In this document: piece by piece, positions 1 to 64,000 of the stretch
Numbering within the stretch: the stretch's first letter is position 1
Layout: the number at the start of each line of letters is the position of its first letter
Notes under the pieces: model-generated
Databases searched by the model: none
Told to the model about the DNA's origin: nothing
The model's input: the letters and a program-made list of their open reading frames with translations, nothing else
Source of the DNA: Mobula hypostoma
Lineage: Eukaryota
NCBI RefSeq assembly: GCF_963921235.1
Contig: NC_086109.1
Coordinates: 2,480,001-2,544,000, forward strand
Direction: 5' to 3'
Length of the DNA stretch: 64,000 nt
Position numbers and translations under genes: made by a program

Positions 1-365
1 TGCATATCCCTTGAGCAAGGGGTTCAGATGGGGTGGAGTTTGTTAGGTATGTTCTGGAAGGTTTCTTGACACAATATGTAGATAAGCCCACAAGAAGAGA
101 GGCTGTACTTGATCTCATATTGGGAAATGAACCAGGTCAGGTGTCAGATCTCTCAGTGGGAGAGCATTTTGGAGATAGTGATCACAATTCTATCTAATTT
201 ATGATAGCATTGGAGAAGGATAGGAACAGACGAGTTAGGAAAGCGTTGAATTGCAGTAAGGGAAAATATGAGGCTATCAGGCAGGAACTTGGAAGCGTAA
301 ATAGGGAACAGATGTTCTCAGGGAAATGTACGGTAGAAATGTGGCAAATGTTCAGGAGATATTTG

Positions 366-3300
366 AACATAGAACATAGAATAGTACAGTGCATTACAGG
401 CCCTTCGGCCCACAATGTAGCGCCAACCCTCAAACCCTGCCTCCCATATAACCCCCCCCACCTTAAATTCCTCCATATTCCTGACTGGTAGTTGCTTAAA
501 TTTCACTAGTGTATCTGCCTCCTCCACTGACTAAGGCAGTGTATTCCACGCACCAACCACTCTCTGAGTAAAAACCCTTACTCTAAAATCCCCCTTGAAC
601 TGCTCACTTCTTACATTAAAGCCATGTCCCCTTGTGTTGAGCAGTGGTGCCCTGGGGAAGAGACGCTGGCTATCCACTCTATCTATTCCTCTTATTATCT
701 TGTACACCTCTATCACATCTCCTCTCATCCTCCTTCTCTCAAAAGAGTAATCCCCGAGCTCCCTTAATCTCTGATCATAATCCATACTCTCTAAACCAGG
801 CAGCATCCTGGTAAATCTCCTCTGTACCCTTTCCAATGCTTCCACATCCTTCCTATAGTGAGGCGACCAGAACTGGACACAGTACTCCAAGTGTGGCCTA
901 ACCAGAGTTTTAAAGAGCTGCATCATTACATCGCGATTCTTAAACTCTATCCCTCAATTTATGGAAGCTAACACCCCATAAGCTTTCTTAACTACCCTAT
1001 CCACCTGTGGGGCAACTTTCAGGGATCTGTGGACATGTACCCCCAGATCCCTCTGCTCCTCCACACTACCAAGCATCTTGCCATTTACTTTGTACTCTGC
1101 CTTGGAGTTTGTCCTTCCAAAGTGTACCACCTCACACTTCTCTGGGTTGAACTCCATCTGCCACTTCTCAGCCCACTTCTGCATCCTATCAATGTCTCTC
1201 TGCAATTTTCGACTATCCTCTACAGTATCTACAACACCATCAACCTTTGTTTCGTCTGCAAACTTGCCAACCCACCCTTCTACCCCCACATCCAGGTCAT
1301 TAATAAAAATCACGAAAAGTAGAGGTCCCAGAACAGATCCTTGTGGGACACCACTAGTCACAATCCTCCAGTCTGAATGTACTCCCTCCACCACGACCCT
1401 CTTCCTTCTGCAGGCAAGCCAATTCTGAATCCACTTGGCCAAACTTGCCTGGATCCCATGCCTTCTGACTTTCTGAATAAGCCTACCGTATGGAACCTTG
1501 TCAAATGCCTTACTGAAATCCACAAAAATCACATCCACTGCACTACACTCATCTATATGTCTGGTCACCTCCTCAAAGAACTCTATCAGGCTTGTTAGAC
1601 ATGGTCTGCCCTTCACAAAGCCATGCTGACTGTCCCTGATCAGACTATGATTCTCTAAATGCCCACAGATCCTATCTCTAAGAGTCTTTTCCAACAGCTT
1701 TCCCACCACAGATGTAAGGCTCACTGGTCTATAATTATCCGGACTATCCCTACTACCTTTTTTGAACAAGGGGACAACATTCACCTCTCTCCAATCCCTG
1801 AGTACCATTCCCCTGGACAACGAGGACATAAAGATCCTAGCCAGAGGCTCAGCAATCTCTTCCCTCACCTCGTGGAGCAGCCTGGGGAATATTCCATCAG
1901 GTCCCAGGGACTTAGCTGTCCTAATATATTTTAACAACTCCAACACCTCCTCTCCCTTAATATCAACATGCTCCAGAACATCAACCTCATTCATATTGTC
2001 CTCACCACCATCAAGTTCCCTCTCATTGGTGAATACCAAAGAGAAGTATTCATTGAGGACCTCGCTCACTTCCACAGCCTCCAGGCACATCTTCCCACCT
2101 TTATCTCTAATTGGTCCTAACTTCACTCCTGTCATCCTTTTGTTCTTCACATAATTGAAGAATGCCTTGGAGTTTTCCTTTACCCTACTCACCAAGACCT
2201 TCTCATGCCCCCTTCTTGCTCTTCTCAGCCCCTTCTTAAGCTCCTTTCTTGCTTCCCTATATTCCTCAGTGGACCCATCTGATCCTTGTTTCCTAAACCT
2301 CATGTACGCTGCCTTCTTCCACCTCACTTGTCACCCATGGGTCCTTCACCCTACCATTCTTAATCTTCTTCACCAGGACAAATTTATCCCTAACATCCTG
2401 CAAGAGATCTCTAAACATCGACCACATGTCCATAGCACATCTCCCTGCAAAAACATCATCCCAATTCACACCCGCAAGTTCTAGCCTTATAGCCTCATAA
2501 TTTGCCCTTCCCCAATTAAATATTTTCCTGACCTCTCTGATTCTATCCTTTTCCATGATAATTATAAAGGCCAGGGAGTGGTGGTCACTGTCCCCCAGAT
2601 GCTCACCCACTGAGAGATCTGTGACCTGACCTGGTTCATTACCTAGTACTAGATCTAGTATGGCATTCTCCCTAGTCGGCTTGTCCACATACTGTGACAG
2701 GAATCCATCCTGGACACACTTAACAAACTCTTCCCCATCTGAACCCTTGGAACTAATCAGGTGCCAATCAATATTAGGGAAGTTAAAGTCACCCATGATA
2801 ACAACCCTTTTATTTTTGCACCTTTCCAAAATCTGCCTCTCAATCTGCTCCTCTGTATCTCTGCTGCTACCAGGGGGGCCTATAGAATACCCCCAGTAGA
2901 GTAACTGCTCCCTTCCTGTTCCTGACTTCCACCCATACTGACTCAAAAGAGGATCCTGCTACATTACACACCCTTTCTGGAGCTATAATAGTATTCCTGA
3001 CCGGTAATGCCACCCCTCCTCCCCTTTCCCCCCTTCTCTATTCCTTTTAAAGCACTGAAATTCAGGAATATTGAGAATCCATTCCTGCCCTGGTGCCAGC
3101 CAAGTCTCTGTAATGGCCACTACATCATAATTCCATGTATGTATCCAAGCTCTCAGTTCATCACCTTTGTTCCTGATGCTTCTTGCATTGAGATACACAC
3201 ATTTCAGCCCTTCTACCTTACTGTCTTTACACTGTTTATTCTGCTTCTCTTTCCTCAAAGCCTCTCTGTATGTTAGATCTGACTTTACACCATGCACTTC

Positions 3301-3520
3301 TTTCACTGCTCTATCGCTCTGGGTCCCATCCCCCTCGCAAATTAGTTTAAACCTTCCCGAACCATGCTAGCAAACCTACCTGCAAGGATATTGCTCCCCC
3401 TCGAGTTCAGGTGCAACCCATCCAATCTGTACAGGTCCCACCTTACCCAGAAGAGATTCCAATGATCTAAAAATCTGAAACCTGCTCCCTGCACCAACCC
3501 CTCAGCTACACATTCAACTG
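366..3520 (-). mobile_element. CR1 LINE, 5'-truncated in ORF1 (SGNH esterase end), with near-complete frameshifted ORF2
   Basis: ORF1 esterase GFRFLDHWNLFW...DGLHLN (3342-3520). Endonuclease YLNARSIRNK/ITETWL (2983-3306) and GDFNFP/SDH (2293-2946). RT VPQGSVLGP...FADETK (954-2327) and C-terminus (531-926). TTCTATGTTCTATGTT tail at about 366-380. Confidence 0.95.
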
Positions 3521-3819
3521 CGTGGAGTTCTGCATAGGTACATTCCAATGAGACAGGGAAAACATGGTAGGTACAGGAACCATGGTGTACAAAGGCTGTT
3601 GAAAATCCAGTCAAGAAGAAAAGGAACGCTTACGAAAGGTTCAAAAAACTAGGTAATGGCAGGGATCTAAAAGATTATAAGACTAGCAGGAAAGAGCTTA
3701 AGAATGAAATTCAGAGAGCCAGAAGGGGCCATGAGAAGGCTTTGGTGGTCAGGATTAAGGAAAATCCCAAGGCGTTCTACAGGTATGTGAAGAGCAAGAG
3801 GATAAGACGTGAGAGAACA

Positions 3820-5819
3820 GTATAAAAATAAAAGAGAAGTATAACATAGCAAAGACAAGTGGGAAGCCTGAGGATTGGGAAACTTTTAAAGAGCGACAGA
3901 AGGTAACTGAAAAGGCAATACATGGAGAAAAAATGAAGTACTAAGGTAAACTAGCCAAGAATATAAAGGAGGATAGTAAAGCTTCTTTAGGTATGTGAAA
4001 AAGAAAAAAAATAATTAAGACCAAAATTGGGCCCTTGAAGACAGAAGCCGGTGAATTTATTATGGGGAACAAGGAAATGGTAGACGAGTTGAACAGGTAC
4101 TTTGGATCTGTCTTCACTGGGGAAGACACAAACAATCTCCCTAATAGTGGCCAAAGGACCTAGGGTAATGGATAAATGCAAGGAAATTTATATTAGGCAG
4201 AAAATGGTGTTGGATAGGCTGTTGGGTCCGAAGGCTGATAAGTCCCCGGGACCTGATGGTCTGCATCCCAGGGTACTTAAGGAGGAGGCTTTAGAAATCG
4301 TGGACGCATTGGCAATCATTTTCCAATGTTCTATAGATTCAGGATCAGTTCCTATGGATTGGAGGGTGGCTAATGTTGTCCCTCTCTTCAAGAAGGGAGG
4401 AAGAAAGAAAACAGGGAATTATAGACCAGTTAGCCTGATATCGGTGGTGGGAAAGATGCTGGAGTCAATTATAAAAGATGAAATTACGACACATCTGGAT
4501 AGCAGTAACAGGATTGGTCCAAGTCCACATGGATTTACGAAGGGGAAATCGTGCTTGACTAATCTTCTGGAATTTTTTGAGGATGTAACTATGAAAATGG
4601 ACAAGGGAGAGCCAGTGGATGTAGCATACCTGGACTTTCAGAAAGCCTTTGATAAAGTCCCACATAGGAGATTAATGGGCAAAATTAGGGCACATGGTAT
4701 TGGGGGCAGAGTACTGACATGGATTGAAAATTGGCTGGCTGATAGAAAACAAACAGTAGCAGTTAACGGGTCCCTTTTGGAATGGCAGGCGGTGACCAGT
4801 GGGGCACCGTAGGGTTCAGTGCTGGACCACAGCTGGTTACAATATATATTAATGATTTAGATGAGGGAATTAAAAGTAACATTAGCAAATTTGCTGATGA
4901 CACAAAACTGGGTGGCAGTGTGAAATGTGAGGAGGATGTTATGAGAATACAGGGTGACTTGGACAGGCTGGGTGAGTGGGCAGATGCATGGCAGATGCAG
5001 TTTAATGTGGATAAATGTGAGGTTATCCACTTTGGTGGTAAGAACAGGAAGGCAGATTATTATCTAAATGGAGTCAAGTTAGGAAAAGGGGAAGCACAAC
5101 GAGATCTAGGTGTTCTTGTACATCAGTCACTGAAAGCAAGCATGCAAGTACAGCAGGCAGTGAAGAAAGCTAATGGCATGCTGGCCTTCATAACAAGGGG
5201 AATTGAGTATAGGAGCAAAGAGATCCTTCTGCAGCTGTACAGGGCCCTGGTGAGACCACACCTGGAGTACTGTGTGAAGTTTTGGTCTCCAAATTTGAGG
5301 AAGGACATTCTTGTTATTGAGGGAGTGCAGCATAGGTTCACAAGGTTAATTCCCGGGATGGCGGGACTGTCATATGTTGAAAGATTGGAGCAACTGGGCT
5401 TGTATACTCTGGAATTTAGAAGGTTGAGAGGGGATCTTATTGAAACATATAAGATTATTAAGGGATTGGACACACTGGAGGCAGGAAGCATGTTCCCGCT
5501 GATGGGTGAGTCCAGAACCAAAGGCCACAGTTTAAGAGTAAGGGGTCGGCCATTTAGAACGGAGTTGAGGAAAAACTTTTTCACCCAGAGAGTGGTGGAT
5601 ATATGGAATGCTCTGTCCCAGAAGACTGTGGAGGCCAAGTCTCTGGATGCTTTCAAGAAAGAGATGGATAGAGCTCTTAAAGGTAGTGGAATCAAAGGTT
5701 ATGGGGATAAGGCAGAAACTGGATACTGATTATGGATGATCAGCCATGATCACAGTGAATGGCGGTGCTGGCTCGAAGGGCCGAATGGCCTACTCCTGCA
5801 CCTATTGTCTATTCTCTAT
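3820..5819 (+). mobile_element. CR1 LINE of a second subfamily, 2.0 kb, 5'-truncated, RT region
   Basis: ORFs 4102-4812 and 4782-5729 carry RT motifs (PGPDG, NYRPVSL, DFQKAFDKV, FADDTK). Tail CCTATTGTCTATT. Candidate TSD AGAA(C/T)A at 3814-3819 and 5820-5825. Confidence 0.93.
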
Positions 5820-7103
5820 AGAATACGACCAATCAAGTGTGTCAGTGGAAAAGTGTGTCTGGAACCTGAGGAGATAGCAGAGGTACTTAATGAATACATT
5901 GCTTCACTATTCACTACAGAAAAGGATCCTGGTGATTGCAGGGATGACTTACAGAGGACTGAAAAGCTTGAGCATATAGATATTAAGAAAGAGGATGTGA
6001 TGGAGCTTTTGGAAAGCATCAAGTTGGATAAGTCTCTGGGACCGGACGAGATGTACACAAGGCAACTGTGGGAGGCGAGGGAGGAGATTGCTGAACCTCT
6101 GACAATGATGTTTGCATCATCCGTGGGGATGGGAGACGTTCCAAAGGATTGGAGGGTTGTGGATGTTGTTCCCTTATTCAAGGAAGTGAGTAGAGATAGC
6201 ACTGGAAACTATAGACCAGTGAGTACTACTTCAGTGGTTGGTAAGTTGATAGAAAAGATCCTGAGAGGCAGGATTTATGAACATTTGGAGAGGCATAATA
6301 TGATTAGGAATAGTCAGCATGGCTTTGTCAAAGGCAGGCCGTACCTTTCGAGCCTGGCTGAATTTTTGAGGATGCCACTAAACACATTGATGAAGGTAGA
6401 ACAGTAGATGTAGTGTATATGGATTTCAACAAGGCTTTTGATAAGGTTCCCCTTGCAAGAGTTATTGAGAAAGTAAGAAGGCGTGGGATCCAAGGGGACC
6501 TTGCTTTGTGGATCCAGAGATGGCTTGCCCACAGAAGACAAAGAGTAGTTGTAGACAGGTCATATTCAGTTTGAGTTCGGTGACCAGTGGTGTGCCTCTG
6601 GGATCTGTTCTGGGACCCTTACTCTTTATGATTTTTATAAATGACCCGGATGAGGAAGTGGTGGGCCTGTGTTAGTAAATTTGCTGATGACACAAAGGTT
6701 GGGGTGTTGTGGATAGTAGGGAGGGCTGTCAGAGGTTATGGTGGGACATCGATAGGATACAAAATGAGGCTGAGAAGTGGCAGATGGAGTTCAACCCAGA
6801 TAAGTGTGATGTGCTTCATTTTGGTTGGTCAAATATGATGGCAGAATATGGTATTAATGGTTAGCCTCTTGGCAGTGTGGAGGATCAGAGGGATCTTGGG
6901 GTCAGCGTCCATATTCGGACTCCAAGGGGGCATACGGGACATTGGCCTTCATCAACCGTGCGATTGAGCTTGGGAGCAGAGAGGTAATGCTGCAGCTATA
7001 TAGGACCCTGGTCAGACCCCACTTGGAGTACTGTGCTCAGTTCTGGTCGCCTCACTACTGGAAGGATGTGGAAACTATGGAATGGGTGTAGAGGAGATTT
7101 AGA

Positions 7104-8522
7104 TTAGATTAGATTGTGAGGACACTCAGTCCTTGTTCGGGGCAGATTTTACAATTAGTTAATACTTCCTCTATTTGTGCTAAACATTCCCTAATTCAAT
7201 TTAAAGTGGTTCATAGAGCACATATGTCCAAAGATAAGTTAGCGCGTTTTTACTCGCATATTAATCCTTTCTGTGATAGATGTTCGGGACAGATAGCCTC
7301 TTTAACTCATATGTTTTGGTCTTGCCCTACTTTGGAAACTTTTTGGAGAGATATTTTCAATATTATTTCTAAGGTATTAAATATAGATATCTCTCCTCAC
7401 CCTATTACTGCTATCTTTGGACTACCTAAAATTTCTAGTAATCTTTCCCCTTCAGCCCGTAGAATGATTGCATTTCTTACTTTAATGGCGAAAAGATGTA
7501 TTTTACAACATTGGAAAGAGCTTAATGCCCCAACTACCTTTTTTTGGTTTTCTCAGACGATTTTATGTTTGAATTTGGAGAAAATTAGAAGTAACCTTTA
7601 TGATTCTTCATTTAAATTTGAACAGATTTGGGGACCTTTTATTCGATATTTTCATTTAATGTAATATTTACCCTTCTTGTTTTTTTTTCACTGTTTTAAT
7701 GGAGGTCGGGATTGAGGACGTGATTTTAAGTTTAACTCTGTTTGGTTTCAAGTTAGCCCATTGCTTTGCCTTGCTTTTAGTTAGTTGCACGGTGGGTTTT
7801 TTTTGGGGGTTTTTTTTTTCTTTTTTTCCATTGATATATATAAAATTTAGTAAACTATTATGTTATCTTGGTTTCTTATGCTTAAATTACATTGTAGTAT
7901 TTTCTTTTTGGTATTGTTATCTTTTGGAATTTTATTATACTTTAACATTGTATTAATGTTTATATGGCTTACCTTTTTTGTATACTTACTCAATAAAAAG
8001 ATTTAAAAAGAAAAAAAAAGTCCTTGTTTATTGTCATTCAGAAATGCATGCATTAAAAAATGATACAATGTTCCTCCAGAAAGATATCACAGAAACACAG
8101 GACAAACCAAGACTAAAATTGACAAAACCACATAATTATAAGTTATAGTTACAACAGTGCAAAGCAATACCATAATATGATAAAGAGCAGACCATGGGCA
8201 CGGTAAAAAAAAGTCTCAAGTCCCGATAGACCCATCATCTCATGCAGACAGTAGAAGGGAGAAACTCTCCCTGCCATGAACCTCCAAGCGCCGCAAACTT
8301 GCCGATGTATTGGAAGCACCCAACCGCAGCCGACTCTGAGTCCATCTGAAACCTTCGAGCCTCCGACCAGCCCTCCGACACTGAGCACCGAGCACCATCT
8401 CTGCCGAGCGCTTCAACCCCACCCCAGTCGCCGAGCTTCAAGCAAAGCCGAGGAGTCGAGGCCTTCCCCTCCGGAGATTCTGGCCCACACTGTAGCAGCA
8501 GCAGCAAAACAGGCATTTCAGA
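7104..8522 (-). mobile_element. Unclassified non-coding retroposon (about 540 bp after removing the nested L1) with an (AATCT)n 3' tail
   Basis: 9-bp TSD AGATTTAGA at 7095-7103 and 8523-8531. The AGATT repeats at 7101-7115 read as an AATCT tail on the minus strand. The sequence resumes at 8019 after the L1. No coding signature. Confidence 0.65.
7138..8018 (+). mobile_element. L1-clade LINE 3' fragment (ORF2 C-terminal CCHC zinc knuckle, T-rich 3' UTR, poly(A))
   Basis: ORF 7116-7664 contains CDRC...SLTHMFWSC, an L1 ORF2 C-terminal zinc finger. AATAAA at 7992, then an A-rich tail. 10-bp TSD AGTCCTTGTT at 7128-7137 and 8019-8028. Confidence 0.92.
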
Positions 8523-9544
8523 AGATTTAGAAGTATTTTGCCTGGATTGGGGAGCATGCCTTATGAGAATAGGTTGAGTGAACTTGGCCTTTTCTCCTTG
8601 GAGTGACAGAGGATGAGAGATGACCTGATAAAGGTGTATAAGATGAGGAGAGGCATTGATCATGTGGATAGTCAGTGGCTTTTTCCCAGGGCTAAAATGG
8701 CTAACGTGAAAGGGCACAATTTTAGGGTGCTTGGAAGTAGGTACAGAGGAGATGTCAGGAGTAAGATTTTTATGCAGAGAGTGGTGAGTGCGTGGAATAA
8801 GCTGCTGGTGATGGTGGTAGAGGTGGATACAATAAGGTCTTTTAAAAGACTCCTAGATAGGTACATAGAGCTTAGAAAAATAGAGGGCTGTGGGTAATCC
8901 TACAAAATTTGTAACGTAAGTACATGTTCGGCACAGCATTGTGGGCTGAAGGGCCTGTTTTGTGCTGTAGATTTTCTAATCTATGTTTGTTTGTTTCTAT
9001 CTTTGCTACTGACTCAATCTTCAAGTTAACCTTTTGGAAATACTGCACCAGAACTCCAAAGCCCCCTTGAACCTTTAATTTCAGAATTCACTCCCTGTTT
9101 AGAAAATAGTCTATGCTTTTATTCCTTCTGCCAAAGTGTATGATCATCGAGTTTCATACATTGTATTCTACCAATTTGAATTTATCGAGGTTGTCGAACA
9201 ATTCAGCATATAAAGATCAGGAGATGCTTTGGAATTGCTTAATGTCATTGAACCACATAAACAAAGAAACACCCTCAAACTAAGCCAGAACTTTAATCAC
9301 ATAAATGTCTTCAAATCTTTCAGCAATGCCTGGAAATGAACTATTGCAGCAGAGTGCAAAAACAAATCTCAGGATGGCAGAACACTCCAAAGCAGTTTTG
9401 CAAACCAGGCATGTTAATCTAGTCCATGTTACACAATCCAAAATAAAATAATGCCAAGTCTCAGATTCAGGAATACTTAAATGGTTTTCTATCATCAGGA
9501 AATCGAAGCATCTACCATCCTCGAAACGCTCTTAATATTTCAAA

Positions 9545-9690
9545 CGCAAGCAACAGGAATTCTACAGATGCTGGAAATTCAAGCAACACACATCAAAGTT
9601 GCTGGTGTCTCGGCCTGAAACGTCGACTGTAACTCTTCCTAGAGATGCTGCCTGGCCTGCTGCGTTCACCAGCAACTTTGATGTGTGTTA
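9545..9690. repeat. Penelope-derived fold-back fragment
   Basis: Inverted arms AACACACATCAAAGTTGCTGGTG ... CACCAGCAACTTTGATGTGTGTT. The interior matches the tail of the 15162-16118 element, starting inside the hammerhead stem II. Confidence 0.8.
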
Positions 9691-9947
9691 CTTAATATTT
9701 CAAAGCTCTCTTTCGTCTCGAATTATCCCATAAGCTTACACCAATGAACTAGTTCAAAATACCAGACCAACTGAAATGAAAGAAACGTAGCTCAAATACT
9801 ACTCAGCCACGGAGGGCTCGTCCACTTATAATACCGGTGGAAGTCAGACACAGGAAAGGAACAATCCCTCATTGGTCGTGTTCTATCACCTCCCCATGGG
9901 AACGAAGACATTGTGAAGCACACCATGAGGGAGATTTTGGAATGGAA

Positions 9948-10678
9948 TGTAACCCTGACCGGGCTCGTATGGAGACGGCTCAGTAGCCGGCTCTGCGAGC
10001 AGCCTCGAGACTCCGTGCTGAGAAGCCCACCTCTCATGATCAAAATACCTCTCGGGTCGGTATGTTCTGGGGTTCAACCAAACAGGAATGCCGTGATGTT
10101 CCGAGTAATGAAACCTCGATTTGGGTGAATGCTGTGTAAATACTGCCCATACACCATTGTCGATCGGCAGGAATTAACAGTCTACATCGCATACAGTAAC
10201 AAAGAAAGTATATTTACAAACATTCAGCTTTATTGTACAGTTAGGAGGAAAAATAAAAGGAAAAAAGGACCGATTACAGTTAACTCAATCTAAATGTGAA
10301 GCTCATCTTGAAGTTATCCTTTTTTATTCACGCGCTGGACCCACCGTCTGCGTGAACGCAAACACCGCCTTCCGAACATTGCTCAAAACCCATCTCGAAT
10401 AAACGGGCGCTCCCTTGCGAGGTGTGGCCTCCATTCTTGCAGCCATTCATCTGACTTCGTGCAAGGGGGTTGCTCCTTCTCACGGCACCCACAGCCACCT
10501 CCCATCCTCCCCCCATCCCCCCCCACCCCCTCCCTCCGTCCTCTCCGCAGCTCCCACCAAAAAATCCTGCGAAAATCCTGTCCGTCACAAATCTCACCCC
10601 GTCCAGGTCTCTCCAGATCTTTCTCCCAGTTCCATCATCCTGACTGGCTGACACAGTATTCCTAAATTGAACGTCACA
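9948..10678 (-). mobile_element. Possible solo LTR or LTR-like fragment
   Basis: TGTAAC...GTCACA termini and a minus-strand AATAAA near 10229; non-coding. No TSD was found, so the boundaries are uncertain. Confidence 0.35.
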
Positions 10679-11026
10679 GCTCCTTATCTTCCAGCTGGTT
10701 ACGAAGCTGTATGTTGGTTTGACCTTCGTTAGTCGGGAGACTGAACTCAGGACCAACGAGGGGAATGCTGCAGCGTTATAAAATCATGGTTAGGCCACTC
10801 TTGGAGTATTGTGTTCAGATCTGGTCGTCTCATTATAAGACCGGCGTCGAAGGTTTATAAAGGGTGCAGTGGAGGTATACGTTAGTGGGAGGGGAGATAA
10901 TGAAAAGTTCTGAGGGGCAGGAAAAGCGTGCACTGATCAGAAATAACCAATAGACTTTGTCAGATTTAAGATTTTCCCTGCACAATCAAATAGATCATTT
11001 GCAGAAGGCAATAAAGTATTGATCGG

Positions 11027-12157
11027 CGCAACACTCACAACACGCTGGAGGAACTCAGCAGATCGGGCAGCATCCGTGGAAACGATCAGTCAACGTTTTG
11101 GGCGTTGAACCCTTCGTCAGGACTGTAGAGGGAAGGGGCAGAGGCCCTATAAAGAAGGTGGGGGAGGGTGGGAAGGAGAAGGCTGGTAGGTTCCAGGTGA
11201 AAAACCAGTAAGGGGAAAGATAAAGTGGTGGGGGAGGGGAGGCAGGGAGGTGATAGGCAGAAAAGGTGAAGAAGGAATAGGGGAAAACACAATGGGTAGT
11301 AGAAGGAGGCAGAACCATGAGGGAGGTGATAGGCAGCTGGGGAGGGGGCAGAGTGAAATAGGGATAGGGGAAGGGAGGGGGAGGGAATTACCGGAAGTTG
11401 GAGAATTCTATGTTCATACCAAGGGGCTGGAGACTACCTAGACGGTATATGAGGTGTTGCTCCTCCAACCTGAGTTTAGCCTCATCATGGCAGTAGAGGA
11501 GGCCATGTATGGACACATCCGAATGGGAGTGGGAAGCAGAGTTGAAGTGGGTGGCAACCAGGAGATCCTGTCTGTTGTGGCGAACGGAGCAGAGGCGCTT
11601 GACGAAGTGGTCCCCCAATCTGCGTCGGGTTTTTCCAATGTAGAGGAGGCCGCACCGGGAGCACCGGATGGAATAGATGACCCCAACAGACTCACGAGTG
11701 AAGTGTTGCCTCATCTGGAAGGACTGTTTGGGGCCCTGAATGGTGGCAAGAGAGGAGGTGTAGGGACAGGTGTAGCACTTACGCTTACAGGGATAAGTGC
11801 CGGGTGGGAGATCCATGGGGAGGGACCTGTGGACCAGGGAGTTGCTGAGGGACCAATCCCTGCGGAAAGCAGAGAGGGGTGGAGAGGGAAAGATGTGCTT
11901 AGTTATGGGGTCCTGTTGAAGGTGGTGGAAGTTGTGGAGGATAATGTGCTGGATATGGGGGCTGGTGGGGTGGTAGGTGAGGACAAGGGGAACTCTGTCC
12001 CTGTTGTAGTGGCGGGAGGCTGAGGTGAGGGCCGAAGTGCGGGAAATGGAGGAGATGCGGGTGAGGGCATCATTGATGACGGCAGAAGGAAACCACTATC
12101 CTTAAAGAAAGAGGACATTTTAGATGTCCTGGAACGGAAAACCTCATCCTGGGAGCA
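11027..12157 (-). mobile_element. Penelope-like element 3' part (degenerate GIY-YIG endonuclease plus 3' tail)
   Basis: ORF 11388-11816 (GVIYSIRCSRCGLLYIGKTRRRLGDHF...LEEQHLIYRLGSLQP) is homologous to 15128-15727 but has substitutions at conserved positions (GET to GKT, EH to KR) and small internal deletions. Confidence 0.9.
11088..11124 (-). ncRNA. Degenerate hammerhead ribozyme motif (G12 to A; GUU triplet)
   Basis: Minus strand reads CAGUC-CUGACGA-A-GGG uucaacg CCC-AAAA-C-GUU-GACUG. GAAA is changed to AAAA, so this copy is probably inactive. Confidence 0.6.
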
Positions 12158-12169
12158 CTACATTCTGCA

Positions 12170-12530
12170 CCAAAGCAGTGTGATCCATCTTGACCAGGAC
12201 AACTTGCATGTTGTATGAAATCATTGCTTTGAAATAAGAGGCAGTGATTGGATACCGGTAATCGATGATACTACATGGACACTTTATCGTTTGAAATGAT
12301 TTGGATGTGGATGTAGGGGATCACTTCAGTAAATTCAGAGATATCGTGAAGGATGTTGGATGTCTGTAAGGTGGTGATCCCTGATAATAGACGCTGTTTC
12401 CCTGTGACAACGCTCTGTGTAGATGGGTTCAAGGTGGGGAGGGCTTTACCCGTGATGGACTGGGTCGTATCCACTACATTTTGTCGTATTGCCCTTTCCA
12501 GCGCATTGGTGTTTCTGTACCGGTCTGTGA
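12170..12530 (-). mobile_element. Rex1/L2-type LINE C-terminal fragment
   Basis: Translation DTTQSITGKALPTLNPSTQSVV resembles the AQ.ITG..LP.I...Y..RC stretch at the end of these ORF2 proteins. Confidence 0.55.
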
Positions 12531-12539
12531 CAGGGAAAC

Positions 12540-13440
12540 CGTGAGCTCCAACCTGTGCTCGTTAGATTCTCTCAGTAAAAAGGGCCCTTCTCTTTTCCTT
12601 TTTCTTCATTAACCCTTTAGTCAAATTCAGAATTATAAAGCTAAATCGCTTAATTGTATATGGTACATGGCCTGTTATATCGTGGTACCGATTTAGAACA
12701 GGGGAACAAATCACGCAGCATCCACAGAAACAGAAGGTTTTGCACCTGAAATTTCACACGATTGGCGGGGCCAGAAATGGCCTTCTCTCGACTAACGCCG
12801 CGGACCGAACCGAACGGTTACAGGGAGTTATTGAGAGAGGGATAAAGGGGAATGCAAAGACAGGGAGGGGAGTTTAGTGAGAGAGGGGCGTAGAAGACGG
12901 AAGGGTTTACAGATACTGGGGTGTGTGAGGGAGGTGGGGTGTCACAGAGACGGGGAAATCTAGGAATAAATTGAGTCCATAAAGATGGAGAGGATTAAAG
13001 GGGAGGGAGGAAATCACAGAGATTGTGAAAGAGAGGATTACAGAGATTGGAATGGTCGGATGGAGGTCATTTAGACCAGGTGCTGTGAGTCCGCTAACGG
13101 GGTCGAACCCCAAGCGGGGCATTCGGCGAGGAGGGGAGATGGAGAAGGACTCGTTGTTGGTCCTAGGCGGCAGGTCGAGGTGGTCCGAGGGGTCGTAGGG
13201 TGAAGAAGAAGGGTCCTGAGCTCCAACTATTTTTGTGCACGAAGAGATTGAACGTTGATAATTGTGGCACCTTTTATTTTCCTTTTATATTTTATTCACT
13301 ATTAATTATATAGTTCCAGTAATATCTATAAACTGTAAATCATTTAATTGTATCTGGTGTATTGTCTGTTATTTGGGCGGGGTGGGGTACATCACACAGC
13401 ATCCACACAAACTAATTACACAGTTTGCCGGGCCGAGGGC
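12540..13440 (+). mobile_element. Two tandem partial LTR-like units
   Basis: GAGCTCCAAC (12543, 13218), an AT-rich tract and CAGCATCCACA...TT(G)GC(G/C)GGGGCC recur in both units. The same layout is seen at 52586-53276. Non-coding. Confidence 0.45.
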
Positions 13441-13789
13441 TGTTTCCCTCGATGACAGCGAGCCGAGCGACCCTGAGGCTGGCCGGGGGGTCTACAGGTT
13501 GTTGATTGGTCGCGGCACCAAAGCTTATGGGAAGAAGGCCGGGAAGTGGGGCTGAGGAAGGGAAAAAGGATCAGCCATGATTGAAAGGTGGATCTAATGG
13601 CCTAATTCTGCTACCATATCTTATAGTTGAGGCCAATGTATTCCAGAGGCGTCTCTGGGTTCCACACAGATTCGTAAGGGTGACCACAACATCTGGGACA
13701 GGGGGACGTGGTGGGAACAGTGGATGGATCAGCGGGGAAGATGGAGTCTGACATTCAGTTAGTCTACCTTCAACACAAACCCCCCATCC

Positions 13790-14160
13790 ATTTTTCCCAC
13801 ATTGTCCTTCTCTCCATCCCTACTCCTCCCTCCTATTCCCTCTACCGTCTGCCTTCTATGGACAAGCCAGTTCTGAATCCAAATGGCCTATTTGCCATGG
13901 ACCCCACGCATCCTAATCTTCTGGATGAGCCGCCCCTGATTGACCCTGTCAATCGCCACATATCCATAGTTCTTCCTTCACTAATCACCCTCGTCACCTC
14001 ACTAGAAAACCCAATCAGATTACAGAGACACGATTTGTCCCGTACAGAGACATACTGGCTACACCTCATCAGTCTATGGTTTTCCAAATTGTCATAAATC
14101 CTATCTATAAAAACCTTCTCTAGCAAGTTTCCTACCAGTATCATGAGTCAAGGATCTATT
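13790..14160 (-). mobile_element. Degenerate CR1 RT fragment
   Basis: ORF 13842-14144 (LVGNLLEKVFIDRIYDNLENH...DKSCLCNLIGF). Confidence 0.75.
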
Positions 14161-14664
14161 CTTTTCACATTTAGCTAATGTTTATCCATGGTTCTATTAT
14201 TGAATAATGGAGCAATATTAGCTACTCGCTAGTTCTCTGATTCCTCCACCATCTTGTACATGTTGATTTGTCATCTCCTATGGTGTCACCAAATCCAGAC
14301 GTCAACTGTGTGATTTGCTGAGAAGGCAATATAGTAGACAGAATTTAGTTGCCATAAAAGGGGTTCAATTTGTATCTGCCTTAATATGCTGAAATTCAGC
14401 CCAACTCTCTTGGTTGGGATGTGCCCCTTCCTTGAACCATTTATCAATCTTTTCCTGTTCAGGCAGTTGTTGAAAAAAAATCTGTATCCTTTAATACTCA
14501 GCAACTTTATTACCTCACTACTGTTTATGTATATTTATTTTACAATACTTATTTAATTTATTGAATATATAGTTCTTGTAATTGACAGTTTTTTTTCTTT
14601 TATTATTATGTATTACATTGTACTGCTGCTGCAAAGACAACAAATTTCATGACATATGCTAAAT

Positions 14665-14833
14665 TCAAGCAACACACATCAAAGTTGCTGGTGAACGCAG
14701 CAGGCCAGGGAGCATCTCTAGGAAGAAGTACAGTCGACGTTTCAGGCCGGGCATCTCCAGGAAGAAACGTCGTCTGTACCTCTTCCTAGAGATGCTGCCT
14801 GGCCTGCTGCTTTCACCAGCAACTTTGATGTGT
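14665..14833. repeat. Penelope-derived near-perfect palindrome inserted in a LINE 3' tail
   Basis: About 170 bp with inverted arms (CATCAAAGTTGCTGGTGAA...TTCACCAGCAACTTTGATG). It interrupts the tail CATATGC...AAACCTGATTCTGATTC. Confidence 0.8.
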
Positions 14834-15161
14834 GAAACCTGATTCTGATTCAGATTCATAGCTCCAATCTCCACATCCCTGGTCTTTATTGGGGCAAGTC
14901 GTAACATGGCAGTTAAACCTATATGATTAGTTGTTTTCATCCCAACCTGAGTCGCCAGGGCTCGCTGAGAGACAATGCTGTGTCCATCCAGTAACTGCAC
15001 GGAGTTTGGATGGTGGCGCCGTCTTGGAGGACTGTCCCATAGAGGGGTGTTTCCCAAGGAGCAGCGTCACTGGCAGCACCGCCACTAGAGGGCGCTGCTC
15101 GGTTTTCTGTTACTGCTTCACTCTATCTTGAATCGCCATCAAACGTACTTTAATTCAATTA

Positions 15162-16118
15162 TTCTCCGTAACTTCCGCCACCTCCAACGGGATCCCACCA
15201 CTAAGCACATCTTTCCCTCCCCCCCTCTCTCTGCATTCCGCAGGGATCGCTCCCTACACAACTCCCTTGTCCATTCGTCCCCCCCATCCCTCCCCACTGA
15301 TCTCCCTCCTGGCACTTATCCGTGTAAGCGGAACAAGTGCTACACATGCCCTTACACTTCCTCCCTTACCACCATTCAGGGCTCCAAACAGTCCTTCCAG
15401 GTGAGGCATCACTTCACCTGTGAGTCGACTGGGGTGATATACTGCGTCCGGTGCTCCCGATGTGGCCTTTTATATATTGGTGAGACCCGACGCAGACTGG
15501 GAGACCGCTTTGCTGAACATCTACGCTCTGTCCGCCAGAGAAAGCAGGATCTCCCAGTGGCCACACATTTTAATTCCACATCCCATTCCCATTCTGACAT
15601 GTCTATCCACGGCCTCCTCTACTGTAGAGATGAAGCCACACTCAGGTTGGAGGAACAACACCTTATATTCCGTCTGGGTAGCCTCCAACCTGATGGCATG
15701 AACATCAACTTCTCTAACTTCCGCTAGGCCCCACCTCCCCCTCGTACCCCATCTGTTACTCATTTTTATGCACACATTCTTTCTCTCACTCTCCTTTTTC
15801 TCCCTCTGTCCCTCTGAATATACCTCTTGCCCATCCTCTGGGTCACCCCCCCCCTTGTCTTTCTTCCCGGACCTCCTGTCCCATGATCCTCTCATATCCC
15901 TTTTGCCTATCACCTGTCCAGCTCTCGGCTCCATCCCTCCCCCTCCTGTCTTCTCCTATCATTTTGCATCTCCTCCTCCCCCTCCCACTTTCAAATCCCT
16001 TACTCACTCTTCCTTCAGTTAGTCCTGACGAAGGGTCTCGGCCTGAAACGTCGACTGCACCTCTTCCTATAGATGCTGCCTGGCCTGCTGCGTTCACCAG
16101 CAACTTTGATGTATGTTG
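15162..16118 (+). mobile_element. Penelope-like element, 5'-truncated (no RT), with an intact-looking GIY-YIG endonuclease ORF and 3' tail
   Basis: ORF 15128-15727: GVIYCVRCSRCGLLYIGETRRRLGDRFAEHLRSVR...HFN...LEEQHLIFRLG. 14-bp TSD CTTTAATTCAATTA at 15148-15161 and 16119-16132. Confidence 0.93.
16021..16056 (+). ncRNA. Minimal type I hammerhead ribozyme
   Basis: AGUC (stem I) - CUGACGA - AGG gucucgg CCU (stem II) - GAAA - C GUC, cleavage predicted after 16052 - GACU (stem I). Stem III has no loop, only the palindrome ACGU, as in the dimer-acting minimal hammerheads described for Penelope-like elements. Confidence 0.8.
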
Positions 16119-16157
16119 CTTTAATTCAATTAAACTTATTACATCGTTGTTTTAAAT

Positions 16158-16612
16158 GAGCCTTTATACTTCTGCGTCAACACGTCGCCCCAAACCCTAC
16201 GCGAAAGCCTGCGTTGATGGGACGCGCACCCAAAATGTAACCGCGCGTCGCGGCAACACAGACGGCAGCTGCTGTCTTTGGTCCGCTTGGTAGCATCGCA
16301 CGTCATCCTACGCTGCAATAGCTTCCCATTGTGCGACTGAAGGGCAGCGAAGGAACTCCGGCTGCAATGTTTTCCATAAAGCTTTACAGAGCTCCGAAAT
16401 TATGGAGGACACATTTCGCTTTTACGAAAAAAGCTCGCGTCTTGTCTATCTCGAGACTACCATGAAGCCTTGCGCGGGCAGGTGAGTGCGCATGCCTGCC
16501 GTGCGCGCATTGCCGAGCGACGCAGACACACCACCGCACAAGTATAAATGCTCAAAGCGCGCGTAGGCACTTGCGTAGGTTACGGCGTTGAGTTAACGCA
16601 GTTCACATCAGC
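16158..16612. mobile_element. Non-autonomous DNA transposon (MITE, Harbinger-like terminal motif)
   Basis: GAGCCTTTATACTTCTGCG (16158-16176) matches the reverse complement of CGCACAAGTATAAATGCTC (16535-16553) at 17/19. A second imperfect arm lies at 16575-16612. CpG-rich and non-coding. Superfamily assigned from memory of TTTATACTTCTGCG-type termini. Confidence 0.55.
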
Positions 16613-16615
16613 GAA

Positions 16616-17057
16616 CCAATCCGGCGTCTCCTTATCCGTCCTGTCAACGGCCTGACGAAGGGTCTCGGCCTGAAACGTCGACTGCACCTCTTGCTGGAGA
16701 TGCTGCCTGGCCTGCCGCATTCACCAGCAACTTTGATTTGGGCGGCATGTTGCGCTGCCTCCAGCCGACCCAATCAGGGAGTGCGGTATTCCAGCAGCCA
16801 ATCAGTAAACACGGCAGCCAGGCGACGGACAATCAGATGAGCGGTAATAACGGTGTTCAATTGGATTGTTCCTCTACCACATCAGCCAATCCTGGAGCGC
16901 TGGTCCATGGGCTGTCCAATCAGATCACAGAACGCCATGAGCTAACTTCCGCCGCCGCGCGTCTCAGAGCCACGATGGAGATGGGGAGCGAGAAGTTGAG
17001 GGCACCACAGGGACTGAAATGGGGGAAGGAAAGTGGAAGCAATGGAACAGGGTGAGA
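16616..17057 (+). promoter_or_regulatory. Candidate CpG-rich promoter with an NF-Y (CCAAT) box cluster, ETS site, Kozak ATG and splice donor
   Basis: CCAAT or near-CCAAT at 16616, 16770, 16798, 16829, 16860 (reverse), 16886 and 16916. ACTTCCG at 16945. GCCACGATGG with ATG at 16975. AGG|GTGAGA donor at 17052. Confidence 0.5.
16647..16741 (+). repeat. Short Penelope tail starting at a hammerhead motif with a weakened stem I
   Basis: CGGC-CTGACGA-AGG gtctcgg CCT-GAAACGTC-GACT, then the same tail as 16057-16110. The core is intact but the stem I 5' strand is CGGC instead of AGTC. Confidence 0.75.
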
Positions 17058-18119
17058 GAAGGAGGACGACACGCAAACGGGTGCTGCTGTGGGTCAATAT
17101 CTGTCCTCAGTCTCTCCTCCCCAACCCTGAAGTCACCCAGTAATCTCAGCCGCCTCTCAGGGGTGGGGTTGGGAGGCAGGGAGTGCCATATGGGTGTTGG
17201 TCAGTGAAAGGGTGGGATGTGAGGAGCTTCACAGAGCGTCAGAGTTCAGTGTTCAATTCCAGTGTCCTTCCCGTGGATCCCATCCATCTCCCTGTAATCC
17301 CCTCCGGCCCTGTACCCATCTTATCTCTTGGTCATACCCTATGGCCCCAACACCCATCACGTCTCTGTGAAACCCCTTCTGGCTCCTATACCCAACCATC
17401 TCTCTGTAAAAACCCCTACAGGCCTTCCACCCATCCATCTCTCTAACACCTTCTGGCCCCGCACCCATCCATATCTGATTAAACCTGCTGCAGCCCAACA
17501 GATTCCAACAATAGAATGGTCTGGGAAAATATTGTAGAAGAATTTATTATAAAGTAGACAATCTCAAGCAGTAAATATAAAGCAATTGTACAAGCTGGAA
17601 ATCTCTAGGAAAATCAGGAACTGCTGGAAGCCTGAGGCAAGTCAGGCAGCACCTGTGGAGAGAGACGTGTGTGACCTGAAACATTAACTCTCCACAGATC
17701 CTGGCCAAGCTATTAAATTTGACAGTGCACAGATAAAAAATGTGCCCTCTGCCCGATACCTCATTACCAGTCTCTCGGGCTGAAAGTCTGAGCGTGATTT
17801 CACTGGTGAAAACTTCACTGGTTCATGTTGGCAGGGAGCACACAATATTAACAATAAACCACTTGCAGTGTGTGGCCGTCCACAGCCCCAGAATCTTGGG
17901 AGAGGCTTCACAGGATCCTCCACAACATCCGACATCCTGGGTTTTGCACAGACTCCACCCTCGGCTCCAACCTCTGGGACTGTCCTCCAGGATGTCAATG
18001 GTTAATCAGGCAATGAGAATTGGAAGGGATGTCCCGGGAGGGGTTGTGGGATGGGGAACAGGAAGTTACAGTGTGGGGGCCGCAGTACATTGTGAAGCTC
18101 AGTGCGATTGATCAGCTGG

Positions 18120-19560
18120 GGATGACAAGTTTATCAAAGGGAAAACAGCTAACTGAAGGTGTTATATTTGAATACACGCTGCATGCAAAATAAGATAGGC
18201 GGTCTTGTAGCACAGTTAGAGATTGACAGGTATGATGTTGTGGGCATCACTGAGTCATAACTGAAAGAAAGTTATTGTTGGGAGCTTCACATCCATGGAC
18301 ACAGATTGTATTGAAATGACAGGCGGTTAGGCAGAGGGTGTAGCACAGCCCGTTGATAAAAAATAAATCATATCCTTGGAAAGAGATGACATAGGATTGG
18401 AAGATCATTGGATAATTAGAAGGAGACAAGAAGTATGAATACAGTGAACATTTTTGATTGGCTGCTGCTGGCAAATTGTGTTCCACAGGTAGCGATATTG
18501 GGACTTATTCTTTTCACGTTGTATATCAATGATTTGGATGATGGAACTGATGGCTTTGTGGGCAAGTTTGTGGATGATATGAAGGTAGTTAGAGGGGCAG
18601 ATAGTGTTGCAGAGGCAGAGGGGCTGCAGAAAGATGGACAGATGAGGAGACCGGGCAAAGAAGTGCCAGATGGAACATCGTGTCGGGAACTAAATGGTCA
18701 TGCACTTTGGGAGGAGGAATAAAATGGTAGACTATTTTCTAAACGGGGAGAAAATTCATAAATGCAAAGTGCAAAGGGAATACAACCACAAACAAGAGTA
18801 ACTCTGCAGATGCTGGAGATCCAAGCAACTCATCTATGGAAACGAGTACAATTGATGTTTCAGGCCAAAACCCTAGAGAAATGTGATTCCTTGTGCAGGA
18901 TTCTCTAAAGGTTAACTTGCAGTTTAAGTTTGTGGTGAGGAAGGCATCTGCAATGTTAACATTGATTTTAAGAGAACTAGAATATAAAAACAAGGATGTA
19001 AAGCTGAGGCTGGTTTGCCTCATTTCCAGTATCGTCAACAGTTGGAGGCACTTTTCTATGAAAAGATGTACTGACATTGGAGAGGGTTCAGAGGAGGTTC
19101 AGAAAATGTTTCTGGACTTGAGAGTCTTATCATATGAGCAGCATTCGATAGCTCTGGAACAGTACTCACTGAAATTTAGAAGAATGAAGGAGGACCTCAT
19201 TCTAACCTATTGAATGTTGAAAGTACTAGATAGACTGGATGCGATGTTTCTGATTGTGGGAGTGTACAGGACTAGAGGTCACAATGTCAGAATAGAGAGA
19301 TGTCTATTTGAAAAGGAGATGAGGAGGTATTTCTTTAGCCAGAGGGTGTTGCATCTGTGGAATTTGTTACCACTGGTGGCTTTGGAGGCCAGATCATTGA
19401 GTGTATTTAAGGCTGAGGTTGGTGAATTCTTGATAAGTCAGGGCATGGAAGATTATGTGGAGAAGGCAGAAGAATGGGATTGAGAGGGAAATGGACCAGC
19501 CTTGATCAAACAGCCTTGAGCTGACTCGATGGGCTGAATGGCCTGATTCTGTACCAATGT
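18120..19560 (+). mobile_element. Degenerate CR1 (endonuclease start, then RT end and 3' tail), interrupted by a Penelope tail at about 18790-18875
   Basis: ORFs 18435-18722 (VPQVAILGLILFTLYINDLDDG...KFVDD), 18893-19213 and 19214-19483. Confidence 0.8.
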
Positions 19561-20619
19561 CTTGTGATCTTATGGACTTTACCCAGGTGGGTTAGGGGAC
19601 GAGAAAAAAGGTGAGAACATGAACGGAGCATTCTGTGATGACAGAGTGTGGGGACTACCTGGAGATGTGTGGGGATGCTGGGGAATGATGTTGACACAGG
19701 GCTTTGGGTGGGGACACAGGAGAGGATACTGAGAGAGGGCAAGAAAGTTGTAAATTCTGAGCATAAGAGTCAGGAGGAAAGGTGGGCAGGGTTAGATCTG
19801 AGCAGCAGGGAGGAAAGGGAGGGAGAGACAGGCAGACAAGTTATGGACACGGGCCTCTGTGCAGTAGAGAGGATCCCAGATCCGGGAGTGGGGTTATCAC
19901 CAGTCACTGCAGAACGCACAGTATATAAAGCAATTTGGAATTGTTGAACAAAGGCAGGGGTTCCAGGAGAGGGGAGGACCACCCCCTACACACACCCTCT
20001 GTGCTTGTGGGGCCAGGAGGGGCTGGCCATCATTTCCCAGTGATTGGGTTTGGAGAGGTGCTCGCTGTCCCGATGGAGGGGGTATCTGTGAGCTGGGTTC
20101 TATTCCGAGGCATTGGTTGCAGCCTTCTTCTCATGATTCTTCAAAGCCTGGCCCTCCCCTTGGCCTGTGGGATAGAGAGCAGAGTTCAGGGCTTCCAGTC
20201 GTGATACTGATACCTGGCCTTCCCTCCACAGAATCTCCCAATAACCCTCAATCTAAGATATGTTCATCTGGTCCCTACACATCCTCTGCAATGTCACCTC
20301 CACTGTCACAAATCACAACACCCTGACTCCCTTCCTCATTTTCATCTGCACTGACCAGTAACCAGTCATGAGGGGTACAGAGTGCTCCAGTAACCACATG
20401 TGTGGGGACAGTGTAACCCAGTGACTGGCTGCATGGGACAGAGACTGGGTAGGGAGGGAGACAGTGTATCCCAGAGACTGGGTGTGTGGGGAATATTTAC
20501 CACATTGACTGTGTGAATGATGGGTTTAGCAACAGTTATAAACCCAAATCTGGGTGATAAGGAACAGGAAATGGGGTGTCCAAGATCGAGTAGTGTGGTC
20601 AGTGCAATTTATTGCAGAT

Positions 20620-21870
20620 CCGTAAGACCATAAAATATAGGAGGAAATTTAAGACATTTAGCCCTTTGAGCCTGTTCCATCATTTAAATATTGTTGGTTC
20701 CTTATGCAGCCACATTCTCCTGCCTTTTCTCTGTAACTCTGAACTACTCTACCAATTGAAAACCTTTCAATCTCATCCTTAAATTCCAGATTCCTGGCCT
20801 CTGGCTGAAAAAATTCCTTCTCACCGCAGTTCCAAAAGCACATTTCTTTATTCCGAGTCTGTGCCCTTGTGTCCTGGACTCTCCCACTGACATAAACATC
20901 CTCTGCACCTTCATGTCATCCAGGCATTTCAGTATCTGTTATGATTTAGTGAATCCTTTCCATCACCCTTCTGAAGTCCATCCTTTTCAGGCCCAAAGCT
21001 GCCAAACACTCATACCTGAAGACTTCCACTCCTGCAATTATTCTTGGGAACGTTATCTGGACCCTCTCCAGAGGCAGCACATATTTCCTTAGATACAGTA
21101 CCCAAATTGTTCACAATATTCCATACGGGGTCTAAGCAACTCCTTATAAAGCCTCAGCAGTTCGTTCTTGCTATTATATCCACACCCTTTCCAAACTAAA
21201 TACTAACAATGTATTTCCCTTCTTTAATACTGACTCAACGTGAATTGTCTGTCCATTTCATTCCAGGCTACAATTTTATTCTTCCTATCAGAGTGCACAA
21301 ACTCTCATTTTCCAAAAAATTGTCTTCCATCTGCCACTTCTTTGCCCATTCTCCCAGCCTCTCCAAGTCCTGCAGCAGACTCGACTCTGTGCCTCTGTGA
21401 CACCAACTGTACCTCCAGCTATCTTGATCCTGATATATCCACAATGCCATCTGCTCCTTCATCGAGACCATTCATGTGTAATGTGAAAAGGTGCCGTCCC
21501 AGCCCAGAACCCTTTGATACTCCATTGGTCTGTGGCAGGTGTTCGAAAATGAGCATTTATATCCCCACTCTCTCTAACCTAGCCAGTCAGACAATCTTCT
21601 ATCCATGCTTGTACCTTACCAACGATGCCATGGGCTCTTATCTTGTTTAATAGCCTCGTGAGTGGAACCTTGTCAAATGCCTTGTGAAAGTACTTGTAAA
21701 TTGCTGGAGCTTACTCTCCTTTCTCTAGCTGGCCTTTTACCTTCTCAAAGAATTAGAACAAAATTGTGCAAACTTCACCCGATTTTATCACCTATTTCCA
21801 AGTATCCTGAAATTTCGTCTTTTATAATAGATTTTAAAACCTTACCAATTGCCAGGGTCAAGCTAACCAT
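20620..21870 (-). mobile_element. Degenerate CR1 RT and 3' region
   Basis: RT remnants (ORF 21268-21471: LERLGEWAKKWQME) and a CR1-type 3' tail near 20625-20700. Confidence 0.7.
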
Positions 21871-21879
21871 CTACTAGGG

Positions 21880-24570
21880 TTCAGGTGTAATTCACCCCTT
21901 TGCACAGGTCATCCTTCCCCAGATGAGATCCCAATGATCCAGAAATCTGAAGAGGTGATGATAGGAGGTACAATGAGATGGTAACCCCCAAGTTGCAGGA
22001 GGCAGGTCACTGGGTGACTGTCAGAAGACAGGGAAATGTGCAGCCAGTACAAAGTACCCCTGTGGCCATGCCCCTCAATAATGATATCACAAGACAAGAC
22101 AAAGGAGCAGAAGTAGGCCATTCGGCCCATCGAGTCTGCTCCACAGCTCCCTCATGAGCTAAAATATTCACCCATCTAGTTCCAATTTCCAGCTTTTTCC
22201 CCATATCCCTTGATACCCTGACTGATTAGATACCTGTCAATCTCCTCCTTAAACACCCTCAATGATCGGGCCTCCACAGCCATATGTGGCAATGAATTTC
22301 ACAAATCCACGACCCTCTGGCTAAAAAAATTTCTCCTCATCTCTGTTTTAACTGGATACCCTTTAATTCTAAGACTATGGCCTCTTGTCCTGGACCCACC
22401 CACCAAGGGAAACAACCTTTTCACATCTACTCTGTCCAACCCTTTCAACATTTGAAACATTTCTATGAGATCCCCTCTCATTCTTCTATACTCTAATGAA
22501 TACAATCCAAGAGCTGACAGACGCTCCTCATATGTTAGCCCCTGCATTCCAGGAATCATCCTCGTAAATCTTCTCTGAACTCTCTCCAACATCAGTATAT
22601 CCTTTCTAAGATAGGGGGCCCAAAACTGCACACAGTATTCCAAATGAGGTCTCATTAATGCCCCATAGAGCCTCATCAACACCTCCTTACTCTTATACAC
22701 TATTCCTCTTGAAATGAATGCCAACATAGCATTTGCTTTCCTTACCGCCAATCCAACTTGGGGGTTAACCTTTTAGGGTATCCTGCACGAGGACCCCCAA
22801 GTCCCTTTGCACTTCCCATTTTTGAATTTTCTCCCCATCTAAATAATAATTTGCCCGGTTTTTCTTCTTCTGAAATGTACAACCGTACATTTGTCAACGT
22901 TGTATCTCATCTGCCATTTCTTTGCCCACTCTCCTAAACTGACTAAGTCTCTCTGCAACCTTTCCGTTTCTTCAACATTTCCTGCTCCTCCACCTATCTT
23001 GGTGTCATCCGCAAACTTGGCCACAAAACCATTTAATCCATAATCCAAATCATCGATATACATCGTAAAAAGAAGCGGCCCCAACACCGACCCCTGCGGA
23101 ACACCACTAGTAACCGGCAACCAATCAGAATAGGATCCCTTTATTCCCACCCTTTGCTTTCTGCCTATCAGCCAATGCTGCACCCATTTCAATATCTTTC
23201 CTATAATTCCGTGGGCTCTCATCTTATTAAGCAGCCTCATATGCGGCACCTTATCGAAGGCCTTTTGAAAATCCAAATACACAACATCCACAGCCTCTCC
23301 CTTGTCAATCTTATTCGAAATTACCTCAAAAAATTCCAGTAAGTTGGTAAGGCAGGATCTTCCCTTCATGAAACCATGCTGGCTTCGGCCTATCTTGTCA
23401 TGCACCTCGAGGTATTTCATAACCTCGTCCTTGAGGATTGACTCCAATATCTTTCCAACCACCGATGTCAGACTAATAGGTCTGTAATTTTCTTTTTGCT
23501 GCCTCCTTCCTTTCTTAAATAGCGGAACTACATTTGCGACCTTCCAGTCCTCCGGAACCATGCCAGAGTCTATTGATTTCTGGAAGATCATTTCCAATGC
23601 TTCCACAATCTCCAAAGCCACCTCCTTCAGAACCCTTGGGTGCACCTCATCCGGGCCGGGAGACTTATCTATTCTTAGTCCACTTAGCTTCCCAAGCACT
23701 TTCTCTCTAGTTATCCTGACTGTACCTAATTCTATTCCCTGATACCTCTGGCTATCAGGTATATTGCTCATGTCTTCCACTGTGAAGACTGATGCAAAAT
23801 ACTCATTCAGTTCCTCCGCCATCTCTTTGTTATACATTATAATTCTCCAGCATCATTTTCAATCGGTCCCATATCTACCCTTGTCACTCTTTTACTCTTC
23901 ATATATTTAAAAAAACTCTTAGTATCCTTTTTTATGTTAATCGCCAACTTCCTTTCATAATTCATCTTTTCTTTCCTAATGACTTTCTTAGTTTCTTTCT
24001 GTAAGTTTTTAAAGGTCTTCCAGTCCTCATTTTTCCCACTAATTTTTGCTTCCTTGTACACTGTTTCTTTTGCTTTTATTTTTGCCTTGATGATGATACC
24101 TTGTTGGATGCTGTTGAGGGGGATGACCTACCAGAGTGGGGGGAAGGGGTGGCAGGGGAGGTGCCACCATGACCAGGTCTCTAGACTCTGGAGTTACGGC
24201 CCAGAAGGGAATGGACGAGAAGACTGCTGTAGTGATCGGGGATTCCAAAGTTAAAGAAGTACAGAAGGTTTTCTGTGGACGTAATTGACACCCAGATGAT
24301 ATGTTGCCTCCCAGTTGCCATGGTGAGAGACATGTCAGATCGAGTCCATGGCATTCTAAAGGGAGGGGGTCAGCATCCAGAAGTCTTGGTACAAAATAGG
24401 ATCATTGGGCAGAGAACTGTGCACCTGAGAAATGGTGCAGGGGGCAGGGGATCAGATTTCTGGATCAAAAGGATCTCTGCTGGGGAATCTATGACCTGTT
24501 CAAAAGGGACGGGTTGCACATGAATCCAAGGAGGACCAATATCCTTGCAGGCAGTTCGCTAGAGATGTTG
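21880..24570 (+). mobile_element. CR1 ORF1 region (SGNH esterase remnant), split by the insertion at 22087-24092
   Basis: CCCCTCAATAAT|GATACCTTGTTGGATGCTGTTGAGGGGGATGAC rejoins across the insertion. Esterase motifs VVIGDS (about 24230) and DGLH (about 24505). Confidence 0.75.
22087..24092 (-). mobile_element. Relatively young 5'-truncated CR1 (2.0 kb)
   Basis: ORFs 23837-24061, 22839-23837 (332 aa RT with VPQGSVLGP, FADDTK) and 22299-22751. (TTGTC)n tail at about 22090. 6-bp TSD ATGATA at 22081-22086 and 24093-24098. Confidence 0.93.
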
Positions 24571-25343
24571 AAATTTTCTTTTACATTTTTGGATAATTTA
24601 CCCTTGTATTTCATTTTTTTTGCCTTTTTGTTTTCACAATTGTTCTCCACTAGGTCTTAAAAGCTTCCTGCTAAACTTCGCCATATTGTATGCCTCCTTT
24701 GCTTTGCTTCTATGTTGCACCTGAATCCTTGTCCTCTCGATAGAGTGAGGGTCCAACCCCACTGGGACTGTGGAACAAGAACAGAAGTTCCACCGGGATG
24801 GAAACCCACTTCCAATGTCCTCACTCTGCATTGGGTCTGGGCTCCATTACCCAATAACTGGGTCTGTGGAGAGGTACTAGATGTCCAGGTGAAGGGGGTG
24901 GCTTGTGTTGCAGTCTTCCTCAGTGGATACATGTGAGCTGGGGACTCCCTCCTGGGATGCTGGCATCTGTGTCTCTTTCAAGGGAGTCTGTGCTTGGTGT
25001 CTCCCTCAGGGGGGGATACCAGAACCCAGACTGATCCACTGTTCAGCCCTGATGTCCCCACCGAGTCGATGGGACAGAGTGCAGTGGCCAACTCCTTTCC
25101 CCCAACTCCTCTCCACAGCCCGCTACCCAGTTCAACTCCTCCTCCCAAACCTCACACTCTTGCCCCAGCCTGAACCTTATTCCTGAGGTGGGACCCCATG
25201 TCCTCAGGGTCGGAATGGGAGACACTTGCCTGCAGACCCAACCCCTCCTGCTGCTGTTCCTGGCCAGAGTTTTCGATACTGGATTATTTTTTGGGGGTGG
25301 GGGAGACACCTATCATCAGATGTACCAGATTTCTTTCCCTTAC

Positions 25344-25499
25344 TTTCATCCCCATGTGAGCGAGAATGATGCAGCTTTATGCAGCTTTTATCATCACCCA
25401 GATACAGAATGACGATCACGAAGGAGATCACGATGAGGATCACGATGAGGATCGCGGTGGCAACCTTCCAACCATTGTCTGATTTTCTGTGATCTGGAT
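25344..25499 (-). CDS. Transmembrane exon of CD2/SLAM-like gene A (candidate)
   Basis: Acceptor ttttatctccccag| and donor |gtaagg; 156 bp, phase 1-1. Encodes (D)PDHRKSDNGW-KVATAILIVILIVISFVIVILYL-GDDKSCIKLHHSRSHGDE. Confidence 0.7.
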
Positions 25500-26397
25500 C
25501 TGGGGAGATAAAAGATTTTGTCATTAATCCCATCCTTACACTCCCAGTGACAAGGAATTGATGGATCCAGTCCATCCCACCACAGGGCAGAGAAAACTCC
25601 CTGTCACTGCAACACCGTGCCCCAGTCCTCTCTAGTCAGCCCCACATCACTCTGCTCCACCACCCCGCTCACCTTGAATATCTTCATCCACTCCAAACAG
25701 CCCCATATCCTCCCTTCTAATTGTAGTCTCCAATGTCTCTGACAGTATCCTCATATGATGTTAGTCCAGCACCCTCACTCAGACCCTCAGTAACCCCTCT
25801 CCCCCAGCACACTCTGACTGACTGACTGCTTCTAGTATGAAATGGTGATACAGCCCTTGCACACTCACAGGACAGGAATTAGACACAGAGGCAAGATCCG
25901 TTTGCACTGACCCATCACCCACTCGCAGAGCCTGAGTTAGTTGCAGGAATCTGCGCTCAGTCGGTATATGCATCTGCTGTGGAGATGGAGGGAGATGATC
26001 TGTCTCCCTCTGACTGATGCTGGTGGGAAAGAGGGGAGGGGGTAGTAGGTGGAGATGACAATGTTCCTTACACTCTATGATTGGTGTCTGTGGAATGAAA
26101 TACTGTTGGTAGAGGCTGGAAGATCACCTGGGTGTGACCCTGAAAGAGTGAGATGGTAAAGTGCACAGCCCAGGTCAGCAGGGCCTCTCTGCATGAAGAA
26201 GATTGATTTTTATATCAGGGGCTTTTGTGAGGCCTCAACAATCCTGGGTGAAGAGGCTACACAAAGTCAAAGACACAGCACAGGAGGGCAGGAACAGATC
26301 CCCCAACCCACACTTCCACTCCCTGCCCCACCATAATTTATCTCTCCTCCGCTGTGCTGTTGTTACTGGGTTGTACTGAGGTTGTATCTCCTAAGGC

Positions 26398-26770
26398 CTG
26401 TGGACCTGATGGTCATTGCATTCTCACCACTGGTGGGACCCATCCACAGTTACCACCGCGGGCCTAATGGTCATCGCATTCTCACCGGTGGTGGGATGTT
26501 TCCACAATTACCACTATGGACCTGGTGGACAGCTCATTCTCTCTGGTGGTGGGACCCTCCCACCATTACCACTGTGGACCTGATGGATGTCTCTCACTGG
26601 TGGTGCTACCATTCCATTGTTAGACCACTGTGTGCCTGCTGGACAATTCATTGTCTCCAGAGGTGGAATATTCCCACAGTTACACCACTGTGGGCCTGGT
26701 GGACAGATCAGTCTTTCTGGTGGTGGGACGTTCCCACAGTTACACCACTGTGGACACAATGGATACCTCG
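26398..26770. repeat. Diverged tandem repeat, 57-60 bp unit, about 6.5 copies
   Basis: The CACTGTGGACCTG(A/G)TGG...TGGTGG(T)GGGA...CCACAGTTAC motif recurs at about 26398, 26457, 26514, 26571, 26628, 26688 and 26748. Confidence 0.75.
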
Positions 26771-26979
26771 CTTTCTCCAGTGAGTGATTATCAGACACCC
26801 AGTAACATTGCAGCTTCATTCATTCATATTGCACAGTCGCTGTTCAAACTGCTATGGAAGAGTGTGGAGAGAAACTATGGTCACACCAACATGAACCTCA
26901 AAGTCTGTTTAAAGGGAATGGTTGAGATTGCTGTCTCTTTTGCAACTGTCACAGCATTGGAAATGTAGGGTTAGACCGA

Positions 26980-29900
26980 GCTCAGCCTGACAATCGAGTG
27001 GATTATGTTGCTTGCCATCAGGAGAACACCTGTAATTAGGACATTGTAGCCATTTGGAAGACATGATTGCAGGAGGGGCAAGACTGGCAGCTCAATATTC
27101 CGGGGTTCCGTTGTTTTAGATGTGACAGAGCGGGAGGGATTAAAGGAGGAGGGCTGGCATTACTAGTCAGAGAGAATATCACCGCAGATTGACAGGAGAA
27201 CACGACTAGTGAGGCGTTACGGCTGGAACTGAGAAAACAAAAAGGAATGACCATGTTAATGGGGCTAAATTACAAACAACCCAATAGTCCACAGGATTTA
27301 GAGGAACAAATTTATAGAGAGCTCGCAGACTGTTGCCAGAAACATAAGGTTGTTATAGTTGGTGATTTTAAACTTTCCACATAATGGCTGGGAATCCCAT
27401 ACTGTAAAAGGACGAGATGGGATAGAGTTGGTTAAATGTATTCAGGAAAGTTTCCTTCGTCAGTGTGTAGAAGTCCCAACGAGAGTTGCTGATGCTTAGT
27501 CTGCTATTAGGAAATGAGACAGGGCAGATGACAGAAGTTGGTGCAGAGGAACTCTTTGTATCTAGTGACGACAATGACATTAGTTTCAAAGTGAATATAC
27601 AAAGAGGTAGTCCAATCACAAACAAGAGAAAATCTGCAGATGCTGGAAATCCAAGCAACACCCACAAAATGCTAGAGGAACTTAGCTGGCCAGGCAGCAT
27701 CTATGGAAAAGAGTACAGCTGACATTTCAGGCCGAGACCCTCAGGGTCGATGGTACTGTTTTCTTTAGGTGCTGCCTGTTCCTCCAGCATTTTGTGTATG
27801 ATACAAAGAGATAGATCTGGTCTGTGAGTTGAGATCCTAAATTAGAGACAGGCCAATTTTAATGGTATCAGAAATGATCTGGCAAGTGTGGTTTGGGACA
27901 GGCTGTTTCTGACAAAGGTGTACTTGGAAAGTAGAAGGCCTTCAAAAATGAAATTTTCAGAATAGAGATTTTATATGCCTGTCAGAATAAAAGGTGCATG
28001 CATGAATTAATAGCATGCATCGGGAACTTTGGTTTACAAGAGATCTTGAGCCCCCGTTTCAGAGATAAAAGGGGGTATATAGCAGGCATAGGCAAGTATG
28101 AACAAATGAGGTGCTCATGAAACACAAGAAATGCAAGGGGAGGCTTTAGAAAGAAATTAGAAAGACTAAAGTAAGGTTTGAAGTTGCTCTCGCAGACAAG
28201 GTGAAGGAGAATCCTAAAGGATTCTACAGGTATGTTAAGAGCAAAAGGATTGCTAGGGACAACATTGGTTTGCTGGAAGACATGAATGGTAGTCCATGTG
28301 TGGAGCCAGAACAGATGGGGAGATGGGAAATGCATTCTTTGCATCTGTATTTACTCAGGGGGTGGATACAGAGTCTACAGAAGTGAGCCATAGTGGCAAC
28401 TTCATGGATCCTCCACAGATTACAGAGCAGGACGTGTTTGCCACCCTGAGACAAATCAGCGTGGATAAATCCACAGCACCTGACAAGGTGTTCCCTCGGA
28501 TCCTGTGGAAGCCAAGTGCAGAAATTTCCAGGGGCCGATCAGAGATATTTAAATCACCCTTAACTATAGGAGTGGTACCAAAGGATTGGAGGATAGCCAA
28601 TGGTGTTTCACTGTTTAAAAAAGGCTCTGAGGGACCAGATATATCAGTAATGGATAGATATGGACTGATTAAGGATAGCCAGCATGGCTTTGTACGTGGT
28701 ATGTCGTGTCTAATTAATCTTGTAAGTTTTTATCGAGGAAGTTACCGGGAAAGTGGATGAAGGCAAGGTAGCAGATGTTGTCTGCATAGATTTTAGAAAG
28801 GCATTTGACAAGATCCGACATGAGTGTCTGGTCAAGAAGGATCTGTTGCTTGGCATTCAGGATGAGAGAGTAAATTGGATTAGACATTGGCTTTGTGGAA
28901 GAAGCCAGAAAGTGGTAGTAGAATGTTCCCTCTCGGACTGGAGGCCTGTAACTAGTGGTGTCAATGCTGGGTCCTTTGTTGTTTGCCATCTGTAGCAATG
29001 ATCTAAATAATCATGTGGATAACTAGATCAGCAAATTTGTGGATGACACAGTTTTGGGGTGTAGTGGACAGTGAGGAAAGATATCATGGATTGCAAAGTG
29101 ATCTGTATCAGCTGGAAAAATGGACCGAAGAATGGCAGATGGAATTTAAGACAGACAAGTACGAGGTTTGGCATTTCAGTAGGACCAACAGCAGGTCTTA
29201 CGCAGTGAATGGTAGGGCACTGAGGACTGTGGTAGAACAAAGGGATCTGGGAATACAGATTCATAATTCATTGAAAATGACATCATAGATGGGGTCATAA
29301 AGAAAGCTTTTGGCACATTGGCCTTCAGAAGATGAGATGTTATGACGAAGTTGTATAAGACATCGGTGAGGCCTAATTTGGAGCATTGAATGGAGTTTGT
29401 CACCTACCTCCAGGAAGGATGTAAACAGGGTTGAAAGAGTGAATAGAATATTTACAAGGCTGTTGCCGGGTCGGGAGGACCTGGGTTATAAGGAAAGATT
29501 GAATAGATCACAACTGTTTTCTTTAGAATGTAGACAATTGGGAGGAGATTTATAAAGGTATACAAAATTATGAGGGTATAATAGGGGCAATACAAAGGCT
29601 TTTTCCACTGACGTTGGGTAGGACTCCCACCAGAGATCATTGGTTAAGGTTGAAAGGTTAGAAGTTTAAGGCAAAAATGAAGGGAAACTTCTTCACTCAG
29701 AGGGTCACGAGATTGCGGAATGAGCTGCCAGTGCAAGTGGTCCATGCAAGCTCGATTTCAATGTTTAAGAGAAAATTGGATAGGTAGGTATATGGATAGC
29801 CGGGATATGGAGGGCAATGATGTCGGTGCAGGTCATTGCGAGTAGGCAATTACAATGGTTTCAGCATGGATTAGATGGACCGAAGGGCCGGTTTCTGTGC

Positions 29901-30170
29901 TGTATTTCTCTTCGACAATGACTCTAAAGGACTCACTGTGGATGAGATATTTCTGTTGGTGGACACACTTGAGGTCTCCAGCAGCTTTCTAATCTGCCAT
30001 CTGACATGGTAAATGCAGGCTCAGTCTTAAGTTTTAAGAATAAGTTGGACAGGTACATGAATGGGAGAGTCTGGAGGGTTATGGACTGGATGCAGGTCAA
30101 TGGGACTAACGGAATAATGTTTCAGCACAGACTAGAAGGGCCGAATGGCCTGTTTTCTGTGCTGTGGTTC
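26980..30170 (+). mobile_element. Degenerate CR1 ORF2 (endonuclease to 3' tail), with a Penelope fold-back at about 27620-27800 and a second CR1 3' end at about 29990-30180
   Basis: ORF pieces 28201-28386, 28296-28760, 28753-28995 (DFRKAFDK) and 29013-29288; CR1 tail motifs. Confidence 0.85.
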
Positions 30171-30779
30171 TAAGGTTCTATTCCCCATGAGCTCCTCTAC
30201 CATCTGCATCTTCAGGGAGGTGCTGCTGGAGATCACCCCATTCCCACTCAATCGTCAGCACAGCAGCCACGTCTCCTCTTTCTACCGCAAGCTGATGTGG
30301 AAGGAGGTTACTGACGGGCAGATCATTGTTTGCTTCCCAGTGACAGATAGCTGTGTGTCCCAGCCCTCAGGCTGCGCTTGGTGCCACTGGGATAGTACTG
30401 TTATGCCTGGCCTCTAACCCACTCCCGAGGCAGTAGGTGTGGATCAGCAGCGGGTAAGGAGGGAGGGGAATTTTTGGGTGGAAGGAAGGTGCAGAGGGTA
30501 ACTGAACACTTCCATTCACATTACCTGGCCACCATCTCCAGTACTGCCCTTTCCCTGGGCCTGACCCTGGGAAGTCCACCTGTTCCAAGGTTGGGGGAGT
30601 CAGGCAGGAGGATGGAGAGTTGGAGGTGGTGACTTCCTGTTTGATAGAGTGTCTGAGCCTCTGTACCCCTCAGGGAAGGAGGAAATACTCTCACTAAGTT
30701 GAAGGGTGGTCTTGAGGTGCAGAGACCATTTGGGGTTGGGGGATGAAGTCGGCTGCTGGGTCCACAGACATGATAGCCA

Positions 30780-31100
30780 ATCCCTTGAACTATGCAGCTC
30801 CTGACTGACCATGCTAAGTTGCTGGAACTGAAGGAGGATATATTCAGGGCCATCCAGGATGCTGAGAGCATCATCGATAACAGTTTCTGTGCAGTAGTCA
30901 CAGGTACACTGCAGATGGGTTGGTGAACACCAGGAAAGGTAGAGAGAGCAGTAACAAGTACTTCCCTTTGGACGCTGCTGCTGGGGGTAGGTGGGGAAAT
31001 GACCTTTCAGGCCACAGCAGCAGCCAGGCGGGTGGCACTGTGACCACTGTGAGGCTCAGTTGGGAAGGGTAAAGTCACACTGAGCAAAAGTGACAGCTTA
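30780..31100 (+). mobile_element. CR1 ORF1 remnant
   Basis: Nucleotide pattern matches the ORF1 region at 21900-22080 and 24100-24230 (CAGCTCCTG..., GTAGTCACA..., GGGGAAATGACC). Confidence 0.55.
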
Positions 31101-31289
31101 TTGTCACCTCAGCACTGTTCCCTCTAAAACTGCACAGGTGCATGGCTGCGCAATAACTGAAATGCTCTCATGCACATAGCCTTTGTTGCCATGCAGCAGG
31201 AATTGGATGCAGCTAGAAAAAGTTTTGAAACTTGAAAGGTTTACTTGTTGTACTGTATTTCATTTTACGCTTCAATTAATAAACAAAAA

Positions 31290-31485
31290 TCAAAAGTATG
31301 GAAAAGAGTAAACAGTGGACGTTATAGGTCATGACCCTTCAAAGGACTGCCAAAGGGTTTTGGCCTGAAACGTTGACTGTACTTTTTTCCCCTTGGTGCT
31401 GCCTGGCCTGCTGAGTTCCTCCAGCATTTTGTGTGTGTTGCTCGGATGTCCAGCATCTGCAGATTTTCTCTTGCTTGTGATTCTG
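31290..31485. repeat. Penelope-derived fold-back centred on a decayed hammerhead
   Basis: Arms AAAAGAGTAAACAGTGGACGTT...ACCCTT / AAGGGT...TGAAACGTTGACTGTACTTTTT, followed by the Penelope tail. Confidence 0.75.
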
Positions 31486-32007
31486 TTATGCTGGGTGTGG
31501 GTGTGCTCTTGTATTTGTGTACTTTGCTGAGCTCAGACCGCAGTCCGGGCCATTAGCAAGCAGTGCTCTGAGAAATAGACGGAACTGGGATCCCTGAACG
31601 TGACAGACCACACCTTTGACCTGGAGATACTGTGGGATCTGTTTAACCGTGACCCACAGATATAGACCATTTGGCCCATCCATTACAGTCCCTCCCACCC
31701 CATTGGCTATTGCTCTGTTTTCCACTCCATATGTACTCAGCTCCTCCAGCCTCAGAGTCACGAGGTTCCCCATCAGCAGTTTGATGCTTCACAGCCTCTG
31801 GTCCAGTCTCTGGGGATGTGGTGAGTGTGTCCTCCAGACTCACACTGTCTCAACCCCACTACACTGGGACCGTGAGCCCAGCTCTGGACACGGGCAGACA
31901 GTGGGGCTCAGAAAACAGGGGGAACACACAGGATCTGCCCTCACCCATTAATTAGGGGTGTTTCAGGAACTGGTGAAACCCGGACCTCTTCACGGTATCT
32001 CACTTAC

Positions 32008-32316
32008 CAGCTACCTTCAGTTGCACTTTCCTCTTAGTCCGTGTTCCTGAACTTGTTGTAACAATCACCTCATAAACGTCAGTGTCCTCTTTCTGTAGAT
32101 CATGGATTATTAAACTATAGTCTGCTGGATGACAGCCTATCCGTTGCTTGTACTTTTTAGTATCGAGATATGTCGATTTCCCATTCATGCATTCTGCTAT
32201 CTTGGTTGAGTTTGATAATATTCTCCACACAACATTGGTAATGTTTGCCGCTTCTGGGATCTCAAAAGTTAACCAAGCCACTTCTCCGAGGGCACCTTCC
32301 ACGACGGGAATCTCAT
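32008..32316 (-). CDS. IgV-set exon, CD2/SLAM-family-like (gene A)
   Basis: Acceptor cttgtctcctcag| and donor |gtaagt; 309 bp, phase 1-1, open. Encodes DEIPVVEGALGEVAWLTF...VVWR...YKQRI...LIIHDLQKEDTDVYEV...VQLKVA. It has a V-set pattern (C-strand W, L.I.DL...D...Y) without the B/F-strand cysteines, which is characteristic of CD2/SLAM domain 1. Confidence 0.88.
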
Positions 32317-32424
32317 CTGAGGAGACAAGTGAAAACAGTTATCAGGAGGAGGAATTAATGCTGAGGAATCACAGACACAGGAGCAGCCATTTCAAGTTTC
32401 AGGATTCAAATCCAAGGTTGTTTA

Positions 32425-35190
32425 TGTCACAATGGTGGGGCATTGGGAGCAAGGGTGGACCCAAATGCAAGACACATCTTGTGAGGTTAATTAAATTGAG
32501 TTTATTGTTTGATACCAGGAGAGCAAAGCAGAAGCAGGAATAGCAAACTGGACAAGGACTCAGGACTACGACGAGGCTGGGACGAGGTCTGGGCTTGGAC
32601 TCGGAATTGGATCCCAGAACTAGAGGAGACATGAAGAGGCTAAGGTATGGACTCCGAGCCCGAGACTGGGCAAGGACCCAGTACCTGGGTCTTGCCACGG
32701 GCTCGGACCCCAGAACCAGGCATGGACATGACAGGGGCTAGGGAGAGGAGGAACATGGAAAAACAGAACCTCGGTCTTGGGAGAGCAGGCACATGGAACC
32801 AGGGACACGTACACAGAACACAGAGTCGGGACCTCTCCTTGGGTACAGGACATAGGGCCGGGACTCATGACACCCCCACGGGGCAACTGCAAGACGGCCT
32901 GACTTATCCCACGGAGGTGAGGACAAGATATGACAAGACATGACCCCCTGTGGGGCAACGGCAAGGAGGTCATACTTACCCCATGGAGGCAAGGACAAGA
33001 CAAGACCAACACGAAAGAACACCAGACAGTACCTATCTAGCTCCGGCGATAGAACTGGACTGAAGTGCAGGCGAGGGCTGAAGATGAGGGCGAGAGGCGA
33101 GAGGGACAGAGAAGGGATTCAGACAGCGGGGTAGGACAGGAATCACAGACCGCCAGGGCCAGGACTTGACTCGGAACTTGGATGCCGCCAGGGCCGGGAC
33201 TCGACTCAGAACTTGGATGCCGCCAGGGACAGGAATCGACTCGGTACTTGGATGCCGCTAGGGACGGGACTTGACTTGGAGCCTCTGGGTAGTGGCGAGC
33301 TCTTGACTCGGCCCGGAAACAGTGGACAGCGGTTCTTGATTCCCTCTGGCGGGTTAACTGACGGACCCACCTCGGTGAGGAAACTTTGCAGGCTCGTTTT
33401 GGCAAGGTAACTTGACAGGGTTGCTCCGGTGAGGAAAGGTGAATTACTGGCACTTACTTCGGGCGGAGACTAGGCTTGCTGTGGCCAGGTGACATTGGCA
33501 CGCCGTACCTTTGGCGACTTTGCAAAGGCTCTTGCACCGAACGGCTGAAAGCCGGAGACCATAAACTACCGGTTCAGTCGAGAGTAAATTGCCTCCAATC
33601 ACCAAAGCTGAGAGACACGGGAAAACAGGAAACCAAAGGGCAACAGGGAGTCAACGGTCCGGATCGTAACATAAACAAAGTAAATTTAAAGGGACCCTGA
33701 TCCGGACCATGACAGTATCCTCCCTCCCTCCCCAATGGGAGCTTCCAGGCAACCAACAGATTTGCTGTATTATCGATGACCCGGGTGGGTGGAGGGGTGT
33801 TTGGCCGGCGGCAAAACAGAACAACAACACCTTGACTTTCAGGCTGACAAGAGTTTGGAAAAACAGTGTTTGTGTCTGCTGGGTCCATGTTTGGCGAGAG
33901 CGTTCTGTCACAATGGTGGGGCATTGGGAGCAAGGGTGGACCCAAATGCAAGGCACATCTTGTGAGGTTAATTAAATTGAGTTTATTGTTTGATACCAGG
34001 AGAGCAAAGCAGAAGCAGGAGTAGCGAACCGGACAAGGACTCAGGATTACGACTAGGCTGGGACTAGGGCTCTGGGCCTGGACTCGGAATTGGATCCCAG
34101 AACAAGCGGCAACATGCAGAGGCTAGGGTATGGACTCCGAGCCAGAGACTGGGCAAGGACCCAGTACCTGGGTCTTGCCTCGGGCTCGGACCCCAGAACT
34201 AGGCAAGGACATGAGATGGGCTAGGGAGAGGAGGATCATGGAAAAACAGAGCCTCAGTCTCAGGAGAGCAGGTACATGGAACCATGGACACATACACAGA
34301 ATGCAGAATCAGGACCCCTCCTTGGGTACAGGACATAGGGCCGGGACTCATGAACCCCCATGGGGCAACGCAAGACGGCCTGACTTACCCCACAGAGGCA
34401 AGGACAAGACACAACAAGACATGACCCCCCCCCCCCGTGGGGGAATGGCAAGATGGCCTGACTTACCCCACGGAGGCGAGGAGAAGACATGACCCCCCGC
34501 GGAGCAATGGCAACTCGGCCAGACTTACCCCACGGAGGCGAGGACAAGACAAGACCAACACGAAAGAACACCAGACAGTACCTATCTAGCTCCCGCGATA
34601 GAACTAGACTGAAGTGCAGGCGAGGACTGCAGACGAGGGCTAGAGGTGAGAGGGGCAGAGAAGTGATTCAGACAGTGGGGTAGGGTAGGAATCATGGAAC
34701 GCCAGGGCCGGGACTTGACTCAGAACTTGGATGTACCCAGAGCCAGGACTTGACTTGGAGCCTCTGGGTAGTGGTGAGCTCTCGACTCGGCCCGGAACAG
34801 TGGACAGCGGTTCTTGATTCCCTCCGGCGGGTTAACTGACAGACCCACCTCGGTGAGGAAACTTTGCAGGCTCGCTTTGGCGAGCTAACTTGACAGGGTT
34901 GCGCTGGTGAGGAAAGGCGAATTACCAGCACTCGCTTCGGGCGGAGACTAGGTTTGCTCCAGCCAGATGACATTGGCACGCTGTACCTTGGTGACTTTGC
35001 AAACGCTCCCAGACTGAACGGCTGAAAGCGGAAACTATAAACTACCGGTTCAGTCGAGAGTAAATTGTCTCCAATCACCAAAGCCGAGGGACACGGGAAA
35101 ACAGGGAACCAAAGGGAAACAGGGAGTCAATAGTCCAGATCGTAACATAAACAAAGTAAATTTAAAGGGACCCCGATCCGGACCATGACA
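32425..35190 (-). mobile_element. Non-autonomous LTR retrotransposon (Gypsy-like): two LTRs of about 1.29 kb (33906-35190, 32425-33714) and a 191-bp interior
   Basis: Both LTRs run TGTCA...TGACA. 5-bp TSD GTTTA at 32420-32424 and 35191-35195. Minus-strand PPT GGGAGGGAGGATAC at 33715-33728. After the 5' LTR: GAACGCTCTCGCCAAAC-ATG GAC CCA GCA GAC (MDPAD, gag-start-like). Confidence 0.9.
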
Positions 35191-36899
35191 GTTTATTGTC
35201 ACACTTCAGTACACAAGTGTAACGGAGAACAAAATAATTGTTACTGGATCCGAGGTAGCATAAAAAAAACATGAAGCATAAACAAAACAATAAATATAGA
35301 CACGAGACAGGCAGCGGATGCTGGAAATCCAAAGCAAAACACAAAATGCTGGAGGAACTCAGCAGGTCAGGCAGCATCAATGGAAATGAATAAACGGTAG
35401 ACATTTTGGGCCGAAATCCTACATAAGAGTAGCTGATGTACATAAACTGATTGCATGTTCATAAAGTGACAATAGCTAGTGGAATATCTGTACATTATGT
35501 TACTCTGACAGGAAGTTACAACATAATGGTGGTGGGTTTATCGGTGGACGTGTAGATTAGCCTGATGGTTTGAGGGGAGTCTGCTGGCACATTCTCTGGG
35601 TCCCAGCCCAGTGAGAGAGCTGGGCCACAGTGAGCCCACACAGGGAAGAGTGAAGACTTCTTGCACCCGGTCCTGAGGAAGGAAGTTGCAACTTGCAGCC
35701 AGATATCAATAGAGGGGGCAGAGCTGGGGGTGGTGGGGCACAGACACGACAAATTGGACCCCGTCCAGGGATGCGGTGGGGGTACTGTTTGGGGAAGGTG
35801 GGATGAATGGGAGAGTGTAAGCGGTGTGGAGGGACAAAGGGAACTTGCCCACAGATCTTTGAATGAGGAATGACAAGAGGGTGAGGCAATCTGTATCTCT
35901 GCATTTGTTGATCAGGATCCCAGATCTGTGAACGGGGATAATGAATGTCTGGGTGGGGATGGTCAGAGCTGAGGCAGGACAAGAGAGCTCTGTGGATGGA
36001 ACAGGGCTGGGGAAGGTTGATGGAGGGGTCATGGCAGAATGAGAGAACAGAGGCTGAGGTCAGATTTAATAGGGTGGTGAAACGATGAGGGTCCCTGACT
36101 AAACAGAAAGGATCTCTGTCTCTGGGCAGAGAAGACGATACCAAGAGCCGCAGAAAGTACTAGACCGAACGGTGAGAGGGAAGTGGGGAGTGTACTCCAG
36201 GGAAAACATTGTCATGTGTTGGGAGGGGTGGTGGAGGCCATGATGGTCTTCACACAGATCAAACCCTGCATGAATAGGACCAGTCACTCTCTCACTGAAT
36301 GGGAGAGAGAGAGAGGTGTGAATAGGTGAAATGAGCTGGACTGATACAGCATGAAGTTAGCAGGAATTGACAGGCTGAAGAGCCACATTTGCTGAAATCT
36401 TCTGGTGATTCAGTAATTTCAGAACTGGTTCACAATGGGCCACATGACCTTCCTCAGTTTCATGAGTTCCCAACATCTGTGGGCCCATCATTATGGGTTC
36501 CCACGCCAGGGAGACCCGGGTTTATATACAGTCTATAATGTCCCAACACACACCTCTAGGACAGGGAAGGCTAGGGTTACATTCAGAGTCAAACCCATCT
36601 ACAATGTCTCAACAGAGACCTCTAGGACAGGGCAGGCTGAAACACTCCACTTTCAGACCCTGCAGGGTTATCTTCACACTGGGCATCCTCCCAGACTGGT
36701 GGTGTGGTGCATCTACCAGAGACACTGTCCCTCGGGAAGACTCCCAGCAATAAATATCAGCTGTCCTGCTCTGTTGTACTGAACTGGGACGGTCACCTTC
36801 ATTCAGAGTGTTCCTCCACCAGCAGTGAGAGACTTTCTGGCTCCATGGATGGGTGGATGGATGAAGCAGTGGATTGGATGAGACTCATAGCTGAAGCCT

Positions 36900-37660
36900 C
36901 TGGCTGTTCTGTCACAACGGGTGTTGAGGGGGCTCATCAATGAGGGTCATTCAGACCAGATTGCCACCCATGGCCAGAACTATTCATCAGACCAAGGCTC
37001 AGAAGTTGTTCTTGAGATCTGGCCTCTCTGTGACATTTCTCCAGGAGCAGAGGTATTTCTTTTGCAGGCTGCTCCTGCAAACTCTTCAGTTTTTCACACT
37101 GGACATGTTGTGCCAGTCCGTTCTGGTGTCTGGAGTGGAGGTGTTTATGTAGGAGTCCTCCCCCTTTCCACTGGGGCCTGGAGAAGAGAATGTTGTGAGA
37201 CAGGTTCCCAAGTCAATTAATGGGCTCCCCAGCCACCTCTCATTTCTGCAGCCTTGAGGAGAGAGTGTATCATGTATATATGGAGTGTGAGAGGCTGTAG
37301 GACTACTGAACCATCTGAAGGCGCTGTACCTCAAGTTCAGCTGCACCTCAGCCCTACCCTTGTGACCTTTGGTCACCCAATGCGAAGGCAGGTGAGTCAC
37401 TTGGGAATTCTCCAGATCGATCTGCTCTTGGGCCTGGCCAAGGTGACCATTTTCGGATCCAAGTGGTGGCCACTTGAGGGTTTTCCCTGAGCCAAATGCC
37501 CTTCTTCTGGAGTTGTGTCCATACCCGCGTGTCCCAGGAGAAGGAGCACATGGGCTCTCTAGAGGGCAATGTGTTAACTTCAATTATGTACATATTGCAA
37601 TGCGAGTGTGTATGTTAATATGAAAATCATATTTATAAAGAAATACTCAGCTGAATTTAC
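36900..37660 (+). mobile_element. Degenerate L1/Tx1-clade ORF2 C-terminus
   Basis: ESVYHVYMECERL and FGHPMRR...DLLLGLAKVTI resemble the Tx1/L1 terminal zinc-knuckle region; an A-rich end follows. Confidence 0.6.
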
Positions 37661-37759
37661 AATTGGAAAGATGTGGGCTGCCGCCAGTCAATGTGTGGGA
37701 CAATGGAAAAGAGGGGGAGGTGGGGAGGGCCCAGACTGTCATCAGCCTCAGTGGAGGGA

Positions 37760-38123
37760 GTGAGCACACAGAGAGCAGTTTATTCTTGCACAAAAGGAAA
37801 AGCTTTCCTTCTGTTATATAATGTCAGTCTGGCAGAGCAATGTTGAGGGAGTTTGGAGAGGATGACAAATCCGTGGGGTGGGGTTATAAATGCACTGATT
37901 TTGTTTAACCCCAGTGAACTTCCTCCACGCCCCCAGGTGAATGGCCCACATCTCCCAGGGCTGTGTGGGAAGAAAGGTTGATTACAGTCTTGTGTGGACA
38001 GCTCCCAGATGACTGGGGTGAAGAAACCTCCCCCAGACCAAGAGCCAGCAAAGGACAGCAAGAGTCAACCCAGTGAGGAGGAAAATTTGTTGTCTGTCTA
38101 CCTCAGCCTGGAATTCCTAGTTC
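37760..38123 (-). CDS. Candidate terminal exon of gene B (short coding part plus 3' UTR)
   Basis: Acceptor ctctttttcag| (AG at 38124-38125). The phase-1 frame gives GTRNSRLR-stop (TAG at 38098-38100). A hydrophobic stretch IFLLTGLTLAVLCWLLVW lies in another frame. AATAAA at 37780-37785. Confidence 0.5.
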
Positions 38124-38443
38124 CTGAAAAAGAGCTATCGAGGTTTCTGACTGAACCAAATGCCTGTGCCTCTTCTGAGGAAATGTCCATGCTCAGGTGT
38201 CCCTGGGGAAGGAAGCATACCATGTCTCCTTGGATCAGTGGATATTCCGGGACTGGAGTGTGTCCTGGACAGGGATGTCCATGTTTTAAAATGAGAACCA
38301 TTCTCATGAAAGTCAGTGAACGTATGTAAACTTTTTTTTGTAAAAGGGCGCAGATTACACACAAAGTAAAACTCCATCAGCACTATCTTATTGAACAGTC
38401 TGGGCAGCCTCTCTAAATTCCAATTGCTCCCTCTGACATTCAC

Positions 38444-38710
38444 CAGATTTGTTCTTTCCACAGATGTCTCCCAGCCAGACCTCTGCCATTTCGTTACTGA
38501 CGGGGTTCCGGGCCTCACACTCATACAGGACTTCTTTATCCCCTTTCGCCTCTCCATGCCGCTGGAGGTGATAGTGGCTGCCAGTTCCCACAACTTCTCC
38601 TCCCCTCCACCACCTGAAGGTGGAGTTGCCTGAATCTTCAGAGCAGATCAAGGTGATATTGCAAGTCTTGGCGATGTACTGAACCATGATGACTGTACCT
38701 GACACAGGAC
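38444..38710 (-). CDS. IgC2-set exon, CD2/SLAM-family-like (gene B)
   Basis: Acceptor ctttttctgtctcgacctcag| and donor |gtgaat; 267 bp, phase 1-1, open. Encodes GPVSGTVIMVQYIAKTCNITLICS...FRWWRGG...YECEARNPVSNE...DIC. The four cysteines and the Y.C.A.NPVS motif are typical of CD2/SLAM domain 2. Confidence 0.88.
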
Positions 38711-39587
38711 CTGAGGTCGAGACAGAAAAAGAAAGGTGAATTAAGAAGATCCTTATCGACACCTTAATCCCCAACTCCCGCATTCCATCCCAACAGAAAC
38801 ACATGAAATTTAAACCAGTCCCAACTCATTTCCAACCCAACAGTTTAACTCTTCTCTCACCCTTCAGTTCAGCCAGTTACTGCTGGAGGAAGTTCCCACA
38901 AGTGCTGCACCCTCTTTCACAAGAGTTACTCATAAACCTGCGCCATGTCTTGCTGATGTCTGTGTGTTCCAGGAATTCATTCCAGCTCCATTTCTTTGTT
39001 CAGTAGAAACTTTATGTTTGACCATTCAGCCCCTTCCTGTCTGCTGCCCCATTCATGGCTGATTGCCCTCCACCTCGTTTTCCTGCACCAAACTCACATC
39101 CTTTAATTCCCTTGACATCCAAAAACCATCCACATCTACGTTGAATACCCCATGTGACTGAACTTCCGTAGTGCTGTTTTGTAAAGAGCTGTGAAAATTC
39201 ACTAGCCTCTGGGTGTGATTTCTCCCGTGTATTTCATCCTCTCTTAGTCTGGAGCAGCTGAGCTCATATTCTATCACTCCAGCCAGGGCTCCATCCTGCA
39301 GAATCCGATGAGGTGTTTGGATGTTTCAGTGTGATCACCTCTCATCCCCTCATTTGGCAGTAGGCACCACCATAGTCGGCCAAATCTCAAATAATGATGA
39401 GTCAGAGCCGAGGAGTGAGGTAAAGAGCCTAGTGATGTGTTGCCATGACAGCTATCTTTCTCAATGTCAGTAAAACAAGAGTTGGTCATTGACTTCAAAA
39501 TGTTGGGAGTGGTGGTGTGGAGAGTGAGGATAGACAATCCTTAACCACAACACTGTCGAAGCTGAGAAGACTGAAGTTCGCAGGACT

Positions 39588-41690
39588 GAACATCACCGAT
39601 AGACAGTCCTGGTCAAACTCAATAAAGGTTCAAAGCTTCATATGATTGTCAAAGTATGTGTTTACAAAACAACTCTGAACATCACCTATAGACAATAGAC
39701 AATAGGTGCAGGAGTAGGCTATTCGGCCCTTCGAGTCATTCACTGTGATCATCCACAATCAGTACCCTGTTCCTGCCTTCTCCCCATATCCCTTGACTCT
39801 GCTATCTTTAGGAGCTCTATCTAACTCTTTCTTGAAAGAATCCGGAGAATTGGCTTCCACTACCTTCTTGGGCAGAGCATTCCACAGATCCACAACCCTG
39901 TGTGTGAAAAAGTTTTCCTCAACTCTGTTCTAAATGGCCTACCCCTTGGTCTTAAACTGTGGCAGCTGGTTCTGGACTCACCCAACATCAGGAACATGTT
40001 TCCTGCCTCTAGCGTGTCCAATCCCTTAATAATCTTATATGTTTCAATCAGCTCTAATTTTGCTCACTAACCTCCTATGTGGGACCTTATCAAAGGCTTT
40101 CTGAAAGTCCAGGTACACTACATCCATTTTCATAGTTACATCCTCAAAAAATTCCACAAGATTAGTCAAGCATGATTTCTTTTCGTAAATCCATGCTGAC
40201 TCGAACCTATCCTGCTACTGCTATCAAAATATGCCGCCATTTCATCTTTCATAATTGATTTGAGCCTCTTCCCCACCACTGATGTCAGACAGGTCTATAA
40301 TTGCCTGTTTTCTCTCTCCCTCCTTTCTTAAAAAGTGGGATAACATTAGCTACCCTCCAATCCACAGGAACTGATCCTGGAAATATAGAACATTGGAAAA
40401 TGATTACCAATGCATCCACAATTTCTAAAGCCACCTCCTTAAGTACCCTGGGATGCAGACCATCAGGCCCTGGGGATTTATCACCCTTCAGTCCCATCAG
40501 TTTACTCAACACCATTTTTCAGCCTAATGTGAATTTCCTTCAGTTCCTCCGTTACCCTAGGTCCTCTGGCCACTATTACATCTGGGAGTGTTTGTGTCTT
40601 CCCTAGTGAAGACAGATCCAAATTACCTGTTCAGCTCGTCTGCCATTTCCTTGTTCCCCATAATAATTTCACCCGTTTCTGTCTTCAAGGGCCCAACTTC
40701 AGTCTTAACTAATTTTTTTCCTCTTGACACACCTAAAGTAGTTTTTACTATCCTCCTTTATATTCTTGGCTAGCTTATCTCCATACTTCATCTTCCCCAC
40801 CCCCACCCCCGTATTGCCTTTCTAATTATCTTTTGTTGCTCCTTAAAAGTCTCCCAATCCTCTGGCTTCCCGCTCATCTTTGCTATGTTATACTTCCTCT
40901 CTTTTACTTTTATGCTGTCCTTGACTTCCCTTGTCATCCACGGTCACCCCTTACTCCCTTTAGAATCTTTCTTCCTCTTTGGAATGAACTGATCCTGCAC
41001 CTTCTGTATTATTCCCAGAAATACCTGCCATTGTTGTTCCACTGTCATCCCTGCTAGGTTATCTTTCCAGTCAACTTTGGACAGCTCCTCCCTCATGAGT
41101 CCATAGTCCCCTTTGTTCAACTGTAATACTGACACTTCCGATTTTCCCTTCTCCCTCTCAAATTGTAGATTAAAACTTATCATATATATTATGGTCACTA
41201 TCTCCTAATTGCTCCTTTACCTCGAGTTCCCTTATCAAATCAGGCTCATGACACAACACTAAATCCAGAATTGCCTTCTCCCTGGTAGGCTCTAATACAA
41301 GCTGCTCTAAGAATCCATCTCTGAGGCTCTCCAGAAACTCCCTTTCTTGGGGTCCAGTACCAGCCTGATTTTCCCAGTCTACCCGCATGTTGAAATCCCC
41401 CATAACAACCGTAGTATTACCTTTGCGACACGCCAATTTTAACTCTTGATTTAACTTGCACCCTATATCCAGGCTACTGTTTGGGAGCCTGTAGATAACT
41501 CCCATTAGGGTCTTTTTGCCCTTATGACAGTCCTAGTCAAACTCAATAAAAGTTCAAAGTTTCATATGATTGCCTAAGTATGTGTGCACAATACAACTCT
41601 GAACATCACTGATAGACAGTCCTGGATAAACTCAATAAAGTTTCAAACCTTCATATGATTGTTAAAGCATGTATGTACAATACAACTCTG
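39588..41690. repeat. 89-bp tandem repeat (about 3 copies) split by a CR1 insertion
   Basis: Unit GACAGTCCT(G/A)G..AAACTCAATAAA..TTCAAA..TTCATATGATTG...ACAACTCTGAACATCAC starts at 39602, 41526 and 41615. Confidence 0.8.
39691..41525 (-). mobile_element. CR1 with internal deletions (endonuclease, partial RT, 3' tail)
   Basis: ORFs 41170-41505 (GVIYRLPNS...GDFN...LDLVL...SDH), 40944-41198 and 40285-40515; (CTATTGT)n tail at about 39690. Confidence 0.88.
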
Positions 41691-42154
41691 GTATTTGTCT
41701 ACTTCAGATAGCCACTAACTACAGAAAGAAATGGTGTTGATGAATGAAAAGCCATCAACTCTTCCCTCGACATAAAAAAAAGAAACAAAAGTCACAGTCC
41801 CCAAAATCCCCCCTTTCCCACAGCAAAAATAAGTGACAATAACCATCCCCAACACCGCTCACTCACAGAAAAGACCAGTGCCAATAACAGTCCCCGATCC
41901 TCTCACTTACAAAAATTAACTGCAACAATAACGGTCCCTGGCCCCCTCACTCGCAGAAAAGAACAGCACTTCAACACACTAAAAACCAATGGCATGTCCC
42001 CTTTTATAGATGCACCATAGAAAGCATTATGGATGCATCACACTTGTTATGGCAACTGTTTTTTATGTGACCGCAAGAAACTGCAGAAAGTTGTGAACAC
42101 AACTAAGTATATCATGGAAACCAACCTCCTATCCATGTATCCTTGTCCACAATT

Positions 42155-43594
42155 TGTCATAAGGGGGAGCTGGGAGCAGACCCAAATGCAAGATACACAC
42201 ACTGAAGTATTAGGAACAGGACAAGGTGTGTCAAGAAAGCAAGGGATGTGGAGAAGAAACGACGCTGGACAAGACACAGGTCCTGGATGAGACTGGGATA
42301 CAGGGCCTGGGCTAGGACTAGACTAGGAAAGTGGGACCTGGATGAGGAACTAGGAACTTTGAACCTGGACAAGGACTCCAAGCCAGAGACTGGACAGGGA
42401 CCCGGAACCTAGGTCTTGACTCGGGTTCGGACTCCAGATCCAGGCGAGGACTAGACGTGGAAAGGCAACAGGACTGGGCGTGGTGGCAGGACTTGGGACT
42501 CCTGGGCAGGACGTGGAATCTCCAGCACTGGGCTGGGCAAAGCACAAGGACAGGAAGAGAACACAAAGCCGAGCCATGGTCGAGGGAGACAGGAACGCAG
42601 AGCCTTGGTCTTGGCAGAACAGGAACACAGAGCCTAGGATGTGGGGGACTGAAACACAGGGACATGGAACACAGAGCCAAGATCCCTCCTTGGGAACAGG
42701 ACTTGGGGCTGGGGCTCAACACAGAGTCAGGACCCCTCTTAGGGAGCAGGATGTAAGGGCGGGTCTTGTACACAGAACACAGAGAGACAGTTCCAAACAC
42801 AAGGTAGCGGAAAATGGCCAGACCTACCTAGCAAAGGCATGGACACAGAGACAGCTCTCATCACAAGGTAGTGGAAAACAGCCAGACCTACCTAACAAAG
42901 GCGTGGACACAGAGACGGTCCCCAACACAACATAGCGGCAAACAGCCAGATCTACCTGGTGAAGGCATGGACACAGAGATGGTCCTCAACACAAGGTAGC
43001 AGCAAACAGCCGGACCTACCTAGCAAAGGCATGGACACAGAGACAGCTCTCATCACAAGGTAGTGGAAAACAGCCAGACCTACCTAACAAAGGCGTGGAC
43101 ACAGAGACGGTCCCCAACACAACATAGCGGCAAACAGCCAGATCTACCTGGTGAAGGCATGGACACAGAGATGGTCCTCAACACAAGGCAGCAGCAAACA
43201 GCCGGACCTACCTAGCAAAGGCATGGAAACAGAGACAGTTCCAAACAACAATAGACAGTTCCTTATCTAGACACAGCAAGGCTCCGGTCTTGCTCCAGTG
43301 GTAGAACTTGACAGCGATACAGGTGAGGACGCAGACAAGGTTGCAGGCAAGTCTTCAGGCCAAGGTTTCAGGTGAGGGTTGCGGACAAGGCTTCAGGCAA
43401 GGGCTTAAGAAGGAAAGGGACAGTCCAGCAACTCAAGCTGAAACCAGGAGCTACTTACGTAGCAGCCCAACATGAGAATCATGAGCCTCAATTGAGGCAC
43501 CCCAACAGAACATGGGAAAACCGGAAAATCTGGAATGAGGTCAATGGACCGGACCGTGAACCGGAACACGGACTTCACGGACCGGACCATGACA
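42155..43594 (-). mobile_element. Solo LTR related to the 32425-35190 LTRs, with an internal 64-bp tandem array
   Basis: TGTCAT...GGACCATGACA termini. TSD CAATT/CCATT (4 of 5 match). Shares ACCCAAATGCAAGA and CCAGAGACTGG motifs with the other LTRs. 64-bp units at about 42780-43240 with a 192-bp higher-order duplication (42841, 43033). Confidence 0.8.
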
Positions 43595-43644
43595 CCATTC
43601 ACTTACAACATAGAAAAGACACCATCCCAGAGTTTAGAATAGTC

Positions 43645-44650
43645 ATAAAGTAACAGAAAATTACAGCACAGTAACAGATCTTTGGTCCACCTGCTCCATG
43701 CCAAAATCATTTAAACTGTCTGCTCCAATCGACCAGCGCCGGGAGCATAGCTCTCCATACAGTACCATCCACGTACCTGTCCAAACTTCTCTTAACTGTT
43801 GAAATTGAGCTTGCACTTCTGGTGACAGCTCATTTCATATTCTCATGACCCTCTGTGAAGAATTTTTCCCTCATGTTCCCTCTAAACTTTTCACCTTTCA
43901 CCCTTAACCTATGACCTCTGATTGTAGTCCTACCCAACTGCAGTGAAAAAAAGCCTGTTTGCATTTACTCTATTTATACCCTCATAATTTTGTATACCTC
44001 AATCAAGTGTCCCCTCAGTCTTTTACATTCCAAGGAATAATGTCCTAACCTATTCAATCTTTCCTTATAACTCACGTCTTCCAGACCCGGCAACAACCTT
44101 CTAAATTTTCTCTGCACTCTTTCAACCTTATTTACATCTTTCCTGTAGGCAGCTGACCAACACCGCACATAATATTCCAAAGTAGGCCTCATCAACATTT
44201 TATGCAACTTCAACTAACATGCCAACTCCTGTACTCAATACTTTGATTTATGAAGGCTAATGTTCCAAAATTCTTCTTTACGACCCTATCTACCTCTGAC
44301 ACCACTTCCGATGAATTATAGACCTGTATTCCTAGATCTCTTCGTTCTACCACACTCCTCAGTGGCATACCATTCACAGTGTAAGATCTACCCTGGTTGG
44401 TTCTATCAAAGAAAAACACGTCACACTTATCGGCATTAAATTCCATGTGCCATTTTTCAGTCCATTTTCAGCTGGTCCAGACCCTGCTGCAAGATCTGAT
44501 GGTCTTCCTTGCTGTCTACTATATCCCTAATCTTGATGTCATCTGCAAATTTGCTGACCCAGTTAGCCACATTATGGTCCAGGTCGTTGACCTAGATGGC
44601 AAACAACAATGGACCAAGCACAAATCCCTGCAGCATTCACCTTGTCACAG
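43645..44650 (-). mobile_element. 5'-truncated CR1 3' kilobase
   Basis: ORFs 44210-44446 (MEFNADKC) and 43974-44213 (RPTLEY..RCWS), plus a CR1 tail. Confidence 0.85.
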
Positions 44651-46618
44651 ACATCCAGTCAGAGAGGCAGCAATAGCTGAATAATTCAGGCAAAACAATC
44701 TATGACCTCTGACATCCTCTGGGAGAACAGGGAAAGGCAGAGCTACGGAATATCAGCAGCCGTCTGGATGATGTAGATGGAGCAGCCAGCAGGATCTATG
44801 AATGGAGCTGATCAAGCCATTGAAAACATTGGAGTCTCACTGTCAGTAATTGTATTGTTAAGTGTCGACTCTGTTTCTCCATGATACTAAATAAACTCCC
44901 TGTCTTCATTACAGAGCTTGGGTCCATGCTCTTCAGGTCAGAATTAATTGGGAGTTCTTGGTGAGACTATTTTGGTGTCCTCTCTCTCACTGAAGTTGTT
45001 ACAGATGAAGAGGGGTGAATGCCCTTAGTTGGTAAAGTTACCAAGTGACAGCAATGATCATGGAGACTGGGAGCAGGTGTGAAATAGTCAAGGACAGGAC
45101 CTGCCTGGAGTGAATCAACAGTTGGGGGAGCTACGAGGATGCGCCACCTCGTGGGGTAGAGGGTGGAATCTAGAGTGAGGACACAGCATCAGAATAAGTG
45201 TCTGCCCATTTCACACAGAGACGAGGAGTTGTGGGTGTGGGGAACAGGCAGGAAAGTGGACCCGAGGCTGCCAAACCAACCCTGACAGTACTAGGCTTGG
45301 GGGCGGATTGGCCTACTCCCCCTATTTCTCATTTTCTAATGTTATCCCTCCAATGGGAACCATTTAACCCTGGGATGGAAGAGAGAACATTTCTCAGCCA
45401 AACTTCAGATGGATGTTGCTGGGTGAGATTATTTTCAATGGTTCATTGGTTCAATTTAATATCAGAGAATGTATACAGTATCCAACCTGAAATTCTCACA
45501 CTTCACAGACATCCACGAAACAGAGGAAAACCCCAAAGAATGACTGACAGAAAAATGTTGGAACCACAAAGTCCCCCCACCCGCCTCTCATGCACAAGTG
45601 GCAGCAAAGCATGATCCTTCCCCACTTCCCGTTTCACCCACATTCCAGCAGGAAGCATCAGCCCCACACCACCTTCAGGCAAGCGATAGCAAACCCCCAA
45701 AGAGACCATGATCGAGGTCCATCAAAAACTATAGTCCACAAACCAGCACTTCAACATGCCACAGGGAGAGAGAGGTGTCGTCCCTTCCACAGCGAGAGAG
45801 GAGACCAACAAACAGATCACTGTTTCGATATTGCAGTCTGTAGTCTACTTTGAATGTAATGTTATTGCTAGAGTGAGTCAGGAACCATATTGATGTGTGT
45901 GAGTGTGCTGTTGTGTCCGTGTACCGTGTCACTCACTAGGACACTATATTCAGTGTAATGAGTACACAGGGTATCACTCAGCACAGCACAGCATGAAGGC
46001 TGAGGAATAAACACTTTGCTGAGCTCAGTCTGGGCAATTAACAAGCAATGCCCTGGGAAACTGATGGGATAACTTGAATCCCTGAACATGACAGACCAGA
46101 TCTTTAACTGGGGATACAGTGACCCACAGACAACTCACCCCCTTTACAGACCCTCCCACCTTATGGGTCCATTGTTCAGCTCAGGTTCCCATGGGTCAAG
46201 CAGAGAAACATCAATGGAAAGAGGCCATTCAGCCCAACTCAACAATCTCTGTGCTGTTCTAAGCTAGTCCCATTTGCCTCCAGACCTTTCATCCATGAAC
46301 CTGGCCAAATGCTGTTTAAACACTCACCCTGTAACCACATCTTCCATAGTCCACCCGAGTGCTGATCTCCTCTGGACTCAGAGTAATGAGAGTCATCATT
46401 ACTTCTTCTCGGGCTCTGACTCAGTCTCAGGGGATGTGGTAAATGTGTTCCCCAGACTGTCTCAATCCCACTACACTGGGACCATGAGCCCAGCTCTGGA
46501 CACGGGCAGTCACTGGGGTTCAGTAAACAGGGAAGCACACAGGATCTGCCCTCACCCATTAATTGGGGGTGTTTCAGGAACCGAAGAAACCCGAGCCCCT
46601 CCGCGGTGTCTCACTCAC

Positions 46619-46939
46619 CGTACACCTCCAGTCGCATTTTGTTCTGAGTCTGTGCTCCTGTACTTGCTGTAACAGACACCTCATAAACATCAGAGTCACT
46701 TTTCTGTAGATCACGGATTTCCAGACCGAAGTTCCCGGGATGAAGAGTTATCCGTCGCTTGTACTCCTCAGATCCGTAATAGTCACTGATCTTGTTTGAA
46801 TATGACACTATCTTCGCTCTGGGTGAGAACCGTCTCCACACAAGCTGAGCAATGTCTTCTCCGACTGGGATCCCAGGAAGTAAGGAGACCGAGCGTCCCA
46901 GAGCTCCGTTCACAGTGGTAGAGGAATCCCCAGTCCCAG
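46619..46939 (-). CDS. IgV-set exon, CD2/SLAM-family-like (gene B)
   Basis: Acceptor tcctcttgtctcctcag| and donor |gtgagt; 321 bp, phase 1-1, open. Encodes xGTGDSSTTVNGALGRSVSL...LVWR...YKRRI...LEIRDLQKSDSDVYEV...MRLEVY, with no cysteines. It aligns without gaps to the gene A exon (about 45/103 identical by hand count). Confidence 0.9.
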
Positions 46940-47628
46940 CTGAGGAGACAAGAGGAGACAGTCAGCAGATGAGCTCAGTGACTGGAGGATGAATCAGACT
47001 GGGAGAATCAGAGTTACAAGAGCGGGTGATGGGTCTCATTGTTTGTCTCCCGGCCCTGTGAGAGAAGCAGCCCACCATTCCAACAGTACACGGTAAGCTC
47101 AAGAGAGGAACAGAGTGAAGACTCTTTGCACCCGGTCCAGAGGATGGAAGTTGCAGCCTGCAGCCAGATATCAAAGGCAGGTCAGAGGGGCACAGGTATG
47201 AAAAATGAGACCCATTCGGGAGAAGGGTTGGGTGAGGTGCTTGGGGAGGTGAACGTGTTGAGGGAACATGTGATAAATGGAAGTTCGTGAGTGCTGTGAG
47301 GGACAGAGGGAGCTCGGAGTGGGGCCTTGCCGGGCACATCCACAGATCCCTGAAGGAGGAGTGAGGGAGAAGATGAGGCCGTTTGTTGCTCCTGGCCGAG
47401 GTTTTGTGAACAGGTTGCGGGGGGAGCTGATAATCACTGCAGTGCGGGTGGAGAGAAAGCAGGAGAATTCGGCAGTATGATGAGTTGAGAAATATTTCCT
47501 CTGATACAGAAGCAGGAGGCAACCTCATGTAACCACCGTTCAATATCACAGCTCATTGACCTGTTGCTAAACTGGAACTCAGGCTGAGCCGTTTCTCACT
47601 CCACTTACTGTGTGTACTGGAGACTAAA

Positions 47629-50600
47629 GTCAATCTCTGCTTCCCCACTGCTGTGCTGGTATCCAGTGTCACCCTCTGCTTCCCCACTGCTGTGCTGGTA
47701 TCCAGTGTCACCCTCTGCTTCCCCACCGCTGTGCTGGTATCCAGTGTCAATCTCTGCTTCCCCACCGCTGTGCTGGTATCCAGTGTCACCCTCTGCTTCC
47801 CCACCGCTGTGCTGGTATCCAGTGTCACCCTCTGCTTCCCCACTGCTGTGCTGGTATCCAGTGTCAATCTCTGCTTCCCCACTGCTGTGCTGGTATCCAG
47901 TGTCACCCTCTGCTTCCCCACCGCTGTGCTGGTATCCAGTGTCAATCTCTGCTTCCCCACCGCTGTGCTGGTATCCAGTGTCACCCTCTGCTTCCCCACC
48001 GCTGTGCTGGTATCCAGTGTCACCCTCTGCTTCCCCACTGCTGTGCTGGTATCCAGTGTCACCCTCTGCTTCCCCACTGCTGTGCTGGTATCCAGTGTCA
48101 CCCTCTGCTTCCCCACTGCTGTGCTGGTATCCAGTGTCACCCTCTGCTTCCCCACTGCTGTGCTGGTATCCAGTGTCACCCTCTGCTTCCCCACCGCTGT
48201 GCTGGTATCCAGTGTCAATCTCTGCTTCCCCACTGCTGTGCTGGTATCCAGTGTCACCCTCTGCTTCCCCACTGCTGTGCTGGTATCCAGTGTCAATCTC
48301 TGCTTCCCCACTGCTGTGCTGGTATCCAGTGTCACCCTCTGCTTCCCCACTGCTGTGCTGGTATCCAGCGTCACCCTCTGCTTCCCCACCGCTGTGCTGG
48401 TATCCAGTGTCACCCTCTGCTTCCCCACTGCTGTGCTGGTATCCAGTGTCACCCTCTGCTTCCCCACTGCTGTGCTGGTATCCAGTGTCACCCTCTGCTT
48501 CCCCACTGCTGTGCTGGTATCCAGCGTCACCCTCTGCTTCCCCACTGCTGTGCTGGTATCCAGCGTCACCCTCTGCTTCCCCACTGCTGTGCTGGTATCC
48601 AGTGTCACCCTCTGCTTCCCCACTGCTGTGCTGGTATCCAGTGTCACCCTCTGCTTCCCCACTGCTGTGCTGGTATCCAGTGTCACCCTCTGCTTCCCCA
48701 CTGCTGTGCTGGTATCCAGTGTCACCCTCTGCTTCCCCACCGCTGTGCTGGTATCCAGTGTCACCCTCTGCTTCCCCACTGCTGTGCTGGTATCCAGTGT
48801 CACCCTCTGCTTCCCCACTGCTGTGCTGGTATCCAGTGTCACCCTCTGCTTCCCCACTGCTGTGCTGGTATCCAGTGTCACCCTCTGCTTCCCCACTGCT
48901 GTGCTGGTATCCAGCGTCACCCTCTGCTTCCCCACTGCTGTGCTGGTATCCAGTGTCACCCTCTGCTTCCCCACTGCTGTGCTGGTATCCAGTGTCACCC
49001 TCTGCTTCCCCACTGCTGTGCTGGTATCCAGCGTCACCCTCTGCTTCCCCACCGCTGTGCTGGTATCCAGTGTCACCCTCTGCTTCCCCACCGCTGTGCT
49101 GGTATCCAGTGTCACCCTCTGCTTCCCCACTGCTGTGCTGGTATCCAGCGTCACCCTCTGCTTCCCCACTGCTGTGCTGGTATCCAGTGTCACCCTCTGC
49201 TTCCCCACTGCTGTGCTGGTATCCAGTGTCAATCTCTGCTTCCCCACTGCTGTGCTGGTATCCAGTGTCAATCTCTGCCTTCCCCACTGCTGTGCTGGTA
49301 TCCAGTGTCACCCTCTGCTTCCCCACTGCTGTGCTGGTATCCAGTGTCAATCTCTGCTTCCCCACTGCTGTGCTGGTATCCAGTGTCACCCTCTGCTTCC
49401 CCACTGCTGTGCTGGTATCCAGTGTCACCCTCTGCTTCCCCACTGCTGTGCTGGTATCCAGCGTCACCCTCTGCTTCCCCACTGCTGTGCTGGTATCCAG
49501 CGTCACCCTCTGCTTCCCCACCGCTGTGCTGGTATCCAGCGTCACCCTCTGCTTCCCCACTGCTGTGCTGGTATCCAGTGTCACCCTCTGCTTCCCCACC
49601 GCTGTGCTGGTATCCAGTGTCAATCTCTGCTTCCCCACTGCTGTGCTGGTATCCAGTGTCACCCTCTGCTTCCCCACTGCTGTGCTGGTATCCAGTGTCA
49701 CCCTCTGCTTCCCCACTGCTGTGCTGGTATCCAGTGTCAATCTCTGCTTCCCCACTGCTGTGCTGGTATCCAGTGTCACCCTCTGCTTCCCCACTGCTGT
49801 GCTGGTATCCAGCGTCACCCTCTGCTTCCCCACTGCTGTGCTGGTATCCAGTGTCACCCTCTGCTTCCCCACCGCTGTGCTGGTATCCAGTGTCACCCTC
49901 TGCTTCCCCACTGCTGTGCTGGTATCCAGTGTCACCCTCTGCTTCCCCACTGCTGTGCTGGTATCCAGTGTCAATCTCTGCTTCCCCACTGCTGTGCTGG
50001 TATCCAGTGTCAATCTCTGCTTCCCCACTGCTGTGCTGGTATCCAGTGTCAATCTCTGCTTCCCCACTGCTGTGCTGGTATCCAGTGTCAATCTCTGCTT
50101 CCCCACCGCTGTGCTGGTATCCAGTGTCAATCTCTGCTTCCCCACCGCTGTGCTGGTATCCAGTGTCACCCTCTGCTTCCCCACCGCTGTGCTGGTATCC
50201 AGTGTCACCCTCTGCTTCCCCACCGCTGTGCTGGTATCCAGTGTCACCCTCTGCTTCCCCACTGCTGTGCTGGTATCCAGTGTCAATCTCTGCTTCCCCA
50301 CTGCTGTGCTGGTATCCAGTGTCAATCTCTGCTTCCCCACTGCTGTGCTGGTATCCAGTGTCAATCTCTGCTTCCCCACTGCTGTGCTGGTATCCAGCGT
50401 CACCCTCTGCTTCCCCACTGCTGTGCTGGTATCCAGTGTCACCCTCTGCTTCCCCACTGCTGTGCTGGTATCCAGTGTCACCCTCTGCTTCCCCACCGCT
50501 GTGCTGGTATCCAGTGTCACCCTCTGCTTCCCCACCGCTGTGCTGGTATCCAGCGTCACCCTCTGCTTCCCCACAGCTGTGCTGGTATCCAGTGTCACAC

Positions 50601-51570
50601 TCTGCTTCCCCACTGCTGTGCTGGTATCCAGTGTCAATCTCTGCTTCCCCACTGCTGTGCTGGTATCCAGTGTCAATCTCTGCTTCCCCACTGCTGTGCT
50701 GGTATCCAGTGTCAATCTCTGCTTCCCCACTGCTGTGCTGGTATCCAGTGTCAATCTCTGCTTCCCCACCGCTGTGCTGGTATCCAGTGTCAATCTCTGC
50801 CTTCCCCACCGCTGTGCTGGTATCCAGTGTCAATCTCTGCCTTCCCCACTGCTGTGCTGGTATCCAGTGTCAATCTCTGCCTTCCCCACTGCTGTGCTGG
50901 TATCCAGTGTCACCCTCTGCTTCCCCACTGCTGTGCTGGTATCCAGCGTCACCCTCTGCTTCCCCACTGCTGTGCTGGTATCCAGTGTCAATCTCTGCCT
51001 TCCCCACTGCTGTGCTGGTATCCAGTGTCAATCTCTGCCTTCCCCACCGCTGTGCTGGTATCCAGTGTCACCCTCTGCTTCCCCACTGCTGTGCTGGTAT
51101 CCAGCGTCACCCTCTGCTTCCCCACTGCTGTGCTGGTATCCAGCGTCACCCTCTGCTTCCCCACTGCTGTGCTGGTATCCAGTGTCACCCTCTGCTTCCC
51201 CACTGCTGTGCTGGTATCCAGTGTCAATCTCTGCTTCCCCACCGCTGTGCTGGTATCCAGTGTCACCCTCTGCTTCCCCACTGCTGTGCTGGTATCCAGT
51301 GTCAATCTCTGCTTCCCCACCGCTGTGCTGGTATCCAGTGTCACCCTCTGCTTCCCCACTGCTGTGCTGGTATCCAGTGTCACCCTCTGCTTCCCCACTG
51401 CTGTGCTGGTATCCAGTGTCACCCTCTGCTTCCCCACTGCTGTGCTGGTATCCAGTGTCAATCTCTGCTTCCCCACCGCTGTGCTGGTATCCAGTGTCAC
51501 CCTCTGCTTCCCCACTGCTGTGCTGGTATCCAGTGTCACCCTCTGCTTCCCCACTGCTGTGCTGGAATCC
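47629..51570. repeat. Minisatellite, 39-bp unit, about 101 copies
   Basis: Unit GTCA(CC/AT)CTCTGCTTCCCCAC(T/C)GCTGTGCTGGTATCCAG(T/C). Six 40-bp units (extra C) lie at about 49278 and 50800-51040. No spacers. Confidence 0.98.
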
Positions 51571-51599
51571 AAGGTCAATCACTGCCTTTCTCACTGTTC

Positions 51600-52585
51600 T
51601 GTTGGAATGATGTAAACAAGCTTGAAGGGGTACAAAGAAAATTGCTGGGTCCAGTGGACCCGAATTATCAGGAAACATTGAACAAGTTATGACTGTGTTC
51701 CTGAGAATGCAGAAGATTTAGAGTAGATTGCTTGTTAGGGAAAATATTACAGCAGTGCTCAGGCAGGACAGATTAGAGGGCTTGTCTACTGAGTCCTTAT
51801 GGGTGGAGCTGAGAAACAGGAAAGGTATGGCCACGTTAGTGGGATTGTAATACAGACCACCCAATAGTCAACGAGACTTGGAAGAGCAAATCTGCAGAGA
51901 GATAGCAGACAGCTGCAGGAAACATAAAGTTGTGGTGGTAGGTGATTTTAATTTTCCATACATTGATTGGGACTCCCATACTGTTAGGGGTCTAGATGGT
52001 TTACAGTTTGTAAAATGTGCTCAGGAAAGTTTTCTAAATCAGTATATAGAGGGACCAACTAGAGGGGATGCAATATTGGATCTCCTGTTAGGAAACGAAT
52101 TAGGGCAAGTGACGGAAGTCTGTGTAGGGGAGCACTTTGGTTCCAGTGATCATAACACCATTAGTTTCAATTTGATCATGGACAAGAATAGATCTGGTCC
52201 CAGGGTTGAGGTTCTGAACTGGAAGAAGGCCAAATTTGAAGAAATGAGAAAGGATCTAAAAAGCGTGGATTGGGACAGGTTGTTCTCTGGCAAAGATGTG
52301 ATTGGTAGATGGGAAGCCTTCAAAGGGGAAATTTTGAGAGTGCAGAGTTTGTATGTTCCTGTCAGGATTAAAGACAAATTGAATAGGAATAAGGAACCTT
52401 GGTTCTCATGGGATATTGCAACTCTGATAAAGAAGAAGAGGGAGTTGTATGACGTGTATAGGAAGCAGGGAGTAAGTAAGGTGCTTGAGGAGTATAAGAA
52501 GTGCAAGAAAATACTTAAGAAAGTGATCAGGAGGGCTAAAAGAAGACAAAGGGCCTGTTTCTGTGCTGTAGTTTCTATGGTTCTA
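51600..52585 (+). mobile_element. CR1 fragments (endonuclease and linker joined directly to a 3' tail)
   Basis: ORF 51878-52639 (VVVGDFNFP...LDLLLGNE...SSDH). The sequence jumps to GGGCCTGTTTCTGTGCTGTAGTTTCTATGG at about 52550. Confidence 0.85.
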
Positions 52586-53276
52586 TGTGATGAATTTATA
52601 ATGCTATGCCATAGGTATTTCATTTTAGCAGTTCTGTAAGTGCAGTCTGTTCTGTTTGAGTTTGAACTAAGTTAAAAGGTTTTCTATTCAACTTAAGAAT
52701 GTGCTGTCAGCCAATCAGAATGGTTGGAATGGGAGAAGGTCTTTGTTGGTGGGTGCTGGGAGAAGACAGGGGGAAAAGATGGCTGAGGATACCATTCCTA
52801 TTGCAGAAGGTGCTTTGTGCAGATAAACAGCATCAAGAGGAAGACCCAATACTCCCTTGGGAGAGCCGTTTGTTTCAGATGGATTTTGAGTGACGTTCAG
52901 AAGGTGCTTTGTGCTTTTACTCAGACCGAGGGACCATCATGTCAGTGACAGAAGTGTTCAAGATGATCTCCAACTTAAGTGCATATTTGAATATTTAAGA
53001 GTAATGGCCCTTTTTTTCCCTTTCTTTCATTTAATAACTGTTTGTTTAAATTAATATTCTTAAATATACTTATTTTTAATAGTATGCACTGTACGATCTG
53101 TTATCCCTTGCTGGGGGCAGTAAATCACACAGCATTCACCCAAGCCAGGTTTCGGGTGGGCAAGACATCCTAAGCTCACAGATTTGGCAGGACACAAGTT
53201 GTGTGCACCCCAGATGTACAAAGCCAGAGAAAGGTGGGTTTATCAGAATTTAGTGGCTGTTAGTGAGGGGCTAACA
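52586..53276 (+). mobile_element. Probable solo LTR (about 690 bp)
   Basis: TGTGA...TAACA termini and the same internal layout as 12540-13440 (CTCCAAC, AT-rich tract, ATCACACAGCAT.CAC, TTTGGC.GG). No TSD found. Confidence 0.5.
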
Positions 53277-54179
53277 AGCCAGCTTTCCAGAGACACCCAG
53301 TATAAGGGGGTTTCAGTGGTATACAAAATTGTAAGAGGTATAGATAGAGTAAATGCAAGCAGGCTTTTTCCACTGAGGTTGGGTGGGACTACAAATGGAG
53401 GTCATGAGTTAAGGGTGAAAGGTGAAAAGTTTAAGGGGAGCTTGAGGGAAACCTCCTTCACTCAGAGGACTGTGAGAGTGTGGAATAAGCTGGCAGCACA
53501 GGTGGTTCATGCAAACTCAATTTCAACGTTTAAGAAAAGTTTGGATTGGTACATGGATGGTAGGGGAATTGAGTTGTTTGGTCCCAGTGCAGGTCGATGG
53601 GAATAGGCAGTTTAAATGGTTTCAGCATGGCCTCAGGCCTGTTTCTGTGCTCTGTGACAATATGACCCTTTTTCTCTCCATCTGGCCCATATCCTTTTGA
53701 ACATTTCCTATCAAGCAGACTGAGGAGACTGCAGACGCTGGACTCTGGAGCAACACAAAATGCTGGAGGAACTCCGCATGTCAGACAGCATCTGTGGGGA
53801 GAAATGGACAGATGATGTCTCCTCTCTCACGGTGAAATGGAGACACATCTTTTTCCCTTATTAGGGAGAGAGAGAGTCTATGGAATGTTGATTTATCGGG
53901 TGAACGAGTAGTCTTTGAGGTACTGCAAGTCTGTGTCTTTATTGATGCTGAGTGCTCGGTGGAGGATGCTGATGCAGTTATTTTGTTAGTGTGGGAGGGA
54001 GGTGTTGTTGCCTTGCTGCTGCTTGTGTGTGGGAGGGGGAGATGGGGGTGCTGTGGGGTACTAACGTTTAACTGTCATTCATCCTTTGGGGCACTCCTCT
54101 GTTTGCCTGGATGGTTGCGTAGAAAAAGAATTTCAAGATGTATATTGTATACATTTCTCTGAAATGAAATGTAACAACT

Positions 54180-54665
54180 GAAACTGTTGATGTTTCAGGT
54201 TGAGACTCTCCATCTGGATTGAGGGAAAGTGAAAATGGCCAGCATAGAGAGATGCGGCAGGGGTGGGCGGGGGGTGAAGGGAGTGGCATGAATGGGCAGG
54301 TGATGGGCGGATCCAGCTGTTGTGGGGGAGGTGATAGGCCGATGGGGAAAGGAGTGACACCAGCATCTGGCAGATGATTGGTGAAAGTGAAGGTGATGGG
54401 ATCTGATTGGAAAGGAAGCAGCACGCGGATTAAAGAGAGGGAACTGTGGAGGGCAGAGGGGGCATTAGGGGGAAAGGTAATGTGTAGGTGATAGGCAGAT
54501 GGTGGAGTTAGAGGAGGGGAAAGAGATATAGCGATGGGATCAAGGTAGATCAAGATGTGAAGACAGTACACAAAGGAGGACCAGCTTACCTGAAACTGAA
54601 GAATTCACTGTTAATGCTGACAGTCTGTGATCTACACAGGCATAATATTAGCTGCTGTTTCTCTC
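54180..54665 (-). mobile_element. Old Penelope-like 3' end
   Basis: Minus strand shows the end of a GIY-YIG ORF (EKQQLILCL...SINSEFFSFR), a pyrimidine-rich UTR and a decayed hammerhead-like CTGAAAC motif at about 54190-54225. Confidence 0.6.
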
Positions 54666-54804
54666 GTCTGCCTTCTTATCAAGTACCTTCACAGCTTCCC
54701 TCCACCAATCATGATTTTATAAAAGTCACAAGGTCACCTTCAGGTTTCCAAGCCCCAGAAGAAAAATGTCAAGTCTATCCAGTCTTTCCGTATAACTCAA
54801 GAGC

Positions 54805-56645
54805 CAGAGCCAGAAGGGGCCATGGCAGACAAGATGAAGGAAACCCCCAAGGCATTCTACAAGTTTGCGAAGAGCAGGAGTATAAGACATGAGAGAATAG
54901 GGTAAATCAAGTGTGACAGTGGAAAAGTGTGTCTGGGACGAGGAGATAGCAGAGGTACTTAATGAATACTTTGCTTCAGTATTCAGTATGGAAAAGAAAC
55001 TTGGTGATTTTAGGGATGACTGAAAAGCTTGAGCTTGTAGATATTAAGGAATAGGAGGTGGTGGAGCTTTTGGAAAGCATCAAGTTGGATAAATGACCAG
55101 GACCGGATGAGATATACCCCAGGCTACTCTGGGAAGTGAGGGATGAGTTTGCTGAGCTTCTGGCAATAATCTTTGCATCATTAATGAGTACGGGAGAGAT
55201 TCTGGAGAATTGGAGGGTTACAGATGTTGTTCCATTATTCACGAAAGGGAGAAGAGATAGCCCAGGAAATTATAGACCAGTGAGTCTTACTTCAGTGGTT
55301 GGTAAGTTGACAGAGAAGATCCTGAGAAGCAGGATTTATGAACATTTGGAGAGGCATAATATGATTAGGAATAGTCAGTATGGCTTTGTCAAAGGCAGGT
55401 CGTACCTTATGAGCCTGATTGAATTTTTTGAGGATGTGACTAAACACATTGATGAAGGTTGAGCATTAGATCCAGAGTATATGGATTTCAGCAAGGCATT
55501 TGATAAGGTACCCCATGCAAGGTTTATTGAGAAAGTAAGGAGGCATGAGTTCCAAGGGGACGTTGCTTTGTGGATCTAGAATTGGTTTGCCCACAGAAGG
55601 CAAAGAGTGGCTGTAGACGGGTCATATTCTGCATGGAGATCGGTGACCAGTGGTGTGCCTCAGGGATCTGTTCTGGGACCCCTACTCTTCCTGATTTTTG
55701 TAAATGACCTGGATGAGGAAGGGGAGGGACGTGTTAGTAAATTTGCTGATGACACAAAGATTGAGAGTATTGTGGATAGTGTGGAGGGCTGTCAGAGGTT
55801 ACAGCAGGACATCGATGGGATGGAAAACTAGGCTGAGAAGTGGCAGATGGAGTTTGACCCAGATAAGTGTGAGGTGGTTCATTTTGGTAGGTCAAATATG
55901 ATGACAGAATATAGTATTAATGGTAAGACTTTTGGCAGTGTGGAGGATCAGAGGGATCTTGGGGTCTGGATCCATTGGACACTCAAAGCTGCTACACAGG
56001 TTGACTCTGTGGTTAAAAAGGCATACGATGCATTGGCCTTCATCAATCGTATGATTGACTTTAAGAGCTGAGAGGTAATGTTGCAACTATCTAGGACCCT
56101 GGTCAGACCCCACTTGGAGTACTGTGTTCAGTTCTGGTCATCTCACTACAAGAAGGATGTGGAAACTATAGAAATGGTGCAGAGGAGATTTACAAGGATG
56201 TTGATGGACTGGGGTGCATGCCTTATGAGAATAGGTTGAGTGGACTTCGTCTTTTCTCCTTGGAGCATAGGAGGATGAGGGGTGAACTGATAGAGGTGTA
56301 CAAGATGATGAGAGACATTAATCGTGTGGATAGTTAGAGGCTTCTTCCCAGGGCTGAAATGTTTCACACGAGAGGTCATAGTTTTAAGGTGCTTGGAAGC
56401 TGGTACAGAGGAGATGTCAGGGGTAAGTTTTTTACGCAGAGAGTGGTGATTGTGTGGAATGAGTAGCCGGCGACGGTGGTGGAGACAGATACGATTGGGT
56501 CCTTTAAGAGACTCCTGGACAGGTACGTGGAGCTGCAAAAAATAGAGGGCTATGAGCAACTCTAAGGTAAGGACAGATGTTCGGCACAGCTTTGTGGGCT
56601 GAAGTGCCTGTGTTGTGCGATAGGTTTTCTATATTTCTATGTCTA
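54805..56645 (+). mobile_element. CR1 3' 1.85 kb, same subfamily as the 1-9000 host element
   Basis: ORFs 55136-55462, 55607-55831 (VPQGSVLGP...FADDTK) and 55847-56071; (TTCTAT)n tail. Confidence 0.9.
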
Positions 56646-57799
56646 TGTAAATATGTGATTTCGAATCCAATAGGGAATGTTGTATTAGGGTGTAGAATTG
56701 TAAACATTCTTGTGGTTTAACTTAATCGCATACTTGCTTATATTTATAGATAATCACATGCATCCATAAAATAGATCTGTGAATTTTCCAGTAAATATGG
56801 CACAGTTGCTTCATACGTATTGGTTTTCAGTAGCAGTTGTGACGCTACATAACTCTTGCTGTTTTATAGGTTAATTGTTATGAATTGTTTTACTCTCGTC
56901 TGAGTATAAGACCACAACTTCTTTTTTTTGATTGGTCTTTTCTTCATTCTTTTAATTATTATTTTGCTTTTGTAACACTTAACAATTCGATCAAACCCAA
57001 TGTTTTATGCCTTATTCTTCATTTCCAAAGAACCTTCGATTTGCAAATGAATCATGATCCAACAATAGGGTGACCCCGAGCTCATCTTTTAGGTATCATT
57101 GTAAGAGTCTGATAACTCTTGTAATAAACACACACAAAATGCTGGAGGAACTCAGTGCAGAGTTCCTCTAGTATTTTGTGTAGATCCTGCCTGGCCTGCT
57201 GAGCTCTTCCAACATTTTCTGTGTGTTGCTTGGATTTCCAGCATCGGCAGATTTCATCTTGATTGTAACTCTTGTGATAACCGTCTTTGAGCCTGCTTGG
57301 GTGTGTCTGTTATGTCTGCTGTCATATAGGAGAGGGGAATCACACACTCAGCGATTCAGGAACAGCTTCTTCCCCTCTTCCATTCGATTCCTAAATCGAC
57401 ATTGAATCTTTGGACACTACCTCACTTTTTGAATATACAGTATTTCTGTTTTGGCACTTTTTAAAATTCAATTCAATATACGTATACAATAATTGATTTA
57501 CTTGTTTATTTATTACTATTGTTATTATTTGTATTTTATTTTATATTTTTTCTCTGCTAGATTATGTATTGCATTGAACTGTCACTGCTAAGTTAACAAA
57601 TTTCACATCACATGCCGGTGATAATGAACTTGTTTCTGTGAAGAGGGAATATCCAGTGTCATGGTGTGCGCTGACAAACCACTGAACCCAGATACGAAGA
57701 AACAACAAAATCCCTTTTGTGCTCTAGGATTTTCTATGCTTCTATGTTTCCAACCCTTCCGTCCGAATAAGAGCTGCATAAATGCATTCTGCACCTTTT

Positions 57800-58605
57800 T
57801 CAATTTAATGACATCCTTCCATATACCTAGGTGATCAGGACTACACACTATATGACCATAAGACCATAGATACAGGAGCAGAGTTACGTTATTTGTCCTG
57901 TTGAGTCTGCTTCGCCATTTCATTATGGCTAATTGATTTCCCTCCACTCCAGTCTCCTGCCTTCTCTCTATATCCTTTCATACCCTGGCTAATCAAGACT
58001 TTATCAACCTCCACTTTAAATTTATCCCATGACTTGGCCTCCACAGCTACCTGTGGCAATTAAATTCCACAAATTCACCACTCTCTGACTAAAGAAATTG
58101 CTCATCATCTCCGTTCTAAATGGATTGGTCTTAATTGCCAGGCTGTATCCTTTGGACTCAGACTCCCTCACCATCGGAAACATCCTCTCCGCATCCATGT
58201 TATCGAGGCCTTTCAACATTAGATAGGTTGCAATGAGTTTCTCTTCATTCTTCTGAACTCCAGTGAGTACAGGCCCAGAGCCTTCACATGCTTCTCAGAT
58301 GAAAAACCTTTCAATCCCGAAATCATTTTCGTGAGCCTCCTTTAAACCTTCTCCAACGTTAGCACATGCTTTCTTAGGAAAGGAGCCCAAAACTTCTCAC
58401 AATACTCCGTGTGAGGCCTCTTCAGTTCTTTATAAAGCCTTAACAACACCTAGGTGGTTCACATCTACATCAGTTTTAACATGATACCCCAATTCCTGCC
58501 GCAGTGATCCAACTGATGAAGGCAAGTGTGCCAAATGCTTTCTTCGTTATCCCGTATAGCTGCCACTTTCAGGGAGCTATATCTTTGTACCCCTAGCTCT
58601 CTCTG
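57800..58605 (-). mobile_element. Degenerate CR1 3' part
   Basis: ORFs 58022-58219 (MLKGLDNMDAERMFP...FFSQRVVNLWN) and 58465-58656. Confidence 0.8.
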
Positions 58606-60170
58606 TCCCCAGGGGCAGATGGTCTGCACCCCAGAGTGCTGAAGGAAGTAGCCCAAGAAATAGTGGATGCATTAGTGATAATTTTTCAAAACTCTTTAGA
58701 TTCTGGACTAGTTCCGAGGATTGGAGGGTAGCTAATGTAACCCCGCTTTTTAAAAAAGGAGGGAGAGAGAAACCGGGGAATTATAGACTGGTTAGCCTTA
58801 CATCGGTGGTGGGGAAAATTCTAGAGTCAGTTATCAAAGATGTGATAACAGCACATTTGGAAAGCGGTGAAATCATCGGACAAAATCAGCATGGATTTCT
58901 GAAAGGAAAATCATGTCTGACGAATCTCATAGAATTTTTTGTGGATGTAACTAGTGGAGTGGATAGGGGAGAACCAGTGGATTTGGTATATTTGGATTTT
59001 CAAAAGGCTTTTGACAGGGTCCCACACAGGAGATTAGTGTGCAAACTTAAAGCACACGGTATGGATGTGGATAGAGAATTGGTTGGCAGACAGGAAGGAA
59101 AGAGTGGGAATAAACGGGACCTTTTCAGAATGGCAGGCAGTGACTAGTGGGGTACCGCAAGGCTCAGTGCTGGGACCCCAGTTGTTTACAATATATATTA
59201 ATGACTTGGATGAGGGAATTAAATGCAGCATCTCCAAGTTTGCGGTTGACATGAAGCTGGGTGGCAGTGTTAGCAGTGAGGAGGATGCTAAGAGGATGCA
59301 GGGTGACTTGGATAGGTTGGGTGAGTGGGCAAATTCATGGCAGATGCAATTTAATGTGGATAAATGTGAAGTTATCCACTTTGGTGGCAAAAATAAGAAA
59401 ACAGATTATTATCTGAATGGTGGCCGATTAGGAAAAGGGGAGGTGCAATGAGACCTGGGTGTCATTATACACCAGTCATTGAAAGTGGGCATGCAGGTAC
59501 AGCAGGCGGTGAAAAAGGCGAATGGTATGCTGGCATTCATAGCAAGAGGATTCGAGTGCAGGAGCAGGGAGGTACTACTGCAGTTGTACAAGGCCTTGTT
59601 GAGACCACACCTGGAGTATTGTGTGCAGTTTTGGTCCCCTAATGTGAGGAAAGACATTCTTGCCATAGAGGGAGTACAAAGAAGGTTCACCAGATTGATT
59701 CCTGGGATGGCAGGACTTTCATATGATGAAAGACTGGATCGACCAGGCTTATACTCGTTGGAATTTAGAAGATTGAGGGAGGAACATCGAAATGTATAAA
59801 TTCCAAAAGGGATTGGACAGGCTAGATGCAGGAAGATTGTTCCCGATGTTGGGGAAGTCCAGAACGAAGGGTGACAGTTTGAGGATAAAGGGGAAGCCTT
59901 TCAGGACTGAGATCAGGAAAAACTGCTTCACACAGAGAGTGGTGAATCTGTGGAATTCTCTGCCACAGGAAACAGTTGAGGCCAGTTCATTGGCTATATT
60001 TAAGAGGGAGTTAGATATGGCCCTTGTGGCTAAAGGGATCAGGGGGTATGGAGGGAAGGCTGGTACAGGGTTCTGAGTTGGATGATCAGCCATGATCATA
60101 CTGAATGGCTTTGCAGGCTCGAAGGGCTGAATGGTCTACTCCTGCACCTATTTTCTATGTTTCTATGTTT
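58606..60170 (+). mobile_element. 5'-truncated CR1 (RT to tail)
   Basis: ORFs 58806-59147, 59065-59451, 59479-59799 and 59792-60076; tail CCTATTTTCTATGTTTCTATG. Confidence 0.92.
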
Positions 60171-60269
60171 CTATATCCAAGGCTTGCCTTTTGCTGTATA
60201 TATTATTGTCTGGTTTAACTTCCCAAACTACAACACTTTGCACTTATCTAAGTACAGGAAGTAGACAGA

Positions 60270-60800
60270 GCACCAAGCGGAATGGGGTCATAACAACAAC
60301 CTATCCCTCAATGCCATCAAAGCAAAAGAGTTGTTCATTGATTTCAGGATGAAGCAGTGCACAGACTGCATCAATGATGTAGAGGTTGTGAAGGTTGAGA
60401 CCTTCATGTTCTTAGGAGTGAACATCAACATCCTATCCTGCTCTAACCATGTGGACACAATGGCCAAGAAACCTCACCAACTCCTCTACTTCCGTAACAG
60501 ACTGAAAATCTTCGGCATTTTCCTCTTGCCGAGTTTTATTAATGAGCTATAGGAAGTATCTTATCTGGATGCACCACCTCTTGGTCTGGGAACTGCTCTG
60601 CGTATGACTGAAAGAAACTGCAGATAATCGTGGACATGTCTCAGTTTACGATGGAAACCCCACCCCTCCATAAACTCTGTTTACATTTCTTGCTGCCTTC
60701 GTATGCAGCCAACTCACCTCAGACATGCCCTCTTCACCACAACGCCCCTCCCAAATCAGGCAGATAATAAAAGCCCAAAAAATCATACCACCAGGCTGAA
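60270..60800 (+). mobile_element. Rex1/L2-type LINE ORF2 C-terminal fragment
   Basis: KAKELFIDFR...VETFMFLGVNI...LLYFRNRLK resembles the KTKELIVDFR...FKFLGV motif. Confidence 0.65.
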
Positions 60801-62029
60801 GGACAACTTCTGTCATCAATATCATTATCATCATCACTGTGTGCCGTGTTGTATGATGTGGGCGATCATGGTTTTTGACCATGATTGTTCTTGGCAATAT
60901 TTTCTACAGAAGTGGCTTGTCATTGCCTTCTGCTGGACAGTGTTTTCACAAGATGTGTGACGCCATCCATTATCAATATTCTTCAGAGATTCTCTGCCTG
61001 GAGTCAGTGGTCACATAACCAGGACTTGTGATATGCACCAGCTGCTCATCTGACCAACCATCGCCTGATCCCATGGCTTAACGTGAGCCTGATCAGGGCC
61101 GGAGGCCGGGGGGATGTCGCTAAGTAGATGCTACAGCTTATCCAATGTTCACCTGCAGGCTAGTGGAGGGAAGGAGCGCCTTACACCTCCTTTGTTAGAG
61201 ATTTGTTAGACCTCACCATTCACCAGCTTCTATAATACTGTTATAAGACCTCAGAACAGTTCCCATTTATAATAAGATTACAGCTTGATCTCACAATTCA
61301 CCTCGCTTTGACACTGGCCACTATTGTCTACCTGCACTGCTCTTCTCTGTAGGAGCAACACTCAATTCTGCATTCTGTTATATTTTACCCTTTACAATCT
61401 CAATGCACTTGTAATGAACTGATCTGTATGAAGAGTATCCAGACAAGTTTTCACATTTGTACGTGTAACAATAATAAACCAATTTACCACTTTCTCCACA
61501 ATGAATACAAGTGAACAGTATTCATTTCAGACCTCACCCATCTCCTGTGGCTCCACACACAGATAGTCACATTATTCCTTATTCTCACCCGAATTATTCT
61601 TGCTCTTAATTTAATTGGGGATTATTTTAGGATTCTCTCATCTGCCAATGCTGTCCTTTTGCCCTCCTGATTCCTTCTTGTGTTCTCCTACATCCCTTTT
61701 ACTCCTCAAGCAATTCACCTGATCCCAACCTATACATCCTTGTTTTACCTTACCAGAGCCTCAAAACCCCTCTTCAACCAGGATTCCTTAACCTTACAAT
61801 TTTTTTCCCTTCACTCTAACGGGAGTATACTCTCTCTGAACTCTCATTAACTTTTTTTCTACAAAGCTCTCACTTGTCAGAATTCTTTTTACTGACAAAC
61901 AGCCTCTCCTGGTCAACCACAGCCAGTTCTTGTATACCGCCGTCAGAATTAGTCTTGTCCCAATGTAGGAATGTACTGGGAAGCTGGATGGATAAAACCC
62001 GCATGGATAACTTCACTCACCTCACCACT

Positions 62030-64000
62030 GAAGAGGAGAAGATATTCTTATTACTGAGAATTCAGAAAAAAGAAGGGGGTGATAACATTGGATGGAATCG
62101 TACTACTGGCCTCAAGTAGTCTGTGGGAATTACAGGACCAAATATGTAGGGAGATCACAGATAAGAGTGAAGGAACAACTGGATTTCAATAGTCGGCATT
62201 CTTAACTTCCGGAATATTGACTGGGAATACCATAGTGCTAAGGGTTTGGATGAGGTGGAATTGGTTGTATCCAGAAAATTTTTCTCAAACAATATGCAGA
62301 TGGTGGTACAAAATAAGGTACTATAATGGATCTCACATGGGAAATGAGCCTGGGCAAGAGACTGAATGGTCAGTGGGGAAACACTTTGGAACAGACAGTG
62401 TAATTCTATGTTTTAAGTTATTCCAGAAGAGTTAGGATTGGTCCACAAGCTAGTTTGAAATTAAAGCAAAACCAATTTGCTTTGGTATGGAATGGAACAG
62501 GCTTTGAATGGAAAATCCTACAATAGGTAATGGACTCAAACCAGTACATCGTGAGTAAAGCCCTCCCAGATATTGAGTAGGAGGAAAGCAGCATCCATCA
62601 TCAGAGATCCCCACCACCCAGATCATGCTCTCCTGTTGCTGCTGTCATCAGGCAGAATGGCACAAGAGCCTCAGAACCCAGATCACTCGGAACAGTTACT
62701 ACCCTCAACCATCAGACTGTTGAGTAAAAGGGGATAACTACACTCACGCCCCATCATTGAAATGTTCCTACAACCAATAATCTAACTTCAATGACTCTTT
62801 ATCTCATTACCTCATGCTCTCGTTAATAATTGCTATTTATTTATATTTGCATTTGCACAGTCAGTTGCCTTCTGCACTCTGGTTGATCTTCCACTGAGCC
62901 TGTTATATTTACTATTCTACAGATTTGCTGAGAAGATGAATTTCAAGTCTGTGTATGGTGACATACATGTACTTTGATAATAAAATTTACTTTAAACTGT
63001 TAAACAGAGACTCCAAAGTTTGACTGTGAGAAGCTGCTTGAAGGTAAAGAGACATCAGACGTGTGAGAGGTACTTAAAATTCAGGTGGCCAGCATGTTCC
63101 TATTAGATTGAAAGGCAAGGTGGCAGGGGGATCAGGGAAAACTGGTCCATGAGGGATATTAAGGTCAAGTACAAGAATATAACTGGGATCAAAGGAATTA
63201 CTTGAGTATAATAGATGCAGGGATACACAAGAGAGAAATCAAAAGAGCAAAACAATACAGCATGTCTGAAAAGGTAAAGGAGAACTTTCAAGAGAATCTG
63301 TAAGTATATTCAGAGTAAAGACGTAACTAGGGAGATAACAAAGCACCTTAAGGTTCAATACATGAACCTTGGGAAATGGGTGGTGTCTTAAATTAGTATT
63401 TCCTTTGAACTTTACCATGGTGAAGGTCATGGAAAGTAGGGAATACGGGAAAAAAATTGTGATGTTTAGGAACATTGCCACATGACAAAATAGGTGGTGC
63501 TGGCAGTCTTAAATTTCATGAAATTCCTGATGGCAATCAAGTGCATCGTCAGATACTGTTGGGAAGTTTGAAAAAATTACTGGAGTGCTGGAAGTGATAT
63601 TTATACCATCGGTAGCCGTAGATGAGATACTGAAAGACTGGAGAGTGTTATTGCCTTTATTTAAGAAAGGCTACAAGGAAAAGCCAGGGACTGAGGTGGT
63701 GAGCCGAACATTGGTGGGAAAATTATTGGAGAGGACTCTGAGGCATAGGGATCTACCTACATTTGGAAAGGCAAATACTGATGAGGAGTGATTTAGTATA
63801 GTTACGTGCATGCAATATTGTGTCTCACAGATGTGATTGAGCTTTTTGAAGAGGCGACTGAGAGGCAGAATGGAAGGCATTGTTGACATGGACATTAGGA
63901 AGACATTTGACAAAGTCCTGTGTGGTAAATTAATCTGGAACCTTGCAACACATTGGCTCAAGAGATTCTGCAGATGCTGGCATTCTTGAATGAAGAACAC
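62030..64000 (+). mobile_element. Highly degenerate CR1 pieces with an interspersed Rex1/L2-type 3' end (about 62545-62990)
   Basis: Residual endonuclease (GNEPGQ) and RT (LLPLFKKG...GKLLERTLR, KTFDKV) motifs. Confidence 0.6.

Follow-up and report, generated by a model that had tools for sequence, protein, structure and literature searches.

The segment between positions 25344 and 46939 of the 64,000-nt stretch of DNA analysed here (hereafter the window) very likely belongs to one gene of the lesser devil ray Mobula hypostoma, LOC134355367, of which it comprises exons 2-5, and the product of this gene can with good confidence be placed in the CD2/SLAM family as a type I membrane glycoprotein. 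All five exons located in the window match the RefSeq protein XP_062921217.1 (LOC134355367) at 100% identity; this 390-aa sequence, named "uncharacterized protein" in RefSeq, joins two V-set domains (V1 and V2), a C2-set domain, a transmembrane (TM) segment and a tail in one chain, in the order V1-C2-V2-TM-tail. An earlier reading, made from the sequence alone, had described tandem genes of this family hidden among retroelements in a cartilaginous fish. The animal is indeed a cartilaginous fish and LINE fragments do lie in the introns (Table 1), but "hidden" is overstated for a gene that is modelled, although unnamed, in RefSeq. The outcome is a correction to one transcribed gene, for which RefSeq has an unnamed model and which can now carry the label of a SLAM/CD2-family member.

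Exons and domains

The V1, C2, V2 and TM exons are open, their lengths are multiples of 3, and each is bounded by an AG acceptor and a GT donor. Splice sites and reading frame bear out the four phase 1-1 exons (two V, one C2, one TM) that had been proposed on the minus strand, and the outer limits of that proposal, 25344 and 46939, are exact exon ends. The V1 exon is identical (100%) to residues 20-125 of XP_062921217.1, and the donor of the TM exon (GAA A/GTAAGG at 25344) agrees with that of the model. The last coding exon was located by an exact peptide match at 20103-20162, preceded by an AG acceptor, and its tail peptide is also present in the paralogue P0132. A distal donor, used by relatives after the peptide KGKKSGTxD, is missing in LOC134355367, in which an upstream donor is used instead.

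The leader peptide of XP_062921217.1 was not found in the window (all frames, mismatches allowed). The range of LOC134355367 on record is 51,657 nt and, counting from the stop near 20100, the first exon lies ~7-8 kb past position 64000. An ATG-started ORF at 51028-51678 was considered as a leader and rejected, as it shows no signal-peptide character; it runs into a minisatellite (47635-51571) that contributes nothing to the RefSeq protein. Six-frame searches of the whole window with family HMMs and with tblastn revealed neither a further C2 exon nor a third V exon, nor any relic; weak V-like matches at 20847-21003 were lost in the HMM scan.

The Pfam V-set profile (cut-off 26 bits) recognized both V1 (31.1 bits) and V2 (26.9 bits) above the threshold. 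V1 has no cysteines at all, V2 has two at non-canonical positions and none at the B and F positions, and the canonical B-F disulfide is absent from both domains, while the C2 domain exhibits four cysteines and the motif Y-E-C-E-A-R-N-P-V-S. The single transmembrane helix is devoid of charged residues, and the cytoplasmic tail (DDKSCIKLHHSRSHGDESQGEGQALKNHEKKAATNASE, ~38 residues) is devoid of tyrosine and hence of an ITSM. From the N-terminus onwards, the predicted protein would comprise a signal peptide, the V1 domain without disulfide, a four-Cys C2 domain, the strongly diverged V2 domain adjoining the membrane, a TM helix and the tail.

Table 1. Features of LOC134355367 and its introns, in positions of the window
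Feature	Position (strand)	Details
Exon 2, V1, N-terminal V-set domain	46619..46939 (-)	321 nt, phase 1-1
Exon 3, C2-set domain	38444..38710 (-)	267 nt, phase 1-1; four cysteines, YxCxAxNPVS
Exon 4, V2, second, membrane-proximal V-set domain	32008..32316 (-)	309 nt, phase 1-1
Exon 5, stalk, transmembrane helix and start of cytoplasmic tail	25344..25499 (-)	156 nt, phase 1-1
Last coding exon, ..S QGEGQALKNHEKKAATNASE	20100..20164 (-)	Stop TAG 20100-20102; fifth in window, sixth of gene
Intron 1, 3' part	46940..64000 (-)	Leader exon past window end
39-bp minisatellite, inside intron 1	47635..51571 (.)	~101 copies; Tandem Repeats Finder
LINE endonuclease-RT fragment, V1-C2 intron	41170..41505 (-)	Pfam Exo_endo_phos_2, 37.7 bits
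Reverse-transcriptase fragment, V2-TM intron	28753..28995 (+)	Pfam RVT_1, E 5e-5, below cut-off
Minor cryptic exon	36797..37178 (-)	Spliced to V2 acceptor in one RNA run

The second V exon in rays

The two V exons share a tract (46359-46765, minus strand, versus 31733-32154; 77% identity over 422 nt, E 2e-89) that encompasses the 3' third of the V exon and ~260 nt of the intron. Of the two pairs of duplicated intron segments pointed out by the sequence-only reading, the first is borne out by this tract and the second only by a 63-nt match (47112-47174 versus 35647-35709, 90%). Identity amounts to 85-88% over the initial 200 bases of the intron versus 56-74% for the exon; for the 5' two thirds of the V exons dS is 0.79, compared with 0.15 for the 3' third and an intron divergence of 0.15. 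Judging from these comparisons, the tract is a probable product of gene conversion between both V exons. The V-C2-V layout would most likely have arisen by duplication of a V exon, with the conversion probably coming later than the duplication. Any order of the exons stays in frame, because every domain exon is of phase 1-1. A related copy of the reverse-transcriptase fragment listed in Table 1 was observed at 44024-44620.

The V-C2-V-TM layout is also found in M. birostris, Hypanus sabinus and Hemitrygon akajei. The third domains of LOC134355367 and of its stingray and manta orthologues form one clade (SH-aLRT 100, branch 1.1), and V2 identity across Mobula, Hypanus and Hemitrygon (65-81%) is about the same as that of V1. 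The retention of both the layout and the V2 clade in these genera, together with open exons with consensus splice sites and spliced RNA in at least four runs, makes it improbable that LOC134355367 is a transcribed but decaying or functionless young paralogue, in which the additional V domain and the tail would undergo drift. Decay would agree with the overall dN/dS of ~1 between V1 and V2, which fits relaxed or diversifying evolution of V2, with the replacement of the missing distal donor by the upstream one, with the substitution of one conserved V2 cysteine by Tyr, and with the comparison to a neighbouring paralogue, from which V2 differs by 12%, as against 99-100% identity for V1 and C2.

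Relationship to CD2 and SLAM proteins

Members of the CD2/SLAM family are characterized by an N-terminal V domain without the B-F disulfide and a C2 domain with two disulfides, arranged in an ectodomain of the V-C2 or (V-C2)x2 type. The V-C2-V ectodomain of LOC134355367 departs from both arrangements in its architecture, not in the type of its domains. The V-C2 profile, built from 73 sequences, matched SLAMF6 end to end in one stretch (5-198 to 4-193; 127.1 bits), with the NPVS-type motif aligned and the four C2 cysteines corresponding one to one. Single-domain searches reported CD48, CD2, SLAMF6 and SLAMF5 as the best relatives of solved structure for both V1 and V2, and CD48 as the top sequence match (V1: 2.4e-6; V2: 1e-4). 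The Pfam Receptor_2B4 profile scored 22.7 bits on the whole protein (cut-off 21), and distant library matches were named CD48-like, SLAMF9 and SLAM. A single-sequence AlphaFold model of V1 (pLDDT 42.8) was discarded as unusable. The two-domain AF2 model built on an alignment (pLDDT 88.7) identified CD2, NTB-A, CD48 and CD58 at ranks 1-7 in the PDB, and CD2/SLAM members exclusively at ranks 1-17 among Swiss-Prot models. Sequence, profile and predicted fold agree in supporting the CD2/SLAM assignment, which had been proposed from the combination of a V domain without the B-F disulfide and a four-Cys C2 domain.

In proteins of the CEACAM family, the N domain is succeeded by A/B C2 domains that have one disulfide each, and CEACAM1 and CEA resemble LOC134355367 in that a disulfide-less N domain precedes C2-type domains. 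That the ray protein belongs to a different IgSF family of this kind, e.g. CEACAM or HEPACAM, is nonetheless very unlikely. CEA does reach the highest summed profile score (169 bits over several repeats), with a similar sum for CEACAM1, a few relatives carry the RefSeq names CEACAM5-like, HEPACAM2-like or NCAM2-like, and CEACAM1 and HEPACAM occur lower down the fold lists. Counted per V-C2 unit, however, the 127 bits of SLAMF6 contrast with 66-70 bits for the N-A1 units of CEA and CEACAM1 (CEACAM1: 70.1 bits). CEACAM A domains have two cysteines, the first and the fourth of the four C2 positions being without cysteine in the profile alignment, whereas the C2 domains of LOC134355367 and SLAMF6 have four. 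The best fold matches all belong to CD2/SLAM, with CEACAM placed below every member of that family; TxYxxV/I motifs are present in paralogues of LOC134355367; and the RefSeq names of ray and shark relatives are mostly of the "SLAMF5/8/9-like", "Ly-9-like" or "CD48-like" kind.

Among the CD2/SLAM members, human and mouse SLAMF6 (NTB-A) and SLAMF5 (CD84) share with LOC134355367 the disulfide-less V domain followed by a four-Cys C2 domain, as well as the rule of one phase-1 exon per domain, and show TM-scores of 0.75-0.81 with the AF2 model. The ray protein differs from them by the additional V-type domain that follows C2 on the membrane side and by a tail without tyrosine or ITSM. A short or absent signalling tail is shared with the ITSM-less members CD48, CD58, SLAMF8 and SLAMF9; CD48 and one form of CD58 are, however, GPI-anchored proteins of two domains, whereas LOC134355367 has a TM helix and three domains. 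The four-domain Ly-9 (SLAMF3), of the (V-C2)x2 type, provides another case of a multi-domain ectodomain generated by internal duplication, but LOC134355367 has neither a second C2 exon nor its relic between V2 and TM, and its second V domain is of a long-branch, ray-specific type.

Transcript joins and predicted role

Evidence of splicing came from contigs of same-species runs; their RNA label is inferred, although the joins between exons demonstrate that they contain spliced RNA. In run X5, the loose end at 32317 carries the final 29 bases of C2 (C2-V2 join) and the loose end at 32008 carries the initial 30 bases of TM (V2-TM join). Contigs limited to the V2 exon were found in four RNA runs; they end exactly at 32008 (records 32008-32211) and reach 32307, close to the opposite end of the exon. 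For the V1 exon, RNA contigs contain 0.49 of the words of a 601-nt stretch that is 53% exon, roughly what the exon alone would contribute. The V1-C2 and TM-last-exon junctions are predicted from the RefSeq model, the exon phases and the orthologues. The join of the cryptic exon to V2 (36797 to 32316) has GT..AG ends on the minus strand and a depth of 5.4 versus 83 for V2, and this exon has no in-frame ATG or signal peptide, with stops upstream.

Since C2 is joined to V2 and V2 to TM in the RNA contigs, we conclude that there is one V-C2-V-TM gene and not two. The presence of two tandem CD2/SLAM-like genes between 25344 and 46939 (V1-C2 and V2-TM), as first read from the sequence, is extremely improbable and largely refuted: the duplication of the V exon with its downstream intron, a layout without a second C2 exon and hence unlike a canonical single CD2/SLAM gene, and the minor transcript from 36797-37178 would favour it, but the RefSeq model and three orthologues also unite V-C2-V-TM in one protein, the minor upstream exon provides neither a start codon nor a signal peptide in frame, and searches of the window found no TM or GPI exon after C2 and no leader before V2. 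The tandem paralogues lie outside the window (LOC134355361-66), clustered with LOC134355367 on the same 98-Mb chromosome, so that the proposed lineage-specific expanded cluster is seen at a larger scale (LOC134355361-67). Within the window there are no flanking marker genes that would relate it to the conserved SLAM/CD2 gene cluster or, as in elasmobranchs, to the MHC-linked slamf block (PMC10751288); clustering with LOC134355361-66 is the linkage observed.

CD48, CD58 and SLAMF members bind family members across cell-cell contacts, and in the CD2/SLAM family binding to self or to other members involves the GFCC'C'' face of the V domain. Strict SLAM receptors (SLAMF1, 3-7) possess a cytoplasmic ITSM (TxYxxV/I), which recruits SAP or EAT-2. 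Because its tail has no ITSM, the product of LOC134355367 probably serves as a ligand or in adhesion, in the manner of CD48, SLAMF8 or SLAMF9, rather than as a SAP-recruiting receptor. By analogy, its N-terminal V domain would most likely bind a further protein of this expanded family at contacts between cells, and the third domain would lengthen the ectodomain by one Ig unit. Several V-C2 paralogues carry ITSM-type motifs (TVYANI, TEYAAV, TVYATV) and are probable candidates for the signalling side.

We also modelled a self-complex of V1-C2, which scored 0.43 versus 0.22 for the best control, with at least 82% contact agreement between runs and a partner pLDDT of at least 85. The score thus reaches the mark, as did 21/30 solved homodimers and 0/23 solved single chains, and on eukaryotes 17/29 and 0/30, respectively. 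The modelled interface lies off the V face, at the A strand of C2 (residues 113-121 and 182-184). As this contact corresponds to edge-strand pairing of C2 domains, we do not count it for V-V binding; the model gave no support for head-to-head V-V pairing of the SLAM type, and the dimer of SLAMF6, which uses the V face, was not reproduced.

In mammals, SLAM/CD2 receptors tune the contacts of lymphocytes and NK cells. The history of the family before bony vertebrates is almost undescribed in the searchable literature: our search revealed no dedicated study of SLAM/CD2 in cartilaginous fish or teleosts, and the one mention it yielded was of 'slamf' in a figure legend concerning the white-shark MHC (PMC10751288).

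A ray relative (P0004) exhibits a V-C2-V-C2-TM layout. As a tentative broader reading, possible rather than probable, stingrays and devil rays may possess a distinct, undescribed SLAM/CD2 branch, in which V-C2 is followed by a rapidly evolved V domain near the membrane, distinguished by a particular cysteine pattern, and in which no signalling motif is left in the tail. This branch may be part of a ray-wide radiation by exon shuffling (V-V-V, V-V-C2, V-C2-V, V-C2-V-C2, up to four V domains). If so, the radiation would yield ligands of varied length for the ITSM-bearing V-C2 receptors of the same cluster; to our knowledge, such ligand-receptor diversification is not seen in tetrapod SLAM loci. 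LOC134355367 itself is a modest architectural variant of a known family, no surprise but of use for annotation and a lead for comparative immunology. The locus points to bona fide SLAM/CD2 family members in rays, among which duplication of phase-1 exons would have produced layouts unknown in mammals, such as V-C2-V with a signalling-dead tail.

Gene structure and transcripts of LOC134355367

An exhaustive HMMER search with the V1 exon as a query retrieved ray proteins having two or three V-type stretches. P0122 (XP_062921217.1, annotated in RefSeq as "uncharacterized protein LOC134355367" of M. hypostoma, 390 aa) is identical to the window across the V1, C2, V2 and transmembrane (TM) exons, whose outermost ends coincide exactly with the limits (25344 and 46939) set by the sequence-only reading. 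Past the TM exon P0122 continues as ..S-QGEGQALKNHEKKAATNASE, and this peptide is encoded exactly by the last exon. The leader peptide of P0122, MAFGWFLISLWLTLSISE, was sought in the window and is absent from it. The gene range recorded for LOC134355367 (51.7 kb), counted from the stop near 20100, puts exon 1 ~7-8 kb beyond the window end, and the minisatellite therefore lies within intron 1. Several frames of the minisatellite are open on both strands because its unit has no stop codons, and it is absent from the RefSeq protein. An ATG ORF that enters it shows no signal-peptide character and was rejected as a leader.

Features of the LOC134355367 region, in window positions
Feature	Position	Strand	Remarks
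V1 exon (V-set)	46619-46939	minus	AG acceptor, GT donor, length divisible by 3, phase 1-1
C2 exon	38444-38710	minus	AG acceptor, GT donor, length divisible by 3, phase 1-1
V2 exon (V-set)	32008-32316	minus	AG acceptor, GT donor, length divisible by 3, phase 1-1
Stalk/TM exon	25344-25499	minus	AG acceptor, GT donor, length divisible by 3, phase 1-1
SKGKKSGTSDD codons	25312-25343	minus	just beyond the donor used by P0122
Last-exon peptide	20103-20162	minus	AG acceptor before, TAG after
Match to C-terminus of P0002	20033-20122	minus	last exon of P0122 gene, other reading frame
Minisatellite	47635-51571		3.9 kb, 39-bp units, about 101 copies
ATG ORF	51028-51678		enters minisatellite
Cryptic exon	36797-37178	minus	~6% of V2 depth
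Retroelement copy	44024-44620		V1-C2 intron
Retroelement copy	28965-29532		V2-TM intron
RNA-run pile-up	35160-35560		core 35300-35420
Unspliced contig of run X5	36289-37940		contig of 2.2 kb that covers this stretch
Juxtamembrane-like segment	15791-15910	minus	E about 1e-3

Both V exons exceed the Pfam V-set gathering score and have 44-45% of residues in common. V1 contains no cysteines and V2 contains two, located on the C' and D strands and not on B and F, and the C2 domain has four, along with a YECEARNPVS motif. Family HMMs (from 161 V and 78 C2 domains), run on the complete six-frame translation of the 64-kb window, found V1, C2 and V2 as the only Ig exons, hence there is no second C2 exon or recognisable relic of one in this stretch. 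LINE fragments are present within the introns. One retroelement piece occurs in two copies, inverted relative to each other (73% over 600 nt). A segment at 15791-15910 weakly resembles the juxtamembrane cytoplasmic segment of family members (..KRDMRGSWDRRSGKK..). Its surroundings contain no V, C2 or TM exon, and the segment could be either a remnant of a paralogue since lost or a chance resemblance.

In the relatives the TM exon continues through ..KGKKSGTxD before the last exon, and the SKGKKSGTSDD codons, part of the exon in paralogues and stingray orthologues, are still encoded in the window. The relatives' distal phase-1 GT donor is however missing there, with GAT GAT AGG in its place, and the P0122 model uses an upstream donor (GAA A/GTAAGG at 25344), as does M. 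birostris. Thus, with the distal donor absent, the gene moved to the upstream one and acquired a shorter tail.

Since the P0122 gene model is a prediction, RNA evidence was sought in M. hypostoma sequencing runs (RNA status guessed by the tool), four of which were placed on 31960-37940, a stretch spanning nearly the entire C2-V2 intron. The M. hypostoma runs contain 0.49 of the words around V1, where the exon makes up 53% of the stretch, and 0.41-0.46 around V2 (exon 50%), in both cases roughly the portion that is exon. In all four, one contig stops precisely at the V2 donor (32008-32211) and a second reaches 32307, nine bases before the V2 acceptor. In run X5 the sequence continues past 32317 into the reverse complement of the final 29 bases of the C2 exon (..GGGAGACATCTGTGGAAAGAACAAATCT), and past 32008 into that of the initial 30 bases of the TM exon (ATCCAGATCACAGAAAATCAGACAATGGTT). 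These loose ends are the C2-V2 and V2-TM splice junctions and make V2 an internal exon in the transcript that carries C2 and TM. The joins of V1 to C2 and of TM to the last exon rest on the RefSeq model, the exon phases and the orthologues. The two tandem genes initially proposed within this span are replaced, on the strength of these junctions and the P0122 model, by a single gene. The sole other joint to the V2 acceptor comes from the cryptic exon at 36797 (one run, depth 5 vs 83), which contains stop codons and no in-frame ATG or signal peptide, and over nearly the whole C2-V2 intron the runs lend no support to V2 having its own promoter and leader. Run X5 also has an unspliced contig in this intron, and all four runs pile up at 35160-35560 (summed depth 20,000-30,000); the core of this pile-up belongs to a dispersed repeat, of which the window has nine or more partial copies and which is probably SINE-like and strongly transcribed.

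Assignment to the CD2/SLAM family

Searched alone, V1 matched CD48 best (2.4e-6), followed by CD2, SLAMF6 and SLAMF5; V2 also had CD48 at the top, with SLAMF5, SLAMF6, CD58 and CD2 among its matches, and C2 gave weak results (CEA, 1.4e-4; SLAMF6, 0.19). A profile of 73 V-C2 units aligned with SLAMF6 in one stretch (127.1 bits, positions 5-198 to residues 4-193), with the four C2 cysteines and the C-x-A-x-N-x-V-S pattern all in register. A placement among CEACAMs, named with the sequence-only reading as its refutation, is not borne out. The higher total scores of CEACAM1 and CEA arise because their repeats are summed; their single N-A1 units score only 70.1 and 66.2 bits, respectively, and lack the first and fourth C2 cysteines, whereas SLAMF6 and the profile have all four. 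At the level of sequence comparison, the V-C2 profile settles the assignment to CD2/SLAM. The AlphaFold model of V1-C2 (pLDDT 88.7) has human CD2, NTB-A, CD48, rat CD2 and CD58 among its seven top PDB matches, which are confined to these proteins (TM 0.68-0.76), with CEACAM1b next; its 17 top Swiss-Prot models are all CD2, CD48, 2B4, Ly-9 or SLAMF5-9, with HEPACAM and CEACAM21 behind them. Pfam Receptor_2B4 is above the cut-off over the whole P0122 protein. The SLAM signalling motif, ITSM, has the form TxYxxV/I, and by sequence the tails of V-C2 paralogues from the same and related species have it (TVYANI, TEYAAV, TVYATV, TIYANV). The family identity originally proposed is thus upheld by the SLAMF6 profile score, the fold matches and the paralogue tails.

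Relatives and history of the V exons

The P0122 search reported 66 relatives, exclusively from rays, skates and sawfish, while the domain search further reached the sharks Heptranchias and Stegostoma, a "signaling lymphocytic activation.." protein of the chimaera Callorhinchus, turtle CD48-like and teleost SLAMF9. Automatic RefSeq names of the relatives are mostly SLAMF5/7/8/9-like, Ly-9-like or CD48-like, with a few obvious misnomers (CEACAM5-like, HEPACAM2-like, NCAM2-like, unc-89-like). LOC134355361, -63, -64, -65, -66 and -67 are all on one 98-Mb M. hypostoma chromosome, so the "expanded cluster" suggested earlier is right at a scale larger than the window. The neighbouring paralogue P0002 (LOC134355366) matches the last exon of the P0122 gene with its C-terminal 30 residues (93%) and lacks a TM exon in its RefSeq model, which represents a secreted isoform or else a wrongly joined prediction.

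According to domain annotation, the retrieved proteins include V-C2 (n=50), V-V-V (n=22) and V-C2-V (n=13) layouts as well as V-V-C2, V-V-C2-V, V-C2-V-C2 and longer V chains, a variety made possible by the 1-1 phase of each domain exon. V-C2-V-TM proteins similar to P0122 over the full length are found in three other species: M. birostris (P0128, 79%), Hypanus sabinus (P0129, 63%) and Hemitrygon akajei (P0131, 60%). When 72 V domains were placed in a tree, five V-C2-V-TM proteins had their third domains united in a single clade (SH-aLRT 100), whose branch is very long (1.1 changes per site). The first domains of these proteins group with ordinary N-terminal V domains, and sawfish V-C2-V proteins fall outside the clade. 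This phylogeny argues that devil rays and stingrays share by orthology the layout in which a diverged V lies next to the membrane, and the shared clade contradicts its origin in an assembly or annotation accident. All five third domains keep the AEC cysteine; their other cysteine varies in position, P0122 having Tyr where four relatives have Cys.

The introns downstream of V1 and V2 are 85-88% alike over 200 nt, the exons 56-74%. Synonymous divergence between V1 and V2 drops from 0.79 over the 5' two thirds of the exon to 0.15 over the remaining 3' third, a value that also holds for the intron. These values are most simply read as an old duplication of the exon and, at a later time, a conversion tract of ~350 nt over the exon-intron border. 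Overall dN/dS is about 1; dN in the converted part is 0.33 and so above its dS, with small numbers. Between the tandem paralogues P0122 and P0002, V1 and C2 are 99-100% identical, V2 only 88%.

Possible function and novelty

P0122 is predicted to have a signal peptide. Its ectodomain consists of three Ig domains and carries five N-x-S/T sites; the TM helix is uncharged, and the ~38-residue tail has no tyrosine. CD2/SLAM members bind via the N-terminal V domain, and those without an ITSM (CD48, CD58, SLAMF8/9) are ligands or adhesion partners. By this analogy we propose, giving it about an even chance, that P0122 serves as a counter-structure for the ITSM-bearing V-C2 receptors of its own cluster or as a homophilic adhesion molecule, in which the third Ig domain would add one Ig unit of reach. 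The self-complex model of V1-C2 (0.43 vs 0.22 for the best control; contact agreement at least 82%, partner pLDDT at least 85) attained a mark that 21 of 30 solved homodimers reach, but none of 23 solved single chains (17/29 and 0/30 among eukaryotes). Its contacts involve the C2 A strands (113-121, 182-184) and not the V faces, so the model gives no support to SLAM-type pairing and is at most a lead for a side-by-side dimer.

RefSeq already includes the P0122 gene without naming it, and has given its relatives SLAM-type names automatically. In the searchable literature we found no study of the SLAM/CD2 family in cartilaginous fish besides a passing "slamf" label in a white-shark MHC figure (PMC10751288). 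With its V-C2-V arrangement, in which the proximal V has diverged and the tail lacks motifs, the protein adds a modest architectural novelty to a known family.
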